Below are positions 1 to 64,000 of a DNA stretch of 64,000 bases, piece after piece. Numbering within the stretch: position 1 is the first letter of the stretch; each line of letters opens with the position of its first letter. Under the pieces are notes generated by a model. That model had not been told where the DNA came from and ran no database searches. It saw only the letters and a program-made list of their open reading frames with translations. Location: the IMG/VR virus record IMGVR_UViG_3300045988_155182; one strand, given 5' to 3'. The stretch is from a virus. Its lineage: Duplodnaviria; Heunggongvirae; Uroviricota; Caudoviricetes. The translations under genes were made by a program, and so were the position numbers.

Positions 1-1
1 A

Positions 2-3000
2 GCCGACGATACCGTAAATTCTCGTGCAATGGCCGCTATCCTCGATCTTCTTGGGGAAGGGGTAATTGGCGGCTTAGTAAATGGCGCAAGATCTATTTTT
101 ATCGACGATCTGCCGATTGTAAATGAAGACGGTTCCTCCAACTTCAGCGGAATCACATGGGATTTTCGCGACGGTTCACAAGACCAGACTCCAATGTCTG
201 GCTTTGATTTCGTTGAAACGCCTAAATCCGTCAATATCCAGTTAAAAAAAACACATTATGTAACGGTTTCAATCGATAACGATGAAGCTGATCGGGTTCG
301 TGTCATCATGAAGTTTCCTTCTTTGCGAAGCATAGATAAAAAAACTGGTGACACGAACGGTACGACTGTTGAGTACAAGTTCCAGATAGCAAATGGCGAC
401 TCAACATTTGTAGATGTGGTCGCTGAAGGTGAAAAAAGCGTTGGCATTAAGCTAACAGCAAAGAAGACCGGCGTTTATTACCGTAGCTATGAGCTGAAGC
501 TGCCTAAGCCTGGACGAGCATACAAGGTTCGTGTGGTCCGTATTACCGATGATAACAGTAGCCAGTATCTCTATAACGATACATGGGTGGATTCAATCGG
601 GGAAATTGTCGATACACCGATGAACTATCCAAACTCTGTTTTGGTTGGATTGAAGGTAAACTCTGAGCAATTCGGCAGCACCATGCCATCTCGCTCTTAT
701 CTGGTGCGTGGCCTAAAAATTCGAGTACCTTCAAACTATAACGAGTCCAGTAACACTTACGCTGGGGTATGGGATGGCACTTTTAAGCTGTTGTCTTCTT
801 CGAACCCCGCGTGGATTCTCTTTGATTTGCTGACCAATGCTCGATATGGCCTTGGTCAGTATGTGTCGGAATCTATGATTGACCTTGGCCAGTTGTACCA
901 GATTGGTCGATATTGTGACGAAGAGGTCGATGATGGCTTTGGTGGCAAAGAGAAACGCTTTGCAATCAATACGCAGATCACCAGTCGACAGGACGCATAC
1001 CGGCTAATTCAGGATATTGCCGGAGCATTCCGCGGCATGGTGTTTTGGGCTGGTGGGATGGTTAACATCATGCAGGATAGCCCATCAGATCCGGTAATGA
1101 TGTTTACCAACTCTAACGTCAAAGATGGATTGTTTACCTATAAAGGTTCTGCGCGTAAAGATCGCCCATCCGTTGCGCTCGTAACCTACAACAACAAGGA
1201 GGACGGTTATAAGCAAAACATCGAGTACGTCGAAGATCAGGACGCAATGCGCCGTTATGGTGAGCGTAAAACAGAAGTCGTAGCATTTGGCTGTACAAGC
1301 CGAGGGCAGGCTCACCGAGTTGGTTTGTGGCTTTTATATACCGCCAGAATGGAGTCGGATGTAATTACATTTACTGCCGGCTTAGACGCGTCATTTCTGA
1401 TGCCTGGTGAAACCGTTCTGATTCAGAACAAATATCGCGCAGGCAAACGTAACTCAGGTCGAATTGTGGCGTTTACCAAAAACAGCGTCACACTCGATGC
1501 GCCTGTGTCGTTAGCCAAAGGCGGCTGCTTTATTCGAATACTGAATCAGGAAGGCAAAATCGTTGAACGCGATGTTCTTGAAACTGGCGAAAATATAACA
1601 AAAGTTACGTTTTCAAAAGCCCTGTCTTCGGCTGAAACGCCTGTTTTGAACGGCGTCTGGACTATTACAGAACCAGACCTCGAACCTATGCGCGTTCGCA
1701 TCGTTAACATCGCGCAGGGGGAAACGCCGGGTAGCTTTGACATCACCGCTGTTGAGAACAATCCGTCTAAATATGAGGCAATCGACAATGGTGCAACGCT
1801 GATCCCGCAGAATACGACGGTATTGGACCCAACTTACTCCAAGCCATCTAATCTGCAAATCACTGAAGGGACTTATCTCTCAAGCCCGGGCAACCTGTCA
1901 GTAAAACTGACTGCAACATGGGAAGGGAAATCTCCAGAGTATTGGATCAGTTGGCGACGTTCTGATGAAAACAATGTATCGAACTGGCAATCGGCGCGTG
2001 TAACCGAAGAGCAATACGAAATCGTTAATGTCGCGGAGAATGGACGCTACGACTTCCAGCTGTATGCGGTTTCATTCAACGGTAAAAAAACAGAGATTAT
2101 CAGTACCGTTTATCAGGTGTTGGGCACAATGACACCGCCGGATGCCCCAACGTCATTAACGGCCGTTGGAGACTATCGTAATGTGATACTGAATTGGGTT
2201 AATCCAGATTCGGTAGACCTTGATCACATTAATGTTTACGCATCCCAGACCAACAATCTGGATACGGCGAAACTGATCGCAGAGTCTGCAAGCACCACCT
2301 TTACACATGCTGGTCTTGGGGATAGCGAAACGTGGTATTACTGGGTTCGAGCATCGAACAAGCGAGGTATGTTAAGTCCTCCGAACTCAAACTTGGGTAC
2401 AGAGGCGACAACTCGCGATGTACTGTCGTTCCTGACTGGCAAAATTACATCTTCCGAGCTTGGTCAGGCTCTGCTTGAGGACATCAACAGCAAAGCCTCT
2501 CAAGAAGCAGTTGACGAGTTAAATGAGCATATCAACCAGAGCGTCGAATCTTTGGAGGGGGCGGTAAACGACGTTAAGGAAGATATAGCTGAATTAGATA
2601 AGCAGTTCAGCGATAACCTCGCGGATTTTGAAATAAAATTCAACGAGCGTAGCGATGCTTTGGAGAACGCACAAACCGAGCTTAAAGGTGAGGTTTCGGC
2701 AACGATCGACAAGGTCAATGAAGCGTTTGAAAAAATTGATGCTACTGATGCTGCAATTGTTGAAATCGAAAACACCGTATCTGAACACGATAAAGCTCTC
2801 GCTAATACAGTCGAGGCAATAAAGGCTGCAAGAGATGAAGCGGCGGCTCTTATTGCTAAGGAAAGCGAGGCTCGTGTTGAAGGCGATGCTGCAAACGCTA
2901 AACAACTGGAAGTGTTGCAGTCAACGGTAGAGGAAAGCTCCGCTGCCGTTGAAGAAATGAAAAAGACGGTTGCAGAGGTCGATCGTGCCAGTGCAGAACT

Positions 3001-4636
3001 GACTACGAACATTGAGGCGTTAGCCAAAACAAATATTGACCTGGCTCTTCGTCAAGATGAAGACCAGCACAAGCAGATGGTCAATAACGCGAAGATCGCA
3101 ACAACACAGAAAACCTTTGCTGATGATATGTCTGCAATGGCCACGAAGGTTGAGGAAATTCGCGTAGAAATTGGCGAAGACATTAAGGCCAGTATTCTGG
3201 AAGAGTCCACCGCTCGTGCCGATGGCGATGAAGCGTTGGCAAAGCGTGTCACTCAGCTGCAATCTAAGTTTGAAGGAGATATCAGCGCGGCGATTAGTAC
3301 AGAGCAGGAGGCTCGTACATCTGCCGATGAAGCTCTGACGACACAGATCACTCAGCTTGAGTCGAAAGTAAGCAACGATATCGTCGCAGCCATTAAGGAA
3401 GAGCAAGAAGCCCGAGCAACGGAAGATTCGGCTCTGGCAAGCCAGATCACCCAACTTCAGGCAAAGGTTGATGATGATATTTCTGCTGCAATACGTAGTG
3501 AGCAGGAGGCCCGAGCAAGCGGGGACTCTGCGTTAGCCAAACAAATAAACCAGCTTCAGTCAAAGGTTGACGGTGATATATCCGCTGCCATCACTCAGGA
3601 GCAGGAGGCCAGAGCAAGTGCTGACCAGGCGCTCTCACGAGAAATTAACAGCCTGCGAGCACAAACCGGAACTGATATTGCCGCAGCGGTTGCTGTAGAG
3701 ACAAAAGCAAGGACTGATGCCGATAGTGCATTGTCTACCCAGATTACGTCTCTTACAGCAAAAGCTAATGATCTCGAGGCGTCTCTTGCCAGAGAAACAA
3801 CGGCTCGTGCAGATGGTGATACCGCTTTAACAAAAGAGGTTTCAAATTTAAAAGCACAGACAGCGAAAGATATTAGTGCGGCCGTTGCAGTTGAAACGCA
3901 GGCTCGAACTGATGCTGACTCGGCGTTGTCGTCTCAGATCACCAAGCTGACCTCTCAATACAAAGAGGATATTAAAGCGGCTGTAGCAACCGAAACGAAA
4001 ACGCGTACAGAGCAAGATGCTGCATTGGCGACTCAAATCACAAACTTAGAGTCTCAAACGGCAGCCAACATTTCCGCGGCGGTAACAACTGAAACGACAG
4101 CGAGAACGCAGGCAGATAATGCTCTGAGTGGGCGAATCGATACTCTGAAAGCAGAGGTGGATGGAAATACCGCGACAATTCAACAGCAGGCAACAGCTAT
4201 TGCTGATACCAACAAAAAAGTATCAACCGCGTGGACGTTGAAAATGGAGACTTCAACGAGCGGAGGGCAGAAGTATGTTGCCGGTATTGCGCTTGGTATT
4301 GACACCACTGGGCTATCTCAGTTTTTGGTTCAGGCGGACAGGTTTGGTTTGGTCAACTCTGTTAACGGGAAGATCACAACGCCATTTGTTATCGAAAACA
4401 GTATCGCCTATATGAATGGAGCGTATATCAAGGATGGCACAATCACCAATGCAAAAGTAGGCGATCTGCAATCTACCAATTTTGTTAGCGGTAGATCTGG
4501 ATGGCGGTTCGGCAAAAATGGAACGCTTGAGATCAACGGTAATAGCGGCGGCAATGGGCGATTGGTTATAAATGGTCAGCGGATTGACGTTTATGACGAT
4601 AACAACGTCCTACGAGTAAGAATTGGCCGTCTGTGA
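2..4636 (+). CDS. Central tail fibre / host-specificity protein (lambda J-like); 5' end lies upstream of the window
   Basis: Reading frame is open to the window edge, so the ATG at 29 is not the true start. N-terminal two-thirds carries J-like motifs (SEQFGS...RVPSNYN, FGCTSRGQAHRVGLWL). C-terminal third has a tandem coiled-coil repeat stalk, then a J-type distal domain (KYVAGIALGID...SQFLV). Confidence 0.85.
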   Translation, partial: ADDTVNSRAMAAILDLLGEGVIGGLVNGARSIFIDDLPIVNEDGSSNFSGITWDFRDGSQDQTPMSGFDFVETPKSVNIQLKKTHYVTVSIDNDEADRVRVIMKFPSLRSIDKKTGDTNGTTVEYKFQIANGDSTFVDVVAEGEKSVGIKLTAKKTGVYYRSYELKLPKPGRAYKVRVVRITDDNSSQYLYNDTWVDSIGEIVDTPMNYPNSVLVGLKVNSEQFGSTMPSRSYLVRGLKIRVPSNYNESSNTYAGVWDGTFKLLSSSNPAWILFDLLTNARYGLGQYVSESMIDLGQLYQIGRYCDEEVDDGFGGKEKRFAINTQITSRQDAYRLIQDIAGAFRGMVFWAGGMVNIMQDSPSDPVMMFTNSNVKDGLFTYKGSARKDRPSVALVTYNNKEDGYKQNIEYVEDQDAMRRYGERKTEVVAFGCTSRGQAHRVGLWLLYTARMESDVITFTAGLDASFLMPGETVLIQNKYRAGKRNSGRIVAFTKNSVTLDAPVSLAKGGCFIRILNQEGKIVERDVLETGENITKVTFSKALSSAETPVLNGVWTITEPDLEPMRVRIVNIAQGETPGSFDITAVENNPSKYEAIDNGATLIPQNTTVLDPTYSKPSNLQITEGTYLSSPGNLSVKLTATWEGKSPEYWISWRRSDENNVSNWQSARVTEEQYEIVNVAENGRYDFQLYAVSFNGKKTEIISTVYQVLGTMTPPDAPTSLTAVGDYRNVILNWVNPDSVDLDHINVYASQTNNLDTAKLIAESASTTFTHAGLGDSETWYYWVRASNKRGMLSPPNSNLGTEATTRDVLSFLTGKITSSELGQALLEDINSKASQEAVDELNEHINQSVESLEGAVNDVKEDIAELDKQFSDNLADFEIKFNERSDALENAQTELKGEVSATIDKVNEAFEKIDATDAAIVEIENTVSEHDKALANTVEAIKAARDEAAALIAKESEARVEGDAANAKQLEVLQSTVEESSAAVEEMKKTVAEVDRASAELTTNIEALAKTNIDLALRQDEDQHKQMVNNAKIATTQKTFADDMSAMATKVEEIRVEIGEDIKASILEESTARADGDEALAKRVTQLQSKFEGDISAAISTEQEARTSADEALTTQITQLESKVSNDIVAAIKEEQEARATEDSALASQITQLQAKVDDDISAAIRSEQEARASGDSALAKQINQLQSKVDGDISAAITQEQEARASADQALSREINSLRAQTGTDIAAAVAVETKARTDADSALSTQITSLTAKANDLEASLARETTARADGDTALTKEVSNLKAQTAKDISAAVAVETQARTDADSALSSQITKLTSQYKEDIKAAVATETKTRTEQDAALATQITNLESQTAANISAAVTTETTARTQADNALSGRIDTLKAEVDGNTATIQQQATAIADTNKKVSTAWTLKMETSTSGGQKYVAGIALGIDTTGLSQFLVQADRFGLVNSVNGKITTPFVIENSIAYMNGAYIKDGTITNAKVGDLQSTNFVSGRSGWRFGKNGTLEINGNSGGNGRLVINGQRIDVYDDNNVLRVRIGRL
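3202..4190 (+). repeat. About 10 tandem 99-nt (33-aa) coiled-coil repeats inside the J-like gene
   Basis: Repeating unit E(Q/T)(E/K)AR..AD.AL..QIT.L.(S/A)KV..DI(S/A)AA(I/V) read directly from the translation. Confidence 0.8.
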
Positions 4637-4667
4637 TGGTGGAAAAAAAATTTTATATCGGTAAAAA

Positions 4668-4686
4668 TAGGTAAGTATTTACTTAA
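4668..4686. promoter_or_regulatory. Dispersed palindrome copy (TAGGTAAGTA-TT-TACTTAA) between the J-like and stf genes
   Basis: TAAGTATTTACTTA core; the same core recurs at 23354-23375. Confidence 0.45.
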
Positions 4687-4729
4687 TGGCGGGCAAGGAT
4701 AACCCGCCAAATCAAGGAGCATATTCAAC

Positions 4730-7700
4730 ATGTGGTACAGGGAAGGTACTATCACATTTACACAGGGTAGCAATACTCTGGTTGGGGCAGGGACAGCCTG
4801 GAACGTAACAGCTAATGGTGTGTTGCCGGGGATGATCGTCATTGGCCCCGACAATAAGCTGTATGAGATCAAGCGCGTAATAAGCGATACGAATATTGTT
4901 CTCTCAGAACCTTATACCGGCGAAACTCAGTCTGAGGTTCCGTGCCGAATCATTACGACCTATGAAGGCGACTTAACACAGTTTAGCGCGCGCTTTACTG
5001 CGCTAATGTCGCGTATGTCGGCTGATTCCAAGTCCATGCGCAGTTGGTTGACTGCGCTGGATGAGGTGACAATCGAGCGTGAAGACGGTACAGAAGTAAC
5101 CGTTAAGCCGCTAATGCAGATCGTCAACGAGCACAACGAAAACGTTGAGTGGTATAAAAATAACACTGACGCGATTGATGCTGCTGGCGACAAAGCTCGT
5201 GAGGCGGCGGCCAGTGCTGCCGCAGCAGCAGAAAGCGCCAATACCGCTGGAGAAAAAGCCTCTCAAGCGTCTCAAAGTGCATCCGCTGCGGCATCCTCAC
5301 AAAGTGCCGCAAGTGCGAGTGCAACTGCTGCGAAAAAATCTGAAACGAATGCCGCAGCGTCACAACAATCAGCAGCCACTTCTGCATCCACCGCGACCAC
5401 GAAAGCGTCAGAAGCTGCCACCTCAGCCCGGGATGCGGCGGCCTCAAAAGAGGCAGCGAAATCATCAGAAACGAACGCATCCTTGAGCGCCAGTAGCGCA
5501 GCTTCCTCGGCAACGGCGGCAGGAAATTCCGCGAAGGCGGCAAAAACGTCCGAGACGAACGCCAGGTCTTCTGAGACGGCAGCGGGACAGAGCGCCTCAG
5601 CTGCGGCAGGCTCAAAAACAGCGGCTGCGTCGTCTGCCAGTGCCGCGTCAACAAGTGCCGGGCAGGCCTCAGCCAGTGCCACCGCCGCCGGAAAATCGGC
5701 AGAAAGTGCCGCATCGTCTGCTTCAACAGCCACAACGAAGGCTGGCGAAGCCACTGAACAGGCCAGCGCAGCAGCGAGGTCTGCTTCCGCAGCGAAGACA
5801 TCCGAAACGAACGCGAAAGCGTCGGAAACCAGCGCAGAATCCTCAAAAACGGCTGCCGCATCGTCCGCCAGTTCGGCGGCGTCATCGGCATCATCTGCGT
5901 CTGCTTCAAAAGATGAGGCGACCAGACAGGCGTCAGCAGCGAAGGGCAGTGCCACGACGGCATCCACGAAAGCAACAGAGGCGGCAGGCAGTGCGACGGC
6001 AGCATCTCAGAGCAAAACTGCTGCTGAATCCGCTGCGACCCGTGCGGAAGCTGCTGCTGATCGTGCTGAAGAGATTGCCGGTGCAGTTGCGATGGAAGAC
6101 GCAAGCCTTACAACTAAAGGTGTTGTGAAACTTAGCAGTGCTGTTGATAGCACCAGTGAATCGCTGGCCGCAACGCCAAAAGCAGTTAAAGCAGCCAATG
6201 ACAATGCGAATAGCAGGGTGCCATCTAACCGAAAAGTTAACGGAAAAGCACTGACTGCGGATATAACATTAACGCCGAAAGATATTGGTACTTTAAATTC
6301 AGTAACGATGTCTTTCTCTGGCGGGGCTGGGTGGTTCAAACTGGCTACGGTTACCATGCCACAAGCGAGTTCCATCGTTTACATCGCATTGATTGGTGGC
6401 GCTGGTTACAACGTCGGTTCCCCACATCAGGCAGGCATTTCAGAACTGGTTCTACGAGCAGGCAATGGAAACCCCAAAGGAATTACCGGGGCTTTGTGGA
6501 AGCGTACAGCCGTCGGATTAACGAATTTCGCCTGGATCAACACATCCGGCGATACATATGATATTTACGTTGAGATTGGCAATTATGCGACTCGTGTAAA
6601 TATCCATTGGGATTGTACTGCAAATGCGACAGTTTCTATTTATACATCGCCAACATATTCAGCGAGTAAGCCTTCCAGCGTTACCGATGGTGTTGTTTAT
6701 ACGATGTATAGCTCACATCAGAAACCGACGCCGTTAGATATTGGAGCACTGCCAACAACCGGAGGAACAGTTTCAGGTCCGTTGTCTGTTACAGGTGGAT
6801 TAACTGGTTCATTGAATGGTAATGCAAGTACAGCCACGAAATTGCAGACGGCAAGATCTATCGGTGGAGTTGTTTTCGACGGTTCTGCAAATATTAACCT
6901 TCCAGGTGTAAACACTACGGGTAATCAGAACACCACTGGTAATGCTGCAACTGCTACAAAACTTCAGACGGCAAGAACTATCGGCGGCGTGAGCTTTGAT
7001 GGTACTGCGAATATTAATTTGCCAGGTGTTAATACGACTGGTAATCAGAACACAACGGGCAACGCGGCTACTGCTACGAAGTTGCAGACTGCGCGTACTA
7101 TCAATGGGGTGTCGTTTGACGGCTCGGCAAATATTGCCTTGTCGCCAGCAAATATAGGTTGCCCGGCATCTCCTACTGGTTGGCTTGTAACAGGTGATAA
7201 TGGAGCTTCAATAACAACAGAGCAATTAGTGACTCTGCTACGAGATAATGGTGCTTTTAGTGTAAAGGCATGGATAGCGCGTTGTGCCTGGGCGTATGCA
7301 AATAGTGCATCCATACCAGACAGCGAAACAGGATGCGGCATTATTCCACTGGCTGGCGCAGTTATTGAGGTATTTAATAAAGGCAGTAGCTCAAACAATT
7401 ATACGATTCGTATAACAACGGCAACAACGACAGGTGTCTCTGGCGCACTCACTAATGCGGAGTTTGTCTATGTGTTTAATGGGACGACCTATTCACCAGG
7501 ATGGCGCAGAGCGTATAACACTAAAAACAAGCCTACTGCGGCTGATGTCGGAGCTTTACCACTATCTGGAGGGGCGTTAACTGGCGGATTAACTGCTGCT
7601 GGCGAGATAATTTCCAAATCGGCGAATGGTCTGCGCATTGCCTACGGAAACTACGGATTCTTTATCCGAAATGATGGATTGGACACATATTTCATGCTAA

Positions 7701-9181
7701 CAGCATCAGGAGACACATTAGGTTCATGGAACGGTTTGCGACCTATTACAATTAATAATACCAGCGGTTCTGTGTCCATTCGTAATGGACTCAATGTTAC
7801 TGGCGGCATCAATGGTAGTTTGAACGGTAATGCTGCAACTGCAACAAAACTGCAAACAGCACGCACAATAGGCGGAGTGTCATTCGATGGCTCCGCCAAT
7901 ATCAACCTGCCGGGTGTAAACATTGCTGGTAACCAGAACACTACCGGTAATGCAGCGACAGCGACCAAGTTGCAGACAGCATGTACTATCAACGGCGTCT
8001 CGTTTGATGGTTCTAAAGATATTGAACTTAACCCACGGTCTATAGGCACGATCAACTCCACAACAATGTCATTCAGCGGTGGTGCTGGTTGGTTCAAATT
8101 AGCAACGGTAACCATGCCACAGGCGAGTTCTGTTGTTTCAATTACGTTGATTGGTGGCTCGGGATTTAACGTGGGGTCACCTCAACAGGCAGGTATATCT
8201 GAACTTGTTTTGCGTGCAGGTAATGGTAATCCGAAGGGGATTACTGGTGCTTTATGGCAGCGCACATCGACAGGGTTTACAAATTTTGCCTGGGTCAATA
8301 CATCTGGTGATACTTACGATATTTACGTTGCAATCGGAAATTATGCGTGGCGTGTAAATATTCAATGGGATTATACCAGTAATGCCAGCGTGACGATTCA
8401 TACGTCACCAGCATATTCTGCTAATAAGCCGGAAGGGTTAACGGACGGTACAGTTTATTCACTCTATACGCCATCAGAGCAGTTTTATCCGCCTGGCGCA
8501 CCAATCCCGTGGCCATCAGATACCGTTCCGTCTGGTTATGCCCTGATGCAGGGGCAGACTTTTGACAAATCTGCCTACCCGAAACTTGCAGCCGCTTATC
8601 CGTCAGGCGTGATCCCTGATATGCGTGGCTGGACGATTAAGGGCAAACCCGCCAGTGGTCGTGCCGTATTGTCTCAGGAACAGGACGGCATTAAATCGCA
8701 CACCCACAGCGCCAGCGCATCCAGTACGGATTTGGGGACGAAAACCACATCGTCGTTTGATTACGGAACCAAATCCACGAATAACACCGGGGCGCATACC
8801 CATAGTATTAGCGGGACTGCAAATAGTGCAGGTGGGCACCAACACCATAGTTCTGGACCATATGCGAATTCTAATGATGGTGATCTCTTTCCTAACGGTT
8901 ATACCCAGGTTTCAGCCACAAACAAACCAGTTGTACCACGGCAAGGTGGCCAAGGTATGGCCCGTTTATCAGGGAAAACATCATCAGATGGAGCACATAC
9001 CCACTCGTTATCCGGTAGTGCCGCAAGCGCAGGTGCTCACGCACACACTGTTGGTATTGGTGCTCATACGCACTCCGTTGCGATTGGTTCACATGGACAC
9101 ACCATCACCGTTAACGCTGCTGGTAACGCGGAAAACACCGTCAAAAACATCGCATTTAACTATATTGTGAGGCTTGCATGA
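4730..9181 (+). CDS. stf: Side tail fibre protein (lambda Stf-like)
   Basis: 1483-aa ORF with RBS-like context. Ala/Ser-rich SETNA-type low-complexity N-terminal region, internally duplicated domains, and a C-terminus with the Stf/T4 gp37-type His boxes ([52 protein letters not shown]). Confidence 0.9.
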
Positions 9182-9978
9182 TTACGCTCATTCTTTCTGC
9201 ACCAGTAACAGAAATGGCTGAAGCATTTAAGCGGGTATTTGCAAACGCAGATAATGTGAATATTGTCGGAAAGCCATTTGAAACAATCAGAGAATTTGAC
9301 TGCATGGTAAGTGCGGCAAATAGTTTCGGCCTGATGGATGGCGGCGTTGATGCCGCCATTACCGCATTCTTCGGTACTCAGTTACAGTCCCGCGTTCAGA
9401 ATCATATTCTTCGTGAATATCTAGGCGAGCAGCCTGTAGGTTCTGCATTTGTTATTGAAACGGGGCATAATCATCACCCCTGGCTGGTACATGCGCCAAC
9501 AATGCGTGTTCCGCTGACAATTGACGGAACAGACTCTGTATATAACGCAACCTGGGCCGCTTTACTTGCCATCTTTCAGCACAATAAAAACGCAACGACA
9601 GACAGGAAAATAAAGACGGTGGTATTCCCTGCAATGGGGGCCGGATGTGGTCAGGTTCCGTTTGAAAGCGTTGCCCGGCAGATGAAGCAGGCGTGGGATA
9701 ACTTTAATAAAAAAACAGAAGCAATTAACTGGGAATATGCACAATCTCGCCAGTCGGCAGTATTTAGCACATATGCATACTGTCCAGGTAATTCTGTTTG
9801 CCGTTATGCGGATACTAAATATATTGGCTGTGGCGATTCCCGGACGTATTGCTCACGTTCAGGGCAGATCTGTATTAACCCTGAACATCAGGCTGATGAT
9901 GTACTGATACAACATCAGGCTAATAACCGGTTTCGCCCTGGTTCGCATATACACCGGATTAATCCGGAAAATACCTGA
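9178..9978 (+). CDS. Macrodomain (ADP-ribose binding/processing) protein; C-terminal tail looks like a degraded Stf 3' fragment
   Basis: ATGA overlap with the stf stop. Macro signature [19 protein letters not shown] plus [14 protein letters not shown]; the last ~14 codons ([13 protein letters not shown]) resemble the Stf His-box end. Confidence 0.65.
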
Positions 9979-10066
9979 GGCAATATCGCCACTGGCGCAT
10001 ATAATCACGGAAGGGGCATCACTGTTGGTGCTCACACCCATACACTCAATAAACAACATACTGTCT
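9937..10066 (+). pseudogene. Remnants of a side-tail-fibre 3' end (His-box coding fragments) between the macrodomain gene and tfa
   Basis: ggttcgcatatacaccgg...ggaaaatacc and ggtgctcacacccatacactc resemble the stf 3' sequence at 9036-9140 (GSHGH / GAHTH coding). Confidence 0.35.
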
Positions 10067-10088
10067 TTGATATTAAGTAGAGGTGAAC

Positions 10089-10670
10089 ATGGACTTCACA
10101 ATGAGTGAACAACCACGGACCATAAAAATTTATAATCTGTTGGCCGGAACCAATGAATTTATTGGTGAAGGTGATGCATATATTCCACCTCATACGGGGC
10201 TGCCAGCTTATTCTACGGATATAGCGCCACCGGATGTACCTGCTGGCTTCGTGGCCGTATTCAACAGCGAAAATAAATCATGGAGTCTCGTTGAAGACCA
10301 CAGGGGTAAAACGGTCTATGACGTGGAATCAGGGGACGCGTTGTTTATTTCTGAACTTGGGCCATTACCGGAAAATGTCACCTGGTTATCACCGGATGGG
10401 GAATATCAGAAGTGGGACGGCACATCCTGGGAGAAGGATGAGGAAACAGAAAAATTGTTTCAGGTACGGGAAGCGGAAGAAACAAAAAAAAGTCTGATGC
10501 AGGTAGCCAGCGAGCACATTGCGCCACTTCAGGATGCTGTAGATTTGGAGATTGCAACGGAGGAAGAAGCATCGTTGCTGACTGCATGGAAGAAGTATAG
10601 AGTTTTATTGAACCGCATTGACACATCAACGGCACCGGATATTGACTGGCCAACAATACCAGCAGAGTAA
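10089..10670 (+). CDS. tfa: Tail fibre assembly protein (lambda Tfa-like)
   Basis: AGAGG RBS 6 nt upstream of the ATG. Sequence [35 protein letters not shown]...[21 protein letters not shown] matches lambda Tfa as I recall it. Confidence 0.9.
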
Positions 10671-10803
10671 GGGGCAGATTATATCTGCATTATTAACAAC
10701 GATTAGTTTGCAAGATATATAGTAGGTAAGTACATACCTACTACAAATGGTTAAAATATGATATAAACACGCCATCCCGATTTGACTTTTCATGGAGGAA
10801 AAC

Positions 10804-11127
10804 ATGTCGAACGAGATGGCGGGAGTCACAACTGAACAGGTTGAGCGCATCGCCTCAATCGTTGCTCGGGAAGTCGTAGGCAAATTAGGTAAAGAAATAC
10901 GCGAGGAAATTGGCCAGGAGGTCAACGACCAGCTCAAAACCTACTTTGGCGATATGACGCCTTCGCAACACAGCATTCAGCACTCCAACCTGGACAAACT
11001 ACTTAATCGGCTAGACGCCATCTCCAGCGGGTTCTTTGGCGGCATTATCTCAAAGATAACGTCGTTCCTGATTACCGCGCTGCTGCTGGGTCTGGCCGCT
11101 TATGGCGTGAAGAATGGACTGCAATAA
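10804..11127 (+). CDS. Putative holin (single C-terminal transmembrane segment)
   Basis: GGAGG RBS; small protein with hydrophobic ITSFLITALLLGLAAYGV; first gene of an apparent lysis cassette. Confidence 0.45.
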   Translation: MSNEMAGVTTEQVERIASIVAREVVGKLGKEIREEIGQEVNDQLKTYFGDMTPSQHSIQHSNLDKLLNRLDAISSGFFGGIISKITSFLITALLLGLAAYGVKNGLQ

Positions 11128-11140
11128 CAGGAGATCAAGG

Positions 11141-11833
11141 ATGAAAACTCCGAGAGGCATTCGTAATAACAACCCTGGCAACCTCGACAAAGGTTCGCCG
11201 TGGCAGGGGCTAATCGACAACCCTGCCGAACCGCGCTTTTGCACGTTTAAAGACCCTGTTTGGGGGATTCGTGCGCTGGCGGTGACTCTAATTACCTACC
11301 ACGATAAACGTCGCGCAAAAGACGGCACAAGTATCGATACCATTCGTGAAGTTATTGAACGCTGGGCACCGCCGAATGAAAACAATACTGACGCCTACAT
11401 TAATGAGGTGTCTAAAGCCGTTGGTGTAACCGCAGACATGATCATCGATCTGCATGATTACGACATCCTTCGACCTTTGGTTGAGGCAATCATTCGCCAT
11501 GAGAATGGGCGAGGTCCGCTAAAAACGCTGAACACCTGGTATGCGGCAGAAGTTATTGAGGAAGGTCTGCGTCGAGCTGGCGTCGTTAAGCCGGTGAAAA
11601 CCGTGAAGGCTGTTCCTGTAACTAAAGAAACCGCAGGCGCAACTGTCACAGCAGGTATTGGTCTGGCGCAGCTGGCCGATGTTATGCCGCAGGTTTCCGC
11701 TGCTATGGATAAAGCACAAGGTCATATCTCTAGCGGGGATACAGTACGCATCATCTTCGGCATTGCCACTATTTTTGTGGCCGGATTCATTGCCTGGTCG
11801 CAGGTAAGAAGACACCAGAAAGGGATGGTCTAA
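11141..11833 (+). CDS. Putative endolysin / cell-wall hydrolase with C-terminal membrane anchor
   Basis: AGGAG RBS; conserved RGIRNNNPGN motif; sits between the holin candidate and the Rz/Rz1 pair; C-terminal hydrophobic segment. Enzymatic class not identifiable by eye. Confidence 0.45.
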   Translation: MKTPRGIRNNNPGNLDKGSPWQGLIDNPAEPRFCTFKDPVWGIRALAVTLITYHDKRRAKDGTSIDTIREVIERWAPPNENNTDAYINEVSKAVGVTADMIIDLHDYDILRPLVEAIIRHENGRGPLKTLNTWYAAEVIEEGLRRAGVVKPVKTVKAVPVTKETAGATVTAGIGLAQLADVMPQVSAAMDKAQGHISSGDTVRIIFGIATIFVAGFIAWSQVRRHQKGMV

Positions 11834-11834
11834 T

Positions 11835-12086
11835 ATGCTAGGCAGCCTGATGACAAAGCTAAAAGTTGCTTTGATTACGCTGGCTGCCGTTCTTTTCGTT
11901 CTGGTCGGCGCTTACACGATGGGCGGAAATGCGGCGCGACGAGCAATGGAAGAGAAGGCAAAACAGGAAGACAGGAAACGACTTCAAAACACAGTGAAAG
12001 TGGTGAATGAGACGAGCAGTAAAATACGTCAGAAAGATGCTTCTGCCGTTCATCGTGAGTTGTATGATAAGTGGGTGCGTCATTAA
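11835..12086 (+). CDS. i-spanin (Rz-like)
   Basis: N-terminal TM helix then charged coiled-coil region; an embedded +1-frame lipoprotein gene overlaps its 3' end. Confidence 0.6.
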   Translation: MLGSLMTKLKVALITLAAVLFVLVGAYTMGGNAARRAMEEKAKQEDRKRLQNTVKVVNETSSKIRQKDASAVHRELYDKWVRH

Positions 12087-12222
12087 ACCACAAACCACCA
12101 GCGTGTTGTTCTGCGATGGGGCTGAGCCTATCTATATCAGCAATAATGATGTAATGACTGAAGAAACCGAACGCCAAATCCTTTTTCACAATACGATGGG
12201 AGAGAGGGTTTGTGGTTGGTGA
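12007..12222 (+). CDS. o-spanin (Rz1-like outer-membrane lipoprotein), embedded in and extending beyond Rz
   Basis: Signal peptide with lipobox ISGC; classic Rz/Rz1 overlapping architecture. Confidence 0.55.
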   Translation: MRRAVKYVRKMLLPFIVSCMISGCVIKPQTTSVLFCDGAEPIYISNNDVMTEETERQILFHNTMGERVCGW

Positions 12223-12229
12223 TGTCGAA

Positions 12230-12251
12230 GTTCCCCTCAAATGAGGGGAAC
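12230..12251. terminator. Bidirectional hairpin terminator between the convergent lysis and TA genes
   Basis: gttcccctc-aaat-gaggggaac perfect stem-loop between two convergent stops. Confidence 0.55.
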
Positions 12252-12254
12252 ACA

Positions 12255-12776
12255 TTATTCTTCGAACAATTTTTCGATAGATTTTGTAGGATAGAACAAA
12301 GAACGCTCGTTGTTACCAACCAGCTGGATAAAGCCTAAACTTTTATAAAACGCCTTGGCTTTGTCATTTAACGCCTCAACGAAAAGTCCATGAATGCCTA
12401 CAGCAAGAGATGCATTGTACACAACGCGCATTGCATGTGTTACAAGCATTGAGCCAAATCCTTGACCTTGAAGGGACTTGTCCAAAGCCAGCCTACCCAA
12501 AGTAACACTTGGAACATTCCGATAAGGAACCTTCTTTTGTTTGCTTCTTGAAGGTAAGGACTCCTTTTCAAAACAACTACCTGACAAAGTGTAATATCCT
12601 AACACTTTTGGCCTTTCTTCTTGAGTGCAAAGCACATAAGCACGAAGAATTTTTCCCTCATGCTGCCTTTTTAAGTGGTTGGCTAAAAAGGCGTTTAGTG
12701 ACTCTTCGCCGCAATCAAAACCGTTTAGATCATAATCTTTCTCTCCAGAGAAAATCTCTATCGTTGTATTGCTCAC
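12255..12776 (-). CDS. GNAT-family acetyltransferase toxin (TacT/AtaT-like)
   Basis: Acetyl-CoA binding motif QGQGFGSMLV; ~170 aa; immediately downstream of a DUF1778-type small ORF with a 7-nt gap. Confidence 0.75.
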   Translation of the reverse strand: MSNTTIEIFSGEKDYDLNGFDCGEESLNAFLANHLKRQHEGKILRAYVLCTQEERPKVLGYYTLSGSCFEKESLPSRSKQKKVPYRNVPSVTLGRLALDKSLQGQGFGSMLVTHAMRVVYNASLAVGIHGLFVEALNDKAKAFYKSLGFIQLVGNNERSLFYPTKSIEKLFEE

Positions 12777-12783
12777 GAGTAAA

Positions 12784-13053
12784 CTACTCCATGCTTTTCA
12801 GACGATCAGCAGCTCGTTTCAGCTTGTCGTTCGGTGCCGGAGGATTGCTTATAGCGTCCATAACCAGATTCCAGGATTCTTCATTCAGAACTAGTCTACG
12901 GTGTTGCTCTATAACTTTCACGGCACGTTCAGATGCACTGCTAACCATAAACTGAGTAATGCTCTGGTTAGACATTGCGGCAGCTTCCTCGATGATGCTT
13001 TTATCGTCATCGGTTAATCTCAAATCGATGCGCTGCTTTTTTAGTGCTGACAT
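12784..13053 (-). CDS. DUF1778-type (RHH) antitoxin partner of the GNAT toxin
   Basis: AGGAGG RBS 5 nt upstream of the ATG at 13053; ~89 aa; operon order antitoxin then toxin. Confidence 0.65.
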   Translation of the reverse strand: MSALKKQRIDLRLTDDDKSIIEEAAAMSNQSITQFMVSSASERAVKVIEQHRRLVLNEESWNLVMDAISNPPAPNDKLKRAADRLKSME

Positions 13054-13371
13054 GTATTCCTCCTGATGGCCGTGATGTAGGAAGGCCATCAATCTCCTCT
13101 GTTCAAACTGAGTTTTCGACTCAAAAATTACTTTAAAAGGCTATAGCCCATTACGTGTGCATTATCAAATTGTGTACGGCATAACACCGTACTTGTAATA
13201 TAGAGGTCATTGTTACTTTTTTCAACAGACAAATACAAGCTATGATTGCCAATTGTTAATCACAACCTACCATTTAACCTTTACACCGCAGCCGTAGGCA
13301 TTTAGGCTATATCACATATAAGAAAACAAGTTGTTTCAGACGATAATTATATACGCAAAGGGAACTCTCCA

Positions 13372-14040
13372 ATGACCAAGATCTTTGTGGTTGGCGGCAC
13401 AAAGGGCGGGCCTGGCAAATCCACCGTTGCCCAGCAAATTGCCGTTTGCCTGAAAGTCAAAAAGAAGAAGAAGGTTTATATTACCGATATAGATATTCAG
13501 CGCACGACAACGAGCTGGTGTGAAGACCGTCGACAGAACGAAGACCTTGAGCTGATTCCTTTTGCATACGTTCAGGATGACATCATTAAGCACCTAAAAT
13601 CGCTTCAGGGTAGAGCTGAGTTTGTAGTGGTAGATGCTGGTGGCTTCGACTCCGAAATTCAGCGACAAGCGATGCTGATGGCCGACGTTATCATTATCCC
13701 GCTTCGTCCTAAGCGTCGTGATTTGAAATCTCTGCGTGATATCGATCCTATTATCGACAATGTTCGTAATGTAAACGATAAAGTGAAGGTCCGCGCGGTC
13801 ATGAACCAGTGTCCGGCTTTGCCATCACAAGTGTCTCGCATTCTGGCGGCTAAAGAGATTGTTGAGACGTTTGGCATCGAGTCTGCGCCAGTCAATCTAT
13901 ATAACCGCAACGTCTATGATGATGCGGAAGAGTCTGGTCGTTCTATCTTTGAAATGACCGGTAGCGAGCGCGACAAAAAGGCGGAAGCCGAGTTTGAAGA
14001 ATTTGTAGATTATCTGTTGAGTCTGGAGGAAAAAGAATAA
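13372..14040 (+). CDS. parA: ParA-family partition ATPase
   Basis: Deviant Walker A GGTKGGPGKST; ~220 aa; followed by a small RHH-like partner. Confidence 0.85.
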   Translation: MTKIFVVGGTKGGPGKSTVAQQIAVCLKVKKKKKVYITDIDIQRTTTSWCEDRRQNEDLELIPFAYVQDDIIKHLKSLQGRAEFVVVDAGGFDSEIQRQAMLMADVIIIPLRPKRRDLKSLRDIDPIIDNVRNVNDKVKVRAVMNQCPALPSQVSRILAAKEIVETFGIESAPVNLYNRNVYDDAEESGRSIFEMTGSERDKKAEAEFEEFVDYLLSLEEKE

Positions 14041-14399
14041 TGTCCATGAAAATGGGTGACCTAGCAAAGCGCAAAGAGCCTGATGCACCGGCTAAGAACA
14101 CAACTCCTTTGCGCCAACCAGTCAGACCACAGGGACGCCCGACTCGTGGCAAAGAGAAAATTAAAAGCCGCACAATGTCACTGGAGGACGAATACTTCGA
14201 ACTGCTGGAGATGATGAAGTTCATCCCTCGCTTCGAGAAGTTCACTCGTTCTGACGTGATTCGTGCTGCTATTTTCCATCTTGCGGAGAAGACACCGCAG
14301 GAAATCGAGGACATCGTGAAACTTAACGAGGCGATCACCGCTGCCGATGTCACGATGCGTACCGATGAAATCAAACGCGAGTTGATGAAGAAAGGTTAA
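14040..14399 (+). CDS. Small basic DNA-binding partition protein (ParG/RHH-like centromere binder)
   Basis: Start overlaps the parA stop; basic unstructured N-terminus then RHH-like SLEDEYFELLEMMKF...VIRAAIFHL. Confidence 0.5.
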   Translation: MSMKMGDLAKRKEPDAPAKNTTPLRQPVRPQGRPTRGKEKIKSRTMSLEDEYFELLEMMKFIPRFEKFTRSDVIRAAIFHLAEKTPQEIEDIVKLNEAITAADVTMRTDEIKRELMKKG

Positions 14400-14443
14400 T
14401 TTTATTGAGGTGCTGCTTGGCACCTCTTTCTATAGGTTCCCTA

Positions 14444-15163
14444 ATGCTCTACAAATATATTGGAAGTGAAGATTCGCAAAAAGTGTTACGTAACCTCAAA
14501 CGGTTTGTAGAGGACGGCACTATCTCTGCTAGCGCACCTTCTTCATTCAACGACCCATCAGAGTTCAAAGTTTCGATAACGATGGGAGGTACAGAAGTGG
14601 AGCGCCGGAAACACTTTGAAGACAATGGATGTAAGGATTTTTCCTTTGAAGACTGGGATGCTGTAGCTCCTGAAGCTGCAAAATCGTTGGCTGTGGATTT
14701 GCGGAAAGAATCATTAGGGGCTTTTGGTGTGGTGTGCTTGTCACCAAACGAAGATAACATCTTGATGTGGTCACATTACTCAGTGTCGCATAAAGGTTTC
14801 TGCATAGGCTTTGATGATGATTTTGTTACCTCTATTGAGGGGTATCACAGCTTTGATAATGTGAAATATATACCTTCTGTTCCCGTGTTCGATGAAGTTA
14901 CAGATGAGTTTAAGGTACTTTTTGATAAGCTCTTTTTCTACAAGCACGAATGCTGGAAATATGAGGAAGAACAAAGGGTTATTACTAAAAAAATAGGCGC
15001 TCAGGCATTTGATAAGAAATATATTAGAGAGATCATTCTTGGACATAACGTTTCTCCTGAAGTAGAAGAATATGCCCGGACACAGCTAGACACGAGCATC
15101 GAGGTTTACAAAATGAGTACACCTGATGATGGTTATCTTCTTGTCAAAGAAAAGCTGAAGTAG
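14444..15163 (+). CDS. DUF2971-like protein of unknown function (candidate defence/accessory gene)
   Basis: N-terminal LYKYIGSED...L...FNDPSEF signature typical of DUF2971-type proteins (from memory). Visibly A+T-rich coding compared with neighbours. Start could be TTG 14405 or ATG 14444. Confidence 0.55.
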   Translation: MLYKYIGSEDSQKVLRNLKRFVEDGTISASAPSSFNDPSEFKVSITMGGTEVERRKHFEDNGCKDFSFEDWDAVAPEAAKSLAVDLRKESLGAFGVVCLSPNEDNILMWSHYSVSHKGFCIGFDDDFVTSIEGYHSFDNVKYIPSVPVFDEVTDEFKVLFDKLFFYKHECWKYEEEQRVITKKIGAQAFDKKYIREIILGHNVSPEVEEYARTQLDTSIEVYKMSTPDDGYLLVKEKLK

Positions 15164-15229
15164 CTCCAGACTTTCCTCAAATGATTATGTTGGGCGCTTT
15201 TCTTATTGAACTGGTTAGTGAGGCTAATA

Positions 15230-16402
15230 ATGGATTTGTTCTCAACCAAAATAGCAAAAAACAAGCTGCACGAATCTTTTAAACAGATTTATCAAGATAA
15301 TACATATGCTCCAGTAAGAGAAGTGATACAGTCGTGGGGGCGTGGGTTACTGGAGCGTAGCGGTGAGCAGACTAAATTCGTTAAAGAGTTTCAGACAACC
15401 TTCAATTCCGCCTTATGGGAATTGTATCTGAACGAAATGTTTATTCGTCTCGATTATTCTGTCGACTACACAAAAGACAGTCCCGATTTCTGTGTTACTA
15501 CACCGTCAGGCTACCAGTTTAACGTCGAAGCTGTGATATCAGATCGGCCACATAATCCACCTGCAGGTGTTCTTTTTAGCGAATCAAAATTCAAACATCA
15601 ATCAACGCTAAAATTAATCGGAAAAATCAAAGACAAACATGATCTTTTTACAGGAGTTAATGGCAAAAAATTCCCGTACTCTACGATGTCTCATGTAGTT
15701 AATAAGCCGTTTGTTCTGGCGCTTGCACCCTTTGACTCCGATTTATCATTGTCTCAAAATAACACAATCATCAATCGAGTGTTGTTTGGCATTGAGGAAC
15801 CTACCACCAGAAATTTGGTGACTGGCAGCCAAACTAAAGTTACCTCAATCAAAAAGAATGAAGACGTTGAAATTCCATTAGGTATATTTACTAACGACTC
15901 ATATAAAGAAATAAGTGCGGTTATTTTCTCCACCACCGGCACTTTTGGAAAAGCCGTGGTTCAAAGCGGTATCGGTAGATATGTAAGGTCAACACGATAT
16001 CGAGCCATTGATGTGAATGATTTTATCGCCAATGAAGGGATGAAAAACGAGGGAAAGCACACACAAAGGATAGGACCTGATCATTTCATCACTACATATC
16101 GGCATTTTTTAAATAACGAAGTCACTGGTGCGGATATTGTAGTTTGTCATTCCACTGCTCATGAAGAGACGCACTTTGACGGCCTTCATATTTACTACAA
16201 TCCTTTTGCGACAGTGCCACTGGACAGAAATATTTTCTTCCCCCCAGAGATAACTCATAATTTTTACGATATGGAAAAAGAACAGTCTGTTCAGAATCAT
16301 CCTGATGGAGCGCTGGTATCTAGACAGGTTTTTGAACCAACTAGAGCACATTTTAGGTATATCATGAAACATTGGTTTCCAGGCTTTCTAAAAGATGTTT
16401 AA
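15230..16402 (+). CDS. Hypothetical 390-aa protein, partner of the DUF2971-like gene
   Basis: GAGG RBS 6 nt upstream of the ATG; co-oriented 66 nt after the DUF2971-like gene; followed by a strong terminator; no motif I can assign. Confidence 0.6.
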   Translation: MDLFSTKIAKNKLHESFKQIYQDNTYAPVREVIQSWGRGLLERSGEQTKFVKEFQTTFNSALWELYLNEMFIRLDYSVDYTKDSPDFCVTTPSGYQFNVEAVISDRPHNPPAGVLFSESKFKHQSTLKLIGKIKDKHDLFTGVNGKKFPYSTMSHVVNKPFVLALAPFDSDLSLSQNNTIINRVLFGIEEPTTRNLVTGSQTKVTSIKKNEDVEIPLGIFTNDSYKEISAVIFSTTGTFGKAVVQSGIGRYVRSTRYRAIDVNDFIANEGMKNEGKHTQRIGPDHFITTYRHFLNNEVTGADIVVCHSTAHEETHFDGLHIYYNPFATVPLDRNIFFPPEITHNFYDMEKEQSVQNHPDGALVSRQVFEPTRAHFRYIMKHWFPGFLKDV

Positions 16403-16426
16403 GCATCCTGCTGGTTGAATTTGGAA

Positions 16427-16488
16427 CCTGCTTCTGTATATAAATACTAAGTTACTTATTATTATTTATACGGAAGCAGGTCTTTTTC
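16427..16488 (+). terminator. Rho-independent terminator closing the two-gene island
   Basis: cctgcttc...gaagcagg stem followed by tcttttt; near-identical hairpin arms recur at 62040-62105. Confidence 0.7.
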
Positions 16489-16590
16489 TATGCCAACTTC
16501 CCAGACACATTCCCTTCCGTTTCCACTTCCAAAAACTGCCACCAGTCGCTATCATCCGCTCATTGCAATAAGTAAGTAACTACCTATCTG

Positions 16591-17340
16591 GTGAGCCACA
16601 TGAGCCAAATCTTTTTTGATACCATTGACAACGACCAGTACGACTTCATGACAGAGTGGAATACCGCTGTTATGGACAAGTGGGTCGCTGAAAACATTGG
16701 TTTGTCGCGCTGCAAAGACGAGGCTGAACTCTTCGAGACGAAGTGGTTTGATTACCGCGATATGCATCCTCTCATGGCCACCTGTCTGTTTACGGAGGCG
16801 TACAAACGTCAGTACTCAAATATCATGCTGACGCACGGTCGCGAACACTTTGAAACAGCTCCGTTCACCACCGGGTTAAAACGCCTGCCTTATCAGGAGT
16901 TGTCGACTGCCAATAAAACGTCGCTATGGAAAGCACGCCAGTTTGCTGATCGCTATTGCTGTTCATACGACTACTTTATCTCCACGGTTCTTTCCGCAGC
17001 TGCACGGCGTCTGTGGGACAAGTTGCCGCGCCCACAGCATTTATGGCAGCCAGAACTGATTGAGATATTCGAAGAGAAATTATCCAGACGCGCAACAACC
17101 CGTCTGGATGACTCTCTGGTTAGCTTTAAGCATATGGGAGACATGCAGTTCAACCCGATTCAGGAAAGCTATTTTGAGTGGATTCTGGAGCGTTTGCGCA
17201 CCATCCCTCGCAGCAAGCGCATACGCGCAATTTTCTCCGCTATCTGGCTAATGGAAATCGTTCCAGAGCGCCTTATTTCCGCCCACTTTCCAGAAGAACT
17301 GGAAGAAGCACGGCGGTTTATTGATCCCCTATCTAATTAA
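16591..17340 (+). CDS. Hypothetical protein
   Basis: 249-aa ORF upstream of the helicase; start codon uncertain (GTG 16591 or ATG 16600). Confidence 0.5.
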   Translation: MSHMSQIFFDTIDNDQYDFMTEWNTAVMDKWVAENIGLSRCKDEAELFETKWFDYRDMHPLMATCLFTEAYKRQYSNIMLTHGREHFETAPFTTGLKRLPYQELSTANKTSLWKARQFADRYCCSYDYFISTVLSAAARRLWDKLPRPQHLWQPELIEIFEEKLSRRATTRLDDSLVSFKHMGDMQFNPIQESYFEWILERLRTIPRSKRIRAIFSAIWLMEIVPERLISAHFPEELEEARRFIDPLSN

Positions 17341-17383
17341 CTAATACTAGAAAACAATTTGTTTAAAAAACAAAGGAAAGCAC

Positions 17384-18724
17384 ATGACCGAACTTTGCCA
17401 TACAGGACGCGGGCTGTCCGAAGAGTTTGATGAAGATTTTCAGAACAGATTGACGGCCTATTTTTGTCGTGATCACGAGTTTCTTACTCGTGCTGGAGAT
17501 CTGGTTGTACCTAGCCAATTTGCCAATGCGGCCAATGCCATATTGGTTAATATGGTTTCGGGCTATTACCGTATGTACAAGAGCGCGCCCTCTTCATCTG
17601 CGATTCTGGATATGCTTAAGCGTGCGAAACGCGATAAGACTATCCGTGAGGAACTATTCGCCGATGTTGTTGCTGCGTTTAAGCGCATCCTTGCAGAAAA
17701 ATTGTCTGATACCTCGTACATGGTTGACCAGGTATCAACCTTCGCAAAAAGCGTAGCGTTTGATGATGCTCTGATTAAGGCTGCTGAACTGAAAGAGAAG
17801 GGCGACTTTCAGGGGGCGATGGCAATCATGGCCAAGGTTCAGCAGATTGGATCGAACGAAGCGACCGGAATCTATGACTACTACACCTCCGCAAGTGAGC
17901 GATTGAAAGCGCGTGAATATGAGGCTTCAGAGGAGTATGTGCCAAACAGCATTACAACTGGACTCCCTCTGCTCGATAGGTTGCTGTACCAAAAAGGCTG
18001 GGCGAAGCGTGAAATGGTGCTCTTCATGGGGTTCGCTAAATCCGGTAAATCGACCGCAATGGGTGAGTTTTCCATAAACGCAACGCTTGCTGGCTACAAT
18101 GTTCTGTATCTCTCGCTGGAGGTTCACACCAACATTTTGTCCGACCGCTTTGATGCAAGATTGTCGGAGACGGAAATGTCCAAGCTGGTGGAACGGCGCG
18201 ATGAAGTTCATCGTAAGTTGGCAGAGTTGGGAGCCACTAAGGGGATTGGTAGTTTGTGGGTTGTTGAGCGTCCGTCAGGAAGTATGTCACCTGCAGATCT
18301 GGACCGTATGCTTAACAGTATGAAAGCCAATGGCATGGTGCCTGACATGGTTGTTGTCGACTACGCAGATTTGATGCGTGCCAGTTATGACCTTCGTGAT
18401 GATCGCGCCAATATTCGTAGTATCTACACCGATTTACGTGCTCTTTATGACAAGCATAACGTTGCTGGGATCACGGCATCGCAGACAAACCGTGAAGGTG
18501 GCGCGTCAGAAGTTGCCACAATGATGCACGCCGCCGATAACATCGAAAAAGTACGTATTGCTGACCTGGTAATAACGATCAACAAAACCGAAGAAGAAGA
18601 AGCGAAAGGAGAGGCTCGTCTCTACTTTGCTGGTTCACGTAACCAGCAGGGTGGGATCAGCATTCGCGTTAAACAAAACCTCGAACAAATGCGTTTCATT
18701 GAGCGAATCTTAGACGTTACCTAA
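17384..18724 (+). CDS. Replicative DNA helicase (DnaB-like RecA-fold domain)
   Basis: Conserved AAAGGAAAGCACATG initiation context; Walker A GFAKSGKST, Walker B VVVDYADLM, ASQTNREG motif. Confidence 0.75.
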   Translation: MTELCHTGRGLSEEFDEDFQNRLTAYFCRDHEFLTRAGDLVVPSQFANAANAILVNMVSGYYRMYKSAPSSSAILDMLKRAKRDKTIREELFADVVAAFKRILAEKLSDTSYMVDQVSTFAKSVAFDDALIKAAELKEKGDFQGAMAIMAKVQQIGSNEATGIYDYYTSASERLKAREYEASEEYVPNSITTGLPLLDRLLYQKGWAKREMVLFMGFAKSGKSTAMGEFSINATLAGYNVLYLSLEVHTNILSDRFDARLSETEMSKLVERRDEVHRKLAELGATKGIGSLWVVERPSGSMSPADLDRMLNSMKANGMVPDMVVVDYADLMRASYDLRDDRANIRSIYTDLRALYDKHNVAGITASQTNREGGASEVATMMHAADNIEKVRIADLVITINKTEEEEAKGEARLYFAGSRNQQGGISIRVKQNLEQMRFIERILDVT

Positions 18725-18805
18725 AAAATAAGCGTGGAGAACACCTCCACGCTTGATTCATTTGTGAAACAACTTTTCTTTTGCCAAACCACAAAAGAAA
18801 AACAC

Positions 18806-19984
18806 ATGAGCCTTTATGTTATATCAACATTTAGGTTGGTCACAATATTGCCTGTTAAAAGTGGAATTATCGTGAGCGAGCTGAAAGAGCTAATTGCCGA
18901 ATTAGATTTTGAACAATGGTTGGATACTGAAGGTATCGTTTATCGACGTGGAGGCGTGAGTGCTCGCGGTCGTGAAGTGAATATCAAGGAATGTCCGGTA
19001 TGCGGCAGCTCCAACTGGAAGGTATATTTCAATCTGACCAGTGGCGTCGGCAAATGCTTTGCTGGTGATCATCCCGAAGAGATTCAGTTCAATAAGCTGG
19101 TCTTCCTCAAGCACTACAGCGGCAAATCACGACGACAGTTCGAGGAATATGTGCAGAACGCCCTTCTTTCCCAGGGGTGGGCACCAAAGAAAGAAGAGAT
19201 AGTGCTTGCAAGCACAGTCGAGTTAGAGGGACCACTTGCACTCCCTCGTCATTACGAACTTCCTATAGATGGCCGTCTTCCAGACTATCTGGTTGAACGA
19301 AACATATCGCCTGAAATGGCAAAGTATTTTGACCTACGATACTGCGTCGAAGGTAAGCACGCTTATGTAGATCCGTATACAGATCAGGTTAAAGGACAGA
19401 TATTCGATATGCGAATACTGATACCGGTTTACGATCTGGATGGGGTAATGAAGACATTTCAGGGACGAGACATTACCGGTACAGCAGAACGCCGCTACCT
19501 CTTTCCTATGCAGCTTCCAGCTTCAGGTAAATTTCTCTACAACGGCCATAATGCAGTCGGCAAACAGACTGTAGTTGTCTGTGAGGGTGCGTTCGATGTT
19601 ATGGGGGTCAAACGAGCTATTTTCGACGAAGAAACATTACGTGATTACGTGGAGCCAATAGGAACGTTCGGGATGCATCTATCTGGCAACACCACTCAGG
19701 ATGCAGAAGATCAGTTGGGCGCGTTCCTGACGCTCAAAGCGCGTGGATTACGTAATGTGATCATGATGTGGGATAGTGAAAAGCAAGCTATACGTAATAC
19801 GATGGCCGCAGCCAGGCGACTGACCAGTATTGGTCTTAATGTCAAAGTGGCGTGTTTGGGCGAGGAAGGACTCGACCCGGGCGATGCAACGCCAGAGCAA
19901 ATCATCAAAGCCTATTATCGGGCAAAACCGTATACCAAGCAGTTGGAGTTACAAAGCAAGGTTTTGGGCATTAAGGCTCTATGA
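18806..19984 (+). CDS. DNA primase (zinc-ribbon + TOPRIM)
   Basis: Conserved AAAGAAAAACACATG context marks the start at 18806; CPVCGSS...C zinc motif; TOPRIM-like CEGAFDVMGV. Confidence 0.6.
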   Translation: MSLYVISTFRLVTILPVKSGIIVSELKELIAELDFEQWLDTEGIVYRRGGVSARGREVNIKECPVCGSSNWKVYFNLTSGVGKCFAGDHPEEIQFNKLVFLKHYSGKSRRQFEEYVQNALLSQGWAPKKEEIVLASTVELEGPLALPRHYELPIDGRLPDYLVERNISPEMAKYFDLRYCVEGKHAYVDPYTDQVKGQIFDMRILIPVYDLDGVMKTFQGRDITGTAERRYLFPMQLPASGKFLYNGHNAVGKQTVVVCEGAFDVMGVKRAIFDEETLRDYVEPIGTFGMHLSGNTTQDAEDQLGAFLTLKARGLRNVIMMWDSEKQAIRNTMAAARRLTSIGLNVKVACLGEEGLDPGDATPEQIIKAYYRAKPYTKQLELQSKVLGIKAL

Positions 19985-20062
19985 TAACAATCACCTTTAA
20001 AATAAGTAGATGATTACTTATCTTTCTGTGAGAATACTTTCATCTGTTAGCTAGGAGTTGGT

Positions 20063-20839
20063 ATGAAAGACGAAATTCAGAAATTAGCCTGCGACATCAT
20101 TGATAAAACTGGTTTAGAAATCAGCGAGAGCAATCGGCTAGACATCATTGAAAAAGCCGTAAAAACAGCAATGGATCATATCGCCACTCGTTTGGTCGAG
20201 ATCCCGCTACCAGGGCTACCTTATCTGAAAGTTGAGTTACACGTATGGGGTGAACCTTCTTGTTCACGGCGTTCTGCATTAGTTGTTTTTATTAGCAAAG
20301 AAAACCCGCTCAGTCTTAAAGTGCAGGTTGGTGCATGGATGGATGGAAAAGTGATCTACACAAATACCGTTTTTTGTCTTTCAAACGACGAAACTATTGA
20401 AGCGGCCATTCAAGAAGCAGTTCTAGCAATGCGCAGCAGCGGTTTGATGAAGAATAACTACGAAGAGTACTTGCGTTCGATAAGTGGTGAAAAGACATTA
20501 TCTCTGAAAGCAGATTTCGTTACCCCGAAAAATCTGTTGGAAGTCTTGCTTAATAAAGGGGCTAATGATGCCGTAAATGTAATCAGAGAGAGTGAGTATG
20601 CGTCTCTTTGCGACATGTGCAAAAGCCAGTTGGATCTGGTGCATATCGTTATTGATGCTGGGAAGGCATGTGATGGCGTAATGGCGGAATTTGCTTGGAA
20701 GGTGGTCAGGATTGCTAACGAATTACCGATGATAGAGCAAGAGGCCAAATCATACGCCACCAATCATGTCACAGAGCTTCTTGTCCCCTATCGCTTAGAA
20801 AGCAATCAGCGCAAGATGGTTAGCTGGGGAAGTTGGTAA
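20063..20839 (+). CDS. Hypothetical protein
   Basis: 258-aa ORF with AGGAG RBS. Confidence 0.5.
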   Translation: MKDEIQKLACDIIDKTGLEISESNRLDIIEKAVKTAMDHIATRLVEIPLPGLPYLKVELHVWGEPSCSRRSALVVFISKENPLSLKVQVGAWMDGKVIYTNTVFCLSNDETIEAAIQEAVLAMRSSGLMKNNYEEYLRSISGEKTLSLKADFVTPKNLLEVLLNKGANDAVNVIRESEYASLCDMCKSQLDLVHIVIDAGKACDGVMAEFAWKVVRIANELPMIEQEAKSYATNHVTELLVPYRLESNQRKMVSWGSW

Positions 20840-20894
20840 TCTCTCCGCGCGTCGTTTTTTACGCAAATAACGATAGGTAAGTACAAGATTATTT

Positions 20895-21377
20895 ATGGCG
20901 GTAGTTGTGAAAGCTGATTTGTCAAAAATCCCTTCTATTTCAGGAAATAACGGTTATTCACTTCGTTGTGAGGAAGTAAAGATAAACGGTGAGTCGGCAT
21001 ATTGCAGCTACTCCGTATGCCAGCACACCATTCTTGCCTTCAAAGAAAACCGTCTTCCTCGAACGTCTTTCCAGTCGTGCGCAACCGCTATTAAAGCAGG
21101 CAAATGCAAGGCGTTAAAAATGATGGTTGAAGAGATTCGTAAAGGAGAATCTCTGTATTTCGAAGATATGACCGCACTCATTAAGGAGGTTGAAGAACGG
21201 AATAAACAAGCCAGAACTATAAAACGAAAACGTGACAGTGTAACGATTAATAGCATGGTTAAGAAGAGCGCCACATCACAAACAGCGATCACTGACGTGT
21301 ATGCGGCGTTGATTGAAGAAACAACAAAAGAAACACATGAGCAAATCGATCAACATATGGAGGCAAAACAACAATGA
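20895..21377 (+). CDS. Hypothetical Cys-containing protein
   Basis: 160-aa ORF; stop overlaps the ligase start. Confidence 0.4.
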   Translation: MAVVVKADLSKIPSISGNNGYSLRCEEVKINGESAYCSYSVCQHTILAFKENRLPRTSFQSCATAIKAGKCKALKMMVEEIRKGESLYFEDMTALIKEVEERNKQARTIKRKRDSVTINSMVKKSATSQTAITDVYAALIEETTKETHEQIDQHMEAKQQ

Positions 21378-22696
21378 AAAAGTTGATCGCACTTAAGCAT
21401 AAGCTGGACGAAATGAAAGCTATGGGAACCAATGCAAAAAAAGAGGCATTGGCCAACATGGATGACTTCGAGCAAAGCATGGTTTCATTGATGCTCAACC
21501 CTTTCATCCGTTTTGGGGTAAAGAAATACAAAGTGGCAGAGCCGCTTAGTGAGTCCGTCCCAAGTGACGAAAAAGCCATTGATATACTGAATAAGCTGGC
21601 CTCTCGCGAGCTGACGGGGAACGCAGCAATAGCTGCTGTTGAGTCTATCGTGGCGTCAATGTGCGCCGATGGGCAGGACGTGTTCCGTCGTTTCCTCTTA
21701 AAAGATCCGAAAGCTGGCGTTGGGATTAGCCTATGCAACAAGGTTTTTGAAAATCCCATTCCGAAATTTGAGGTGCAGCTGGCGTCACCGTATAAAGAAA
21801 AAGGCGACAAATACCCCTTCAAGCCAAATCCTAAAGCCAAATGGCCGATGATTGGCAGCCTTAAGCTCGATGGTTTGCGAGTAATTTGTGAGGTTATTGT
21901 TGACGAGGAAGAGGTGAACTTCCTTTCTCGTACTGGTAATCCAATCACGTCTCTCGATCACCTAAAGCCAGCCATGCTCGAATTAGGCAAACTTTCAGGC
22001 CACAAACACATCTTCTTCGATGGTGAAGGAACAGCCGGTTCATTTAACCAGTCCGTATCTGCATTGCGCAAAAAGAACGTGCAGGCAATTGGCGCTATTT
22101 ATCATGTTTTCGACTTCTTCCTACCGGAATGGCGGGCACAGGCTAAATCCAAAGAGTATGCAAAGACAGGTATAAAGCTGAAAGAGCGCCTGGCTATGCT
22201 CGTGGCGTTGTTCAAAAACGATCGCAGTGAAGGCTACGCACAAGACATTCACCTGCATCCGTTCTACATCATCCATAGCCACGAAGACTTCATCGAACGC
22301 TTCATGAAACGCCTGGACGATAACGAAGAAGGGGAGATGGGCAAAGATCCGAACTCTGTTTACGAGTTTAAACGTACCCGCAGCTGGTGGAAGTTAAAAG
22401 ACGAAGATTCAGAAGATGGTGAAATTATCGATTTTGAGCCTGGCGACCCGGACTCTGGTTTTGCCAACACGCTTGGAAAAATTGTTATTCGTCTTGAAAA
22501 CGGCGTCATCGTTCGTGCGAGTGGCATTAAGCATAAATATCTGGACGAGATCTGGAACAACAAAGAGAAGTACCGTGGTCGTATTGTCGAGGTTCATTGT
22601 CACGAGAAAACACCTGATGGCAGCTTACGCCACCCACGACTGAAATGGCCGCGTTGCTTACGCGATACCGAAGATCGAATCGGAGATAAAGAATGA
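21374..22696 (+). CDS. ATP-dependent DNA ligase
   Basis: Adenylation motif I KLDGLR within SLKLDGLRV; ~440 aa. Confidence 0.7.
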   Translation: MKKLIALKHKLDEMKAMGTNAKKEALANMDDFEQSMVSLMLNPFIRFGVKKYKVAEPLSESVPSDEKAIDILNKLASRELTGNAAIAAVESIVASMCADGQDVFRRFLLKDPKAGVGISLCNKVFENPIPKFEVQLASPYKEKGDKYPFKPNPKAKWPMIGSLKLDGLRVICEVIVDEEEVNFLSRTGNPITSLDHLKPAMLELGKLSGHKHIFFDGEGTAGSFNQSVSALRKKNVQAIGAIYHVFDFFLPEWRAQAKSKEYAKTGIKLKERLAMLVALFKNDRSEGYAQDIHLHPFYIIHSHEDFIERFMKRLDDNEEGEMGKDPNSVYEFKRTRSWWKLKDEDSEDGEIIDFEPGDPDSGFANTLGKIVIRLENGVIVRASGIKHKYLDEIWNNKEKYRGRIVEVHCHEKTPDGSLRHPRLKWPRCLRDTEDRIGDKE

Positions 22697-22908
22697 TCGT
22701 ATTAAGTAAAAGGGAGAAAGAAACGCTTCATGAAATCAGTAAGTGGCCGGAGTTCCCTGAGTACTGGAAGCCTAAAACGCGAGCTAAGTTAGAGCGTTTA
22801 GGGTTGGTTGCAAACGTTTCTGAAACGTGGTGCTCGGCCAACTACCAGTTAACTGATAAAGGGAAAGTATTGCTACAGCAATTAGTAGAATCAGGAGTGT
22901 TAAAATGA
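22693..22908 (+). CDS. Hypothetical small protein
   Basis: ATGA-coupled to the ligase stop. Confidence 0.4.
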   Translation: MIVLSKREKETLHEISKWPEFPEYWKPKTRAKLERLGLVANVSETWCSANYQLTDKGKVLLQQLVESGVLK

Positions 22909-23057
22909 TTCCATACATCTCATTAGCTTTTATGGGTGGCTTCCTTGTCGGCTTCGGCATCTGTCGTGATTTAATTAAGCAGGAACTTAAAACCAAAACA
23001 CTGTGCATCGGAAAGCGTGTGTATCGGGTAGTTCATGAAACAAAGGTTAGAAAATGA
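22905..23057 (+). CDS. Hypothetical small membrane protein (50 aa)
   Basis: Not in the ORF track (under 60 aa). ATGA-coupled at both ends; hydrophobic core LAFMGGFLVGFGI. Confidence 0.35.
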   Translation: MIPYISLAFMGGFLVGFGICRDLIKQELKTKTLCIGKRVYRVVHETKVRK

Positions 23058-23344
23058 GCAATTTAACTTCTTGGGACTGGTGGTTGGCCACCTATTTCTT
23101 AGCGGCCGGAGTCGCATTCGCCTTTTACGTAGGTCAGTTAGTCGTAAAACTGCTGCTGATTAAATTTGCCAGTCATAAACGTATCGATGATGGTCTGTGG
23201 CGTCTTGGCACCCTGGTGGAAACTCGCTACGGGCAACTTAAGGAGAACGAAACCATTACTATCCAAGCGAAACGATTCACTGCCACCATCACAAGAACAC
23301 CTAGTCGTAGAGTGGCCTTGATCAAAAAAGTCACAACCGAATAA
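23054..23344 (+). CDS. Hypothetical membrane protein
   Basis: N-terminal hydrophobic helix WDWWLATYFLAAGVAFAFYV. Confidence 0.45.
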   Translation: MSNLTSWDWWLATYFLAAGVAFAFYVGQLVVKLLLIKFASHKRIDDGLWRLGTLVETRYGQLKENETITIQAKRFTATITRTPSRRVALIKKVTTE

Positions 23345-24122
23345 AATTACAATGATAAGTATTTACTTACTTATCTTTTATGTATAAGATGACTTTGTTT
23401 TCGTTGAGACGCGACTGTTTGAACTTAAATACAAGTGCAAACGAAGAAGTCTATCTGGCAGTAGCCTAATAAGCCAAACACCAGCGAGGTCAGTTTCCAG
23501 CCTCGTTACCGAAATGGGATACACTGAGCGAGTGTGATTACAGAACGCAGGAGGGAACATGAATGTTCCCTCCGATGAAGTAACAGAATGGGCGGTTGGT
23601 ATATTTTCAACTCCATATGACTCCCGGATTCTTAGCCACTGACCGCCCATCCTGTTACGTCATTTTGTTCAATTATGTCGTTTATACTGGGTTAAAAAGC
23701 GGCGACGTAGCCCGGCTGGTATGGTTAGCCAGCACACAACGTTGAGGCCATTACATTTTTATCAATTCTAAGGTTCTATTCACAGAGATACCGGCGAGCG
23801 TTGATATGTAACATGTTGGGCAAACATTCAATCGGAGTAGTGGCCTCAACGTTGTGAAGACAGGATTGTTGTGTAGGTTTAACCACTGTTGCCATTGGTG
23901 CCTGTTTTCACAACAAATGATTCCATACATCACATTGTATAAATTACAAAGTAGGTGCTGTCCTCAGAAACATCATCTACTTAAAGAGTTTGCCTTCTAC
24001 TATTGAGCGAAGTCGAAAGCGTCTGGCACTAACGAAAAGTGCAAGTAGCGGTGCGTTTCCTGGCAGAAACTAAACCGTCGCGATTGGCACTGTTGAGTAA
24101 TGAATACAGGCAGTGCTGAATT

Positions 24123-24197
24123 GATGGTGTAGCTCAGCGGTAGAGCAGTTGGCTGTTAACCAACTGGTCGGTGGTTCGAATCCACCCACCATCGCCA
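24123..24197 (+). tRNA. tRNA-Asn (anticodon GTT)
   Basis: Cloverleaf folded by hand: acceptor gatggtg/caccatc, D-arm gctc-agcggtag-gagc, anticodon loop ctGTTaa, T-arm ggtgg-ttcgaat-ccacc, 3' CCA encoded. Confidence 0.85.
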
Positions 24198-24199
24198 AT

Positions 24200-24275
24200 G
24201 CCGGTTTAGCTCAGTTGGTAGAGCGCCTGCCTTGTAAGCAGGATGTCAGCGGTTCGAGTCCGTTAACCGGCACCA
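24200..24275 (+). tRNA. tRNA-Thr (anticodon TGT)
   Basis: Acceptor gccggtt/aaccggc, anticodon stem cctgc/gcagg with loop ctTGTaa, T-loop ttcgagt, CCA encoded; 2 nt after tRNA-Asn. Confidence 0.85.
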
Positions 24276-24499
24276 ATACAACGATAAGATCATTACGGTT
24301 AATCGTCGTTCATGTGCACAATGACTGGTCGAAAGGTAGTGATCTTACCGTTGTGGTGGATTCGCAGACTGATGCGATAGCTTTCTTGGATGTTAGGGAA
24401 ATGCGGCCGCAAATCTTCCCTTTCGCGAGCGGTGATCGTCCGTAGTCCTAATTGGCTGCACCGTATGCCGGAGATTCAGTACCGGCCACCACAACGGCC

Positions 24500-24586
24500 G
24501 GAGAGTAGGGAGCATGGTGCTCAAGCGGTCTTGAAAACCGTCCCATTGCGCAAGCGATGATGGTTCGATTCCATTACTCTCCGCCA
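24500..24586 (+). tRNA. tRNA-Ser (anticodon TGA), class II with long variable arm
   Basis: Acceptor ggagagt/actctcc, anticodon stem gcggt/accgt with loop cttGAaa read as UGA, long variable arm, T-arm gatgg-ttcgatt-ccatt, CCA encoded. Confidence 0.7.
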
Positions 24587-24740
24587 GACACAGCGTTGAG
24601 CGGTTTGGCCTTTTAATCAACTCGATTAAGACTCCGCTAACATAAACCAGACCGCTCAACGCTGTGATAGACAATTACGGCAGACGTTCTTAACCATAGC
24701 TTGCTAACATCCTAGCAACACTTTTTTAAGCGCAAAATCC

Positions 24741-24763
24741 AAAGGGGCTTCGGCCCCTTTTTT
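24741..24763. terminator. Bidirectional rho-independent terminator (UUCG tetraloop)
   Basis: ggggc-ttcg-gcccc followed by tttttt on the plus strand; T-rich on the minus strand as well. Lies between the tRNA cluster and the convergent minus-strand ORF. Confidence 0.8.
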
Positions 24764-24764
24764 G

Positions 24765-25673
24765 TTAATGATTGCCTAGATATGATTTTAGTTCTTCTTT
24801 AATGATTAGTGAGTATTCTAAAATATCACTTAGTAAAAATTTTGCTCTGTTAAAATACCCACCAAAAGAACCTAAAATTTCAGATGGTCTTTCTAAGAGC
24901 ATCACAATATCATCTTCTTGCACTTTAGTAATGTAACTTCTAACAGCTCTTTCTCCAATAACTCTTTTCTTACCGTTTATTTCAGATTCATCTAAAACCT
25001 TATTTATAAATTTTTCTGTATCATTGAATCGTCCACTATTGTGTACTATTGTATGTCTTAGTAGTTCAATTAGCTTGATGTTAAAGCGATAGTTTTTGCC
25101 AATCTTGTTGTTTGTTTCTATCTCTTTGAAGCCAGGTATTTTATTTCTGAAAATTTTAGTTATTTTTTTCGATGGGTTACTTTTTGCTTTTAATAATCTG
25201 TAATAAACTTCCCTTTTCCCAATTTCATCATCTTCAACCTTACCAAAATCACTTGAGGACCATAAATCATTTCGAACACATACAGTATAGACATATATTG
25301 CCTCAATATAGTCTTCCAGTAACTCATAGGCTTCAGTAATAACCCACTGATATTGTTTATTTTTCAAAGTATTACACAATCTTATCTTTTCTTCTAAATC
25401 AATGGCGCTGTTACCTATCTCTAATGTTGAACCTGTATATGGGTTTGAACATAAATGGCGAGCTAACGTTGTGCCACACTTAATCTTAATAGTTTCATTA
25501 ATATTAATAATAGTATCTGGATTCTGTGCATACTCCACTTCTTTAAGAAGACGTTTTATATTTTTCTTTGTTGTATCATTTATCTGATTTAAATAGTCAA
25601 AAAGTAAAGATATTTCTTCTCTAAATTCGTTGTATTTATTTTCAATCAAAGAATCAGACAACTTACCAATCAT
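24765..25673 (-). CDS. A+T-rich hypothetical protein with HEPN-type Rx4H motif (candidate abortive-infection RNase)
   Basis: 302-aa ORF with A+T-rich codon usage unlike its neighbours; motif LLRHTIVHNSG (R-x4-H) in the C-terminal half; isolated between terminator and tRNAs. Confidence 0.5.
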   Translation of the reverse strand: MIGKLSDSLIENKYNEFREEISLLFDYLNQINDTTKKNIKRLLKEVEYAQNPDTIININETIKIKCGTTLARHLCSNPYTGSTLEIGNSAIDLEEKIRLCNTLKNKQYQWVITEAYELLEDYIEAIYVYTVCVRNDLWSSSDFGKVEDDEIGKREVYYRLLKAKSNPSKKITKIFRNKIPGFKEIETNNKIGKNYRFNIKLIELLRHTIVHNSGRFNDTEKFINKVLDESEINGKKRVIGERAVRSYITKVQEDDIVMLLERPSEILGSFGGYFNRAKFLLSDILEYSLIIKEELKSYLGNH

Positions 25674-25846
25674 TAAAACCTCTATAAAATGTACATTTCA
25701 AGGCAATCCTTACTGTAATCTATTGTCGTAATCACTTCAATTGTTTACTAGTCAATCAATAAGTTACTACATACTTATCAAAAAAATCTGTTTGTAGTAT
25801 AGTCTGATATGTTCGAATCAATATTTATAAAGGTATTTGTTAAGTT

Positions 25847-26092
25847 ATGACGATCACTATCTACGGACGAGATAACTGCTCATACTGCAAACGTGCGGTC
25901 GAGCTGGCGAAGCAACTAAAGGGACATGGCTACGGTGATTATGAGTACATCGACATCACCACTGCCGGTATCGACAAGGAAAAACTAAGTGAAATTGTTG
26001 GTAAACCGGTAGAGACTATCCCCCAGGTGCTGATCGATGGCCAGCCGATTGGCGGATACACAGAACTGGCTGCATACGTCAGCACCCTCTGA
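25847..26092 (+). CDS. Glutaredoxin (NrdC/NrdH-like redoxin)
   Basis: Active site CSYC near the N-terminus; TIPQVLIDGQPIGGYTEL motif; 81 aa. Confidence 0.85.
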   Translation: MTITIYGRDNCSYCKRAVELAKQLKGHGYGDYEYIDITTAGIDKEKLSEIVGKPVETIPQVLIDGQPIGGYTELAAYVSTL

Positions 26093-26171
26093 TTTTAACG
26101 GCTCACAGGAGCCGTTTTTATTCCCACCAAACTCACTCCCATTTCCCTTAAAATTCAAAAAACAACGTCAA

Positions 26172-26204
26172 AATGATTCCATACCTACTATGTATGGAAT
26201 CATT
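26172..26204. other. lox/dif-like recombination site candidate: 13-bp perfect inverted repeats around a 7-bp spacer
   Basis: aatgattccatac-ctactat-gtatggaatcatt, about 100 bp upstream of the tyrosine recombinase gene; half-site copies at 22904-22916 and 23916-23928. Confidence 0.5.
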
Positions 26205-26302
26205 GCTGAAAATGAGTTACTTTTACTCTTGATCCTATAAGAATCTATGCCTAATATACTGTTTACTTATACAGTGCATCGGCGTAACTCGGTGATTGTC
26301 AT

Positions 26303-27406
26303 ATGAAAAATAGCTTTGACAGAGCACGCGCTGCGGAGAACACCTCAAAAGAGGCGATAGAGTATCTCGAAAGAGCATCTCAAATGCAGGCCGTTATGAT
26401 CTCCCAGGTCAGCAATGACATGAGATTCTCGGACGCATTCATGTTATTCACTCGCTTATCTCTGCTGATAACCAGACGTCGGCCAGAGATCGCTGTTCAT
26501 TGTATTTTGATACATGTTTTGCCGCACATTGCCGATGTAAAAGTAAGTGACATTAATAGGTTCATGGTGAACCAACTGGTCAACCCACTAATACTGGATG
26601 GCAAAATTGTTATGGGCCGCCGCGTTTTCTCTCTGATGAAGCAGTTCCTTAGCTGGTGCGCCTTCCAGGGGATGATAGACGTGTCACCGTTGAACGATAT
26701 GTCACTTAACAAAGTTGCCGGTGGCGCAAAGCCCACACCTCGCGAGCGGAAGCTGACCGACGCAGAGGTATGGGTGTTCTGGAATATATGGGACTACTTC
26801 AATGTGTGTGCTGGTACAAAATGGGCGGCCAGGCTATGTCTTGTATCCGCAAGACGACCTGACGAAGTACTGCGGGCTAAAAAAAGTGAGTTCAATCTTA
26901 AGCGTGGGGTTTGGAATCAAGGCAAGAGGAACAAATCTGCCCGTGAGCATTCTCTGCCTTTAAGCTCATTAATGCGCACTTGTATTGAAGAGTTGTTCGA
27001 ATATGGTAAAGACAGCCAGTGGCTCGTGCCTTCGAATAAAAAAATCGGGAAAGACCTTCCTATGTCTAAAGTGGCAATAGCCCAGGCATTACGTCGTATT
27101 CTGGAACGACCAGAACTGATGGAGCTTGAGCCATTTACACCCCGAGATTTGCGCCGTACTGCGCGTAGTTACTTCCCAGCATTAGGCATAAGCCAGGAGG
27201 TATCACGTAAAATCATGAACCACAGTCTTGAGGGGATAGATCGGGTCTACGACCGGCACGATTATATGGACGAGATGCGAGACGCCTTAGAAAGTTTCTC
27301 GACGTACATCGCATCAATCGTAGAGCAACCGGATTTAGACGAAATTGACCACAAATTTAAGGGAGATCGTCTATCAACAGAGCTTATTCGTGTAAATTTT
27401 TCATAG
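26303..27406 (+). CDS. Tyrosine recombinase / integrase
   Basis: C-terminal catalytic region with RDLRRTARSY and HSLEGIDRVYDRHDY (H-x-x-R...Y pattern); start codon uncertain. Confidence 0.7.
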   Translation: MKNSFDRARAAENTSKEAIEYLERASQMQAVMISQVSNDMRFSDAFMLFTRLSLLITRRRPEIAVHCILIHVLPHIADVKVSDINRFMVNQLVNPLILDGKIVMGRRVFSLMKQFLSWCAFQGMIDVSPLNDMSLNKVAGGAKPTPRERKLTDAEVWVFWNIWDYFNVCAGTKWAARLCLVSARRPDEVLRAKKSEFNLKRGVWNQGKRNKSAREHSLPLSSLMRTCIEELFEYGKDSQWLVPSNKKIGKDLPMSKVAIAQALRRILERPELMELEPFTPRDLRRTARSYFPALGISQEVSRKIMNHSLEGIDRVYDRHDYMDEMRDALESFSTYIASIVEQPDLDEIDHKFKGDRLSTELIRVNFS

Positions 27407-27787
27407 AGACTTTATGGCCTCAACAACCTTTTGTGATGCGCCTTTCTCTTTACCGAATCGCTCGTTATATGCAGCAAGAACCTGTTTTTCGTCCTCGTTA
27501 AGAGGAGCAGTGCCTTCTTTGTATAAAAATGCTGCGAGTTCGGGTTGGCGTTCTTCCAGCACCATCATCATAAGACGACTTGGCTCAATGCCCAGTGCCA
27601 GCGCCAGCGGACGAACCTTATCGATAGGCAAAGGAATTTTGCCGCTTTTAATTAAAGAAAGGTTGTTGGCGTTTTTATACCCAATTGTTTTGGCTATCTG
27701 GGCCTGGCTCATAGGTGAGGATTCAATCAACCCTGCGATAAAAGCAGCGTAGCGACTTTCTATAAATTCAATCTTGTTATCAGACAT
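27401..27787 (-). CDS. XRE-family HTH transcriptional regulator (repressor-like)
   Basis: HTH SQAQIAKTIGYKNANNLSLIKSGK; convergent with the recombinase, divergent from the downstream block. Confidence 0.6.
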   Translation of the reverse strand: MSDNKIEFIESRYAAFIAGLIESSPMSQAQIAKTIGYKNANNLSLIKSGKIPLPIDKVRPLALALGIEPSRLMMMVLEERQPELAAFLYKEGTAPLNEDEKQVLAAYNERFGKEKGASQKVVEAIKSL

Positions 27788-28038
27788 GGTTACAACCTTT
27801 GCGCGTTCAATTCTCTCTGGTAAGTGCTTACCGATATTACATCAAAGGTTAGGGTTGTAAAGCTATTATCATTTTTTTCGATAGGCACTTAAAAGACCGG
27901 TTAAAGGCCATTGCACGGAGAAAAATTAGCCCAAAACAGGTAAGAAAATCAACTTGCATATGATATGAATGTATTCAGTATTGATACAAATTTTAGTAGT
28001 ATTCCTTACCATAGTATAAGTTAGAATGGATTGATTGA

Positions 28039-28251
28039 ATGAACACCACTATTTCCAGCCTAATCGCTCTTGAGATCGGACACGTACAGAAATTAGCTGA
28101 TGAGTGTGTAGCTGACATCCTCACCGATCTACCGAATGAGCAGATTCAGGTTGGTGTGAATGACACAACTGGATTTATATTCGAACTTAACAACAAACGC
28201 TTCACGCTTCTCAATACCGGCTCCGGGTCTTTAGCCGTCAGAATCTGTTAA
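28039..28251 (+). CDS. Hypothetical small protein
   Basis: 70-aa ORF divergent from the XRE regulator. Confidence 0.35.
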   Translation: MNTTISSLIALEIGHVQKLADECVADILTDLPNEQIQVGVNDTTGFIFELNNKRFTLLNTGSGSLAVRIC

Positions 28252-28349
28252 CCCCTCTTCTCCCTGCGCGAATGGCTTAGTTCCCTGTTCGCGCAGTGCT
28301 ACATTAAACACACTAGTAAATAATTTGTTTTCATAACAAAGGATTAGCC

Positions 28350-30458
28350 ATGTCTAAAAAACGTTCCATCAAAGAGGTTCAGGACTTCCGTGACAGTGTA
28401 AAACGAGTAGTCGCTCTCCTTTCAGGTAAAAACATCCCTGTTGCAGAACGAGGGGACGACGCTTATGTACGCTATAACGATGATGGAGAGCCAATTCTCG
28501 TAAACATCCCATCAATCCCGGATAACGCAACACCGGCATTGATGAATGCTGTGCGCGGATTTCTCGATCATGAGGTTGCTCACATTTTGTTTACCGATAT
28601 TCGTGTGTCCAACAAAATGAGAGAAAAAGGACGCGTTCCTTCCTGGTCGCTATGGAATGCCTTAGAAGACGTGTTCATCGAGCGAAAAATGGGTCAGGTC
28701 TTTAACGGAACAAGACGTAATCTGATGGCAACTCAGCGCCTTATAATCGAAAAAGTCTTTAAACCAAAGGCTTCAGAGGCTATTGCTTATTGTGGCAAAG
28801 ATCAGCGCGCGCTTTTTCTAAACTTCTTTCTCTGTCCGGTTGTAAGAGCCTGGGATGGCCAAGCACCGTTCGTAGACTTCATGGATGAATATTGGCCTGT
28901 CATTGAGAAACCAATTTCATTATTAAAAGAACATGGTATCGATGTGGCCGTGCGTAACATGTCTTGCACCGAGGATTGTGTAAAGGTGGCTGCGACCATA
29001 GCTAAGATCCTCAAAGACACTGAAAGTGAAAGCAAAGGTAAGGAGTCAGCTCCGGGAAAAACTTCCGATCCTTCAGACGCTGACCAGACGGATGCCTCTG
29101 GAGAAAACAATGAAGACAACGAAGATCATGAGACACCCTCATCGTTAGATAATCACAAATCTATTAAATCAGAGTCACATAGTAAGTACAAACATGATAA
29201 TAACGACAGTGATGACTCAGATAATCCTGAATCATCAGAAACAATATTCGATGATACAGAAAATGATAAAGCGGTATCAGATTCTGATGCTTCTGATAAC
29301 GCGGCGTCAGAATCATTAACCGCTGACCACGAAAAAAGAAAAACGACAGAAGACGGCTCTTCAGACATTCCAACTCCGTCAAAAATGAGTCTGGAAGAGG
29401 CTTTAGAGGAGTTGGATAGCATGGAAGATGAAGTCGGAGGCATGACAGAAGATGCGCTATCCGAAACGATTAAAAGCGAGTTAACAGAAAGCTCGAAAAG
29501 CGAATACAGGCCATACAATCGCTCATACGACTTCATCGGCTCGATTGATCAGGCAGAAGCCCATATCAAACGGCTTATTAAAACATTCTCCGATATTGAT
29601 TTAGGTGGATATCCAATCAGCCGTTATCGCATCGTTCCTGAAGGCAACCAACTCTTCGACAAATATATTGAAAAGCACCTTTCGTCAGGTGTTTCGTCGA
29701 CGCTGGCAAAAGACCTGGAACGTGCAATAGCAAGCAGAAACAGAGTTCAGTTTATACCTGGCCAGCGTCGGGGGCGCATTCATGGTTCAAGTATCTACAG
29801 ATTAACAATGAATGATGATCGCGTGTTTCGTAAAAAAGAAGAATCTAAAGCCGTTAACGCCTGTGTTCAACAAGTGATTGATTTATCGGGTTCAATGAGT
29901 GGCGAAACGATAAAACTAGCTCTTGCAAGTGCATATACCATCGCCGATGCACTTGATCGAATAAATGTTCCCAACATTATCACCGGCTTCACTACATTTG
30001 GCAGTCATATGGCAGCAGGAGAACTTAAGGCTATCAAATATGAGTTCTCTCGCTTTGAATCTTTAATGCTACCTATCATCAAAAATTGGAATGAAAAAGC
30101 AAATTCTCGCGAAGTTCGCTCACGTATGGGGTGCGTAGGCTACACATTCCCACTTCTTAATAACGTGGATGGTGAAAGCATAGCCAGCCTTGCATCGTTA
30201 TTTTCCGGTCGCTTGGAGGACAGGAAGATCATGCTTGTTCTGAGCGATGGCGCGCCGTGGGCTGTTGGGAGAGGTTTTGACGCCCATTTGCGGTCGGTTA
30301 CGAAGCAAATTGAAACGCAGACTGACATTGATTTGATGGCAATTGGCATCATGACTGATGCACCGGAGAGATTTTACGCAAATCATGCCCTGGTAACTAG
30401 TGTTGATAGTCTTGGTTCATCTGTAGTTACTGAACTATCTCGTATCATTTTGAAATAA
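28350..30458 (+). CDS. vWA-domain protein (CobT-like) with N-terminal HExxH motif and acidic linker
   Basis: MIDAS motif DLSGSMSG; HEVAH near the N-terminus; long Asp/Glu/Ser-rich low-complexity middle; paired with a downstream AAA ATPase. Confidence 0.55.
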   Translation: MSKKRSIKEVQDFRDSVKRVVALLSGKNIPVAERGDDAYVRYNDDGEPILVNIPSIPDNATPALMNAVRGFLDHEVAHILFTDIRVSNKMREKGRVPSWSLWNALEDVFIERKMGQVFNGTRRNLMATQRLIIEKVFKPKASEAIAYCGKDQRALFLNFFLCPVVRAWDGQAPFVDFMDEYWPVIEKPISLLKEHGIDVAVRNMSCTEDCVKVAATIAKILKDTESESKGKESAPGKTSDPSDADQTDASGENNEDNEDHETPSSLDNHKSIKSESHSKYKHDNNDSDDSDNPESSETIFDDTENDKAVSDSDASDNAASESLTADHEKRKTTEDGSSDIPTPSKMSLEEALEELDSMEDEVGGMTEDALSETIKSELTESSKSEYRPYNRSYDFIGSIDQAEAHIKRLIKTFSDIDLGGYPISRYRIVPEGNQLFDKYIEKHLSSGVSSTLAKDLERAIASRNRVQFIPGQRRGRIHGSSIYRLTMNDDRVFRKKEESKAVNACVQQVIDLSGSMSGETIKLALASAYTIADALDRINVPNIITGFTTFGSHMAAGELKAIKYEFSRFESLMLPIIKNWNEKANSREVRSRMGCVGYTFPLLNNVDGESIASLASLFSGRLEDRKIMLVLSDGAPWAVGRGFDAHLRSVTKQIETQTDIDLMAIGIMTDAPERFYANHALVTSVDSLGSSVVTELSRIILK

Positions 30459-30473
30459 TTAAAACAGCCTTAA

Positions 30474-30493
30474 TGATAAGTAACTACTTATCA
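30474..30493. promoter_or_regulatory. Perfect copy of the dispersed intergenic palindrome TGATAAGTA-AC-TACTTATCA
   Basis: 9-bp perfect inverted arms; lies between the vWA gene stop and the AAA gene. Confidence 0.5.
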
Positions 30494-30553
30494 TAGTTAA
30501 TGGTATATTTATATAAGAACTTGAACGCTCATTAGAGAACAAAGGAAAAGCGC

Positions 30554-31789
30554 ATGACTACTACTGCACTGCAAAATGATAAAAATCCTTCTGATTACCT
30601 TGTTTGCAAGTGGTGCGGCAAATCATTTCACTATTTTAAGTCCCATGTAGCCAATGGTAATTGCGAGGGCATTCCTGAGTCAGTAAAAAATGCCGATCCT
30701 GACACCGTACTGAAAATGTACACAACGCAGTTTCCAGATGAACCAACGCTATCGAAAAAGGCACTTGATGCAATTCAAGCTAAACGTGCCGAGCAAAAAA
30801 GCGAAATGGCGAAATCTTCTGGCTTGACCAGTAGCCCAGGCTACACAGGCACAGTTGAGTACAAGACAGATCTGGTCGCAGCTCACGAACTGCTAAACGT
30901 AACGGTGGAAGAACTCGGAACAAAACGTGGGACGCCGCTCATGGTTAGCGTCAACGTCAATACGCCGTATCCAGAGTTCGTTCCAGAAGTGAAGAAGGGC
31001 TACGTATATGGCGACTTCGAACTGATCAAAGATATTTTCATGATGCTTGAACTTGGCATACCTGGCTATTTGTGGGGTCATGCAGGAACAGGCAAATCGT
31101 CATTGCCTACACAGCTATGTGCTTTGCTCAATCGTCCGTTGATCCGTGCCCAACATACAGCATCAATGGAAGAGGCACATGTTACGGGGCAAATTCTGGC
31201 GCGTGATGGCTCTACGTATTTCGAGCCTGGCTTGCTTGCGCTCGCAATGAAGCATGGCTGGGTTTACCTCGCGGATGAATACGACTTTGCGTTTCCACAA
31301 ATTCTTGGCGTGTATCAGCCAGTGCTGGAAGGTGAGGCGTTGGTCATCAAAGAGGCAACTCCAGAATGGCGTCGCATTACTCCGCATGAACGGTTTGCTT
31401 TCATTGGCACTGGCAACACAAACGGTTCTGGTGATGAAACCGGCTTGTACCAGGGTACAAACATCCAGAACGCCGCGAACTTTTCGCGTTTTGGCATCGT
31501 TTCGAATGTGAAATACATGAGCAAAGAGGCAGAGATCAACATGTTGATAAATGCCGGTATCGTGGATGAATACGCAGAAAAGATGGTTAAGTTTGCCGGT
31601 ATCGTTCGCGATGGATACGAAGAACACCTTATCAGTCAGCCAATTGGCCCTCGTGAACTTTTGTTGTCGGCCAAGATTGGAATGATGCGAGGCGACTTTG
31701 TGACAGGTATTGAGCGTTCTTTCATTAACAAACTCCCTTCAGCTTCTGCACAAGCGGCTCGTGAAGTTGTTCAAAAAATATTTGGTTAA
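30554..31789 (+). CDS. AAA+ ATPase (CobS/MoxR-like)
   Basis: Walker A GHAGTGKSS; N-terminal Cys cluster CKWCGKS...C; conserved initiation context. Confidence 0.6.
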   Translation: MTTTALQNDKNPSDYLVCKWCGKSFHYFKSHVANGNCEGIPESVKNADPDTVLKMYTTQFPDEPTLSKKALDAIQAKRAEQKSEMAKSSGLTSSPGYTGTVEYKTDLVAAHELLNVTVEELGTKRGTPLMVSVNVNTPYPEFVPEVKKGYVYGDFELIKDIFMMLELGIPGYLWGHAGTGKSSLPTQLCALLNRPLIRAQHTASMEEAHVTGQILARDGSTYFEPGLLALAMKHGWVYLADEYDFAFPQILGVYQPVLEGEALVIKEATPEWRRITPHERFAFIGTGNTNGSGDETGLYQGTNIQNAANFSRFGIVSNVKYMSKEAEINMLINAGIVDEYAEKMVKFAGIVRDGYEEHLISQPIGPRELLLSAKIGMMRGDFVTGIERSFINKLPSASAQAAREVVQKIFG

Positions 31790-31969
31790 TCGTGCGTAAA
31801 GGATGTTTCGGCTCTCTTATCGCTGCTTCTGAAACTGGCAAGGCTTGTCTGGGGTGTCCAGACAAGCCCGATTGTCACCAATCAGCAAAAGAAGTTGCGA
31901 TTTCGATGTATGGGAAGTTCGTAGGCTTCCCCAATGACAAAATCAAAAAAACCAGAAAGGTAAAAACAC

Positions 31970-34900
31970 ATGAAGGCACTGATGGTTCGAACTGACTTCT
32001 CACTTGGGGAGTCGGCTCTAAAAGCAGAAAACGCGGTGAAGATTGCCAGAGAAGCTGGCTACACCGCTGTAATTTCAGCAGATAGCATGAATATTGCAAG
32101 TGTTATTCCACTACAACGTGCCGCTGGTGACGACATGGCGGTTATTTGTGGTGTGAAACTAAACATTGTTGATGATCCCACATACGAGCACCGGGCTAAA
32201 CTTGCTAAAGAATCTATGAGATGTATGGAATCATTAGAGCGGGGACGTAACTACTCGTTTACCGCTCTAATTAAAAATGAGCAAGGATATCGCGACATCT
32301 GCGAACTAATGACGGCGGCCAACACACGAGAACAGTTCTACTTTGTACCGCGTCTCTCGCTCGAACAGTTGGTTTCTACATATGCCAAAGGCAACATCAT
32401 CCTGCTTACTTCCGACATCGGTAGCGTGTTCCAACGCAACGATTTTGCAAAAATCATAAGCACACTGATTACAGCGGGTGGAAAAGACAACTTCTATAGT
32501 GTGGTTTATCCGCATCCTACCCCATTCTACGACCAGATTAACGTCCGGGCGATGAAAGTCGCCAGCGCATTGAAAATAGAGCCAGTGGCGTTCTATCCCG
32601 CTTATTACGAATCGATCGACGATGCAGACATTAAAGACATTGCGCACATGGTTACGAACAACATCAAAATCGACCAGCCGCATCGTCTGCGTATCCCCCA
32701 CCAGCGAGATAACGCCGTCAATGGTCGCCGCCATCTCCTTGAGGCGCTTAAAGCCTTCTCCGTTCGCATGGATGTGCCGGTAACAGCTGCAATGGCCTCA
32801 ACAACGCAGGATACCATTATCGATGCCTGCACATGGCGCTGGCATGAATTGCCGCCAGCACTGCCAAAGATGGCAGACGACGAGCCTGCAACGCTTATGA
32901 AACTGGCTGTTGCAGGGCTGCGTAAACGTCTTACCACAAAAGAGTTTGGATACACACCACCTGCTTCAGAGAACAGGGTTTATGTTGAGCGGCTAAAGTA
33001 CGAAATGGACACGCTGACTCGCCTGGGATTTTGTGGTTACTTCCTGATGGTACGCGATCTGATGAATCATAGTCGTGAAACTGGCATTCCCGTTGGGCCT
33101 GGTCGTGGTTCCTCTGCCGGTTCTCTGGTGGCGTGGTGCATAGGCATAACCAACGTCGACCCAATCCGTCACGGTCTTCTGTTTGAGCGTTTCATCAACC
33201 CTGAGCGTCTCGACTTGCCGGATGCGGACTTGGACTTCAGCCAGGCACGTCGCCATGAGGTGATCGAGTATCTGAATGAACGCTACGGCGAAGATTACGT
33301 TGCGGGTATTCCGAACTTCACCTACCTGGGCGCAGCCTCTGCACTACGTGATACCGCTCGTATTTATGGTGTGGAGTCCGCAGATATGGCGGTATCAAAA
33401 GAACTGAAGAACGCTGAGGATGATAGCCTTCCATTGGAAGAACTGCGCGAACAACTGGCAAGTCTCGACAAATACGCAACAAAATATCCTGATGCATTCA
33501 ATGCAGCCTGCAAGTTACAAAGCCTTATGCGTGGCTTTGGTAGACATGCGGCAGGGATGATCGTAGCAGGTGTTCCTCTGACAGAACGTACACCGGTTGA
33601 GCGCCGTGGTGACGCGCGTTGTATCGCATTTGACAAGCGTTACTGCGAGGCTATGGGCCTAATTAAGCTGGACGTGCTTGGCCTGGCAACTCTCGATTTG
33701 CTCGATAGTGCAAAACGCTACATAAAAGAGAACACAGGTGAAGATATCAATCTTGATGCCATTTCTCTTGAAGATCGCAAGGTGCTGGATGGTTTTGCTG
33801 CTGGGTACACTCAAGGTGTTTTCCAGCTTGAATCAGGCCCAATGCGCAAGCTGCTTAAAGATTTAGGTGGTGGAATTGAGCCAATGAGCTTTAAAACGGT
33901 CGTCGCTACAACTGCGCTCTTCCGGCCGGGGCCAATTCAATCAGGCATGTTGGATGACTATGTTTCTGTCGCCAAAGGCTTTATGACGCCGGAATCATTA
34001 CACCCCGTTCTTGATGAACTTACCGCGGAAACAAATGGCGTGATTCTCTATCAGGAACAGACGATGAACGCGACTCGATTGCTTGCCGGCTTCACAATGG
34101 CTGAAGCTGACGCTGTGCGTTCCGCAATCGGTAAGAAGAACATGGAAAAAATGAAGAGCATGGGCGAGAAGTTCATCGTTCAGGCTCAAGCTGGCTGGAT
34201 AGACGTTGAGCTGGAAGATGGCACTACACAGCGCATTCACCGTGCGGAACATTTTAAATGCGAAGACGGAACTCTGAAAACTGTCGAAGAGGCACTTGAG
34301 CACGGCGCAAAACTACCTATAAACGCAGTACGCGTTACAGCGTCACATCCAGGGCTATCAGAGATGAAAGCGAAGGAGATCTGGACCGCATTTGAGAAAA
34401 ACGGAGCCTATCAGTTCAATAAATCACACTCCGTTGCTTATTCTTTAATCAGTTATCAGTCTATGTGGCTAAAGACGCACTACCCTGCTGAGTTCTTCGC
34501 AGCTGCGCTCACCATTCTGGGCGAGGATAAGCATCAGGGGCTGGTGAAGGATGCGCTGACCTATGGCATTCGCGTATTGCCACCAGACGTTAATGTGTCA
34601 TCTAACCGAATTGAGATCCGCACACTCGAAGACGGCAGTCAGGCACTGTATGCGCCATTCTCTGCTGTGAAAGGCTGTTCTGAAAATGGTTGTCAGGCAA
34701 TTATGCGTGCGCGTGAGAAAGTTGGTGGCAAATTCGAGTCAGTGGCACAATTCGATGAAGCGGTCGAGAAGCGTGCATGTAACAGTCGTGTACGCGAGTC
34801 GCTTCATAAAGTAGGGGCTTTTGCGTCAATTGAGCCAGGCAGTCTGCCAGCAACTGATCCTGAACGACTGCGCGACCAGGCTGAGCTGATGGGCAATCTC

Positions 34901-35488
34901 ATCATTGACGCTGTTAAAGCATCACGTCCGTTCGAAATGAATCCTAAGCGTTCTGCCGAAATCAACGTACTCATGACACGTATGGCGGCTGAAATGGGCT
35001 TGGGTGAGGAGTTGATACGCCCGACTATTGGTATTAAACCCAAAATCATGATCATTCTGGACAATGCGAACGGCAATGACGCTCGTACCGGCTACTTCAT
35101 GGAGAACGGATACGACGACTTTAAGGCAAAACTACTGACAGTTGGAGATCTGCGCATGGGCGATCTTTATGTCACGGGTGTTTGTAAGAAGGTTAAGGAC
35201 AAAGAGAAAGACTATACCAAAGACGAGATAGGCCAGTTCACAGACTTTATGCGGGAAGAAATTAATCTTGTACGACCAACCTACATTTTGACGTGTGGTA
35301 GTCGTTCAACCGCACTATTTAACAATAAGAGTAAACCATCAGATCTGATTGGTCGTAAGGAGTACTTCCCAGAGCTTGATGCAACCGTCTTCTACGGATT
35401 TAACCCGAATATCCTGTACTTCCGACCGGAAGAAGGAGAGCGACTGGAGGCCATTCTGGCTGATATCGCGGAGACAATGAATAAGTAA
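31970..35488 (+). CDS. dnaE: DNA polymerase III alpha-type replicative polymerase (DnaE family, PHP + polymerase core)
   Basis: 1172 aa; signature GPGRGSSAGSLVAWCIGITNVDPI and other DnaE-like blocks; AAAGGTAAAAACACATG start context. Confidence 0.85.
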   Translation: MKALMVRTDFSLGESALKAENAVKIAREAGYTAVISADSMNIASVIPLQRAAGDDMAVICGVKLNIVDDPTYEHRAKLAKESMRCMESLERGRNYSFTALIKNEQGYRDICELMTAANTREQFYFVPRLSLEQLVSTYAKGNIILLTSDIGSVFQRNDFAKIISTLITAGGKDNFYSVVYPHPTPFYDQINVRAMKVASALKIEPVAFYPAYYESIDDADIKDIAHMVTNNIKIDQPHRLRIPHQRDNAVNGRRHLLEALKAFSVRMDVPVTAAMASTTQDTIIDACTWRWHELPPALPKMADDEPATLMKLAVAGLRKRLTTKEFGYTPPASENRVYVERLKYEMDTLTRLGFCGYFLMVRDLMNHSRETGIPVGPGRGSSAGSLVAWCIGITNVDPIRHGLLFERFINPERLDLPDADLDFSQARRHEVIEYLNERYGEDYVAGIPNFTYLGAASALRDTARIYGVESADMAVSKELKNAEDDSLPLEELREQLASLDKYATKYPDAFNAACKLQSLMRGFGRHAAGMIVAGVPLTERTPVERRGDARCIAFDKRYCEAMGLIKLDVLGLATLDLLDSAKRYIKENTGEDINLDAISLEDRKVLDGFAAGYTQGVFQLESGPMRKLLKDLGGGIEPMSFKTVVATTALFRPGPIQSGMLDDYVSVAKGFMTPESLHPVLDELTAETNGVILYQEQTMNATRLLAGFTMAEADAVRSAIGKKNMEKMKSMGEKFIVQAQAGWIDVELEDGTTQRIHRAEHFKCEDGTLKTVEEALEHGAKLPINAVRVTASHPGLSEMKAKEIWTAFEKNGAYQFNKSHSVAYSLISYQSMWLKTHYPAEFFAAALTILGEDKHQGLVKDALTYGIRVLPPDVNVSSNRIEIRTLEDGSQALYAPFSAVKGCSENGCQAIMRAREKVGGKFESVAQFDEAVEKRACNSRVRESLHKVGAFASIEPGSLPATDPERLRDQAELMGNLIIDAVKASRPFEMNPKRSAEINVLMTRMAAEMGLGEELIRPTIGIKPKIMIILDNANGNDARTGYFMENGYDDFKAKLLTVGDLRMGDLYVTGVCKKVKDKEKDYTKDEIGQFTDFMREEINLVRPTYILTCGSRSTALFNNKSKPSDLIGRKEYFPELDATVFYGFNPNILYFRPEEGERLEAILADIAETMNK

Positions 35489-35494
35489 TAAAGA

Positions 35495-35516
35495 AAACCC
35501 GCCTGTTGGCGGGTTT
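35495..35516. terminator. Hairpin terminator after dnaE
   Basis: aaacccgcc-tgtt-ggcgggttt. Confidence 0.55.
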
Positions 35517-35791
35517 ATAAAGAATTATGGCGCTTGTTGAGGAAGTCACTCCTCTTACGCACTTTGTTTTGCCATGCCGGCAGTTAGCTTCTGCCTTTGA
35601 CTATTCATGCGGCAACCCCGCATTTCGCCACAATGGGCAATTCACTTTTATGGAATAAACTGGCCGTTGTGTCGATTTAATTAGCATGGCCTTACCATGC
35701 TAATTTATTCAACTTGTACAATCCTACAAATCTATCCACTCAGGCTTACACCGTCTTCGTTATTGTAGAAATGAGGATCATCAGCGTTGAA

Positions 35792-36007
35792 TCAGCTTAG
35801 AGCAACGACATTTGCTGCTGCTGGGCCTTTAGCACCATTCTCGATAGAGAATTCGACCTGCTGGCCTTCTTCCAAAGTGCGGAAATTATTACTCTGAATT
35901 GCCGAAAAATGTACAAAAACATCTTTACTGCCATCAGCAGGAGAAATAAAGCCAAAGCCTTTATCAGAGTTAAACCATTTTACTAAACCAGTCATTTTAT
36001 TAGACAT
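35792..36007 (-). CDS. cspA: Cold-shock protein (CspA family)
   Basis: [38 protein letters not shown]... closely matches E. coli CspA from memory; AAGG RBS; the track start at 36103 is an upstream in-frame extension. Confidence 0.9.
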
Positions 36008-36311
36008 AGATATTACCTTCTTAATTTTGTGAGCCACATAGTGCGGCGAGAATTTGATCTGTATAGATTGGGACTTACTTAGGCACTTAAGGAGGAGACT
36101 CACGAAGAAGGGAAATCAGAAGATAACACTGAACTGAGACTGCTTTACTAAAACTGCTTACATAAGGTCTGTCTTGCAAACCAACGATGCTATTAACGCA
36201 TACCCCTTCTTTTCATGCAACCTTTATTTTTCAAAGATAACTAATTTTTGTCACCATTGGTTTAGTAAACGTTAACGAACCAGACGATGCCAGACACCTT
36301 TACAGAGAACA

Positions 36312-36335
36312 GATGCCCGCCAATTGGCGGGCATC
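36312..36335. terminator. Hairpin terminator downstream of the minus-strand gene pair
   Basis: gatgcccgcc-aatt-ggcgggcatc, 10-bp stem. Confidence 0.5.
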
Positions 36336-36336
36336 A

Positions 36337-36900
36337 TTATGCGCATTTCGCAATATCTTTGCGGCGTTTAATCAGTTTCTCCGCAATTTGCTCTATTTCG
36401 TTGAAATCTTTCGAGACGCTGTTTCGAAGCGCCAGATTCCATTTACTCAAAGTTCGGGCATTTTGGACAATTTGATCGCCCTCTTTAAGTCGTCCGTTAT
36501 TCATGAGCCATTCAGCCACATCAGCCCAATCCCAGAGAGGAGACTGGCCTTTTATGCGTTGTACAGGGCAAGGGAAGTCGCCGCTTCCGCGCTTACCGTC
36601 TTTGAGCAACGCCACTGCCTGGCGAGACAGGTCTGTCAGTTCCGCGATATCACTTAAGCCCACAAGAGCCGAGTCGACGGATTCAACAATTGCACCGATA
36701 CCGGCTGATTCAATATTGTCGACCGCAGATGCGATAGCTGCATCAAGTGATTGTGCTTCGCGGTCAAATTCTACATAGACGGAGTTTCCATATGCGCAAA
36801 TTAGCGCATCGTCACAGCCGTTTTGGTACAGCGCGTCTTCCAGTCCTTCCGTCTCATACGATACGCCTGAGAGCGTCAGAGTGAAGTTATAAAGCGCCAT
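36337..36900 (-). CDS. Hypothetical protein (second gene of a two-gene minus-strand cassette)
   Basis: AGGA RBS before the ATG at 36900 (MALYNFTLTL...); 187 aa. Confidence 0.5.
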   Translation of the reverse strand: MALYNFTLTLSGVSYETEGLEDALYQNGCDDALICAYGNSVYVEFDREAQSLDAAIASAVDNIESAGIGAIVESVDSALVGLSDIAELTDLSRQAVALLKDGKRGSGDFPCPVQRIKGQSPLWDWADVAEWLMNNGRLKEGDQIVQNARTLSKWNLALRNSVSKDFNEIEQIAEKLIKRRKDIAKCA

Positions 36901-36960
36901 AGTTTTCCTTTGAAGATAGTTGGACAGTTTCTGCAAAAGGCGGCTAATGCCGCCTTGAAA

Positions 36961-37185
36961 TCATTTACAACGATCAACCATTCGTTTGATCTGTTTGGCA
37001 TGGTTTTCGGGATTACCCGGAGTCGACCATACGCTCATTTGGTGAGTTTTGTGTTCACCTTCTGGATTACCGCATCGCAGTCTGCAAAAACAATGTGCAG
37101 CACCACCAGCAGCTACCCAGATCCAGCCTTTACTTAATGCATAGTCAATGGCTGCTTGAATATGCTTATTCGGATGTTGCTTCAT
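36961..37185 (-). CDS. Hypothetical Cys/His-rich small protein (first gene of the cassette)
   Basis: 74 aa with H..C.C..RCGNP...H; 24 nt upstream of the partner. Confidence 0.4.
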   Translation of the reverse strand: MKQHPNKHIQAAIDYALSKGWIWVAAGGAAHCFCRLRCGNPEGEHKTHQMSVWSTPGNPENHAKQIKRMVDRCK

Positions 37186-37439
37186 TCGCCTCCGATAATA
37201 GTATTCTATTCACAGTGTTGACATCTGTCAACGGCGACTGAATTTCATCCGTTCATGCCACACCCCCATCCATCTCATGTATGTGACCTAAAGATGGTCA
37301 GCACAGCTTACCAAAATAAGACAACTAATTATCTTCGGTGATCTCAATATTTTCCCCTGAACAAAGTTGACATGACGCCATAAACCCGTTCTCTGTTTGA
37401 TATAATTGATACAGATTTTATAAGTAGGAACCTATTAGA

Positions 37440-37871
37440 GTGAACACTGATATTTTTTCTAAAATCATGGCCGATCTGGAGTTCGACCGCGACAACCTTG
37501 AGGAAGTATGGCGTAAACAGCCACGGCTTTTAATGGAGTATGGGTCAAAACTAGCGCAGGCAGATCGAGATGTCGCAGAGGCAAAACTTAACCTTGAAGC
37601 TGTTGAAGCAAAGCTATACGACACAGAGCGTAAGAACTTGAGTATGAACGGCATTAAGTTCAACGAGTCTGTACTGGACGCTAAGGTTAAAACAAACCCA
37701 CAGTATCTGTCTAAACGGCAGAAGTTGGATGAAGCACGGCACATCGCAGACATATACAAACATGCTGTCGCCGCCTTTTCGCATCGCCGAGACATGATCG
37801 TTCAGGCGTCAAAGATGGCCATCGTTGAATTAGAGCGATTAGGCTCTGAACGCTTTATTACTCCCCGTTGA
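37440..37871 (+). CDS. Hypothetical protein
   Basis: 143-aa ORF; start uncertain (GTG 37440 or ATG 37467). Confidence 0.4.
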   Translation: MNTDIFSKIMADLEFDRDNLEEVWRKQPRLLMEYGSKLAQADRDVAEAKLNLEAVEAKLYDTERKNLSMNGIKFNESVLDAKVKTNPQYLSKRQKLDEARHIADIYKHAVAAFSHRRDMIVQASKMAIVELERLGSERFITPR

Positions 37872-37988
37872 TTTTTGATAGATAATAAGTAAGTACTGAT
37901 CTATCATTTAACAGCTCGAAAGAGCCACGAATGAACGAAAGCCCAACGCGCATAGCGCCATCGGCCAAATCACAACAAGGAGAAACAC

Positions 37989-39017
37989 ATGTCTAAGACA
38001 TTACTTGATTTGCTTAACAAAACTCGTGAAGACATTGCCGCCAAACGTGGTAACAACGTTGATCTGACTCGCTTAAAAGATGGCGTCAACTATATCCGTA
38101 TCTTCCCGAATAAGGACGACCCAAACGGTAAGTTCTTCCAGACTTTCGGTATGCACTACGTTAAGTATCAGAACGAGGACGGTAAAGAAGCCACCAACGC
38201 TTATATTTGTGAGCAACATACTCACGGTCGCGCTTGTCAGCTATGCGAAATGGTGATGGAAGGTCGCGCTCGTCACAAGGGTAACAAAGCAATGGAAGAG
38301 CGCATCGGCCAAATGCGCGCCACTCCTCGCTACCTGGTCAATGGCATTCTTTCTGCTCGTGAGGATTTCGCAGATGCTGAGAAATGCCAGTTAATCGAGC
38401 TGCCGTCTACTGTATTCGATGATATCTGCAAAGCAATCACCGAAGACATCGCTGATGATATCGGCAATCCACTGAGCAAAGAGGAAGGCTACGCATTCCT
38501 GATTAAACGTACTGGCTCTGGTCGCGATACCAAATATGACGTCTCGCCTAAGCGTAAAGTCTACAAAGGCGATATCGAAGATAAATTCTGGAACACCCAG
38601 CATGATCTGATCGCATACGCAAATCAGGCTGATGAAACTCGTCTTCTGTCGACAGTTCGCACTATGGGTCGTCTGATTGGCATCGCTGCACCAACTGCCG
38701 CAGCATCTGCACCAGCAATTTCCTCAACCGCGAAAACATCGGCTGCGGCACTACCTGGATTTGGCTCTGTCACTGGTCATACAGAAGGAGCGACGGCTGT
38801 AGCAACCGCGCACACACCGGCTTCTGAACCAACCAGTCTGGTTGATGAAGAAATCCTCCGTGCCGTTGAAACTGAATTTAAACCAGAGGCAAGTTCCGCT
38901 GCCGTTGCCGTATCAGTCAAAGAGTCTGAAGCAGTCGCAGCGACATCTGTAGCAACCGCATCTGCGACGGAAGATGAAGGTCTGGATGACCTACTGAGAG
39001 AGCTGGACTCTCTGTAA
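37989..39017 (+). CDS. Single-stranded DNA-binding protein (T4 gp32-like)
   Basis: Zn-binding His/Cys cluster CEQHTHGRACQLCEM; IRIFPNKDD block; Ala/Ser-rich linker and acidic C-terminal tail EDEGLDDLLRELDSL. Confidence 0.65.
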   Translation: MSKTLLDLLNKTREDIAAKRGNNVDLTRLKDGVNYIRIFPNKDDPNGKFFQTFGMHYVKYQNEDGKEATNAYICEQHTHGRACQLCEMVMEGRARHKGNKAMEERIGQMRATPRYLVNGILSAREDFADAEKCQLIELPSTVFDDICKAITEDIADDIGNPLSKEEGYAFLIKRTGSGRDTKYDVSPKRKVYKGDIEDKFWNTQHDLIAYANQADETRLLSTVRTMGRLIGIAAPTAAASAPAISSTAKTSAAALPGFGSVTGHTEGATAVATAHTPASEPTSLVDEEILRAVETEFKPEASSAAVAVSVKESEAVAATSVATASATEDEGLDDLLRELDSL

Positions 39018-39032
39018 TCCCATTACGTGACC

Positions 39033-39062
39033 AGTAAGGCGTCTACGGACGCCTTACTTTTT
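39033..39062 (+). terminator. Rho-independent terminator after the SSB gene
   Basis: agtaaggcgtc-tacg-gacgccttact then ttttt. Confidence 0.75.
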
Positions 39063-39077
39063 GGAAGGAATGTACCG

Positions 39078-40022
39078 GTGAATTATCTCTTCGTAGATGG
39101 CAATAGCCTGGGTTATTACCACCAACAATCTGACAAATTGCACAACGGCGAAATGGAAGTACAGGCTGCTTTCGGCTTTGTTAAGAACGTCCGTCGTTAT
39201 GCCTCCATCCTCCATGCCCGACCTATGATTCTTTGGGATGGATTTAGTGACAAGCGTCGCGACTTTTACCCGGACTACAAGGCAAATCGCGACGACGATC
39301 CTGATATGAAAAAGATGAAGGAAGGCTTTGCTATCCAGAAGCCATACATCCTCAAAATGATGACCGCGCTTGGAGTTACCCAACTCATTGCAAAAGATGC
39401 AGAAGCGGATGATCTGGCCGGGCTGCTGGTATCCCGCATGGCACCGCAGCCAACCGTTGAACACATCTATCTGTTAACAGGCGATAGCGACTGGCTTCAG
39501 TTAGTTCGCGAAAACGTAAGCTGGGTAAGCCTGCGTGAAGAAGCCAAAAACAAGCAGGTTAATTTTGAGCAATTTGCGGAGCTGACAGGATTCGCCACGC
39601 CTCGCGCATTTTTGGAAGCAAAAGCATTACAAGGCGATAACTCGGACAACATTAGCGGTGTTGGTGGCATTGGTGCTGGCGGTGCGAAAGAGCTGCTGCA
39701 TGAATGGGGAAGTGTCGCAACGATGGTACGCGGCATCAACGACGGCTCAATCGTGGTTAATAAAGGGCGTCATAAGACCGCCTTCAACAAACTAGCGAAG
39801 AATGCCTTCAACGAGAAAACAGGCTGTCGAATGCTCGAAGCGTTCAAGAGAAACATCACGCTAATGAACCTGATTGAGACGAAGTTTCCGCCTACCGAAA
39901 TCGAAACAATCAAAGGCAATCGTGACGTGAAAGCATTCGAGCAACTGTGCTACGAGCTGAATTTCCGTTCGTTCCTTGAAGACCTTGAAGTGTTTGTTCT
40001 TCCATTCGAAAGGTATTGCTAA
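39078..40022 (+). CDS. 5'-3' exonuclease / flap endonuclease (FEN, RNase H-like)
   Basis: GTG start after GGAAGGA RBS and downstream of the terminator; motifs NYLFVDGNSLGYY, TGDSDWLQLV, H3TH-like DNISGVGGIGAGGAKELL. Confidence 0.7.
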   Translation: MNYLFVDGNSLGYYHQQSDKLHNGEMEVQAAFGFVKNVRRYASILHARPMILWDGFSDKRRDFYPDYKANRDDDPDMKKMKEGFAIQKPYILKMMTALGVTQLIAKDAEADDLAGLLVSRMAPQPTVEHIYLLTGDSDWLQLVRENVSWVSLREEAKNKQVNFEQFAELTGFATPRAFLEAKALQGDNSDNISGVGGIGAGGAKELLHEWGSVATMVRGINDGSIVVNKGRHKTAFNKLAKNAFNEKTGCRMLEAFKRNITLMNLIETKFPPTEIETIKGNRDVKAFEQLCYELNFRSFLEDLEVFVLPFERYC

Positions 40023-40288
40023 TGCTTAAATCGATTATCAATGGCGCTACAACCACCCCTGCCCAACTGGCAAAAGAGATTGTCTTTTATCACGGTGAGT
40101 ACGCTGTCATCGCACTGCCGTCAATTCTAGGCGCTGCCGGAATGAAAGCGACAGATCGCGAGTTTGGATTAGTCAGCGAGCAGGTCGTAAAAATCCTCGC
40201 TCGTGTATCCAGACTCCTTAACCACGATGCGATTGTATTCGATGAATCCGCCGCTTTAAAACGAATCAACGAAACAAAAGGAGCCTGA
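40016..40288 (+). CDS. Hypothetical protein
   Basis: 90-aa ORF overlapping the FEN stop. Confidence 0.4.
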   Translation: MLMLKSIINGATTTPAQLAKEIVFYHGEYAVIALPSILGAAGMKATDREFGLVSEQVVKILARVSRLLNHDAIVFDESAALKRINETKGA

Positions 40289-40290
40289 TC

Positions 40291-41364
40291 ATGGCAAAAG
40301 GAAAATCCGCACTGGCACTTGCTCTGAAAAAGAAAATCGGTAGCAACGACGAAATTCAGAAAGTAACTCATTGGATTGATACAGGCTTTCCACCGTTAAA
40401 CAAAGCTATTTCTGGTCGTTACGATGGCGGCTTCCCATGTGGTCGTATCGTCGAAGTATTCGGTCCTCCAAGTGCAGGGAAAACGTTCCTTGCAACAGCA
40501 GCGATGATCTCCGCTCAAAAACAAGATGGTCTGGCGGTATTCCTCGATCATGAAAACAGTTTTGACGTTGGCCTGGCTGTCGCCAATGGCCTGAACGCAG
40601 ATGAGGATGACGGTCAGTGGGTATACAAGCAGCCAGATACCTTCGAAGACTCTGTAGAGTTGATCGGCACAATACTTAAATTGGTTCGTGATGAAGAGCT
40701 TATCCCTGAATCAGCACCTATCTGTATCGTGGCTGACTCTCTTGCGTCTATGGTTCCGAACTCCAAAGCCGAGAAGTTCGAAAAGATGGCTGAAGGCACT
40801 GCCAAAGACAAAGATCAGCTAAACATGAACGACAATACGGCACTGGCTCGTGCGACGAGTGCGAACTTCCCTACTCTGGCTTTGTGGGCACGCAAATACA
40901 ACGCCTGCATCATCTTCTTGAATCAGGTTCGCACAAAAATCGGTGTAATGTTTGGCGACCCTACTACGTCGCCAGGTGGAGATTCACCGAAGTTCTACGC
41001 TTCTGTACGTATCCGTCTTGGTGCATCGGTGATGAAGGATGGTAAAGAGAAGATCGGCCAGGACGTAGGCGCAGAATGCATCAAAAACAAAGTTGCACCA
41101 CCGTATGGCAAATGCACCTGGAAATTCTACTTCGATCCTACTCGTGGCCTCGACGTTATCGAATCGCTCGTCGAGTACATGCTGGAAGAAGGATACCTGC
41201 CAAAGAACGCCAGCGGGCGAGTTGAAATTGGTGACAAGAAATACACCAAATCGCAGATCGTTGAGATGTATCGGGAGAAGCCACTGGCTGAAATCATTGC
41301 GGCTTTGCAGGCAATCGACGACCGAAGAGCAAAAGACAACCCCACCGAGTCAGTAGAAGAGTAA
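40291..41364 (+). CDS. recA: RecA-family recombinase
   Basis: Walker A GPPSAGKTF; RecA core block IIFLNQVRTKIGVMFGDPTTSPGGDSPKFYASVRIRLG closely matches bacterial RecA. Confidence 0.85.
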   Translation: MAKGKSALALALKKKIGSNDEIQKVTHWIDTGFPPLNKAISGRYDGGFPCGRIVEVFGPPSAGKTFLATAAMISAQKQDGLAVFLDHENSFDVGLAVANGLNADEDDGQWVYKQPDTFEDSVELIGTILKLVRDEELIPESAPICIVADSLASMVPNSKAEKFEKMAEGTAKDKDQLNMNDNTALARATSANFPTLALWARKYNACIIFLNQVRTKIGVMFGDPTTSPGGDSPKFYASVRIRLGASVMKDGKEKIGQDVGAECIKNKVAPPYGKCTWKFYFDPTRGLDVIESLVEYMLEEGYLPKNASGRVEIGDKKYTKSQIVEMYREKPLAEIIAALQAIDDRRAKDNPTESVEE

Positions 41365-41368
41365 ACAC

Positions 41369-41393
41369 AAGGCGTCCACAGGACGCCTTTTTT
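41369..41393 (+). terminator. Rho-independent terminator after recA
   Basis: ggcgtcc-aca-ggacgcc then tttttt. Confidence 0.8.
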
Positions 41394-41408
41394 ATCTCTT
41401 GAAAATAT

Positions 41409-41424
41409 ATAAGTACTTACTTAT
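41409..41424. promoter_or_regulatory. Perfect copy of the dispersed palindrome ATAAGTA-CT-TACTTAT
   Basis: Between the recA terminator and the next gene. Confidence 0.5.
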
Positions 41425-41456
41425 TATTTTCGCATAACAACCACATAGGAAAACAC

Positions 41457-41657
41457 ATGATCAAAATCTATCTATTGGCAGTAGCCACAGGCCTTTCAGT
41501 GGCTCTCATCTACGGTTTACTGGTTCCGTCGCTGATTTCTACCAAGAGTGATTTAGCCGTCATGTTTGGAGTTATCGTTGGTTTTGGTGCTCCTGTAATC
41601 GGTCTTATTGCTGGTCGTAAGTTTATCAACTCATTAATCAAAGCAAAGGGGAAATAA
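41457..41657 (+). CDS. Small two-TM membrane protein (NfeD-like partner of the SPFH protein?)
   Basis: 66 aa with two hydrophobic helices; 4 nt upstream of the SPFH gene. Confidence 0.5.
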   Translation: MIKIYLLAVATGLSVALIYGLLVPSLISTKSDLAVMFGVIVGFGAPVIGLIAGRKFINSLIKAKGK

Positions 41658-41660
41658 GTA

Positions 41661-42491
41661 ATGAAGAAAGGTTTACTTGCAGTTGCTCTGGCGGCTATTT
41701 GCACAATGGGTCTTACTGGCTGCGATCGCGTGGAGCCTGGATACGTTGGCATCAAAGTAAACAAATTAGGTGAAGACAAAGGGATTGGTGAAGTGGTTGG
41801 CGTTGGTCGCCAATGGACAGGTCTTAACACCGAACTTTACGTATTCCCGACCTTCAAACAAATGAAGACCTACGACGAGCCGTTCACATTCCAGATGAGT
41901 GACGGTACTGCTATTGGTCACAAAATTGGCGTTGCGTATCTGGTTAATCGTGACAAGGTAACGACGGTGTTCCAGACCTATCGCAAAGGCGTAGACGATA
42001 TCACCGAATCAGATCTGCGTCAGAAAATTGCCGACTCTCTAAACCGTTTGGCCAGCCGTATGACCACTGACTCATTTATCGACGGTGGTAAGGCACAATT
42101 GCTGGACAACGCACTGAAAGATATTCAGAAAGAGATGTCTCCGGTTGGTATTGAGGTACTGAGCCTGTCATGGGTTGGAAAGCCTGATTACCCAAAAACT
42201 GTCATTGAATCTATTAACGCCAAAGTAACGGCTAACCAGCGTACTCTGCAACGTCAGCAGGAAGTTGAACAACGTAAAGCTGAGGCGAATATGCTACGTG
42301 AACAGGCTAATGGTGAAGCTGATGCTATCCGTGCTCGTGCGCAAGCAGAAGCAGACGCCATTCGTCTGCGCGGTGAAGCTCTGCGTCAAAACCCGAACGT
42401 TATGGAACTGGAAGCCATCAATAAATGGAATGGCCAGTTACCGCAGTACATGACTCAAGGGGCTAACACTCCTTTCATTACAGTGAAATAA
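41661..42491 (+). CDS. SPFH/band-7 domain lipoprotein
   Basis: Lipoprotein signal LTGC; SPFH-like core; coiled-coil ...QEVEQRKAEANMLREQANGEADAIRARAQAEADAIR...; C-terminal INKWNGQLPQYM. Confidence 0.6.
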   Translation: MKKGLLAVALAAICTMGLTGCDRVEPGYVGIKVNKLGEDKGIGEVVGVGRQWTGLNTELYVFPTFKQMKTYDEPFTFQMSDGTAIGHKIGVAYLVNRDKVTTVFQTYRKGVDDITESDLRQKIADSLNRLASRMTTDSFIDGGKAQLLDNALKDIQKEMSPVGIEVLSLSWVGKPDYPKTVIESINAKVTANQRTLQRQQEVEQRKAEANMLREQANGEADAIRARAQAEADAIRLRGEALRQNPNVMELEAINKWNGQLPQYMTQGANTPFITVK

Positions 42492-42507
42492 CTCCCCTTA
42501 AAAGTTC

Positions 42508-42532
42508 AGGCGTCCAGTTGGACGCCTTTTTT
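42508..42532 (+). terminator. Rho-independent terminator after the SPFH gene
   Basis: aggcgtcc-agtt-ggacgcct then ttttt; same stem as the terminators at 39033 and 41369. Confidence 0.8.
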
Positions 42533-42582
42533 ATCGCAATTATCTTATTAAGAAAACAATTTGTTTAAAGGGTTAAGAAAAT

Positions 42583-43008
42583 ATGACAGCTATTAAGAAA
42601 CTCTACGATGCCGCAAACGCGGCTCTGGATGTTATTGATGATGAAGTATCAAAAGGCTTTCCTGAACCTGATTGGGCGCATCAGCTACGAAACGCTATCG
42701 CCGAAATGAATCCACCAGATCCGACCACCGAGGAGACAGACTGGCAGCGATTCATCCGTATGTACGCTCAGGAAATAGGTCCAACGCCAACGGCAGAGCA
42801 GGCAATGCTGCTGAAATACTTCAAAGAGGCGGGAGAGGATTTACCAATTGATGACTCAGCATATTGGTTCCACTGCGCATGGCGTAAGTATGACGTGATA
42901 TTCACACAAGGCATGGGAAGCAAAGATATGGTTGTGTGGCATCTACTCCATATAGACACAGCCGTTGACAGAGTTATTGAACAGTTTTTCCCTAAACAAG
43001 AAGATTGA
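42583..43008 (+). CDS. Hypothetical protein
   Basis: 141-aa ORF preceded by the AAACAATTTGTTTAAA palindrome. Confidence 0.5.
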   Translation: MTAIKKLYDAANAALDVIDDEVSKGFPEPDWAHQLRNAIAEMNPPDPTTEETDWQRFIRMYAQEIGPTPTAEQAMLLKYFKEAGEDLPIDDSAYWFHCAWRKYDVIFTQGMGSKDMVVWHLLHIDTAVDRVIEQFFPKQED

Positions 43009-43063
43009 TCGCCTATTCATAACTAACAAAATAAGTAAACACTAACCACAAAAGGAAAAACAC

Positions 43064-43339
43064 ATGAGAGTTTTAGTTCGAATCGTTACCAGCACTGTCT
43101 ATGACGTGTTTCCGGTTTTTATGGTCAAAGCCGATGGCCTTAACGACGAAGAAACTGACGCGCTGATCCAGCGTATTCTCGTTGAATATACAGGTCATGA
43201 CGCTGATTCAGTGATGGTTGATGATGATGGTGTTTGTTGGCATAACGGCAACTGTTGGTACGTAGAAGAGACTCAACAAATCAGTGATGAAGATGCCGAA
43301 CATCTTGAGCGTATTTTAAGCATCAGCACTTTTGAGTGA
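43064..43339 (+). CDS. Hypothetical protein
   Basis: AAAGGAAAAACACATG start context. Confidence 0.5.
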   Translation: MRVLVRIVTSTVYDVFPVFMVKADGLNDEETDALIQRILVEYTGHDADSVMVDDDGVCWHNGNCWYVEETQQISDEDAEHLERILSISTFE

Positions 43340-43554
43340 GTTTACAGTAAAATTTATATAAGTTAGTATCTACCTATCATGAAGATTTTTATTGAATACT
43401 TGTTACTCATCGTTTCAATAGCTTTTGTCATCGACTGCATTTTCACTGGTGTCATTCGTAAAGTCTTTTCCCCGGTGCACGACGTAGTCATAAACGCTTT
43501 GGCTATCGTGCTCGTATTTAATTCAGCATTTGATGTAATCAAAGAGGTGGCAGC

Positions 43555-43890
43555 ATGAAGGCCATCCCATTCGCGCTGTTGTTCCTTTCTTCGATCGTTG
43601 TGGCCGACACCACTGTTTATCAGTGTGAAATGTCTGTAGCCGACGTTAAGAATGGCGCTCTTACCGACGTCATAAAAGCACCATATGGAGCGATGGTCGT
43701 AGACAGCGGCGACCAGTTCTATGTTGTGCGTGACGATCGAGTGTTGTCATCCCCATATCTCACAAATCGTAATGGCAAATTAACCGGCGTCGGAGAAGAC
43801 CACTTCGTATACAACAAATACAAGGGCTTCTATGGCGTTCACGCTTCTCAGCAAAGCTACCTTTTCGATGACTGCAAGGAGGTTGGATAA
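43555..43890 (+). CDS. Hypothetical secreted protein
   Basis: N-terminal signal peptide MKAIPFALLFLSSIVVA. Confidence 0.5.
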   Translation: MKAIPFALLFLSSIVVADTTVYQCEMSVADVKNGALTDVIKAPYGAMVVDSGDQFYVVRDDRVLSSPYLTNRNGKLTGVGEDHFVYNKYKGFYGVHASQQSYLFDDCKEVG

Positions 43891-44102
43891 TGGCATTAAC
43901 ACTGGCAGGTCTGGAAATCGAGAAAACAAGCGGCTACTGGCGTGCTAAGGGTTTCAAGCAGCCTGGCATTCTTGAGCGTCTGGAACGTGAAGATGGGTAT
44001 ATCGTCCACCAGCGGCGTGAATGGCGTATGTACGATCCAGAAACAGGAAAACTGACTACAAAAGCCGGAACACTTTGGGGTCTGTTGAAGAAAATACACT
44101 AA
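43890..44102 (+). CDS. Hypothetical small protein
   Basis: 70-aa ORF; start overlaps the upstream stop. Confidence 0.4.
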   Translation: MALTLAGLEIEKTSGYWRAKGFKQPGILERLEREDGYIVHQRREWRMYDPETGKLTTKAGTLWGLLKKIH

Positions 44103-44110
44103 TAGCACCA

Positions 44111-44590
44111 ACCACTGCGGTGAGTAGTCTGCTCACCGCATTCGTATCCAGCTCATTATCCACTGTAGTCAGTAACAAAACCTTCCTACATATCTGCTAA
44201 CCACTGTAGCGAGTAGACAGCCTTTCATTCGCATCAAACAACCACTATGGTGAGTATTGGAGTGAGATGTCCAGCGGGTATCCACTATGGTGAGTAAGCC
44301 TTTGCTGTTTTCAGTGGATATCCACTCGCCACAGTGGATACGCTCAAAGATGAGGGCGACAACAACCACTATAGACAGTAAATTTTCCAAGATACCCAGT
44401 GACCACTAACCTCGCAGCCCTTGTTTCATCAGTGTTAGTGATCACTAACATTTAATTCAGTATTTGCATTCTACTGCCTACAGTGGTTATCAACAGATAA
44501 CGATACTCACTATAGTGGATAGCGAATTACAGATATAAGTAAGGCTCACTACAGTGGATAGTGAGCCTTACTACTAACTACAGTGGTTGG
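44111..44590. repeat. Iteron array (about 11 copies, both orientations) downstream of repA; incA-like
   Basis: Repeated (A/T)CCACT(A/G)T(A/G)G(T/C)GAGTA at 44111, 44158, 44199, 44241, 44281, 44321, 44365; inverted copies at 44480, 44506, 44546, 44578. Confidence 0.8.
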
Positions 44591-44591
44591 G

Positions 44592-45647
44592 CTATTTGCG
44601 AGTCTTTGCCTTGCGCAACTCTTCGAGAAGCGCCAGTTCTTCTTTACTCAACATGACCATTTTGCCTTCTTTTTCGTCAGGCACAACGTCGATAATGTCA
44701 TCTTGATTCTCATCTGGGAGGCTATATTCCGTCTCATCATTATCGATTTTTGTTGATATTTGTGCCTGGCGTAACTTTGGCCGCCTATAGTGGATGACGA
44801 AGTAGACCGAGTTTCCGCGCTTAACTTCCGTGTAATCGAGATATCCTATCTCTCGCAGCTGTTCCATAGCCTTTCTTACCGTCGCATTCTGAGTAATAGT
44901 GCGACTTGTCAGATTAAGTCTGGCGCGTAAACGGGCTAGTGATATTGGTGCCGGATCAGGCGGCAAACTTTCAATAAAAGTATAAAGCGCCTGAGCGGAT
45001 TCTTTTCTTGAGAGTTCGTTTATAGCCCGGAGTTGCAGAAGAACCTTTTTGTCGAACTGGTAGAGTTCGAAAATCTTGGGATCTGCTTTCAGTTCGACCG
45101 TATCGTGCTTGACACTATATTTTGCCGTTTGCACAAGATGCGTTACGTAAAACTCATCAGAGCCTTTGCTACGGAACGAGATGGTATTTGTGGCAATACG
45201 GCTTAGCGAACTGTCCAGGCGTTTGCGTAACTTCGCTGATGACCTGGCGGTCGGAATGCCACACAGCCTTACAAACTCAACGAACGGCAACGTGACAGTA
45301 TCGCCAACGACCTTGTGTTTGGCAAACGCGTGGATTATTCCCACCCACGTTTTAAAGTCGTTATCCATATCAAGCCGAAGGCCAGAGATCCTTATGTCTT
45401 CGTACCCTTCGGCTTTTGCCAGAGACAGCTGTTTGAGTTCAGCAGAGGCATCCATAGAGACCATTTGCCCCTTTCTTCCTCTGGATGTCGATTTCAGCGT
45501 CGGAACGAAGAGGCCCAGACGCATCAAAGCAACAGGCTGAACAGTGTTATTAGTGTTAGGAACCAACGTAACAACTTCGCCTGTCTTTTTATCTGTTTCT
45601 GAAAATGCTTCAACGATCGCTATGTTTTTATTGCCGTTTTCGCTCAT
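44592..45647 (-). CDS. repA: Replication initiator protein (RepA-like, iteron-binding)
   Basis: 351-aa ORF flanked on both sides by iteron arrays; size and context typical of Rep_3-type initiators. Sequence family not verifiable by eye. Confidence 0.6.
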
Positions 45648-45694
45648 TCCAAATGTCTCTTGTTATTCGACGGCTTTGGTGGCCTTTGCTGATT

Positions 45695-45807
45695 ACAGTG
45701 GATAGTAGCACTCATCACAGCGGTTATCCTACCGTCTATAGTGGTTTTTCTCCTCTCTATAGTGGTTGCTTTGCTCCCTATAGTGGATTATTCGCTCTCT
45801 ATAGTGG
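45695..45807. repeat. Iteron array upstream of repA (incC-like): CTATAGTGG repeated at exact 21-bp spacing
   Basis: ctatagtgg at 45736, 45757, 45778, 45799, plus degenerate copies at 45697 and 45716. Confidence 0.8.
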
Positions 45808-45839
45808 ATATCGATCATGTCTGAAGGCAGATGGCACAA

Positions 45840-46310
45840 CGGTTTGAGGTGGGCGGGGATCTTATTGGGTCTTTATGGGTCTCTTTGGTTCTCTTTGTGA
45901 TCTGAATTACTGGATCGGGCCTGTGGATAAAAATCAGAGGATTTCAAGAACAGGTAACTCTACTCTTCTGTGGATATTTAAGGACATAAGAATCATGACT
46001 AAGAGTAGAGTTTAAAATATATCTATGTATATCAGTATGTTAATGAAGAATTAAGTCATTAAGTTATCCATAAAAGACAATGTGCTCTACTCTCTACAGT
46101 GGATATATACAGCTCTCCAGAGTGGTTGTTTTACTCTTCATAGCGGTTATTCAGCTCTCTACAGAGGTTTCTTTGCTCTCCATAGTGGATGGCAACACCC
46201 TTTCAGACCAGTAACCGCAACGGCTAGAGGCGATCGGGGATCTCTTTGGATCTTCTATTTGATCTTACTTGGGATCTCTTATTTGGATCTATCCAGTGGA
46301 TAACTGGGAT
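45840..46310. other. Origin-like region: DnaA boxes, a GATC cluster, A+T-rich DNA and a third iteron set
   Basis: Perfect DnaA box TGTGGATAA at 45922-45930 and 1-mismatch boxes near 45969, 46064, 46296; at least 6 GATC within 46224-46295 (mostly GGATCT). Confidence 0.6.
46094..46188. repeat. Third iteron set, five degenerate copies at about 21-bp spacing
   Basis: ctacagtgg, ccagagtgg, tcatagcgg, ctacagagg, ccatagtgg at 46094, 46117, 46138, 46159, 46180. Confidence 0.65.
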
Positions 46311-46390
46311 AAGTAAAACAGGCAAATGCAGATTAAGGTATGCCTAATGAGTTATCGTAGCATCGGCCAATAACTACTGAAAAAACGATT

Positions 46391-47035
46391 ATGGATCTAA
46401 AACGCACGCGCTGGGTTCGTCGTCTTGAGGACGGCTCCTACACTATCGAATCAAATTCCAACCTGAATAAGCAGAAGTTACTTTGTGATATCTGCGGTAT
46501 AGCGGCGAAGTGCCCGATCTACGAAACCAGAATTAAACTTGATAAGGCTGGTGTGAACTTTCATTTGAATAGTTGTATCAGGTACGTTCCATTGCTCGCA
46601 TTTCGTAAACCGATCATCGGATTGGATGCGCCCTACTTCAACACACTCCGTTCAGGAGTAACGTGGCGAGATCGTTTATCACCAGACAAACTGATTTGCC
46701 TTGTATCCGCAGATACAGGAAAAATCATTCGTTTTGGGAAAGTAGACAAGGTTTACTCAGGCCCAGTTGACGAGATGTTGCGGAAACACAGCCGGTTTAA
46801 TCACCTCTGCATGGGTGGTGAGAAAATCGAGAAGGTTGAAGAAGTGATCCGCAAATCCTACGGACACTTCCTGACCAAAGATAGCCTGCTCACTGCAATC
46901 TACATCAGACATGTAAAACGTGAGTTCGACCTTGAATACCATAGCGAAGAAGAACTGAACCTTGTCGATCCACGTCCTAAAGCTGGCGTCATAAGCATAA
47001 ATGCAGCGCGTAAAAAGCCCACTGACGCGCTGTAA
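46391..47035 (+). CDS. Hypothetical protein
   Basis: 214-aa ORF immediately after the origin region. Confidence 0.45.
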   Translation: MDLKRTRWVRRLEDGSYTIESNSNLNKQKLLCDICGIAAKCPIYETRIKLDKAGVNFHLNSCIRYVPLLAFRKPIIGLDAPYFNTLRSGVTWRDRLSPDKLICLVSADTGKIIRFGKVDKVYSGPVDEMLRKHSRFNHLCMGGEKIEKVEEVIRKSYGHFLTKDSLLTAIYIRHVKREFDLEYHSEEELNLVDPRPKAGVISINAARKKPTDAL

Positions 47036-47289
47036 CCCTCCAGATCGTATATTGGCGTAGATAGAATCTACGCCCCCTCAAAATAGCTCTCATAGCGTTC
47101 TACAGTGATCCTGTCTTATTTTTAGTCATACAGACAAGCAAAGTTGCGCCACGATAAATAGGTATATACTTACTTATAAATTTTGTATATTAAGGCGCTC
47201 GTTTCATTCCTAACATACCGTTATGCATAGTTGTTTACCTCCTCATTGCTCTTAGAATTTGTATCAAAATAACCACAAAGGAAAAACAC

Positions 47290-48375
47290 ATGACTTTGCC
47301 ATACGGCGTCATTTCTGACTGCCACTACCACAAATGGGATGCGTTCTCCACGACGAACGCTGAGGGGCTTAACTCCAGACTTGAAATACAGTTGGAAGCA
47401 ACGAAAGAAGCAGCCATCGCCATGAAGAAGGCCGGTTGTAAGTACATGTTGGTTGCCGGTGATACATTTCACGTCCGAGGAACTGTGTCCCCTTCTGTTT
47501 TGCATTACGTAACTGAAACGTACAAGTGGATTATCAACGAGCTTGATCTGACAGTAGTAATGCTGGCCGGTAATCACGATCTTGAAACCAACGATTCAGT
47601 ATATAGCGCCAACGCAGCAGCATCGCTGAGTTCTATCGGCGTGGTAATCGTATGTGGCAAGCGCCCACACTCAATAAAAATTGGCGATGTGACTGTCCAC
47701 CTGATTAGCTGGCGTAACAATCATGCGGAGCTTATCAGCGATCTGAAAGCATTACGTAAGAGCGTAGAAGGTGATAATCATGACGTTGTTATCCATACAT
47801 CCATTAACAAAGCCATTCCAACAATGCCTGACGTCGGTATCGATGCGCAGGAGTTAAAGGATATCGGCTTTCGTCTCGTGCTTAGTGGGCATTACCACAA
47901 CCACAAAGAGGTCATTCCTGGAGTTATCAGTGTCGGTGCACTGACTCATCAAAATTGGGGAGATGTTGGATCTCTGGCTGGCTACATGATCGTAAACCCG
48001 GACGGCAGTTTCAGTCACTACGAAACCAGTGCGCCTAAATTCATTAACCTGGAAGATGATGTTGCTGATGACCAAATTCGCGGCAACTACGTGCGTTTCC
48101 GCGCCGTAATTGAGAACGATGAAGAAGGCATTAAGTACCAGAACATCCTCAAAACAATGGGTGCAAAAGGTGTCGTGTGCAACTTCATCCGTAAGTCATC
48201 AATGATGGAAGGTACAGCCAGCACAACTGAAACCAGCAAAATCGATAGCCTGGGAGAGTCGGTATCTGCTTATTGCAAGATTGTCCACGATACTGACGGC
48301 GGATTTGATCTGAGCAAATTGGATATTTTGTGTCAGGAAATCCTCACCGAAGCGGAGAGTTCGGAGGCTGTGTGA
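47290..48375 (+). CDS. sbcD: SbcD/Mre11-family nuclease
   Basis: Calcineurin-like phosphoesterase motifs GDTFH, GNHD, SGHYH; AAAGGAAAAACACATG start context. Confidence 0.8.
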   Translation: MTLPYGVISDCHYHKWDAFSTTNAEGLNSRLEIQLEATKEAAIAMKKAGCKYMLVAGDTFHVRGTVSPSVLHYVTETYKWIINELDLTVVMLAGNHDLETNDSVYSANAAASLSSIGVVIVCGKRPHSIKIGDVTVHLISWRNNHAELISDLKALRKSVEGDNHDVVIHTSINKAIPTMPDVGIDAQELKDIGFRLVLSGHYHNHKEVIPGVISVGALTHQNWGDVGSLAGYMIVNPDGSFSHYETSAPKFINLEDDVADDQIRGNYVRFRAVIENDEEGIKYQNILKTMGAKGVVCNFIRKSSMMEGTASTTETSKIDSLGESVSAYCKIVHDTDGGFDLSKLDILCQEILTEAESSEAV

Positions 48376-48604
48376 AGCAAAGTCGTTATGGGAGCTTTCG
48401 AGACTTTGCCATCACGATGAAAAGACTTGAACGAGGCCAGACGGTGATGTTTCACAAGCCCTACCCGCCACAAGGAAATCCCGTAGCGTTTTATCTTGGA
48501 AGGTTAACAAGAAAAGGCGTATTGAGGCGCAGATCCTTCCCGGCGCATACGGAGTTCAGATTGAAAGAAGGCCAAAAGCTAACACACGGTATCAGAGGTG
48601 TTAT

Positions 48605-50521
48605 ATGAAGTTTTTAAAGCTCCAGGTTGAGAATTTTATGGCTATCGCCAGCGCGGAGGTCGAGTTAGATCAGCGTGGTTTAGTGCTTATTCAGGGTGTT
48701 AATAGTGATGATAGTTCCGCATCAAGTAATGGCTCTGGAAAGTCAACTCTAATGAATAGCCTGATGTGGTGTCTTTATGGCGAAACAGCTCATGGTGTGA
48801 AGGGTGACGATGTGTTGTCTACCGACCATGAAAAGAACTGTCGTGTTGCAGTAACCATCGAGGATGAAGGCAAGAGATACGCAATCATTCGTCACCGTAA
48901 ACACAAAGAGTTCAAAAATCGTCTTATCGTTCGTGGTGAAGATGGCGATATGACGAAAGGCAAAGATGCGCTGACGCAGGAGTTCGTCGAGCGTCTGATC
49001 GGTGCATCTAAAGAGGTTTTCATGGCTTCCATCTATGCGAGCCAAGAAGCTATGCCAGATTTACCTGGAATGTCCGACAAAAACCTCAAAACCATCGTAG
49101 AAGAAGCCGCTGGCGTTGACAGACTGACACGCGCCTACGCTATTGCTCGTGAGCGAGCTAATGCAGCTGCCGCACGTATGGATGTGGTTAAAACCAAATT
49201 GGAGTCGACAATCTCGACCATTGAGGCAACACAGTCAGAAATTGAGTCAGCGAAAGCCTCCTCTGAATCATGGGAGCAAGAGCGTTCTAAACGTTATGAC
49301 GATGCCCTGGCTGGGCTGGCCAGTGCCGAAGTTGAGTTAACGGAAGTTGAACTTGAGATCCGCACTCTTCCCGAACAGATACGTGATACCGAGAAGGCAA
49401 TCGAAAGTGAGCGCAAAAAGTTAGCCTCAAAAGAAGAACATGACGCCAAGTTGCTCAAAGTTCGTGGTGCGATAACTGATATTCGGGCAAGCATCAAAGC
49501 TACAGAAAATAGTCAGGCTGATGCAATGAACCGCGCGCGTAATTTTAAGACCAAAGCAGAAGAGGTTGGTACTAAAGTGGGATCACCATGCCCTACTTGT
49601 GGCAAAGCCTACTGCGAAGAAGATCTATCAACGGTGAAGGAGAGTTTCATTGAACAAGCACGTCAGGAAATTGGTCAGGCGAAGACACTTGCAGAGGCAA
49701 TGGCTAAACACAAAACGAATCTTGAGAAAGCGTTAAGCATTGAGTCTGCCCTTGTTAAAACGACACCTGATGTAACGGCTATCATTGCCCGGATTGAAGA
49801 GCTTACGAAACAACTCTCATCTTTGCGTCATCGTGAGAAGGAGGTTGTTGCTATTGAGTCTCTTGTGACTCGTGCTCGTACTGAGGTCGATCGTATATCA
49901 AAAGAGATTAATCCGTTTATTGCTCTTATCGCCAGACACGAAGATAACTTGGTATCCAGTAAGTCTACCTTCAAGTCCTTAAAAGATGAGTTGAAGGCTA
50001 TTCAGGAACAAACGTTGCTATTGGAAAAAGCTCGTCAGGTCTACTCTCCTGCCGGGGTGCGTTCTCATATTTTGACGTCTGTTACGCCTTTCCTGAATAC
50101 ACGCACTGCCGAGTATCTCAATACGTTGTCTGACGGGAATATTACTGCTGAGTGGTCGACGATGGATGTCACTAAAAAAGGTGAGTATCGCGACAAATTC
50201 AACATTAGTGTGCAGAAGAAAGGTTCAAGTAAGTCGTTCCAGACCCTCTCTGGTGGTGAGAAGCGGAAGGTTCGCATTGCGTGTTCTTTGGCATTGCAGG
50301 ATCTGGTTAGTAACCGGGCTAGTAAAAACATCGATTTGTTTATCGGCGACGAAATTGACGATGCACTCGATACAGCCGGTCTTGAACGCCTCATGGGTAT
50401 TCTGGAGTCCAAAGCTCGCGAGCGAGGTACTGTGCTGATTATCTCCCATAAAGAGATGAAGTCATGGTTCAGGGAAACTATTACGCTGGAAGTTAAAGAG
50501 GGGCGCAGCTATGTCGTTTAA
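48605..50521 (+). CDS. sbcC: SbcC/Rad50-family ATPase
   Basis: Walker A GSGKST, coiled-coil middle with CPTCGKAYC zinc hook, ABC signature LSGGEKRKV, Walker B LFIGDEIDD. Confidence 0.8.
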   Translation: MKFLKLQVENFMAIASAEVELDQRGLVLIQGVNSDDSSASSNGSGKSTLMNSLMWCLYGETAHGVKGDDVLSTDHEKNCRVAVTIEDEGKRYAIIRHRKHKEFKNRLIVRGEDGDMTKGKDALTQEFVERLIGASKEVFMASIYASQEAMPDLPGMSDKNLKTIVEEAAGVDRLTRAYAIARERANAAAARMDVVKTKLESTISTIEATQSEIESAKASSESWEQERSKRYDDALAGLASAEVELTEVELEIRTLPEQIRDTEKAIESERKKLASKEEHDAKLLKVRGAITDIRASIKATENSQADAMNRARNFKTKAEEVGTKVGSPCPTCGKAYCEEDLSTVKESFIEQARQEIGQAKTLAEAMAKHKTNLEKALSIESALVKTTPDVTAIIARIEELTKQLSSLRHREKEVVAIESLVTRARTEVDRISKEINPFIALIARHEDNLVSSKSTFKSLKDELKAIQEQTLLLEKARQVYSPAGVRSHILTSVTPFLNTRTAEYLNTLSDGNITAEWSTMDVTKKGEYRDKFNISVQKKGSSKSFQTLSGGEKRKVRIACSLALQDLVSNRASKNIDLFIGDEIDDALDTAGLERLMGILESKARERGTVLIISHKEMKSWFRETITLEVKEGRSYVV

Positions 50522-51254
50522 ATTAAGCCGCTCGCAGTTTTTGCAGGTATTTGCAGTGATGCAGTCGATAAAACTGATCAATGGGCATACTTCCAATGGT
50601 GCGGCTCCACGTATTCTGTGGGGCAGCAACAATATTGACGGAGTACAATTCGCCGCGTTGCTTGGTCTAATATCCGAGACGCCATTGATGCAAAGTTTGA
50701 AATCACTACCACCTGGATGTATTGCGCCGATCCTGATTAATCCTTTTGTTGAGGGGGGATATCTTCCCAACGTCGGGCCTGGGTTTATTGCATCCCATGA
50801 AACTGAAGATCTTAACATTAATAGCGAAGGGTTCTTTGGGGGAATGGGTGCGCATCACTGTATGGCTTTCACGAACCTTATTCGACTTGCCAATAAGCGG
50901 GTGGATAGTTTGGCATCGCCAGGTGATGCTTTTACTGGTTTCCTTATCCAAAGGAGGGATAAAAAGTACAGTGCGGACAAACTACAGTTTGTTGGTAAGT
51001 ATGGAGAAATGGTAGAAATCGAACTTCAGCTCCCTCATGTTTTAGCAAACGATAGTGCAGACAGTCGGAGGCTATTGGGCATCATGCGTCATTTCATAGC
51101 AAGTGGTGTTAAACATGCCGCAGATAAACGTGTCACGCAGGAAAATGAGTATTCAGACTTTGCAAACTATCCCCAACCAACGTTGCAAACGGCAATAGTA
51201 GCCAATTCGTTGGAGGCGAGATTATTGGAAAACCCTATATGGGGAACATGGTAA
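50511..51254 (+). CDS. Hypothetical protein
   Basis: 247-aa ORF; start overlaps the sbcC stop. Confidence 0.45.
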   Translation: MSFKLSRSQFLQVFAVMQSIKLINGHTSNGAAPRILWGSNNIDGVQFAALLGLISETPLMQSLKSLPPGCIAPILINPFVEGGYLPNVGPGFIASHETEDLNINSEGFFGGMGAHHCMAFTNLIRLANKRVDSLASPGDAFTGFLIQRRDKKYSADKLQFVGKYGEMVEIELQLPHVLANDSADSRRLLGIMRHFIASGVKHAADKRVTQENEYSDFANYPQPTLQTAIVANSLEARLLENPIWGTW

Positions 51255-51263
51255 GGAGACTAT

Positions 51264-51833
51264 ATGAGTAAAAAAATCAGCGTAGTTGGTGTTGATCCCT
51301 CAATGAGCAACTTTGGGCTTGCTGTGGGCACTTTAGACCTTGAGACGGACGAACTTGAGATTCACGGCCTTACTCTTGTTGAGACTAAAGCGGGGAGTAA
51401 CAAAAAGACCGTTCGTGTGAACAGTGACGATCTGCGCCGCGCCAGTGAAATATGGCGTGTTGCGAAGCCAATCATTGATAAGGCAAATATGGTTTTTTGT
51501 GAGCTACCGGTTGGGAGCCAAAACTCTCGTTCGCAGACGTCTTACGGTATTTGTATAGGTGTACTTGCGTGTGTGGATAAGCCATTGATCCAGGTTACTC
51601 CAAACGAAATCAAGCATTTTGTCGGCAATAAACTTACTACATCGAAAGAAGAGATTATCCAGTGGGCTACGAAAAAACACCCTAAAGCACCGTGGCTGCG
51701 TCGTAAGCAATCTGGACAGGATGTTCTCGTGAACAAAAACGAACATTTGGCTGATGCGGTGGCTGCCATCCATACCGGTATGCAAACAGATCAGTTCCGC
51801 CAGGTGCGCGATGTTCTTAAGTCTCTCATTTGA
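51264..51833 (+). CDS. RuvC-like Holliday junction resolvase (RNase H-fold)
   Basis: N-terminal VVGVDPSMSNFGLAV and C-terminal HLADAVAAIHTG resemble RuvC catalytic blocks; AAGGAG RBS. Confidence 0.55.
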   Translation: MSKKISVVGVDPSMSNFGLAVGTLDLETDELEIHGLTLVETKAGSNKKTVRVNSDDLRRASEIWRVAKPIIDKANMVFCELPVGSQNSRSQTSYGICIGVLACVDKPLIQVTPNEIKHFVGNKLTTSKEEIIQWATKKHPKAPWLRRKQSGQDVLVNKNEHLADAVAAIHTGMQTDQFRQVRDVLKSLI

Positions 51834-51906
51834 TTTCATTGATAGGTAAGTGCTTATCTATTAACATGGGCCACTATATTTAGTGGCCCTCTTTATTTGG
51901 TGATAC

Positions 51907-54222
51907 ATGATAAGCATCGTAAAACGTAACGGCCAAACAGAGCCGTTATCCGAAGAAAAATACAACCGCGTCGTAATGTATGGCGTAGAAGGCATTCGTG
52001 GTGTAAGCGCATCCGCTGTAGCAATGGGAGCTGCGGCCAGCATTTTTGATGGGATTACCACCAGCCAGTTGCATGAGGCTTTGGTTAAATCTGCCGCTGA
52101 TTTGATCTCACCAGAAGCACCAAATTACTCACAGGTGGCTGCCCGCCTGAACATTTTTAAAATCCGCAAAGATGCCTTCGGTCGTTACGACTATCCGAAC
52201 TTCTACCAACACATTGTCAAGAACGTTAACAAGGGCGTTTATGACAAGGATTTGCTGACACATTATTCGTTTGAAGAGATCGAAGAACTCGGCAATTACA
52301 TTAAGCCGAAACGTGACGATCTTTTTGGCTATGCAGCTACGGTGCAGTTGCAAAGCAAATACCTCGTTCAAAACCGTGTTACTGGTGAGATTCATGAGGG
52401 GCCGCAACATATCTATATGCTGGTAGGCATGTGTCTGTTCCAGAATTGGGAAGACGACTGCGCTGGCAAAACACGTATGGAGATGGTCAAAGGTTTCTAT
52501 GACGTTACAAGTACGTTCAAACTGTCTCTGCCCACACCAATCATGGCCGGCGTCCGTACTCCAACCCGTCAGTTCTCCAGTTGTGTGCTGATTGAGTCTG
52601 GCGATAGTCTGAAAGGGATTAGTGCAGCTTCAGCCGCAATTATCGACTACGTTTCACGTCGTGCTGGAATTGGTATTGGTTTTGGCCGTATCCGTGCGCT
52701 GGGCAGCGAGATCCGCAATGGTGAAGCCACCCATACCGGAGTTATTCCATTCCTGAAGCATTTCCAGACGGCTGTTAAATCTTGTTCGCAAGGTGGTGTT
52801 CGTGGTGGCGCAGCAACAGCGTTTTACCCGATCTGGCATCTTGAAGTTGAAAGTCTGCTGGTGGTGAAAAATAACCGTGGTATTGATGAAAACCGCGTTC
52901 GCCATCTTGATTACGGCGTCATGAGTAACCGTCTAATGTACCGTCGACTCGTCAGAAGCGAGAACATCACTCTGTTCAGCCCGCATGATGTGCCTGATAT
53001 GTACGAAGCCTTCTTCACAGACCAGGAGCTGTTTGAAAAGCTGTACCATAAATACGAAGCCGATGATTCAATTCGCAAGAAGTCAGTACCTGCCATTGAG
53101 CTGTTCTCATCTCTGATGCAGGAACGAGCGTCCACGGGCCGAATTTATATTGCGAACGTCGATCATATTAACGAGCATGGCGCTTTCATTCCTGCTCTTG
53201 CACCTGTTCGCCAGTCAAACCTGTGCATGGAGATCACTCTACCCACTCGTCCACTGGCATTTACCGACGACCCGAACGGTGAGATCGCGCTATGCACTTT
53301 ATCCGCTTTTAACCTCGGAGCCATCCGTTCACTGGAGTCTCTTAAAGAGGTGGCGTTCTATGCCGTTGCTGCACTGGATTCGTTACTGGATTATCAAGAC
53401 TATCCGATGGAGGCAGCCGAAGTGCCTGCCAAAGCTCGTCGTAGCTTGGGAATTGGTGTAACCAACTTTGCTTATTACCTGGCAAAGAATGGCGTTCGTT
53501 ATTCTGATACCGCTGGCAATAAACTGGTGCATGAAACGTTCGAAGCTATCCAGTATTACCTTCTTGATGCCAGCTGCCGACTTGCTGAAGCAAAAGGTGA
53601 GTGTGACTGGTTTGAGCAGACCAAGTACGCAATTGGTCAGTTGCCGATCGACCATTACCGTTCTTCATTAGACGAAAGTGGCGAAACCAACTTTGAGTTA
53701 AAGATGCCGTGGGAAGAACTGCGTGAACGTATTGCAAAATACGGCCTTCGCAACTCCACACTGACGGCACAAATGCCATGCGAGACTTCCAGCCAGATCA
53801 CTAATTCCACCAACGGCATCGAACCGCCTCGTGGCCCGGTGTCGGTGAAATCTTCTAAGGACGGCATCGTTAAGATGGTCGTGCCTGAGTTTGAAAAACT
53901 GAAGGAACAGTATGAATACCTGTGGGATATGCCGGACAACCGCGGCTATCTGACAAAGGTGGCGATCATCCAGAAGTTCTTTGACCAGGCTATTTCAGCC
54001 AATACCAACTATGACCCTTCTCGCTTTGAAGGCGATAAAGTCCCAATGATGACGCTACTGTCAGATTTGCTTCTCGCCTACAAGATGGGAGTTAAAACGC
54101 TTTACTACCACAACACCAGAGATGGGGCAGGAAAGCGTGATGACGACGAACCGCAGAATCCACTGACGCAAGCTGTAGCCGTCGAGCCAGAAGATGAGTG
54201 CGACGGAGCCTGCAAAATCTGA
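51907..54222 (+). CDS. nrdA: Ribonucleotide reductase class Ia large subunit
   Basis: 771 aa; ATP-cone-like N-terminus; C-terminal ...CDGACKI redox tail as in E. coli NrdA. Confidence 0.9.
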   Translation: MISIVKRNGQTEPLSEEKYNRVVMYGVEGIRGVSASAVAMGAAASIFDGITTSQLHEALVKSAADLISPEAPNYSQVAARLNIFKIRKDAFGRYDYPNFYQHIVKNVNKGVYDKDLLTHYSFEEIEELGNYIKPKRDDLFGYAATVQLQSKYLVQNRVTGEIHEGPQHIYMLVGMCLFQNWEDDCAGKTRMEMVKGFYDVTSTFKLSLPTPIMAGVRTPTRQFSSCVLIESGDSLKGISAASAAIIDYVSRRAGIGIGFGRIRALGSEIRNGEATHTGVIPFLKHFQTAVKSCSQGGVRGGAATAFYPIWHLEVESLLVVKNNRGIDENRVRHLDYGVMSNRLMYRRLVRSENITLFSPHDVPDMYEAFFTDQELFEKLYHKYEADDSIRKKSVPAIELFSSLMQERASTGRIYIANVDHINEHGAFIPALAPVRQSNLCMEITLPTRPLAFTDDPNGEIALCTLSAFNLGAIRSLESLKEVAFYAVAALDSLLDYQDYPMEAAEVPAKARRSLGIGVTNFAYYLAKNGVRYSDTAGNKLVHETFEAIQYYLLDASCRLAEAKGECDWFEQTKYAIGQLPIDHYRSSLDESGETNFELKMPWEELRERIAKYGLRNSTLTAQMPCETSSQITNSTNGIEPPRGPVSVKSSKDGIVKMVVPEFEKLKEQYEYLWDMPDNRGYLTKVAIIQKFFDQAISANTNYDPSRFEGDKVPMMTLLSDLLLAYKMGVKTLYYHNTRDGAGKRDDDEPQNPLTQAVAVEPEDECDGACKI

Positions 54223-54328
54223 CATATGGTGGGGGATATCCCCACCTTCTCTTTGATTTGTAAGCCTTGTTTAAACACATAAGATAACAACTTGTTTAAA
54301 CGCACCAAAAAAGAAAAAGGAAAAACAC

Positions 54329-55471
54329 ATGTCATATTCAACGTTCCGTTTGGGTGCTAATGATGCAACCAAAGAGCCTATGTTCCTCGGACAATCTGTC
54401 AACGTGGCACGTTACGATCAGCAAAAATACCGTGATTTTGAAAAGTTGATTGAACGTCAATTGTCTTTCTTCTGGCGGCCGGAAGAAGTTGATATTTCGA
54501 GCGATCGTATCGACTTCAACACGAAGCTGCGGGACCACGAACGTCACATTTTTCTGAGCAATCTCCGTTATCAAACGTTACTCGATTCAGTTCAGGGACG
54601 TAGTCCAAATGCAACGCTGCTGCCGCTTATCTCTATTCCTGAACTGGAAACGTGGGTTGAAACGTGGTCTTTCTCTGAGACTATCCATAGCCGCAGCTAC
54701 ACCCACATTATTCGTGGCATGGTGGACGATCCGAGCATTGTTTTTGACGGTATTGTTACGGATGAAGAAATCATCAACCGAGCGATCAGTATCTCTGCTG
54801 AATATGACAGGCTTTATGGGATGACCTGCGAGCGCCAGTCGTTAGGTGAGAAGGAGTTTGAACGTCTGTACGTAAATGAATATGGCTGGGAGCCATACCC
54901 TTTGCACCGTCAGCTTTTCCGCACGTTGGTGTCCATTAATGCGCTTGAGGCGATCCGTTTCTATGTAAGTTTTGCATGTACGTTTGCCTTTGGCGAACGG
55001 AAGTTGCTTGAGGGTAACACCAAAATTATGCGCTTTATTGCCCGTGATGAAGCTCTGCATTGCGAAGGAACTGAACGCATGATCCGCTTCATGCGTACCG
55101 GTCGCGAAGGTTTATTGTGGAAAGAGATTGCTGCTGATGAAGAAAACGTCATTTACGACACCATGAAATCAGTCGCCGAACAAGAAATGAACTGGGCAGA
55201 CTATCTCTTCAAAGACGGTTCGATGATTGGTTTAAACGCGGATATTCTCAAAACCTATGTAAAATACCGCACCAATCTGGCTATGAATCGTCTTGGCCTG
55301 AAGGCTTTATTTCCAGAGGTTACCACCGATCCGCTGGTCTGGATGAACAAGTGGTTGTTAACCGACACACTGCAAATTGCACCACAAGAGGCAGAGCAAA
55401 GCACATATCTGGTAGGTCAGATCGATTCTACCGTGGATAAGGCTTCTCTAAGCCAGTTTGCTGACCTGTAA
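54329..55471 (+). CDS. nrdB: Ribonucleotide reductase class Ia small subunit
   Basis: Long blocks match E. coli NrdB from memory ([47 protein letters not shown]). Confidence 0.95.
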
Positions 55472-55548
55472 ACCGATACAAAGCATTATGTGGCCTGGCA
55501 ACGCTGGGCCACAATGGATCACAAGAATTAAGAAGGAACAAAACTAGC

Positions 55549-56418
55549 ATGAACTTTACCAAACTGACTGACCACCTGAAACTTGCCACCGATCGACTCA
55601 TTGGATTTAAGCCAGAACCATATGAGTTGCATGAAGGTCATGGTGTAGCTACTGAAAGTATTTACAAGATGGTCGATCAGTTTCATGAACTCTTCCAGCA
55701 TCCGAGACGCGTTATGCCGACACCAGAGCTGCTTCGTCTCCGTGCAAGCCTGATTCATGAAGAAGCTGTAGTGGAAGGTATTCCAGCCGCAATGAATGGG
55801 GATATTGAGCAACTGCTGGATGCAATGGCCGACTTTTTATACGTTGGTGTTGGTACGATGGTCGCCATCAAAGGTGGTATTTCTACCGGCATGACCTATT
55901 ACACGCAGGAACAGAGCATTGATCGCTTTATGCAGACAATTTTTGTGCCTGGTAACACTGTTTTCGATGATATGGCAATGCCATTTCAGGAAGCTCGTGA
56001 GGCGTCATGTATGCTCGAAGAGCTGGCAGATAAACTTGAGAACAAGACTGTTAAGGATTCTGAGCTGATTCAGGAACTGCGCCGTGTCATGAACAAAATC
56101 TATGTGGCGTGCATGATGACCTATCGACTGGCTGATTTCCTCGGTATCAATGTAGTCGAGCTGGTTGGCGAAATTCATCGGTCTAACATGACAAAATTAT
56201 GGCCTGCTGATGTTGAGGAACGTCGCCAGGCTGTGGCCAACTGCAAATACGACTCTTCAGATCTGGGATTCCGCCATGCTGATGGCACCGATAAGATGAT
56301 CGGTTTTCGAATTTCCGATGGAAAGATTCTGAAGTCTCCAACCTATAGTGATGTCGATTTATCCTCCTTTGTTGAGCAAGCTAAAGCCTCAGCAATGTAC
56401 GGAATGATCAAAAAATAA
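55549..56418 (+). CDS. Hypothetical protein (possibly an all-alpha nucleotide pyrophosphohydrolase; uncertain)
   Basis: 289-aa ORF with good RBS inside the nucleotide-metabolism block; acidic helix motifs (EEAVVEG, EQLLDAMADF) only weakly suggestive. Confidence 0.5.
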   Translation: MNFTKLTDHLKLATDRLIGFKPEPYELHEGHGVATESIYKMVDQFHELFQHPRRVMPTPELLRLRASLIHEEAVVEGIPAAMNGDIEQLLDAMADFLYVGVGTMVAIKGGISTGMTYYTQEQSIDRFMQTIFVPGNTVFDDMAMPFQEAREASCMLEELADKLENKTVKDSELIQELRRVMNKIYVACMMTYRLADFLGINVVELVGEIHRSNMTKLWPADVEERRQAVANCKYDSSDLGFRHADGTDKMIGFRISDGKILKSPTYSDVDLSSFVEQAKASAMYGMIKK

Positions 56419-56589
56419 TTGTAGGTAGTTATCTATCTGTGTATATTGCGTTGGCGCGTTAAATTTCTGAAACAACTATTCGTTTTTGGTGGCCTATGGC
56501 CACCATTTTTTTATCTGTCTGGTCTTGTTCTCTCAATAAATGTAAACTCACGCAATGAATAAGTGGTTACTTATCTTTGTGAGGTTTTT

Positions 56590-57693
56590 GTGTCACTCCT
56601 TTTGAATCGTGAGCATACGAACGGTCAGGTAACAAACGCATCGTATGCAAAAGTTATTGAGACGGTGCTTAAAAGCGGCGTGCAGGCTGATGATCGCACA
56701 GGCACTGGTACTTTAAGCACCTGCTACGTTCCCTCTTACTACATGCTTACTGGTGGGACTGTGCCGCTTATTTCTGGAAAGGCGGTAAATCTTAAGCCAC
56801 TGCTTGTCGAACTTGAGTGGTATCTGAAAGGCACGGGCAACATCCAATTTCTCAAGGATAACGGCGTTAAGATTTGGGATGCATGGGCCGATGAGAATGG
56901 CGATTTGGGGCCGGTTTACGGTAAGCAGTGGCGTCGATGGGAAGATACCCGCATCGTGAGCCATAGTGAATATCTGAGCAAGATCGCTACTTTCCGTGAA
57001 CGCGGGTACAAAGTCGAGGGATACCTGGGTATCAGTGAAGATCGCGTAGTGCTGTCCCGTGAAATCGATCAGCTACAGCGTATTGTCGATACACTGCGCA
57101 CGAACCCTACCGATCGTCGCATCATGCTTAACGCATGGAACGTAGGCGAGCTTGAGGATATGAAACTGCCACCTTGCCACTTTGTCTTCTCTTTGTGGAG
57201 TCGTGAGCTGGATTTTGAAACCCGTTTAACGATGGCAACTGACATTGGTCTTCAACACAGTCGCCTCGGTTACGAGTCTATCTACACCAAGATGCTATAC
57301 GATCTGGAGATGGACGGCAGTGTTACTGAAGCTGAACTGGATGAACTTGGAATCCCCAAACGCATCCTCAACTCCTGCCTCGTACAGCGTAGCGTAGACA
57401 CTTTTGTTGGTATGCCATTCAATATTGCTGGCTATGGCATTCTCACTCATTTTCTCGCGAAGATTACGGGTCACATGGCCGGTGCATTTGTGCATTTTGG
57501 CTTTGACGTGCATTTGTACAACAACCACATGGAAGGTGTGTGTGAGCTAATGAAACGACAGGCTCCAGAGCATTCAGATCCGGTCGTTATTTTCCCTCAT
57601 GAATGGTCAGAGTTGGATGATTTCAAATGGGACGAGGTTTTAATTCTTGGCTATGACCCTCTATCGTGGATCAAGGTTCCAGTGGCGGTGTGA
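56590..57693 (+). CDS. thyA: Thymidylate synthase (ThyA family) with an internal ~55-aa insertion
   Basis: DRTGTGT, WADENGDLGPVYGKQWR, DRRIMLNAWNVGEL, LPPCH, GMPFNIAGY blocks; start probably GTG 56590 after GAGG. Confidence 0.85.
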   Translation: MSLLLNREHTNGQVTNASYAKVIETVLKSGVQADDRTGTGTLSTCYVPSYYMLTGGTVPLISGKAVNLKPLLVELEWYLKGTGNIQFLKDNGVKIWDAWADENGDLGPVYGKQWRRWEDTRIVSHSEYLSKIATFRERGYKVEGYLGISEDRVVLSREIDQLQRIVDTLRTNPTDRRIMLNAWNVGELEDMKLPPCHFVFSLWSRELDFETRLTMATDIGLQHSRLGYESIYTKMLYDLEMDGSVTEAELDELGIPKRILNSCLVQRSVDTFVGMPFNIAGYGILTHFLAKITGHMAGAFVHFGFDVHLYNNHMEGVCELMKRQAPEHSDPVVIFPHEWSELDDFKWDEVLILGYDPLSWIKVPVAV

Positions 57694-57694
57694 T

Positions 57695-58108
57695 ATGGCA
57701 AGAGGTATGTATGTCTTATGCGAAATTGAAGGTGTGCTGGCAAATGCCAGCCATCGTAAATCAGTATCTGACGCGGATGCAGGCCAGCTCATTGCCGGTG
57801 ATGAACTCATTTTCCCCACCAGCCGTATGTTGCGTGGTTTTGCTCGCTCAGGGGCTGAAGTGGTGCTTATCAGTAGCCGCTCTGAAACTCTTGAAGCGCC
57901 AACTAAACGATGGCTGAAAGATTTTGGCGTTGATTATGACTGGCTTCATCTCGTACCGAATGGCACCAGTTATGAGAAGCATATTAAGCGCACATTAGCG
58001 GAGCATAAAGGCGATCTGCTTATCGCTGCGCTGGTGCACGATCCTCGACTCCGTGCCGCTTTAGCCGACTCTCACCATCGACCGGTCATCTATGAGGTGA
58101 GCAAATGA
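57695..58108 (+). CDS. Hypothetical protein
   Basis: ORF between thyA and the DHFR gene; start uncertain (57695 or 57707). Confidence 0.4.
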   Translation: MARGMYVLCEIEGVLANASHRKSVSDADAGQLIAGDELIFPTSRMLRGFARSGAEVVLISSRSETLEAPTKRWLKDFGVDYDWLHLVPNGTSYEKHIKRTLAEHKGDLLIAALVHDPRLRAALADSHHRPVIYEVSK

Positions 58109-58581
58109 AGATGATCGCTGCTGTTGGCCGTAACTATGAGATCGGCATAGCGAATGAACTCCCCTGGCGTTGTTCTACCGATCTGAAGCTATTTAAGAGA
58201 CTCACCAAAAACGCCACTGTCGTTATGGGGCGTAAAACGATGGAAAGTCTCAAACGCCCTCTTCCAGAGCGTCATAACCTCGTTTTGACGCGCTCTCATG
58301 GCTTTGTACCAAATGGATTCTACCCTGCTGGTGTGGATGATGTGTTGCGATTACCAGAGCCTGTGTGGGTGATTGGCGGGGAACAAATTTACTCGCTATT
58401 CATGCCGCATGTTGAAGAGATTTGGCTCTCCCACATCGGCGTTGATGTGCCAAACGCCGATGCATTCTTCCCGGCAAGCATGATGCGTAATTTAGGCTTT
58501 GTGCCTGTTGAAACAGCTTATACCCAACGAGCCAGCGAGGAAGAGCCTGGCTTTTCGCAGATCGTATACAGAAGGTCGTAA
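58105..58581 (+). CDS. folA: Dihydrofolate reductase
   Basis: MKMIAAVGRNYEIGIANELPW...VMGRKTMESL...VIGGEQIY pattern matches DHFR. Confidence 0.85.
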   Translation: MKMIAAVGRNYEIGIANELPWRCSTDLKLFKRLTKNATVVMGRKTMESLKRPLPERHNLVLTRSHGFVPNGFYPAGVDDVLRLPEPVWVIGGEQIYSLFMPHVEEIWLSHIGVDVPNADAFFPASMMRNLGFVPVETAYTQRASEEEPGFSQIVYRRS

Positions 58582-59225
58582 TGGATTACCGGATTGGGAT
58601 CACTGGTGCTCAGGGCAGTGGGAAAACAACCCTGGCTAAATATATCGACAAACATTACGGAATCCCTTACGTGGATGCTGGTGTCGGAAGTTTGATGAGC
58701 CGCCTCGGTGTTCGAGTAGGTGATTCTATGCCTCTATATGAGCGGCTTCAGATTCAAATGGAAATAGCAAAGCATATAGAGCTACTTACGCGTGGTGTTG
58801 AAGGCTTTGTTATCGATCGCACACCTGCTGATGTTATGGCCTACACGTTGGATTTGGTCGGCCATACAAATGAAGATCGGTGTATTGAGTTAGCCCTCGA
58901 TATCGAAAAGTTTTGCCACAAAACTGCTATTTCAAACTTTAACGCCATTGCTGGCTTACGCCCGGGAGTCGCTCTCTCAGAGCGAGATTACTTGCGATCA
59001 CAACGAGCATCATTAGACCGTCTGTATGTCGCTCGTATTGATGCGTTGATGTGCGGGGAACTGACAAAAATTCACCTGCATCCGCAAAGGGGAGATCTGC
59101 AAACCTTCGTCGTTTCCAACCGATATCGCACGGTTGAAGCAAGAGCCAGATCAGTAATGAGAATGCTAGATAACGCTGTAGAAAAGATAGAAAACCGGTT
59201 CTGTGGCCGAGTGACCGTTCATTAG
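58581..59225 (+). CDS. P-loop kinase (putative (d)NMP kinase)
   Basis: Walker A GITGAQGSGKTTLA at the N-terminus; within the nucleotide-metabolism operon. Confidence 0.5.
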   Translation: MDYRIGITGAQGSGKTTLAKYIDKHYGIPYVDAGVGSLMSRLGVRVGDSMPLYERLQIQMEIAKHIELLTRGVEGFVIDRTPADVMAYTLDLVGHTNEDRCIELALDIEKFCHKTAISNFNAIAGLRPGVALSERDYLRSQRASLDRLYVARIDALMCGELTKIHLHPQRGDLQTFVVSNRYRTVEARARSVMRMLDNAVEKIENRFCGRVTVH

Positions 59226-59286
59226 AAATTGTTCGCCTCTTCGACATTGCGACAATAAAACTCTCAAAATGGGTTAAGGATAAAAA

Positions 59287-59706
59287 ATGTTTAGTGAAAT
59301 GTTGCTTGAAGATGAACTGGATCGGAAAACAACAGAGGCTTTGATTCGTGTAGCGGACGAACATTCCCGGTCGCTTATGAGCGATCGAGAGGCTCGTCTG
59401 GCTATTCGTGCCATATTCGAAACTGCGCAGGGGCTTGTTGGTACACAAGTGGGTGAAGCCATTAACATCGCCATGTCTCAGTTCAGTGAAGGCAGTAAAA
59501 AGCCTCTGTTTCCTATGCATTTGATGCTGGCTGGTGGCACGGTGCTTTATATCTCTGTTTGTCTGGATAGCAACCAAATCAATATTCTCAACACTGTGTC
59601 AGGTAAGTGGAAAGATCCGATTGTCTGTGAAACCAGTGAAGAAACTTTGAAAAAAGCGGCTCAATTTGTACGTAGCGCACTACTTAAGGGCGCTAAGAAG
59701 TTGTAA
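59287..59706 (+). CDS. Hypothetical protein
   Basis: 139-aa ORF with AAGGA RBS. Confidence 0.45.
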   Translation: MFSEMLLEDELDRKTTEALIRVADEHSRSLMSDREARLAIRAIFETAQGLVGTQVGEAINIAMSQFSEGSKKPLFPMHLMLAGGTVLYISVCLDSNQINILNTVSGKWKDPIVCETSEETLKKAAQFVRSALLKGAKKL

Positions 59707-59715
59707 GGAGTTCTG

Positions 59716-60273
59716 ATGACAACGATTGTTGCAGGCATCGATATCGAGTCTACGGGACTGGATTTCCTTGCTGGTCATAAAATTATTGAAATCGCAATTA
59801 CCCGCTATGAACTGGAGACACAGAGACATATTGATAGTCTGGAGATGCGTTTTAACCCTCGCAGAAACATAGATCCGAAAGCTCAAGCCGTTCATGGCAT
59901 TTCATTGGAACAGCTCGCAGCTGAACCTTTGTTGTCAAATCATGCCAGCGAAATTGGCGCTTATATGGGGGCATGTAGTGTGTGGGTTGCTCATAACGGC
60001 GAAGCATTTGATATACCATTTATTCGACACGAGTTTTCAGGGTATGGAGTAAGACTGCCAGAAGTTCCTGTTATAGATACTATGTTATCGGGATTGTGGG
60101 CCACAGAAGACGGTAAACGTCCCCGCCTTGAAGAGTTGGCCTTCTCTCTTGGCTTTATATACGATCATGCCAAAGCACATAGTGCCTTATATGACACAAA
60201 CTTAATGATGCAATGCTTCTTTAAGGCACGTAATAAGTACGGATTTTTTAAATTACCCTCTGAAATTGTGTAA
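59716..60273 (+). CDS. dnaQ: DEDD-family 3'-5' exonuclease (DnaQ/epsilon-like proofreading subunit)
   Basis: Exo I GIDIESTG, Exo II VAHNGEAFDIPF, Exo III HSALYD; AAGGAG RBS. Confidence 0.8.
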   Translation: MTTIVAGIDIESTGLDFLAGHKIIEIAITRYELETQRHIDSLEMRFNPRRNIDPKAQAVHGISLEQLAAEPLLSNHASEIGAYMGACSVWVAHNGEAFDIPFIRHEFSGYGVRLPEVPVIDTMLSGLWATEDGKRPRLEELAFSLGFIYDHAKAHSALYDTNLMMQCFFKARNKYGFFKLPSEIV

Positions 60274-60277
60274 AACA

Positions 60278-60315
60278 AAAGCCTACTTTAAAAAGTTTAA
60301 AGTAGGCTTTCTTTT
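60278..60315 (+). terminator. Rho-independent terminator
   Basis: aaagcctactttaa-...-ttaaagtaggcttt stem followed by a T-rich tract. Confidence 0.75.
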
Positions 60316-60431
60316 AAAGAACAGTCGCCTTTTAATCATTTCCTGCCTGTATTTAATACTTTTCCGCCTGATAGGTTTAGTCAAAATGTAGCCATCGAAA
60401 CGCAAATGTAACCAAACAGAAGGAGACTTAC

Positions 60432-61241
60432 ATGAGTTCGGTTGAAAATGTAATGACAAATGATGATCTGGACGAGCTGACAGCCATGTTGCAATCACTT
60501 GATGAACCAGTAAAAAAAGCTGCACAGGTTGAAAATACTGATGATATTGACGATCTGCTGCTCGGCCTAGATGCTGGCGTAGCCATGAGTTCTGATGATG
60601 TTGCCGAAGAACTGTTCAATGAAGAAAAAGCAGGTGATTTCAGCTCTGCTTTAAATGAGTTGGAGTTAGCGCATGAGCCTATAAACGTAATTAACGCTGA
60701 AAGTGTTGAAGCTGCCGAAAACGAGCCAGAACAATTGGGATTTATTGAGGTTGAAGAGTGTGTTGAGGTTAATGATGAATTAAAAGTTCAACAGTCAAAT
60801 GATAGCAATACAAATAAAAAAGCTCGTACTGCAAGAGGTCCTCGTTTTACTTTAAGTGATAAAGATGATTCGTTTTTCAATAAAGCGGGCTTAGAAAAAG
60901 ATATTTTCTTAGACGCTTACGATAACGCGCCTGTCAAAGCAAAGGATAAGATATTAAACCTTCTTAATTGGTTTAGCGGAGGTCCAGATATTAGTGTTTA
61001 CACGGTAATTTCCATGAGACACCTTCTCACAGAAAAGAAGGCTACAAGTAATAGTATTAAGATTGCTTTAATGAGCAATCCAGAAAAACCGTATCCGCTT
61101 AACACTGCGTCAACTCAGGCTGGGCAAATGATGGCTGTATTTCCAGCGACAGGAATTGCCGTTAGAGACGGTGGAAATCTAACATTGAACGAAGAATCAC
61201 CGATCGTTAAGAAGTTTGTCGCGGAGTACACTATTGGATGA
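60432..61241 (+). CDS. Hypothetical acidic protein
   Basis: 269-aa ORF with AGGAG RBS and a strongly acidic N-terminal third. Confidence 0.5.
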   Translation: MSSVENVMTNDDLDELTAMLQSLDEPVKKAAQVENTDDIDDLLLGLDAGVAMSSDDVAEELFNEEKAGDFSSALNELELAHEPINVINAESVEAAENEPEQLGFIEVEECVEVNDELKVQQSNDSNTNKKARTARGPRFTLSDKDDSFFNKAGLEKDIFLDAYDNAPVKAKDKILNLLNWFSGGPDISVYTVISMRHLLTEKKATSNSIKIALMSNPEKPYPLNTASTQAGQMMAVFPATGIAVRDGGNLTLNEESPIVKKFVAEYTIG

Positions 61242-61424
61242 CGTTCCCCTACTGAAAATAAAGCCCATAGAGAGCTTTATAGTGCTGGGCAAGCCAATCA
61301 CATACCCAGCACCACAAAAACGCGCCAGAGAGCTTCTCGTTTGCATTTCTGGCGTGTTTTATTTGATTGCCAGACATAAAATCAAATGCAAAAATAGGTA
61401 TTTACTTACCTATCGAGAAAGAAG

Positions 61425-62018
61425 ATGATTGCAGCCGAAAAAATCAAACAGCGAAAGCGCGACAACTCTCTTCGTGACCTCTGGAGAACACCTGACTGGC
61501 TGTTTTCTGCCATTCAACGTTATCTTGGGGTGACATTTGATGTTGACGTTGCCTGCAACAAGGACAATGCAAAGCTGCCTAATTTCATAGGCGTTGAGCG
61601 TGATGCTTTGAAATCTGAATGGGGACAGCCAGGTACAATTGCCTTCCTCAATCCCCCCTACTCCAAAATCTCCCCCTGGATTGATGCGGCTATACGTGAG
61701 CAGGCTCGCGGAGTTACAACAGTGATGCTAATTCCTCAATCCCTAGATACAAAGTGGTATGAGCGTGCAACAGAGTGTGCGAATGAGACGATTATTCTGT
61801 CTGGTGGCCGCGTAGCGTTTGTCGAGCCTGACGTCAATCTGGGTCAGGTAGAAGTAAACATCAACCCAGGTGGCAGTATGCTCGTTGTTTTTCGAGGATT
61901 CTGTCAGGACGCTGGGCACTCTATAAGCAAGATCCCTTTGGACGTCATGAAAAGTCTGGGAGGGTATGATCCTGCGAATGTGATCAGGAAAAAAAGACCA
62001 TCAAAGAAGGCTGCTTAG
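61425..62018 (+). CDS. DNA N6-adenine methyltransferase (phage Dam-like)
   Basis: Catalytic NPPY motif (LNPPYS) and WRTPDWLF block. Confidence 0.7.
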   Translation: MIAAEKIKQRKRDNSLRDLWRTPDWLFSAIQRYLGVTFDVDVACNKDNAKLPNFIGVERDALKSEWGQPGTIAFLNPPYSKISPWIDAAIREQARGVTTVMLIPQSLDTKWYERATECANETIILSGGRVAFVEPDVNLGQVEVNINPGGSMLVVFRGFCQDAGHSISKIPLDVMKSLGGYDPANVIRKKRPSKKAA

Positions 62019-62039
62019 TTTGTTCTGGCGTCTGTAATT

Positions 62040-62105
62040 AGCCTGCTTCTGTATATATAAATAACTACATATTAATTATTAATATACGGAAGCAGGCTGT
62101 TTTGT
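62040..62105 (+). terminator. Rho-independent terminator; stem nearly identical to the one at 16427
   Basis: agcctgcttc...gaagcaggct followed by gttttgt. Confidence 0.7.
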
Positions 62106-62203
62106 ATCAGAGACTCCAGACCTGAACATCACTACAGAATCCACTAGAACCCCTTCCCAGACGCTTTAAAATCGATTTTATGAATCACTTTAAGGAAACT
62201 AAC

Positions 62204-62434
62204 ATGTCATACCCGACTAATGTCGTTGCGCTCGTAGAGAGCGATTTTCTGGCCCAGGCCCGTGAAATGATGAAAGATCGCGAGCAGGCTTTCAACTTGT
62301 ACGAATGGGCAATTAAGTGCTTGCATCTTGGGGAGCATCGCGAACTTGTTGAACAGCTTTTAGGTGAGTTGATCAACGAGGTGTTTGCCTTGAATGTTCA
62401 ACTACATGGTCGAGAAAATAATCAATCGAAATGA
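62204..62434 (+). CDS. Hypothetical small protein
   Basis: AAGGA RBS 7 nt before the ATG at 62204. Confidence 0.4.
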   Translation: MSYPTNVVALVESDFLAQAREMMKDREQAFNLYEWAIKCLHLGEHRELVEQLLGELINEVFALNVQLHGRENNQSK

Positions 62435-63018
62435 TAGATAAGTACAAACTATTCATAAAGTGAATTGTAAGTGCTAAGATCTGATAGTTTCCAGTCGTAG
62501 ACTGGAGACTCGACCTGATGGGTGGGGGTAAGCGTCACTGGCGTCAGGTTTAAAAAAGCTCACTACCAGCGTAGAACCGGTGCCGTTTAGGTGTCGGGGA
62601 AGGGGGAACCAAAGTGAGCGGAGACAAGGGTCACTTTATGATTGTCGAGTCTGGGGTGTTTCGAGAGGTTGAATCCAGTACTCCCCTTCATAAAGTGTGG
62701 GAAGATCTCGGTTCTGGGGTGCTGTCATCCATAACTTCCCAAGTCTAAGCTGGCAGTAGACTTAGGCCATAACTTTTTCAGGTTATGAAACGACCAGGTT
62801 GGTGAGGGATTTTTATACTCACCTCCCTGGGAGAGTATTACCTGAAAAGACAACCTCTCACTTCGTTCGAGGTGAACTTCACTCACTTCGTTCGTTCAGT
62901 TCAGGTTTATAAAAACCTGTTCTGGGAAGTAATTTGTTTATTTTAATAATTATTAACACGCACGCGTGTGCGCACGCGCGAGGAAAAAATCGGCGCGGCG
63001 CTTGATTCAGGAGTTTAT

Positions 63019-63609
63019 ATGACGACGAAGACACCAGCCCGATCGCAAGAAAAAACTCGCAAAAAAGCCAAAAACAAAAATTCTCCCCGCACCAATTCCA
63101 CAACGCCTGTCGTAGAGTTCAATCCCCAGCTTAAAACCGTGAAAATCTTCAGTGATGGCTCTTGCCTTAAAAATCCGGGTGGCCCGGGCGGTTACGGTAT
63201 AGTTCTCCAGTATCGTGGTGAGGAACGCGAGTTCTCAGATGGTTTTCATAGCACCACCAATAACCGCATGGAGATGATGGGGGCACTTATCGGGCTGGAG
63301 CGTTTGAAATATCCATGCAACGTTATTTTGCACTCTGATAGCCAGTATCTGAAAAACGGCATGACACAGTGGATGAAATGGTGGAAACGCAATGGATGGG
63401 TGACTTCTGACAAAAAACCGGTAAAGAATGTTGATCTGTGGAAGCGTCTGGATGAGGCCGCAAGTCGACATAATGTTCGCTGGAAGTGGGTTAAAGGCCA
63501 CGCCGGGCATCGTGAAAATGAAATATGTGATCGACTCGCGAAGATCGCAGCTTTTTCCGCAGCAGATATGCCTCACAAGAAAGATATTGGTTTTGTTTAT
63601 AACAAATAG
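63019..63609 (+). CDS. rnhA: Ribonuclease HI
   Basis: AGGAG RBS before the ATG at 63019; [17 protein letters not shown]...[11 protein letters not shown]...SDSQYL...[15 protein letters not shown] matches RNase HI catalytic blocks. Track start at 62968 is an in-frame extension through an alternating Pu-Py tract. Confidence 0.9.
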
Positions 63610-63757
63610 TAAGTAAGTGTTTACCTATCATTTTAAATCATGTATCTTATCGGCGTCAGGATGACAATGTGTCGGTAAGACACAGTTCCAGGATGGAACG
63701 AGAAAGGCGGCTGGCAATCGCCAGCCGCAACTCTTTCTGACACTGGATGGAGTCCAC

Positions 63758-64000
63758 ATGGCACGTCAAACCTATTTCACTTCTGCAACTAAACGTCCTC
63801 GTTCTTTACGTCAAATTTTGGCCGAATTGTTTAGCGGTCGTGTTATGTCACGTCTTGATGAACTAGAGACTACCGTTCGGTTGCTGAATGAACGTTTAGA
63901 TAATCAAGCGTCAGTTGTTGCGAACGTGGGGGCGATTGTTGCCTCTGGTTCTTCACGCGAAGCGAAAAGTACACGGCCTTTAGTGAAGGAGAAAAACAAC
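63758..64000 (+). CDS. Hypothetical protein, 3' end beyond the window
   Basis: ATG at 63758 opens a frame that runs to the window edge. Confidence 0.3.
   Translation, partial: MARQTYFTSATKRPRSLRQILAELFSGRVMSRLDELETTVRLLNERLDNQASVVANVGAIVASGSSREAKSTRPLVKEKNN

Follow-up and report, generated by a model that had tools for sequence, protein, structure and literature searches.

Two independent motifs, a conserved start context and a putative palindromic operator, in an SSU5/pHCM2-type phage-plasmid

The stretch of DNA analysed here (64,000 nucleotides; called the window) comes from an SSU5/pHCM2-type phage-plasmid of E. coli. It carries two independent elements, which the initial annotation had merged into a single observation: a start context, made of GGA, an A-run and CAC-ATG, and a 13 bp palindrome, AAACAA-N-TTGTTT (called the dyad). 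Both motifs exist with a clear statistical signal, a defined architecture and deep conservation. Our explanation is that the dyad is a DNA operator and the start context an RNA-level element, and to this explanation as a whole we assign a probability of roughly 55%. No description of either motif, or of gene regulation in SSU5/pHCM2-like phage-plasmids, was found in the searchable literature. The genomes used for comparison were Cyrano (a close relative), SSU5, Klebsiella pJN2-26 and a K. oxytoca plasmid, with Moellerella, Morganella and Xenorhabdus as distant relatives. The element carries T4-like replication and recombination genes, namely a gp32-like SSB, UvsY, UvsW and an SbcCD pair resembling gp46/47.

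Results and Discussion

An unsupervised k-mer count placed AAAACACATG and its neighbours at the top of the 10-, 11- and 12-mers of the window, and no reverse-strand copies of these k-mers appeared in that count. The form AAAGGAAAAACACATG occurs three times exactly (43051, 47277 and 54316) and four more times with one or two mismatches (18793, 30541, 31957 and 37976). All seven matches lie on the + strand and end in the ATG of an ORF; 1.1 were expected from shuffles, and none of 100 shuffles reached seven. Together with two looser copies, at the helicase (17372-17386, AAAGGAAAGCACATG) and at the 41457 gene (41445-41459), they bear out the near-identical contexts that had been described at nine gene starts. 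The sole copy of the 9-mer AAACACATG away from a gene start is at 21331, within a coding region. AAACAC-AUG is present at nine genes in the window and at 13 in Cyrano. The nine start contexts are:

17372..17386, + strand: DnaB-like helicase, AAAGGAAAGCAC-ATG, conserved in the SSU5, Klebsiella and K. oxytoca relatives
18794..18808, + strand: primase leader/primase, AAAGAAAAACAC-ATG, motif match
30542..30556, + strand: AAA ATPase, AAGGAAAAGCGC-ATG; the relatives have ...AACAC-ATG
31958..31972, + strand: dnaE, AGGTAAAAACAC-ATG, inside an upstream small ORF (31792-31995)
37977..37991, + strand: gp32-like SSB, AAGGAGAAACAC-ATG, motif match, kept in relatives
41445..41459, + strand: 66-aa membrane protein gene, ATAGGAAAACAC-ATG, looser copy
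43052..43066, + strand: 91-aa gene (43064), exact consensus
47278..47292, + strand: sbcD, exact consensus; the 20-mer CCACAAAGGAAAAACACATG is common to the 43064 gene
54317..54331, + strand: nrdB, exact consensus

At the primase, the motif ATG (18806) starts a conserved leader of 22–23 codons. In the window this leader has 22 codons and is in frame with the primase (annotated GTG 18872); in SSU5 and Klebsiella it is a separate ORF that overlaps the primase ATG. Scanning viral contigs for the exact 15-mer returned single chance copies in many unrelated contigs, and two copies in at least three viral contigs among the matches listed (two of approximately 107–111 kb and one of 74 kb).

Across positions −6 to −1, the window, SSU5 and Klebsiella agree at 49 of 54 gene-positions, compared with 37 of 120 in 20 control genes. 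In these three genomes the AAACAC block is fixed relative to the ATG, whereas the Shine–Dalgarno (SD) sequence itself moves by 1–3 nt. CAC at −3 to −1 accompanies the GGAAA-type SD and A-run in 11 of 13 genes, compared with 5 of 110 other genes (Fisher p = 2e-10). The motif is retained in the K. oxytoca lineage despite proteins that are merely 43–80% identical (SSB, 43%); in the K. oxytoca plasmid, GAAAACACATG is among the top k-mers, and each of its 12 copies sits at an ORF start. The C residues at −3 and −1 are invariant in the nine window genes and in 13 K. oxytoca genes. The A-run has four A's in 12 of the 13 K. oxytoca copies and five in most copies of the E. coli lineage. Membership of the set varies by lineage, and a RecA-like gene has the motif in K. 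oxytoca only. Since AAACAC stays fixed to the ATG across such diverged lineages while the spacers of the 20 control genes drift, a generic SD is insufficient. The explanation that the initial annotation had set against its own proposal, a strong SD consensus and nothing more, thus fails: the most conserved bases are the non-SD AAACAC. The start context very probably has a function beyond that of an SD.

The leaders of the start-context genes are less structured than those of other genes (MFE −5.3 vs −8.5 kcal/mol; unpaired probability 0.69 vs 0.53) and rich in A and C (G+T 26% vs 50%). An intergenic gap of at least 43 nt precedes all nine genes, so translational coupling cannot serve them. The start context is found behind both promoter types described below, and no Rfam family reached its gathering score at any start context or dyad. 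We suggest that the start context would act as an RNA-level element of about 13 genes, chiefly of replication, recombination and nucleotide metabolism. It would comprise a modest SD (AAGGA), an A-run of 3–6, the invariant CAC abutting the AUG and an unstructured A/C-rich leader; it would act whatever the promoter type, and sequence-specific selection on it would exceed that for ribosome pairing. The mechanism that we prefer is that a specific factor reads AAACAC-AUG and sets the translation of these mRNAs as a group. We consider a dedicated trans-factor of this kind to be close to an even chance.

A purely cis-acting start context, that is, an optimised unstructured A/C-rich ribosome-binding cassette giving strong, uniform initiation with no factor, is a serious possibility that falls somewhat short of even odds. 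In E. coli, initiation benefits from A-rich spacers and CA-rich leaders, and an unstructured A-rich leader alone is a known route to efficient initiation; a trans-factor is therefore not strictly required. The leaders are indeed significantly less structured and poor in G and U, and the genes stand alone behind their gaps. The A-rich SD context AAAGG(A/T)AAAA also occurs in the distant Moellerella, Morganella and Xenorhabdus relatives. However, unstructuredness needs no exact CAC, yet the two C residues are invariant, and the preference is not seen at the element's other genes that follow a gap, whose spacers drift. The Moellerella lineage, whose hosts belong to the same order, is without the CAC, and it is the invariant block that is fixed to the AUG while the SD slides.

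A shared translational operator, as first proposed by analogy with T4, is still a live reading in view of the conservation beyond the SD and of a candidate protein family; what did not stand is its T4 form, in which the gp32-like SSB or a RegA-like protein would bind. The T4-like genes are present, the gene set functionally resembles the RegA regulon (a short RNA element over the start codon common to many early replication and nucleotide-metabolism mRNAs), and unstructured leaders, such as that of the SSB gene itself, are what gp32 binds. Against this, a sequence-level Pfam search of 66 hypothetical or regulatory proteins from Cyrano and the window gave no homologue of RegA, MotA or AsiA, and PHROGs added no functions. 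The pattern GGA-A(3-6)-CAC-AUG, known here from sequence, is far more uniform than the loose AU-rich sites of RegA. Unlike T4 gene 32, the SSB leader has no 5′ pseudoknot or other structure and no Rfam match, and its type is common to many genes. Binding of the gp32 type needs no sequence-specific conservation, and non-specific single-stranded RNA binding cannot account for the invariant CAC. An SSB or RegA-like reader is thus very unlikely.

We give even less credence to the idea that the uniform start contexts are functionless by-products of recombination, with boundary sequences copied between cassettes by concerted evolution: the 20 identical nucleotides at 43064 and 47290 and the homogenised A-runs within lineages would fit, but the similarity extends no further than about 22 nt from the ATG, conservation falls on the 6 nt adjoining the ATG and not on a junction, and survival of the motif at orthologues across saturated divergence (as in SSB) requires purifying selection. 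A trans-encoded antisense RNA like P1 c4 was ruled out, as no separate locus in the window or in whole Cyrano pairs at 13/15 or better; the only such pairings with the leader come from the complementary strands of sequences that resemble the motif, a few of them by chance.

For the factor that would read AAACAC-AUG, the best candidate is an FljA-family protein, a core gene of the plasmid family that is encoded outside the window on the minus strand. The protein matches Pfam Flag1_repress over its full length (E = 1e-80) and is 35–40% identical to real FljA. The characterised member of this family, FljA, blocks translation of one mRNA via its leader. The gene is present in 831 PLSDB plasmids, where genus counts track those of SbcD, and its hosts include the non-flagellate Klebsiella and Y. 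pestis. In the structure model (pLDDT 83) the protein has two αβ5 repeats, and the top 30 PDB matches are all Hfq; the predicted fold is two tandem Hfq/Sm domains, which supports RNA binding in general. One study reports that FljA prevents the translation of fliC mRNA (PMC2652032), and the plasmid gene is expressed in LF82 lysogens at log2 7–8 (PMC9928086).

The pairing of this protein with the start context is our inference, and we regard it as unlikely in absolute terms. That it would recognise AAACAC-AUG and thereby hold down, as a group, the translation of the phage replisome, recombination and dNTP genes is a shade more doubtful still; such repression could keep these genes locked for safety while the element is a plasmid, or shut them off at the passage from early to late expression. 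The fliC leader and promoter, when compared with both motifs, gave loose resemblance only: the leader (AUAGGAUAACGAAUC-AUG) resembles the start context loosely, and the E. coli fliC leader AUAGGAUAAC...AUC-AUG has only AGGA(U/A)AAC in common with it, which is indistinguishable from a generic SD. No start-context motif was seen upstream of the FljA-like gene itself. The Moellerella lineage is without both motifs, yet an FljA-family member with 27% identity occupies the syntenic position there, so that having or lacking the gene does not discriminate. As in the FljA/fliC system of Salmonella flagellar phase variation, the phage-plasmid has a full-length Flag1_repress member; unlike there, the gene is core to a plasmid family even in non-flagellate hosts, and the proposed targets are about 13 plasmid mRNAs instead of one host mRNA. 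The start-context mRNAs are already near background in LF82 lysogens (PMC9928086), so that translational control would be a second layer there or would belong to lytic growth.

The second element, the dyad, has five copies in the window, all of which had been reported, with one position now corrected from 28325 to 28318. AAACAANTTGTTT is exact at 13324, 17352 and 42554 and has one mismatch at 28318 and 54285. The 16-mer form of the palindrome is weakly significant within the window alone. The duplication of CTTGTTTAAAC holds up, with exactly two copies (54266 and 54291) against 0.09 expected. The sites are as follows, the dyads being given without strand:

13324..13336: dyad AAACAAGTTGTTT, upstream of parA (ATG 13372), 35 nt before the ATG
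17352..17364: dyad AAACAATTTGTTT, upstream of the helicase, 19 nt before the ATG
28297-28305: extended −10 TGcTACATT, preceding the dyad at 28318
28318..28330: dyad AAATAATTTGTTT, upstream of a 702-aa CobT-like gene (28350)
42554..42566: dyad AAACAATTTGTTT, upstream of the DUF7238 gene 42583, after a terminator-like hairpin (42508-42527)
54266..54276, + strand: extra half-site CTTGTTTAAAC, 25 bp ahead of the copy within the nrdB dyad
54285..54297: dyad TAACAACTTGTTT, upstream of nrdB, after a terminator-like hairpin (54228-54246)

In the whole Cyrano genome the excess of the 13-mer is decisive: it occurs nine times exactly (0.05 expected) and 18 times with at most one mismatch (0.58 expected). 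Fifteen of these 18 sites are intergenic, although non-coding DNA makes up only 13% of the genome, and for 16 of them an annotated + strand gene begins within the following 73 nt. SSU5 has 20 dyads, Klebsiella pJN2-26 has 17 and the K. oxytoca plasmid has 20. Over 75 sites the centre base is free (A18, C22, G19, T16) and the arms are at least 92% conserved. Partner copies lie 51 or 25 bp away, and both spacings recur in three lineages.

The palindrome had been described as often preceding the conserved translation-initiation region, 20–30 nt upstream of several starts. The measured distance from dyad end to ATG is 16–35 nt, and the two motifs occur together at only two of the nine genes, helicase and nrdB. 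At the remaining three dyads (13324, 28318 and 42554) the gene that follows has a different start context (parA 13372, 28350 and 42583). It appears that the palindrome is no part of the translation-initiation region but a separate DNA-level operator serving many genes that lack the start context. The related suggestion of a shared promoter or 5′-UTR element applies to the palindrome, as part of a promoter cassette, and not to the start context.

Alignment of 32 sites gave this cassette: a (G/A)CCTTT box, N10, GATAAT, N13 and the dyad. In many cassette promoters the −10 is extended (TGnGATAAT or TGnGAAAAT) with no −35 hexamer at 17 bp, as in extended −10 (TGn) sigma-70 promoters; what standard promoters of that type do not have is the conserved (G/A)CCTTT box found here, 10 nt ahead of the −10. 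Counting box-N10-(−10) patterns on the + strand gave 13, when 6.4 were expected; ten of these 13 lie between genes. The promoters are predicted, and −10 candidates are weak at the window dyads 13324, 17352 and 42554. Transcript start points are likewise predicted; with the dyad about 13 nt past the −10, it would lie at about +6 to +18 of the transcript. Two predicted promoters precede start contexts:

41399..41427, + strand: sigma-70-like promoter TTGAAA-17-TATTAT, ahead of the 41457 start context
47237..47258, + strand: sbcD promoter ACCTCC-N10-TAGAAT, with box and −10 kept in SSU5 (GCCTCT-N10-TAACAT) and Klebsiella (GCCTGT-N10-TAAAAT)

The spacer of the first of these contains a copy of a second palindrome family.

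The dyad is probably a DNA operator and part of a promoter cassette. We propose that it would be a double-stranded DNA operator of a dimeric plasmid-encoded regulator, most likely a repressor. The order of the cassette would be (G/A)CCTTT box, 10 nt, −10, about 13 nt, dyad, 3–35 nt, SD and ATG; some promoters carry a second dyad copy immediately ahead of the box, at a centre-to-centre distance of 51 bp. The 17–20 dyads per genome may form a dispersed regulon that covers parA, the helicase, nrdB, the terminase operon and many small early genes. Such a regulon would recall those of P1 C1, a repressor with many scattered operators, and of RK2 KorA/KorB: in the present element about 20 copies of one short operator are spread over a plasmid-prophage of about 105 kb, where they precede genes for replication and partition as well as early and late genes. 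The dyad shares its 6-1-6 format with the RK2 KorB operator, although the sequence differs; P1 C1 operators are asymmetric, unlike the dyad. A further difference from both regulons is that the main site lies past the −10 and may or may not have a partner 51 bp upstream. In the LF82 lysogen transcriptome most dyad-preceded genes are near background, with the exception of the parA operon (PMC9928086). Since parA has a dyad and is nevertheless expressed, simple lysogenic repression is not the whole story.

Repression is our preferred direction of control; the dyad could instead be an activator site or part of a phage-specific promoter, as the box-N10-(−10) arrangement recalls T4 MotA middle promoters, but we consider this improbable. 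The window has fewer full sigma-70 consensus promoters than expected (25 vs 37.5, and 10 vs 18.3), the (G/A)CCTTT box is at the position of the T4 MotA box and not at −35, and the silence of dyad genes in lysogens would also fit a missing activator. The regulator at 22693 (below) has a fitting phyletic pattern, but is silent in lysogens. The main copy of the dyad, however, is past the −10, where activators normally do not act; many of the −10s are extended and need neither a −35 nor an activator; no MotA or AsiA match was present among the 66 scanned proteins; and a flanking pair with a spacing of 51 bp is a typical arrangement for a repression loop.

It is highly improbable that the dyad works at the RNA level, as an A-tract plus U-tract or a hairpin bound by the FljA-like protein within one composite translational operator. 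A-rich and U-rich tracts are ligands of Hfq-type proteins, tandem Hfq folds are predicted for the FljA-like protein, and the predicted transcript includes the dyad just 5′ of the SD. Yet the exact mirror symmetry, with mirrored C and G and a free centre, is the signature of a double-stranded DNA dyad, copies upstream of the box fall outside the predicted transcript, and seven of the nine start-context genes have no dyad. Five regions at leaders and dyads fold no better than shuffles (z −0.4 to +1.0), which together with the lack of an Rfam match rules out RNA structure in the leaders or dyad.

Candidates for the putative dyad-binding regulator were picked by phyletic pattern and expression, and none had a domain match:

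14040..14399, + strand: 119-aa gene downstream of parA, 91–93% identical in SSU5 and Klebsiella
22693..22908, + strand: 71-aa protein, annotated in Cyrano as a putative transcriptional regulator

The 71-aa protein is present in every dyad-bearing lineage and was not detected in the Moellerella lineage; its structure model (pLDDT 59) is too poor for use. In the LF82 transcriptome its gene is not expressed in lysogens, and the 119-aa gene is (PMC9928086). A CI-like HTH repressor (27401-27787) is unlikely to bind the dyad, as SSU5 has 20 dyads without this gene; the gene and its integrase are absent from the compared 100 kb of the 103-kb SSU5.

Conclusion

Clinical Enterobacteriaceae commonly harbour SSU5/pHCM2-like phage-plasmids: the marker genes of this analysis are present in more than 800 PLSDB plasmids, among them S. 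Typhi pHCM2 and the Y. pestis pMT1 backbone. For the regulons of these elements, the two motifs and one further palindrome family give a first sequence-level map. They yield concrete, predicted promoter and operator coordinates and better start-codon calls, and they reveal the conserved leader ORF ahead of the primase. If the start context is purely cis-acting, it would be a portable initiation cassette, compact and strongly conserved, for use in E. coli and related bacteria. If the FljA-like protein reads it, the protein would be a new translational repressor with the Sm/Hfq fold and several targets, and would give a RegA-like regulon based on an Sm-fold protein. This would also assign a function to a gene that has long carried the name "flagellin repressor" even where the host has no flagella, and would suggest a common mobile-element origin for flagellar FljA and the plasmid regulator.

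Genomes compared

The dnaE gene and a 16-kb stretch of the window match Escherichia phage Cyrano (plasmid pLF82 of E. coli LF82; record OV696614) at 96–99% identity. Matches to Salmonella phage SSU5 are at 78–84% and those to Klebsiella phage-plasmids at 76–80%, which makes the window a piece of an SSU5/pHCM2-type phage-plasmid. We placed 61 gene starts in the window from the Cyrano annotation and compared four further genomes (SSU5, Klebsiella pJN2-26, a divergent K. oxytoca plasmid and a Moellerella plasmid). The 21-kb loci of Yersinia, Kluyvera, Buttiauxella, Morganella and Xenorhabdus were also examined.

The start context

All nine genes for which the initial annotation had named near-identical start contexts (helicase, primase, AAA ATPase, dnaE, SSB, 41457, 43064, sbcD and nrdB) do carry the motif, which reads GGA, a run of A, CAC and the ATG. 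The 16-mer AAAGGAAAAACACATG is present in the window as three exact and four near copies, where shuffles expect 1.1; all seven lie on the plus strand, each ending in the ATG of an ORF. A k-mer count without a prior returned AAAACACATG and its neighbours as the top-repeated 10- to 12-mers of the 64 kb, with zero copies on the reverse strand. Of the triplets at −3 to −1 in the complete Cyrano genome, CAC is the most frequent (13/123 genes). A Shine–Dalgarno (SD) sequence of the GGAAA/AGAAAAA type with an A-run accompanies 11 of the 13 CAC genes versus 5 of the 110 other genes (Fisher p = 2e-10), and the parts of the motif therefore travel together and are not independent preferences.

Orthologous upstream regions of the window, SSU5 and Klebsiella were aligned by anchoring at the ATG. 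AAACAC (−6 to −1) is identical across the three in seven to nine of the nine genes at each position, or 49/54 gene-positions; the SD of these genes slides by 1–3 nt and takes varying forms (GGAAA, GGTAA, GGAGA, GGGAA). In 20 control genes from these genomes conservation is highest in the SD, whereas the spacer is identical in just 3–9 genes per position (37/120 gene-positions). A generic SD consensus thus fails to explain the motif. We regard the start context as a translation-initiation element that is sequence-specific and whose conservation goes well beyond what ribosome pairing would require.

The K. oxytoca plasmid, whose proteins are 43–80% identical to those of the window (SSB 43%, SbcD 71%), has 12 copies of GAAAACACATG, every one at an ORF start and among the top k-mers there. 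The set of genes differs, with a RecA-like gene and several small genes carrying the start context; the motif was therefore gained or lost gene by gene while its sequence stayed fixed. An A-rich SD context, AAAGG(T/A)AAAA, is also kept in the more distant relatives (Moellerella, Morganella and Xenorhabdus), but CAC is absent from their start contexts. This distribution suggests that the A-rich SD context is ancestral, whereas the AAACAC block is confined to a single clade.

The leaders are A/C-rich (G+T 26% vs 50% in other genes), fold weakly (MFE −5.3 vs −8.5 kcal/mol) and are more accessible near the start (unpaired probability 0.69 vs 0.53). Individual leaders fold no better than their shuffles, an Rfam search with them gave no match, and neither the window nor the whole Cyrano genome holds a separate locus complementary to them. 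The start context is found behind both promoter types (the box/−10 cassette described below and sigma-70-like promoters) and so is not a promoter part.

At primase, the ATG of the motif (18806) opens a conserved leader of 22–23 codons, MSLY.I...RL..ILP.K (window 18806–18874). This leader is a separate ORF ending on the primase ATG (ATGA overlap) in SSU5 and Klebsiella, and is fused in frame with primase in the window and Cyrano. The primase start proposed at 18806 is therefore reasonable here, although the motif really serves the leader ORF. A look-alike, AAAGAAACAC-ATG, stands at 21337 inside the 3′ end of gene 20895–21377 (window 21323–21396). It opens an ORF of 19 codons overlapping the ligase start at 21374; the SSU5 counterpart has 12 codons and ends on the ligase ATG, and Klebsiella has none.

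A candidate reader of the start context

The element could be the operator of a dedicated factor or an enhancer acting only in cis; we lean slightly to the factor. The first suspect lies outside the window:

Cyrano OV696614 100780–101301 (segment L003:780–1301), minus strand: CYRAN_114, 173 aa

A Pfam scan assigns CYRAN_114, over its full length, to the Flag1_repress (FljA) family (E = 1e-80). Yamamoto and Kutsukake reportedly found in 2006 that purified FljA bound fliC mRNA and prevented its translation in vitro. Prevention of fliC mRNA translation is described for FljA (PMC2652032; bioRxiv 10.1101/2025.10.27.684867). The plasmid protein shares just 35–40% identity with real FljA. Its gene occurs in all SSU5-like phage records and in 831 PLSDB plasmids, with genus counts close to those of SbcD (Klebsiella 341 vs 352, Enterobacter 92 vs 93, Yersinia 62 vs 63), and its hosts include non-flagellate ones. 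By this distribution it is a core gene of SSU5-like phage-plasmids, also in hosts without flagella.

The protein alignment shows two similar halves, and two alpha-beta5 units are seen in the AlphaFold model (pLDDT 83, pTM 0.81). Hfq structures account for all of its 30 best PDB matches, with an rmsd of approximately 1.2 Å over 57 residues. The FljA family is thus predicted to consist of two tandem Hfq/Sm domains; a literature search turned up no paper that connects FljA with the Hfq fold. The translational role of FljA and the Hfq-like model make the predicted tandem-Hfq protein a natural candidate reader of the shared leader. Against this assignment, the motif is absent from the mRNA of the FljA-like gene itself, the fliC leader resembles the motif only loosely, and the Moellerella lineage, which lacks CAC, nevertheless encodes a family member of 27% identity at the corresponding site.

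The palindrome

The 13-bp dyad AAACAA-N-TTGTTT had been tied to the start context. Both are real and non-random, but they are two separate elements. No prior description of either motif was found in the searchable literature. The 13-mer AAACAANTTGTTT is present in the window three times exactly and twice with one mismatch; a 16-mer version is only weakly above chance in the window alone. At the scale of the genome the signal is unambiguous: Cyrano has 9 exact dyads (0.05 expected) and 18 near-exact ones (0.58 expected). Fifteen of the 18 are intergenic, though non-coding sequence makes up 13% of the genome, and for 16 the next annotated plus-strand gene begins no more than 73 nt downstream. 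SSU5 has 20 copies, pJN2-26 has 17 and the K. oxytoca plasmid 20. Over 75 sites the arms are near-invariant, whereas all four bases are about equally frequent at the centre, as would be expected if a dimeric protein bound double-stranded DNA.

Alignment of all sites revealed one repeated cassette: a (G/A)CCTTT box, 10 nt, a predicted −10 hexamer (typically GATAAT or GAAAAT, often after TGn as an extended −10), approximately 13 nt with the consensus aACACCAAcAAGA, the dyad, and an SD and ATG following within 3–35 nt. The conserved box 10 nt upstream of the −10 hexamer occupies the position of T4 MotA boxes. A second class of dyads sits just upstream of the box, often directly after a terminator-like hairpin. 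In three lineages, promoters with dyads of both classes have them at a centre-to-centre distance of 51 bp. A dyad pair with 25-bp spacing precedes the terminase operon, and the half-site repeat at nrdB has the same spacing. The window copies are as follows:

13324: dyad with a weak −10 candidate
17352: dyad with a weak −10 candidate
28318: dyad behind a clear candidate extended −10, TGcTACATT, at 28297–28305
42554: dyad following a terminator-like hairpin
54285: dyad following a terminator-like hairpin

The box-N10-(−10) pattern occurs 13 times on the plus strand versus 6.4 expected, mostly in intergenic DNA. The predicted sbcD promoter fits it, with box and hexamer kept in three genomes and the rest drifting. 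Full sigma-70 consensus promoters are, if anything, rarer than in shuffles (window 12000–64000; 25 vs 37.5, 25 vs 27.6 and 10 vs 18.3). The most plausible reading of the palindrome is an operator that serves a dispersed regulon and is embedded in a recurrent promoter cassette.

The annotated Cyrano starts 95805 and 97903 (L002:45805 and 47903) fall inside or upstream of a dyad, and the dyad-SD-ATG geometry suggests true starts at approximately 95826 and 97972. An inverted repeat, CTGCGCGAA-N15-TTCGCGCAG (window 28264–28296), overlaps the −35 region of the promoter ahead of 28350; at the same place SSU5 has a different one, CTGTACGAACAG...CTGTTCGTACAG, so that the symmetry is kept and the sequence is not.

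Other repeats and RNA features

A second inverted-repeat family, TA(A/G)GTA-N2..8-TAC(C/T)TA, gives 13 pattern matches (0.025 expected) at 10 loci:

4668–4685
10723–10740
16569–16586
20003–20020
23356–23369
30477–30490
41410–41423
47159–47172
61395–61408
63610–63627

Most lie 30–130 nt upstream of a plus-strand gene (tail fibre, holin, AAA ATPase, 41457, sbcD, dam and others), and the repeat at 41410 occupies the spacer of a TTGAAA-17-TATTAT promoter. The similar GGTAAGcaCTTACC stands upstream of the CI-like gene. This family is probably another operator or activator site. Iteron-like repeats CTATAGTGGAT and CAGTGGATA flank repA (44592–45647, minus strand) on both sides (window 44312–46294), with related repeats in the distant Morganella, Xenorhabdus and Moellerella relatives. 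The 14-mer AAATGATTCCATAC recurs in the tRNA/integrase region at 22903, 23915 and 26171 (plus strand), with two more copies on the other strand. An Rfam scan of the window returned:

10432–10630, plus strand: IS009 sRNA (190 bits), just ahead of the lysis genes
24123–24272, plus strand: two tRNA genes
35767–36185, minus strand: cspA thermoregulator, full-length (188 bits)

The last match implies a putative cold-shock protein gene with a regulatory leader; the stretch is unannotated in Cyrano, and pJN2-26 annotates a Csp there.

Candidate dyad binders and expression in the lysogen

Reading the dyad as an operator calls for a DNA-binding protein. The CI-like HTH gene of the window is unlikely to encode it, as the 100 kb of SSU5 that were compared lack this gene. 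The candidates, none with a domain that could be recognised, were chosen either for a phyletic pattern (found in every dyad-bearing lineage and not detected in Moellerella) or for conservation and lysogenic expression:

22693–22908: 71-aa regulator (phyletic pattern)
neighbour of this regulator: 50-aa protein (phyletic pattern)
43890–44102: Cra-like 70-aa protein (phyletic pattern)
14040–14399: 119-aa gene after parA (conservation and lysogenic expression)
CYRAN_117 of Cyrano (conservation and lysogenic expression)

In the LF82 transcriptome (PMC9928086, S1 Table), most dyad-preceded genes and all start-context genes are near background in the Cyrano lysogen. Expression of the dyad-bearing parA operon is moderate; toxin-antitoxin pairs, repA, the CI-like gene, an S24 peptidase and CYRAN_117 are also expressed, and the FljA-like gene reaches log2 of approximately 4 in overnight LB and 7–8 in other conditions (same table). 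The sequence TACTGTATGTGTATACAGTA (Cyrano OV696614 ~89270–89310, L002:39270–39310, outside the window) resembles a LexA box and immediately precedes CYRAN_98, the S24 peptidase gene. CYRAN_98 is strongly expressed in the lysogen and may provide a connection to SOS induction. On the operator reading, the palindrome would resemble the sites of P1 C1 and RK2 KorA/KorB, which likewise form dispersed operator regulons; its sequence is new.

Follow-up and report, generated by a model that had tools for sequence, protein, structure and literature searches.

A probable lox-like recombination site beside the tyrosine recombinase gene of an SSU5-like phage-plasmid, and the conserved half-sites dispersed around it

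The Cre/loxP system of phage P1 consists of a lone tyrosine recombinase gene beside a site in which a short asymmetric spacer of 8 bp separates two inverted 13-bp arms, with no arm-type sites, and it resolves multimers of the plasmid prophage into monomers. The core site COC' of phage lambda has an overlap of 7 bp. Accessory repeats of the arm motif are found in several other systems, namely element c of FRT, DR1 and DR2 of the TnpI IRS, and the crs of Salmonella virulence plasmids, where extra direct copies accompany the inverted pair of the core and lie tens to hundreds of bp from it, on one side. The Rci/sfx shufflon combines one conserved arm with a 7-bp spacer that is identical between sites, and it undergoes inversions. 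On the scale of a chromosome and with a host enzyme, extra XerD sites (XDS) scattered around the dif site of Bacillus subtilis are described as unloading SMC complexes, in the part of PMC11840125 that cites Karaboja et al. (2021).

The DNA studied here, called the window below, is the whole stretch of 64,000 nt that was analysed, and it is an SSU5-like phage-plasmid. Phage-plasmids of the SSU5 type are common in Enterobacterales and have resistance genes among their load; their maintenance and induction are almost unstudied. Among 5,426 complete E. coli genomes 252 have one, and SSU5 DNA of this region, taken around its tRNA-Asn and cobT genes, finds matches in 585 plasmid records. A literature search found no paper that contains the motif or describes the site considered here. 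The features around the recombinase gene are as follows.

26150..26163, no strand: A-tract element AAAATTCAAAAAAC, on the left flank of the palindrome, recurring beside otherwise unrelated cargo
26172..26204, no strand: probable core site, a 13-bp arm, a 7-bp spacer (26185-26191, CTACTAT) and a 13-bp inverted arm
26229..26257, plus strand: putative int promoter, TTGATC-17 nt-TAATAT, read from the sequence
26257..26275, no strand: LexA-box-like TACTGT-N8-ACAGT, lying over the int promoter at its -10 element and start region
26303..27406, plus strand: tyrosine recombinase (Int), 367 aa, with core-binding and catalytic domains and no N-terminal arm-binding domain
27401..27787, minus strand: 128-aa HTH protein, putative prophage repressor, convergent with int with a 6-bp overlap
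28039..28251, plus strand: 70-aa ORF (orf70), divergent from the HTH gene, third member of a conserved int-rep-orf70 module

By profile, fold and catalytic residues, Int is a member of the tyrosine recombinase superfamily and is predicted to carry out strand exchange. It matches PF00589 in Pfam with E = 2.9e-10 and 40.6 bits (cutoff 27.1) and PF22022 weakly, and across 44 sequences R185, R284 and Y316 are invariant and K211 and H307 nearly invariant. The histidine of the HxxR box is replaced by arginine (R281), as it is in one P4-like relative, so that the catalytic competence of Int is assumed. Its AlphaFold model (pLDDT 86) has as its best PDB match lambda Int (residues 75-356) on the COC' core site, and Foldseek gives a probability of 1.0 to lambda Int, Xer, Tn1549 Int and IntI; a phmmer search of the PDB with Int gave no match. 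The nearest relatives in sequence are P4-type integrases, at 25-32% identity, and the gene is annotated 'integrase'. Likeness to the lambda and P4 enzymes, which extends to the 7-bp overlap shared with COC', has its limits: the arm-binding domain PF13356, present in the P4-like relatives P0114-P0120, is absent from Int, no arm-type repeats occur near its site, the element was never found integrated, and its arms are long and perfectly symmetric.

The sequence AATGATTCCATAC-CTACTAT-GTATGGAATCATT at 26172-26204 is the perfect 13-bp inverted repeat around a 7-bp spacer that an earlier note on this DNA had recognised, and the recombinase ORF, placed there about 100 bp downstream, starts 98 bp from it. 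The 12-mer ATGATTCCATAC of its arms has five exact occurrences in the window, where 0.01 would be expected and none of 100 shuffles gave as many, two of the copies being the palindrome arms, and no copies with one or two mismatches were found in the window. In 83 of 83 related sites the palindrome lies just upstream of the integrase gene and the spacer is 7 bp long; the distance to int is 20-130 bp in every SSU5-like locus and likewise in each of the seven remoter homologues that were retrieved, and the arms, 13 bp and perfect in the window, measure 11-14 bp in all relatives. Arm sequence follows the integrase, with TGATTCCATAC arms retained where integrases are 56-100% identical and, for most integrases 43-50% identical, TGACTCCAGAC arms in a 12-7-12 layout that differ by two substitutions mirrored in both arms, a Photorhabdus locus having arms intermediate between the two types. 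Loci in Erwinia, Pantoea and Rahnella have int and the palindrome but neither the 128-aa HTH gene nor orf70, and their surroundings are ordinary plasmid genes. The spacer, normalised for direction, reads NTNNTAG in both clades, an asymmetric pattern conserved at three of seven positions, and its orientation relative to int varies among sites, as it should if what counts is only how two copies lie relative to each other. Between the sequences PhiR41_1 and L040 the flanks agree fully but the spacer is reversed; we discounted this flip as proof of recombination, as hairpin-mediated template switching could give the same outcome.

A simple core site has inverted arms of about 11-13 bp, a fixed asymmetric spacer of 6-8 bp and a specificity that tracks its recombinase, all of which are found here. 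Given its constant place beside int, its 7-bp spacer, its co-varying arms and its restriction to plasmids, the palindrome is very probably the lox-like recombination site of the adjacent recombinase. The locus nevertheless falls outside the Cre/loxP family proper, with its Cre homology and 13-8-13 site: the spacer is 7 bp instead of the 8 bp of loxP, the arms are unrelated, and Int has no detectable sequence relationship to Cre, which is its structural match of rank 34 (E = 0.014). Among the 5,426 complete E. coli genomes the integrase module occurs at 255 places, 255 of them on plasmids and none chromosomal, and no chromosomal copy of the 37-nt site was found. An element that lives only as a plasmid makes multimer resolution the most likely job, and the persistence of the site beside int on plasmids lacking the repressor and the absence of chromosomal occurrences, together with integrase adjacency, arm co-variation and spacer length, favour resolution over integration; of the earlier proposal of a Cre/loxP-style site for multimer resolution or integration, the lox-like part is well supported on comparative grounds and the integration part is disfavoured. 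Two Int monomers would bind the two 12-13-bp arms, two palindrome sites would then synapse, and strands would be exchanged across the 7-bp overlap, whose conserved asymmetry would set polarity, so that multimers of the plasmid prophage would be reduced to monomers by Int at the palindrome, as by Cre at loxP in P1. No deletion or inversion with its endpoints at two sites was seen in any genome examined. As a defined recombinase site with two natural specificities, the palindrome could serve as a new orthogonal lox-like tool.

The putative int promoter is conserved between E. coli and Klebsiella lineages and scores below the threshold of a consensus scan. The LexA-type box upon it is unique in the window, and CTGT-N8-ACAG recurs 55-57 bp after the palindrome in 70 of the 83 sites with 13 different N8 sequences. 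Conserved ends, a free centre and promoter overlap are the marks of a LexA (SOS) box, and we treat it as a predicted one, which would link the recombinase promoter to the SOS response; from its place over the promoter, Int expression should rise in that response. Such induction is unusual for an enzyme of pure multimer resolution, and Int may have another role at induction.

Beyond the palindrome, the arm motif recurs singly at the following positions.

22905..22919, plus strand: s1, ATGATTCCATAC-ATC, overlapping the stop of a 71-aa ORF and giving the start and first five codons (MIPYI) of a 50-aa ORF
23917..23931, plus strand: s2, ATGATTCCATAC-ATC, intergenic, directly following a long hairpin on its 3' side, with tRNA-Asn about 190 bp downstream
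26909..26921, minus strand: degenerate copy in int (codons VWNQ), with 3 mismatches in the window
32220..32234, minus strand: s5, within the Pol III alpha gene, codons 84-88 (CMESL)

The copies at 22904 and 23916, both on the plus strand, had been reported as the left arm plus 3-4 nt; the 13-mers are exact, but the ATC extension is common to the single copies only, the palindrome arms continuing with CTA and ATA, and half-sites may therefore be read differently. The same inventory had missed the fifth exact copy, at 32223-32235 on the minus strand within the DNA polymerase III alpha gene. Nor do the upstream copies bracket the block of tRNA genes, 302-aa ORF and glutaredoxin, as the earlier note had them do, since both lie to the left of it, and its 'HEPN' label for the 302-aa ORF finds no support in Pfam, NCBIfam or PADLOC.

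Over 97 unique contexts the 15-nt block of the half-sites holds about 2 bits per position and its flanks about 0 bits. The s2 copy is a conserved island within an intergenic alignment of 65% identity, and at s5 the protein loop reads CMESL only where the DNA motif exists and is otherwise variable, the codon before it being always NGA. The int-internal position is a near-perfect site followed by ATC in lineages with about 86%-identical Int, and in L077; the 15-bp unit is thus written into coding sequence in three places, and two of the three single sites in the window lie inside genes. Across the range from Nissabacter to E. coli, over which Int is 60-100% identical, half-sites occupy homologous backbone positions irrespective of the cargo. 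Judged by this conservation, the single copies are a selected 15-bp unit, conserved functional elements and not insertion scars, and the proposal that they are pseudo-sites or relics of the gain of the tRNA/HEPN block is not supported, given these 15-bp islands at the same backbone positions beside different cargo. Half-sites are absent from TGACTCCAGAC-arm loci, including two with the same int-to-polymerase gene order, and so are not essential to the basic system. All single sites face the palindrome, on the plus strand to its left and on the minus strand to its right without exception, in about five independent positions only, for which the two-sided chance is about 0.06.

P1 is not known to have conserved half-sites of this kind. 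They differ from the accessory repeats of FRT, TnpI and crs in lying 0.7-6 kb from the palindrome and on both sides of it, and from the shufflon in that the sequence after ATC varies between sites and lineages, three of seven spacer positions are conserved rather than all, and no inversion was seen in the genomes examined, gene order being the same in all loci. An identity of 20 nt between s1 and s5 in the window is not retained in other lineages, and with inversions absent we rejected both a shufflon-like inversion and a matching of spacers between s1 and s5. The closest likeness is to the XDS, as summarised in the source cited above: extra sites, each with the sequence of one recombinase arm, scattered about the full site, here with occupancy by Int predicted, spread over about 9 kb of phage-plasmid instead of a chromosome, facing inward, and with three inside genes. 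Our best guess, by analogy with the XDS around dif, is that half-sites are auxiliary Int-binding sites that do not recombine; it is the identity of half-site and arm that points to Int as the binder, and we infer single Int monomers bound there without recombination. Half-sites with Int would organise or regulate the roughly 9-kb lysogeny and replication region, or concentrate Int near the core. Taking both parts together, we think it probable that the palindrome is the core site of Int, most likely for multimer resolution, and that the half-sites are selected units, perhaps auxiliary sites for Int. A bolder extension, tentative and rather unlikely, is that SOS-induced Int monomers on the inward-facing 15-bp half-sites (s1, s2, int-internal, pol) form a previously unknown second layer, whether as a polar barrier or as an element for looping or unloading. 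If true, it would tie the choice between plasmid maintenance and lytic replication to DNA damage, or else insulate the lysogeny and replication region, and would be the phage-plasmid counterpart of XerD/XDS.

The alternative that survives best, and still an unlikely one, is that the palindrome is a platform for gene capture or module exchange that joins replicons, integron-like even in its SOS control, as integrons have a LexA box on the recombinase promoter. To its left, the cargo that separates it from the tRNA genes is highly variable, the distance from s2 to the palindrome ranging from about 1.2 to 5 kb, and many plasmids become homologous from 26170-26172 onward, or from a point no more than about 25 bp from the left arm. 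A sharp edge is, however, also expected simply where selection begins, and the A-tract conserved left of the arm beside unrelated cargo places many junctions outside the site. No further full sites or half-sites were found within the tRNA-to-palindrome cargo, and so none flank its genes in the way that attC-type sites bound integron cassettes next to attI; between the window and Cyrano the breakpoints inside the cargo fall away from sites. Exchange of modules at the half-sites was rejected as well, identity profiles against eight mosaic relatives putting the breakpoints elsewhere (in L045, about 470 bp before s5).

Very unlikely, in turn, is that the motif is the operator of a transcription regulator, either the 128-aa HTH repressor or the 71-aa protein ending at s1, with the palindrome as dimer operator and the single copies as monomer operators. 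Dispersed asymmetric C1 operators in P1 give a precedent, and relative to the int promoter the palindrome occupies about -60 to -92. In SSU5-like genomes int is never without the HTH gene, whose homologue in Cyrano, CYRAN_45, PMC9928086 takes to be the master repressor. Yet the palindrome stands upstream of int on the Erwinia, Pantoea and Rahnella plasmids, which have neither HTH gene nor orf70 nor SSU5 backbone, and its arms co-vary with Int while staying constant where the HTH protein diverges to 46-70% identity. The divergent HTH/orf70 promoter region holds no copy of the motif and has its own palindrome, GGTAAG-N2-CTTACC. A conserved asymmetric spacer is unexpected in a dimer operator, and two of the window's three single sites are intragenic. 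We rejected a repressor operator chiefly because int keeps the site on plasmids where the HTH gene is lacking, and because the HTH promoter region has none.

We give an equally small chance to action as RNA, the palindrome forming a hairpin and RNA from s1 or s2 pairing with pol mRNA (in some lineages int mRNA) as a small RNA and its target. The fold of the palindrome has z = -7, and s1 RNA is complementary to pol mRNA over 20 nt in the window. Directly after the long hairpin, s2 is part of a structured non-coding region, a probable source of processed RNAs together with the tRNAs, in which the tRNAs were the only Rfam families found. Outside the 15-mer, however, pairing bases do not co-vary from lineage to lineage; the palindrome is upstream of the int promoter with no T-run after it, and arms that track the integrase on unrelated plasmids are left unexplained.

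More improbable still is an attP through which Int would integrate the phage-plasmid into the chromosome or another replicon, as the kinship to P4-type integrases and the annotation might suggest. We rejected a chromosomal attP on the plasmid-only distribution and the lack of any chromosomal copy of the site or integrated copy of the element; Int is also without the arm-binding N-terminal domain and nearby arm-type repeats of such systems, and the site, a perfect palindrome, does not resemble a tRNA gene. A reading of the single copies as pseudo-sites without function, or as scars left by past Int-mediated insertions, could be suggested by their shared arm sequence but is barely credible against a 15-nt block perfectly conserved in about 97 contexts with flanks free to vary, at homologous positions whatever the cargo, constraining the protein where it lies in coding sequence, and not bracketing the cargo block.

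Two further roles for the palindrome were set aside: an origin or terminus signal, as no GC-skew turning point was found near it, and a telRL site of a protelomerase of the N15 type, as related records are circular and the palindrome is internal in every contig. Phage SSU5 was considered as an int-less control for the decay of half-sites and is uninformative, being the sole record with its junction, at which a 10-bp overlap marks a deletion. What SSU5 has lost as a deletion mutant is the whole integrase-repressor module; its single half-sites are still present.

The tyrosine recombinase gene int is preceded by a 33-bp palindrome, AATGATTCCATAC-CTACTAT-GTATGGAATCATT (26172–26204), with the recombinase start codon 98 bp downstream, and the 12-mer core of its arms occurs in the window as five exact copies against 0.01 expected, none being found there with one or two mismatches. 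The copies beginning at 22904 and 23916 (+) that were listed in an earlier note on this DNA are present as exact matches, and a fifth, absent from that note, lies inside the polymerase gene at 32223–32235 (-). The same five are the only copies in the whole 108-kb Cyrano genome, all inside 9.3 kb; the window region shares 98% identity with Escherichia phage CMS-2020a and with this phage-plasmid (Cyrano, pLF82), and 79% identity, over part only, with Salmonella phage SSU5. The features of the region, in gene order and followed by the lone arm copies (half-sites, or single sites), are:

DNA ligase gene
71-aa ORF
50-aa ORF
96-aa ORF
about 780 bp of structured non-coding DNA
tRNA-Asn, tRNA-Thr and tRNA-Ser genes
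24765–25673 (-), 302-aa ORF
glutaredoxin gene
26172–26204, palindrome
26303–27406, tyrosine recombinase gene (int)
convergent gene for a 128-aa HTH protein, a putative repressor
divergent 70-aa ORF (orf70)
CobT-like and CobS-like genes
Pol III alpha gene
22905–22919 (+), single site s1
23917–23931 (+), single site s2
32220–32234 (-), single site s5

The Phage_integrase catalytic profile recognises the int product, as does, weakly, the profile of the central core-binding domain; the product keeps residues R185, K211, R284, H307 and Y316, with Arg where the HxxR box would have its first His. Its nearest relatives are the P4-type integrases, but the arm-binding domain that they possess is missing. 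An AlphaFold model (pLDDT 86) is best matched by lambda Int residues 75–356 on the COC' core site, followed by Xer, Tn1549 Int and IntI, with Cre a weak match. The recombinase clade associated with the palindrome is a distinct, arm-domain-less one of lambda/P4 type, carried on plasmids and phage-plasmids of Enterobacterales. Simple site-specific recombination systems are typically built in this way, from a two-domain enzyme and a simple site with inverted arms and a 7-bp overlap.

The distribution of the palindrome was followed in 71 IMG/VR loci with int homologues mostly 82–100% identical (two outliers have 56% and 27%), together with Klebsiella and E. coli phage-plasmid records. It is found about 100–130 bp upstream of int in every such locus except L079, where int is the 27% outlier, and L073, where the int gene is 5'-truncated. 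Wherever it occurs the arms are essentially constant and the spacer measures 7 bp throughout, with a sequence that depends on the lineage (CTACTAT, CTATTAA, TTGTAAG, TTGGTAG and others). A second set comprised contigs with int homologues 43–60% identical. The TGATTCCATAC arms are kept in Nissabacter (int 59–60%) and in the 56% outlier, L077, while in Xenorhabdus, Providencia, Erwinia, Pantoea and Rahnella (int 43–50%) the site is TGACTCCAGAC-N7-GTCTGGAGTCA, which differs from the TGATTCCATAC type by two substitutions mirrored in both arms; the Photorhabdus site is intermediate between the two. None of the loci in Erwinia, Pantoea (a 507-kb replicon) and Rahnella belongs to a phage-plasmid, and all lack the HTH gene and orf70, yet the palindrome still adjoins int. 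That the arms change with int, and that the site occurs on plasmids without these two genes, argues that it is the integrase, and neither repressor nor phage backbone, that the palindrome tracks.

The earlier note had read the palindrome as a lox-like site of the adjacent recombinase serving either multimer resolution or integration. Among 5,426 complete E. coli genomes, 252 have the module, at 255 places that are all on plasmids and never chromosomal, and the 37-nt site alone is confined to the same plasmids. When normalised for orientation, the spacer has an asymmetric pattern, NTNNTAG, which is kept in both arm clades, and its orientation relative to int varies. Such a pattern would fit a site whose polarity counts only against a second copy, and would not fit a dimer operator. 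Given the plasmid-only distribution and the conserved asymmetric spacer, we accept the lox-like reading, which the int-tracking arms, the fixed 7-bp spacer and the two-domain enzyme also appear to bear out, and favour multimer resolution over integration as the role of the predicted site. As a lox-like site, whose activity we infer by comparison, the palindrome has not been described before; none of the papers in the literature library searched mentions the motif. Between PhiR41_1 (L080) and locus L040 the flanks are identical on both sides and the sole difference is a reverse-complemented spacer (ATAGTAG versus CTACTAT), a flip also seen in a second lineage (L070) that could be recombinase-mediated or due to hairpin template switching.

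The earlier note had the half-sites bracket the tRNA/HEPN/glutaredoxin segment and suggested that they could be pseudo-sites or relics. They do not bracket this cargo block, s1 and s2 both lying left of the tRNA genes, and their conservation is not that of relics: across 97 unique contexts the 15-nt block ATGATTCCATAC-ATC has about 2 bits per position and the flanks carry essentially no information. Site s2 stands out as a conserved island from an intergenic alignment of 65% identity, and s1 provides the start codon and MIPYI codons of the 50-aa ORF. Site s5 lies within a Pol III alpha loop that reads CMESL in all genomes carrying the motif and DAPAP, ELLPI or TQLPV in those without it (L077, Xenorhabdus, Providencia). 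The codon preceding s5 is Arg or Gly yet always ends in GA, so that ATC is kept on the opposite strand; here the constraint runs from the DNA to the protein and not the other way. An extra copy is found inside int, at VWNQ codons followed by ATC, in lineages of about 86% identity and in L077; the window's counterpart (26909–26921) is degenerate. Without exception, single sites left of the palindrome are on the plus strand and those to its right on the minus strand, all facing the core, and the rule extends to the single site in the replaced cargo region of PhiR41_1, although with about five independent positions the orientation is only suggestive. PhiR41_1 (22067–22334) has a truncated ligase gene beside a mobile-element fragment, and its s1-s2-tRNA region has been swapped for other cargo, leaving one palindrome-facing single site.

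Because the half-sites are identical to the palindrome arms, Int would be their obvious binder. Recombination between them is unlikely, since they have no second arm and no common spacer and no rearranged genome is seen. The breakpoints of the lineage mosaics do not coincide with the sites. We rank first a putative auxiliary, non-recombining role in Int binding. A minor rival is an RNA-level role, in which s1 or s2 RNA would act against pol or int mRNA, but complementarity past the 15-mer does not co-vary and the link to Int is left unexplained. FRT, the TnpI IRS and crs have accessory arm repeats, which lie much nearer to their own cores than the half-sites do here. The closest precedent for dispersed half-sites comes from Karaboja et al. 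(2021), according to the summary in PMC11840125: XerD binds dif-like XDS sites around dif and there unloads SMC complexes. No half-sites were found within 10 kb of the TGACTCCAGAC-arm palindromes, even in Xenorhabdus and Providencia, where the gene order from int to the polymerase is that of SSU5-like loci, which makes them an elaboration peculiar to the SSU5 clade. Oriented, conserved half-sites and a candidate SOS box are what set the palindrome system apart from known simple systems.

This box, TACTGT-N8-ACAGT (26257–26275), is the only one of its kind in the 64 kb and overlaps the -10 element of a putative int promoter downstream of the palindrome (TTGATC-17-TAATAT, 26229–26257). In 70 of the 83 sites CTGT-N8-ACAG recurs 55–57 bp past the palindrome, its centre taking 13 different sequences, and conserved ends with a free centre at a steady distance are the pattern expected of a LexA operator. 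With a LexA-type box over its promoter, int is probably SOS-inducible, which would suit a demand for resolution once recombinational repair has taken place and could equally reflect a role in prophage induction. The int and HTH genes converge with a 6-bp overlap (27401–27406), and a terminator-like plus-strand hairpin lies inside the HTH gene (27627–27643); transcription of int driven by SOS could disturb the expression of the repressor. Between the HTH gene and orf70 is a palindrome, GGTAAG-TG-CTTACC (27819–27832), with more GGTAAG/CTTACC copies near 27939 and 28005. It has no relation to the recombinase motif and is a candidate for the HTH protein's operator.

The DNA immediately left of the core site is hypervariable, and homology to many relatives starts either at the left arm or some 10–25 bp from it, at an A-tract. 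Exchange between replicons at the palindrome, a secondary possibility, would yield exactly this edge and explain the cargo hot spot, but selection beginning at the site predicts the same edge and the cargo has no further bounding sites. The A-tract element (AGATTTCAAAAAA-like; 26150–26163 and homologous positions) stands 9–25 bp left of the palindrome beside unrelated cargo, with a run of AAAA after the right arm; both may be bending or accessory-factor sites. The 302-aa ORF had been labelled HEPN, but the ORF found no match in Pfam, NCBIfam or PADLOC, the only hit being a PHROG of unknown function; since it occurs in few related loci (five at 99–100% identity and L038 at 56%), it is variable cargo. 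SSU5 (L005) is without the cargo, palindrome, int, HTH repressor candidate and most of orf70 (against 6084–11940 of the related locus L051). Its junction (12634–12643) has a 10-bp overlap and so looks like a microhomology deletion; as this int-less junction was found in none of 585 SSU5-like plasmid records nor in other phage records, SSU5 may be a repressor-less derivative of a phage-plasmid.

Around the tRNA genes runs a series of long hairpins (23575–23663, 23735–23856, 23851–23914, 24273–24359 and 24589–24666) with arms of 14–24 nt that are 83–95% complementary, several sharing CACAACGTTGAGG-like or CACAGCGTTGAGCGG-like arms; s2 begins directly 3' of one of them. No Rfam family matches them; they may serve as signals for RNA processing or be small RNAs. 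Elsewhere in the window, IS009 and the cspA thermoregulator 5' UTR are matched above Rfam's gathering score (10432–10630 (+), 35767–36185 (-)), the latter implying a cold-shock-type gene on the phage-plasmid. In the Xenorhabdus phage-plasmid (L082, 14481–16802) the CobS-like AAA_5 gene contains a LAGLIDADG_3 domain, which suggests an intein.

What the first reader, a model, noticed from the sequence alone, without database searches (positions are those of the whole stretch)
23400..24122. About 700 bp of noncoding DNA upstream of the tRNAs with nested hairpins and a perfect 16-bp inverted repeat
No convincing ORF covers 23400-24120. It contains a perfect 10-bp hairpin (ggagggaaca-tgaa-tgttccctcc, about 23550-23573), a 9-bp stem enclosing about 45 nt (atgggcggt ... 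accgcccat, about 23588-23650), and a perfect 16-bp inverted repeat separated by 90 bp (cacaacgttgaggcca at 23735-23750, tggcctcaacgttgtg at 23841-23856), followed by the lox half-site at 23916. This could encode a structured ncRNA (tRNA-operon leader, sRNA, RNA antitoxin) or mark a recombination boundary.
Basis: seen in the sequence. Interest (0 to 1): 0.45.

Follow-up and report, generated by a model that had tools for sequence, protein, structure and literature searches.

The report
Phage tmRNA-like RNA before tRNAs
The "empty" 700 bases upstream of this phage-plasmid's tRNA genes encode a highly structured RNA that begins with an unannotated copy of the message-like half of tmRNA, the bacterial ribosome-rescue RNA, and the same module sits in hundreds of enterobacterial phages and plasmids, including Yersinia pestis pMT1.

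Summary
The hairpins are real, at slightly corrected coordinates, and far beyond chance. They are kept by compensatory base changes in 62 distinct SSU5-type phage-plasmid copies. Wobble pairs occur almost only on the + strand, so the folded molecule is a + strand RNA, co-oriented with the tRNAs.

The window is an SSU5-like phage-plasmid. The region is the leader of a roughly 1.37-kb stable-RNA operon: promoter, leader, tRNA-Asn, tRNA-Thr, a tRNA-shaped module, tRNA-Ser, terminator.

Its first ~160 nt (23398-23556) form a module shared with at least four other phage groups: Felix O1-like, Ackermannviridae, Klebsiella siphophages and lambdoid HK633. The module has an AUG-less 10-codon frame (GCA AAC GAA GAA GUC UAU CUG GCA GUA GCC UAA UAA, peptide ANEEVYLAVA). 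Its stop codon lies in a hairpin loop and covarying pseudoknots follow, as in the mRNA-like domain of tmRNA. tmRNA models hit it only below threshold. No tRNA-like domain is attached, so it is not a canonical tmRNA.

Function is inferred: a split tmRNA template or a decoy of trans-translation.

No record, Rfam family or paper I could search describes this RNA.

The parts
23362..23390 (+). Sigma-70-type promoter candidate: -35 TTTACT (23362-67), 17-nt spacer, -10 TAAGAT (23385-90). Inferred transcription start near 23397.
   Evidence: Sequence. The block TAAGTATTTACTTA is invariant in 7 lineages. Felix O1-like and Klebsiella phage copies carry TTGACA-17-TAAGAT/TATAGT/TAGATT at the same distance from the RNA. 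The Felix O1 genome paper lists a promoter TTGACA(17)TATAGT inside its tRNA region (PMC3185647). The start site is inferred, not mapped.
23398..23556 (+). tmRNA-like coding module (the 'core'): P1, tag frame, P2, P3 with pseudoknot, P4.
   Evidence: Covariance model R1, built only from non-SSU5 phages, hits here at 73 bits, E about 1e-11, and nowhere else in the window. Sub-threshold Rfam hits: beta_tmRNA at 23427-23522 and tmRNA_permuted at 23380-23469.
23437..23472 (+). Tag-like reading frame with no start codon: GCA AAC GAA GAA GUC UAU CUG GCA GUA GCC UAA UAA, peptide ANEEVYLAVA.
   Evidence: In 174 loci (28 distinct sequences) the frame always has 10 sense codons and a stop (TAA/TAG/TGA), with no indel or internal stop. 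Entropy at codon positions 1/2/3 is 0.28/0.28/0.79. E. coli ssrA reads GCA AAC GAC GAA AAC UAC GCU UUA GCA GCU UAA UAA.
23455..23484 (+). P2 hairpin (CUGG...CCAG with an inner hairpin) that presents the stop codon in its loop. Analogue of tmRNA helix 5.
   Evidence: The outer 4 bp are invariant. The inner stem is AGCC-UAAC-GGCU in most phages and degenerate in SSU5-types.
23485..23519 (+). P3 (23485-89/23501-05) plus a pseudoknot between its loop (UUCCA, 23495-99) and UGGGA (23515-19).
   Evidence: P3 is 99.8% paired and 3 of its 5 pairs show changes on both sides. The pseudoknot covaries without exception in 67 unique sequences: CCGA/UCGG, CCAA/UUGG, CCAG/CUGG, UUCCA/UGGGA, CUCCA/UGGAG. It aligns to the pseudoknot that follows the tag in beta_tmRNA.
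23520..23536 (+). P4 hairpin (UACAC/GUGUG). In other phage groups its loop forms a second H-type pseudoknot after the linker AUUAAUAA.
   Evidence: P4 is 99.8% paired and 2 of 5 pairs change on both sides. The second pseudoknot has five different helix sequences in other groups. In the window only GCG/CGC (3 bp) is possible.
23550..23573 (+).
   Evidence: 5 of 11 pairs change on both sides among 62 SSU5-type copies.
23574..23664 (+).
   Evidence: 99.6% of cells paired. Many G-C/G-U/A-U exchanges in the stem, while the loop sequence is free to vary.
23673..23733 (+). Two hairpins: 23673-82/23701-10 and 23715-20/23728-33.
   Evidence: 100% paired. One pair changes on both sides, and several pairs are G-U, which works only on the + strand.
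23735..23856 (+). Predicted RNase III substrate.
   Evidence: 99.2% paired and 3 pairs change on both sides. Similar stems lie at 24277-24355 and 24589-24666 and directly after the core in HK633 and Klebsiella phages. Cleavage is inferred from the known preference of RNase III for about 20 bp of double-stranded RNA.
23857..23908 (+). Hairpin AAGACAGG/CCUGUUUU.
   Evidence: Covaries by eye (GGUCACGG/CCGUGGCC in Klebsiella copies). MAFFT misaligns that group, so it was not counted formally.
23916..23931 (.). Invariant in all SSU5-type copies.
   Evidence: blastn similarity to the SSU5 group ends at 23931.
24026..24117 (+). Three short hairpins: 24026-29/24039-42, 24048-51/24075-78 and 24086-92/24111-17.
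   Evidence: Six pairs change on both sides.
24123..24275 (+). tRNA-Asn(GUU) 24123-24197 and tRNA-Thr(UGU) 24200-24275.
   Evidence: ARAGORN; Rfam 75.5 and 74.9 bits.
24277..24497 (+). Long hairpin 24277-24355, then tRNA-shaped module 'M2' (24350-24497): closing stem, D-like hairpin UCGCA-GACUGA-UGCGA, variable body, T-like hairpin GCCGG...CCGGC.
   Evidence: About 216 nt that are absent from phage Cyrano. Fold. Homologous with compensatory changes to HK633 and to a Kuttervirus element that has a canonical T loop. Found next to the core in several lineages but not all.
24500..24586 (+). tRNA-Ser(UGA).
   Evidence: ARAGORN.
24589..24760 (+). 20-bp hairpin 24589-24666, then an intrinsic terminator at 24741-24760: the inferred 3' end of the operon.
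26172..26204 (.). AATGATTCCATAC-CTACTAT-GTATGGAATCATT: 13-bp inverted arms with a 7-bp spacer, upstream of tyrosine-recombinase gene 26303-27406.
   Evidence: Pfam Phage_integrase.

Best explanation
The region is the transcribed + strand leader of a stable-RNA operon running from about 23397 to about 24760. The transcript carries a ~160-nt tmRNA-like coding module, then a chain of conserved hairpins, three tRNAs, a tRNA-shaped module, and a terminator.

Shown: the RNA folds are under selection. The 5' module is shared by unrelated enterobacterial phages. It carries a conserved 10-codon frame with no AUG, whose peptide (AN-D/E-x-x-Y/F-LAVA) and surroundings match the mRNA-like domain of tmRNA: a stop codon in a hairpin loop, followed by H-type pseudoknots.

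Inferred: RNase P cuts at the tRNA 5' ends and RNase III cuts in the 20-24-bp stems, releasing the modules. The coding module then enters the trans-translation pathway. My preferred reading is that it serves as the template half of a split tmRNA. The tRNA-like half would be supplied separately, with the M2-type tRNA-shaped RNAs as candidates. Stalled ribosomes in infected or lysogenic cells would then be rescued with a phage-specified tag. That tag keeps the N-terminal AND..Y part of the host tag but replaces the C-terminal ALAA with LAVA.
For: RNA on the + strand. Across 83 curated pairs, 99.0% of cells are paired, 16 pairs change on both sides, and 191 cells show double changes against 64 +/- 6 in shuffles (0 of 500 shuffles reach this). 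Structures slid by 1-3 columns pair at only 31-51%. There are 526 G-U cells against 11 A-C cells. The + strand folds about 20 kcal/mol better than the - strand.

Shared core. blastn finds it in 405 phage records. CM hits score 73-207 bits in 100 loci. P3 and P4 are 99.8% paired with five pairs changed on both sides. Both pseudoknots covary.

tmRNA link. Sub-threshold hits to tmRNA, beta_tmRNA and tmRNA_permuted appear in four phage groups, always placing the resume codon correctly. In the reverse direction, the best hit of R1 in the E. coli ssrA locus covers PK1, the tag and the stop. The frame is conserved with mostly third-position variation, including synonymous resume codons GCA/GCU and stops TAA/TAG/TGA.

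tRNA-shaped companions. M2 has homologues in HK633 and Kuttervirus with compensatory changes.
Against: No tRNA-like domain is attached, and none was found in the 64-kb window.

M2 lacks a G3-U70 pair and an encoded CCA. By a strict pattern it is absent from Cyrano, SSU5 and Klebsiella-type copies.

No base-pairing interface between the coding module and any partner was found (one search was uninformative).

All Rfam tmRNA scores (11-30 bits) lie below the gathering thresholds (47-84).

The second pseudoknot is not evident in the window's own copy.

Codons 7-10 lie inside the P2 helix and were partly fixed by the search pattern, so their constancy is not independent evidence.

A Y. pestis sRNA-seq study listed no RNA at the pMT1 homologue. 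That copy is truncated and was sampled in the plasmid state.
Confidence: 0.45

Rival explanations
1. Untranslated tmRNA mimic. The module copies the message and pseudoknot body of tmRNA in order to bind and titrate a factor of the trans-translation pathway, such as ribosomal protein S1, SmpB or RNase R, or to occupy stalled ribosomes. This would dampen or redirect host ribosome rescue during phage growth.
For: No tRNA-like domain is attached. There is a precedent in the opposite direction: the TLD-only RNA of mycobacteriophage DS6A, and a similar molecule that strongly inhibits tmRNA in E. coli (PMC4131195; PMC11915505). P1 would pair the 5' end with codons 2-4 of the frame, which would hide the resume codon.
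Against: A decoy does not need an intact frame. The variation is concentrated at third codon positions, residues 3-4 stay acidic or amide, residue 6 stays aromatic, and a stop codon is always kept, including switches among TAA, TAG and TGA. All of this points to selection on the peptide.
Confidence: 0.2
2. Processing and stability leader only. The hairpins exist to direct RNase III, RNase E and RNase P processing and to protect the tRNA precursor. The tmRNA-like part is a decaying relic of an ancestral phage tmRNA with no present function.
For: The region lies directly upstream of tRNAs in four of five phage groups. Stems of 20 bp follow each tRNA 3' end. Parts downstream of about 23860 are dispensable in pMT1 and in copies carrying Tn3.
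Against: The first 160 nt are nearly invariant across lineages whose other non-coding DNA is 60-80% identical. The module is kept, with compensatory changes and an intact frame, in phages as different as Felix O1-like, Ackermannviridae, lambdoid and siphoviruses. In Felix O1-like phages it has its own strong promoter in the middle of the tRNA array. In HK633 no tRNA follows it.
Confidence: 0.17
3. DNA-level element. The inverted repeats act as cruciforms, recombinase sites, a replication origin or cassette boundaries, rather than as RNA.
For: The 15-mer at 23917 is an exact arm of the recombinase site. It occurs 5 times against 0.21 expected. The homology break with the SSU5 group falls at 23931. 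Cargo insertions occur nearby. The region sits among replication genes.
Against: G-U pairs outnumber A-C pairs 526 to 11. That is the signature of one folded + strand, not of duplex DNA or a cruciform. The core occurs in non-replication contexts in other phages. Hairpin loops vary freely while stems covary. The recombinase motif explains only 16 bp.
Confidence: 0.05
4. Protein-coding after all: the antisense 90-aa ORF (23378-23650) or small sense ORFs are the real genes.
For: The antisense frame is open across the core in the 40 SSU5-type sequences. ORFs of 56-86 aa start at similar places in several lineages.
Against: All six frames carry stops in the 60 homologous cores from other phage groups. 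The Klebsiella copy has no comparable ORF, and indels between lineages are mostly not multiples of three. Substitutions track helix partners.
Confidence: 0.03

Closest known systems
tmRNA (SsrA), standard one-piece form (Rfam RF00023)
   Same: An AUG-less frame starts at an Ala resume codon and has the same length and pattern as the host tag (E. coli ANDENYALAA, window ANEEVYLAVA, both followed by UAA UAA). The stop codon lies in a hairpin loop, as in helix 5. H-type pseudoknots follow the frame. Model positions 83-140 align to it.
   Different: There is no tRNA-like domain: no acceptor stem, T arm, CCA or G3-U70. Scores are 11-12 bits against a gathering score of 47. The tag ends in LAVA rather than ALAA. 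Only two pseudoknots follow the frame, and no PK1 was demonstrated. The RNA is transcribed from its own promoter directly into the module.
Two-piece (circularly permuted) tmRNA of beta- and alpha-proteobacteria and cyanobacteria (RF01850, RF04321)
   Same: These give the best Rfam similarity. The context AUAAAU|GCAAACGA, the tag, the stop, and the next pseudoknot with linker GCCUCGUUACCGAAA all align. The idea that the message part and the acceptor part can be separate RNAs comes from this form.
   Different: In permuted genes both pieces come from one precursor, and the coding piece contributes the 5' acceptor strand. Here no acceptor strand and no upstream acceptor piece exist. Scores are 13-30 bits against 47-84.
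TLD-only tmRNA-like RNA of mycobacteriophage DS6A, and full tmRNAs of Bxz1-like mycobacteriophages and Bacillus phage G
   Same: These are phage-borne tmRNA derivatives. DS6A shows that a phage can carry just one half of tmRNA (PMC4131195; PMC11915505).
   Different: DS6A keeps the tRNA-like half and lacks the frame. This RNA keeps the frame and lacks the tRNA-like half. None of the published lists includes enterobacterial phages or plasmids.
Phage T4 stable RNAs rnaC and rnaD (species 1 and 2)
   Same: Stable non-tRNA RNAs encoded inside a phage tRNA cluster and co-transcribed with the tRNAs.
   Different: No sequence or structure match: R1 finds nothing in the T4 locus at E <= 10.
GOLLD and ROOL large ornate RNAs
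   Same: Large (about 600-800 nt), intricately structured phage-associated RNAs that are often adjacent to tRNA genes (PMC12286853).
   Different: No Rfam match at E <= 10. The host range differs (Lactobacillales, rumen and lake bacteria). Here the 5' module has a recognisable relative, tmRNA.
Cre-lox type tyrosine-recombinase core sites
   Same: 26172-26204 has 13-bp inverted arms around a 7-bp spacer beside a tyrosine-recombinase gene. 23916-23928 repeats one arm exactly.
   Different: The sequence is unrelated to loxP. At 23916 only one good arm is present; the opposite arm matches at 6 of 13 positions by eye. No recombination was tested.

Membership tests
tmRNA (any gene form) | tRNA-like domain: 7-bp acceptor stem with G3-U70, T arm, 3' CCA | tested here: not met
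   ARAGORN reports no tmRNA in the window or in relatives. Rfam at E <= 10 finds only true tRNAs in 23560-24780, and no TLD hit in the whole window. A protein-coding gene lies just upstream of the predicted promoter. The other ~46 kb of the ~110-kb plasmid was not examined.
tmRNA (any gene form) | Tag reading frame without a start codon, beginning at a resume codon (usually Ala GCA) and ending in a hydrophobic Ala-rich C-terminus plus a stop | tested here: met
   GCA...GCC UAA UAA at 23437-23472. All 28 distinct versions from 174 loci are intact, third-position variation dominates, and the peptide is AN[DE][END]x[YF]LAVA. The C-terminus is LAVA, not ALAA.
tmRNA (any gene form) | Stop codon presented in the helix 5 hairpin, with pseudoknots after the frame | tested here: met
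   UAA lies in the loop of the inner P2 hairpin. The P3 pseudoknot covaries in 67 of 67 unique sequences. The second pseudoknot covaries in other groups but is inconclusive in the window.
tmRNA (any gene form) | Pseudoknot PK1 shortly upstream of the resume codon | tested here: inconclusive
   The P1 region is too conserved to show covariation. Only a hairpin is predicted.
tmRNA (any gene form) | Score at or above the Rfam gathering threshold | tested here: not met
   11-30 bits against 47 (RF00023, RF04321) or 84 (RF01850).
tmRNA (any gene form) | Aminoacylation, SmpB binding, and tagging of stalled nascent chains | not testable with these tools
   Needs biochemistry or proteomics. Published surveys found no smpB on phages or plasmids apart from pOAD2 (PMC4131195).
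GOLLD / ROOL | Match to the family covariance model | tested here: not met
   No hit at E <= 10 in 22500-25500 or in 23560-24780.
T4 rnaC / rnaD | Sequence and structure similarity to the T4 stable RNAs | tested here: not met
   R1 finds nothing in the T4 tRNA locus at E <= 10.
RNase III processing stems | About 20 bp or more of nearly perfect double-stranded RNA | tested here: met
   Stems of 20-24 bp at 23574-23664, 23735-23856, 24277-24355 and 24589-24666. Cleavage itself cannot be tested here.
loxP (phage P1) | Arm ATAACTTCGTATA in inverted pairs around an 8-bp spacer | tested here: not met
   The only match near the site has 3 mismatches (23929-41). Across the window there are 30 such matches against 16 expected, and none is paired.
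Tyrosine-recombinase core site of this element | Two inverted recombinase-binding arms around a 6-8-bp spacer | tested here: not met
   At 23916 only one exact arm is present. The full site is at 26172-26204.
Type III antitoxin RNA / regulatory sRNA | Tandem ~36-nt repeats next to a toxin gene, or a seed region with a target | tested here: not met
   No tandem direct repeats. No toxin gene among the neighbours scanned. sRNA targets were not searched.

The most novel reading that the evidence does not exclude
Enterobacterial phages and SSU5-type phage-plasmids, including pMT1 and pHCM2-like plasmids, encode a split tmRNA. The message-and-pseudoknot half and a tRNA-shaped half are separate genes within the phage tRNA operon. 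Together, or with host SmpB, they would rescue stalled ribosomes with a phage-specified tag, AN..(Y/F)LAVA. This tag keeps the SspB-binding part of the host tag but alters the ClpX degron. The phage would thereby control both ribosome recycling and the fate of truncated proteins in the infected cell.
Probability: 0.3. Interest if true: 0.92.

Novelty: new variant of a known kind. Interest (0 to 1): 0.8.

Why it matters
tmRNA is regarded as an almost universal, chromosomally encoded bacterial RNA. The published lists of phage copies that I could read cover only mycobacteriophages and Bacillus phage G.

Here a derivative that keeps the tag frame but lacks the tRNA-like domain sits unannotated in widely used and medically relevant genomes:
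- Felix O1-type and Vi1-like (Ackermannviridae) therapeutic phages.
- Klebsiella phages.
- A lambdoid phage (HK633).
- SSU5-type phage-plasmids, found in 246 of 5,426 complete E. coli genomes and in 773 PLSDB plasmids, including Y. pestis pMT1.

If the frame is translated, phages reprogram ribosome rescue and protein tagging. If it is a decoy, phages inhibit rescue. Either way this gives a direct handle on why phages carry translation-related RNAs next to their tRNAs.

The question is immediately testable in E. coli and Salmonella. The module also deserves a covariance-model family so that annotation pipelines stop leaving these regions blank.

Tried and rejected
1. Y RNA / Ro idea. It was prompted by a DUF2828 'RNA-binding protein' upstream of the Michonne tRNA array. 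No such protein lies among the window's neighbours, and the only YrlA hit sits on the tRNAs themselves.

2. GOLLD and ROOL: no model hits.

3. T4 rnaC and rnaD: no homology.

4. Cis-acting antitermination leader (put or boxA type). This is unlikely because the module lies in the middle of Felix O1-like arrays with its own promoter, and lies downstream of Q-modified pR' in HK633.

5. RNA-primed replication origin. The module's genomic context is not conserved across phage groups.

6. Yersinia sRNA-seq. The pMT1 sRNAs listed lie elsewhere (98104-98193 and 105828-105915), so this gives no expression evidence.

7. Pas sRNAs of lambdoid prophages. These sit next to capsid and tail genes and are unrelated.

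8. Catalogue of 10,006 viral structured-RNA candidates. Nothing specific could be retrieved.

9. Genome contigs pattern scan. Of 38 matches, 35 are not the RNA; only Buttiauxella, Kluyvera and Pseudocitrobacter are real.

10. The long-range closing helix predicted by RNAalifold (23395-23411 with 24020-24044). The covarying local hairpin 24026-29/24039-42 contradicts its outer part, so I did not adopt it.

11. RNAduplex search for an interface between the core and M2: uninformative.

12. Literature search for the tag peptide strings: only noise.

13. A sense ORF from ATG 23389 that runs in frame into the tag. The ATG and the frame are not conserved: there are 1-2-nt indels upstream of the resume codon.
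Full report
**Context.** The window is an SSU5-type phage-plasmid. The region 23345-24122 is 98.6% identical to Escherichia phages Cyrano and CMS-2020a and 100% identical to an E. coli plasmid. It lies between a 96-aa ORF (23054-23344) and tRNA-Asn (24123), tRNA-Thr (24200) and tRNA-Ser (24500), all on the + strand. Neighbouring genes encode a DnaB-like helicase, a primase, a ligase, CobT- and CobS-like proteins, DNA polymerase III alpha and a tyrosine recombinase. None of the GenBank, RefSeq or PLSDB records that I opened or that were listed annotates a gene in the region.

**Observation.** The three inverted repeats are present. They are 23550-60/23563-73 (11 bp), 23575-96/23642-63 (22-nt arms, 91% complementary) and 23735-54/23837-56 (20-nt arms with a perfect 16-bp core and 82 nt between). 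No perfect stem of 16 bp or more occurred in 200 dinucleotide shuffles. The only other 16-bp perfect stem in the 64 kb lies in the same operon, at 24589-24666. The + strand RNA folds at -246.4 kcal/mol, z = -7.2. The reverse strand folds at -226.9 kcal/mol.

**Conservation and strand.** The region is homologous in 773 PLSDB plasmids from Klebsiella, Escherichia, Enterobacter, Yersinia pestis (pMT1), Salmonella, Citrobacter and Cronobacter. It is also in 246 of 5,426 complete E. coli genomes, almost always on plasmids.
- I aligned 62 distinct full-length copies of 629-744 nt (A2).
- A curated set of 83 base pairs in 8 helices is 99.0% paired.
- 16 pairs change on both sides.
- 191 cells show double changes against 64 +/- 6 in shuffles (0 of 500 shuffles reach this).
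- Structures slid by 1-3 columns pair at only 31-51%.
- G-U pairs outnumber A-C mismatches 526 to 11. The folded molecule is therefore the + strand, as expected for an RNA co-transcribed with the tRNAs and not for a DNA cruciform.
- A candidate promoter (TTTACT-17-TAAGAT, 23362-90) is conserved. Relatives carry a consensus-like TTGACA-17-TATAGT at the same position. The Felix O1 genome paper lists that promoter.
- An intrinsic terminator lies at 24741-60.
- Coding is unlikely.

**A core shared with unrelated phages.** Window 23385-23550 matches 405 phage records.
- In Felix O1-like Ounavirinae it lies inside the tRNA arrays, on the tRNA strand.
- In Klebsiella siphophages such as VLCpiS13d it lies upstream of tRNA-Met.
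- In Ackermannviridae it lies upstream of tRNA-Met (SKML-39; Mooltan).
- In lambdoid HK633 it lies in the late-operon leader downstream of pR'.

A covariance model built only from non-SSU5 sequences (R1) finds the window copy at 23398-23556 (73 bits) and 100 of 100 loci tested. In the model-based alignment, helices P3 and P4 are 99.8% paired, with five pairs changed on both sides.

Two H-type pseudoknots are supported by covariation.
- The P3 loop pairs with the segment just 5' of P4. The variants are CCGA/UCGG, CCAA/UUGG, CCAG/CUGG, UUCCA/UGGGA and CUCCA/UGGAG, with no exception in 67 unique sequences.
- The P4 loop pairs after a conserved AUUAAUAA linker. Five different helix sequences are seen. 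This second pseudoknot is not evident in SSU5-type copies, including the window.

**Identity of the core.** Rfam has no family for it at threshold. However, permissive scans of four phage groups gave consistent sub-threshold hits to tmRNA models exactly on the core.
- RF00023 model positions 83-140, which cover the tag frame and helix 5.
- tmRNA_permuted, up to 29.9 bits.
- For the window itself, beta_tmRNA positions 217-304 (E = 0.027) and tmRNA_permuted (E = 0.13).

The alignment runs from AUAAAU|GCAAACGA through the tag and the stop and into the next pseudoknot with its linker (GCCUCGUUACCGAAA). In the reverse direction, the best hit of R1 in the E. coli ssrA locus covers PK1, the tag and the stop.

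The window reads GCA AAC GAA GAA GUC UAU CUG GCA GUA GCC UAA UAA (ANEEVYLAVA). E. coli ssrA reads GCA AAC GAC GAA AAC UAC GCU UUA GCA GCU UAA UAA (ANDENYALAA).

In 174 loci (28 distinct sequences) the frame is always 10 codons plus a stop, with no indel. Entropy at codon positions 1/2/3 is 0.28/0.28/0.79. There are fourteen peptides, all AN[DE][END]x[YF]LAVA. A Kuttervirus copy uses synonymous GCU and AAU. The stop codon sits in the loop of the inner P2 hairpin, like tmRNA helix 5. There is no conserved start codon or frame upstream. One caveat applies: codons 7-10 lie in the P2 helix and were partly fixed by the retrieval pattern.

**What is missing.** No tRNA-like domain is attached or found in the window, so this is not a canonical tmRNA. 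Surveys by the tmRNA database authors list phage tmRNAs only for Bxz1-like mycobacteriophages, Bacillus phage G and the TLD-only DS6A. They found no smpB on phages or plasmids other than pOAD2.

The operon does contain tRNA-shaped RNAs that the tRNA finders do not call. M2 (24350-24497) has a closing stem, a D-like hairpin, a variable body and a T-like hairpin. It is homologous, with compensatory changes, to elements in HK633 and in Kuttervirus Mooltan. The Mooltan element has a canonical UUCGAAU T loop. M2-like elements accompany the core in many lineages but not all, and they lack G3-U70.

**Mechanism.**
- Shown: a conserved, + strand, highly structured RNA whose 5' module is a tmRNA-type message domain under selection at both the structural and the codon level.
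- Inferred from established RNase P and RNase III specificity: the precursor is cut at the tRNA 5' ends and within the 20-24-bp stems.
- Inferred from the codon-level selection: the frame is, or recently was, translated. Without a start codon that implies trans-translation with a separate tRNA-like partner.
- The main alternative is an untranslated mimic that titrates components of the rescue pathway.
- From my own knowledge of the E. coli tag: SspB reads the N-terminal AANDENY part and ClpX reads the C-terminal LAA. A paper I checked confirms that ...LVA ends are good ClpX degrons. It gave no data on ...AVA.

**DNA-level motif.** AATGATTCCATACATC (23916-31) is invariant in all SSU5-type copies. 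It repeats one arm of the site AATGATTCCATAC-CTACTAT-GTATGGAATCATT (26172-26204), which lies upstream of the recombinase gene. The 15-mer occurs five times against 0.21 expected. blastn similarity to the SSU5 group ends at 23931. Relatives carry foreign DNA at various points in the region: the caf operon in pMT1 after the 23735-23856 hairpin, Tn3 near 23680, and a ~330-nt insertion near 23545. The 'recombination boundary' idea therefore has some support for this one motif, but not for the hairpins.

**Verdict.** The interpretation as a structured RNA is right but incomplete. The notable result is an unannotated, widely distributed tmRNA-like coding module in enterobacterial phages and phage-plasmids.

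Noticed in passing
window 26172-26204, 22905-22919, 32220-32234: A lox/dif-like site (13-bp inverted arms, 7-bp spacer) lies about 100 bp upstream of the tyrosine-recombinase gene. Exact single arms of it occur at the start codon of a 50-aa ORF (22905) and inside the DNA polymerase III alpha gene (32220, - strand).
   Followed up: partly
window 24276-24499: About 216 nt between tRNA-Thr and tRNA-Ser are absent from the otherwise 98.6%-identical phage Cyrano. The segment holds a long hairpin and a tRNA-shaped module (M2) that recurs in lambdoid HK633, Klebsiella phages and Kuttervirus.
   Followed up: partly
E. coli chromosome NZ_LR778147.1 1705873-1705905, matching window 23723-23755: A 33-nt stretch annotated as CRISPR is 100% identical to the RNA region. 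An E. coli strain therefore carries a spacer against this phage-plasmid family.
   Followed up: no
window 10432-10630 (+): Strong Rfam hit to IS009 (RF02111, 189.6 bits).
   Followed up: no
window 35767-36185 (-): Strong Rfam hit to the cspA thermoregulator 5' UTR (RF01766, 187.6 bits). This implies a cold-shock-protein gene with its RNA thermosensor on the phage-plasmid.
   Followed up: no
L005 (Y. pestis pMT1 NC_004835) locus 2007-2924: The F1 capsule regulator caf1R abuts the truncated RNA region directly after the 23735-23856-type hairpin. The caf island was therefore inserted into this stable-RNA operon and replaced its tRNA.
   Followed up: partly
L003 (Citrobacter phage Michonne) 2797-2917 and 3062-3165: Two unannotated tRNA-like elements just downstream of the core, each with a T arm, an acceptor stem and GCCA, and with unusually long bodies.
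   Followed up: no
L107 (Salmonella phage SKML-39) 1758-1826: A mini tRNA-like RNA (acceptor stem, D arm, a 3-bp stub in place of the anticodon arm, canonical T arm) lies immediately upstream of the core's promoter. ARAGORN and Rfam do not call it.
   Followed up: partly
L084 (IMG/VR contig) within the core, equivalent to window ~23545: A ~330-nt insertion flanked by a TGCAG duplication interrupts the RNA just after P4. It looks like a small mobile element.
   Followed up: no
Genome-contig loci L175-L212: The 19-base pattern also matches 35 unrelated bacterial contigs, several per genus (for example Noviherbaspirillum, Pseudohongiella and Lentisphaeria). These lack the RNA by the covariance model. 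They are probably a conserved coding sequence or chance matches.
   Followed up: partly
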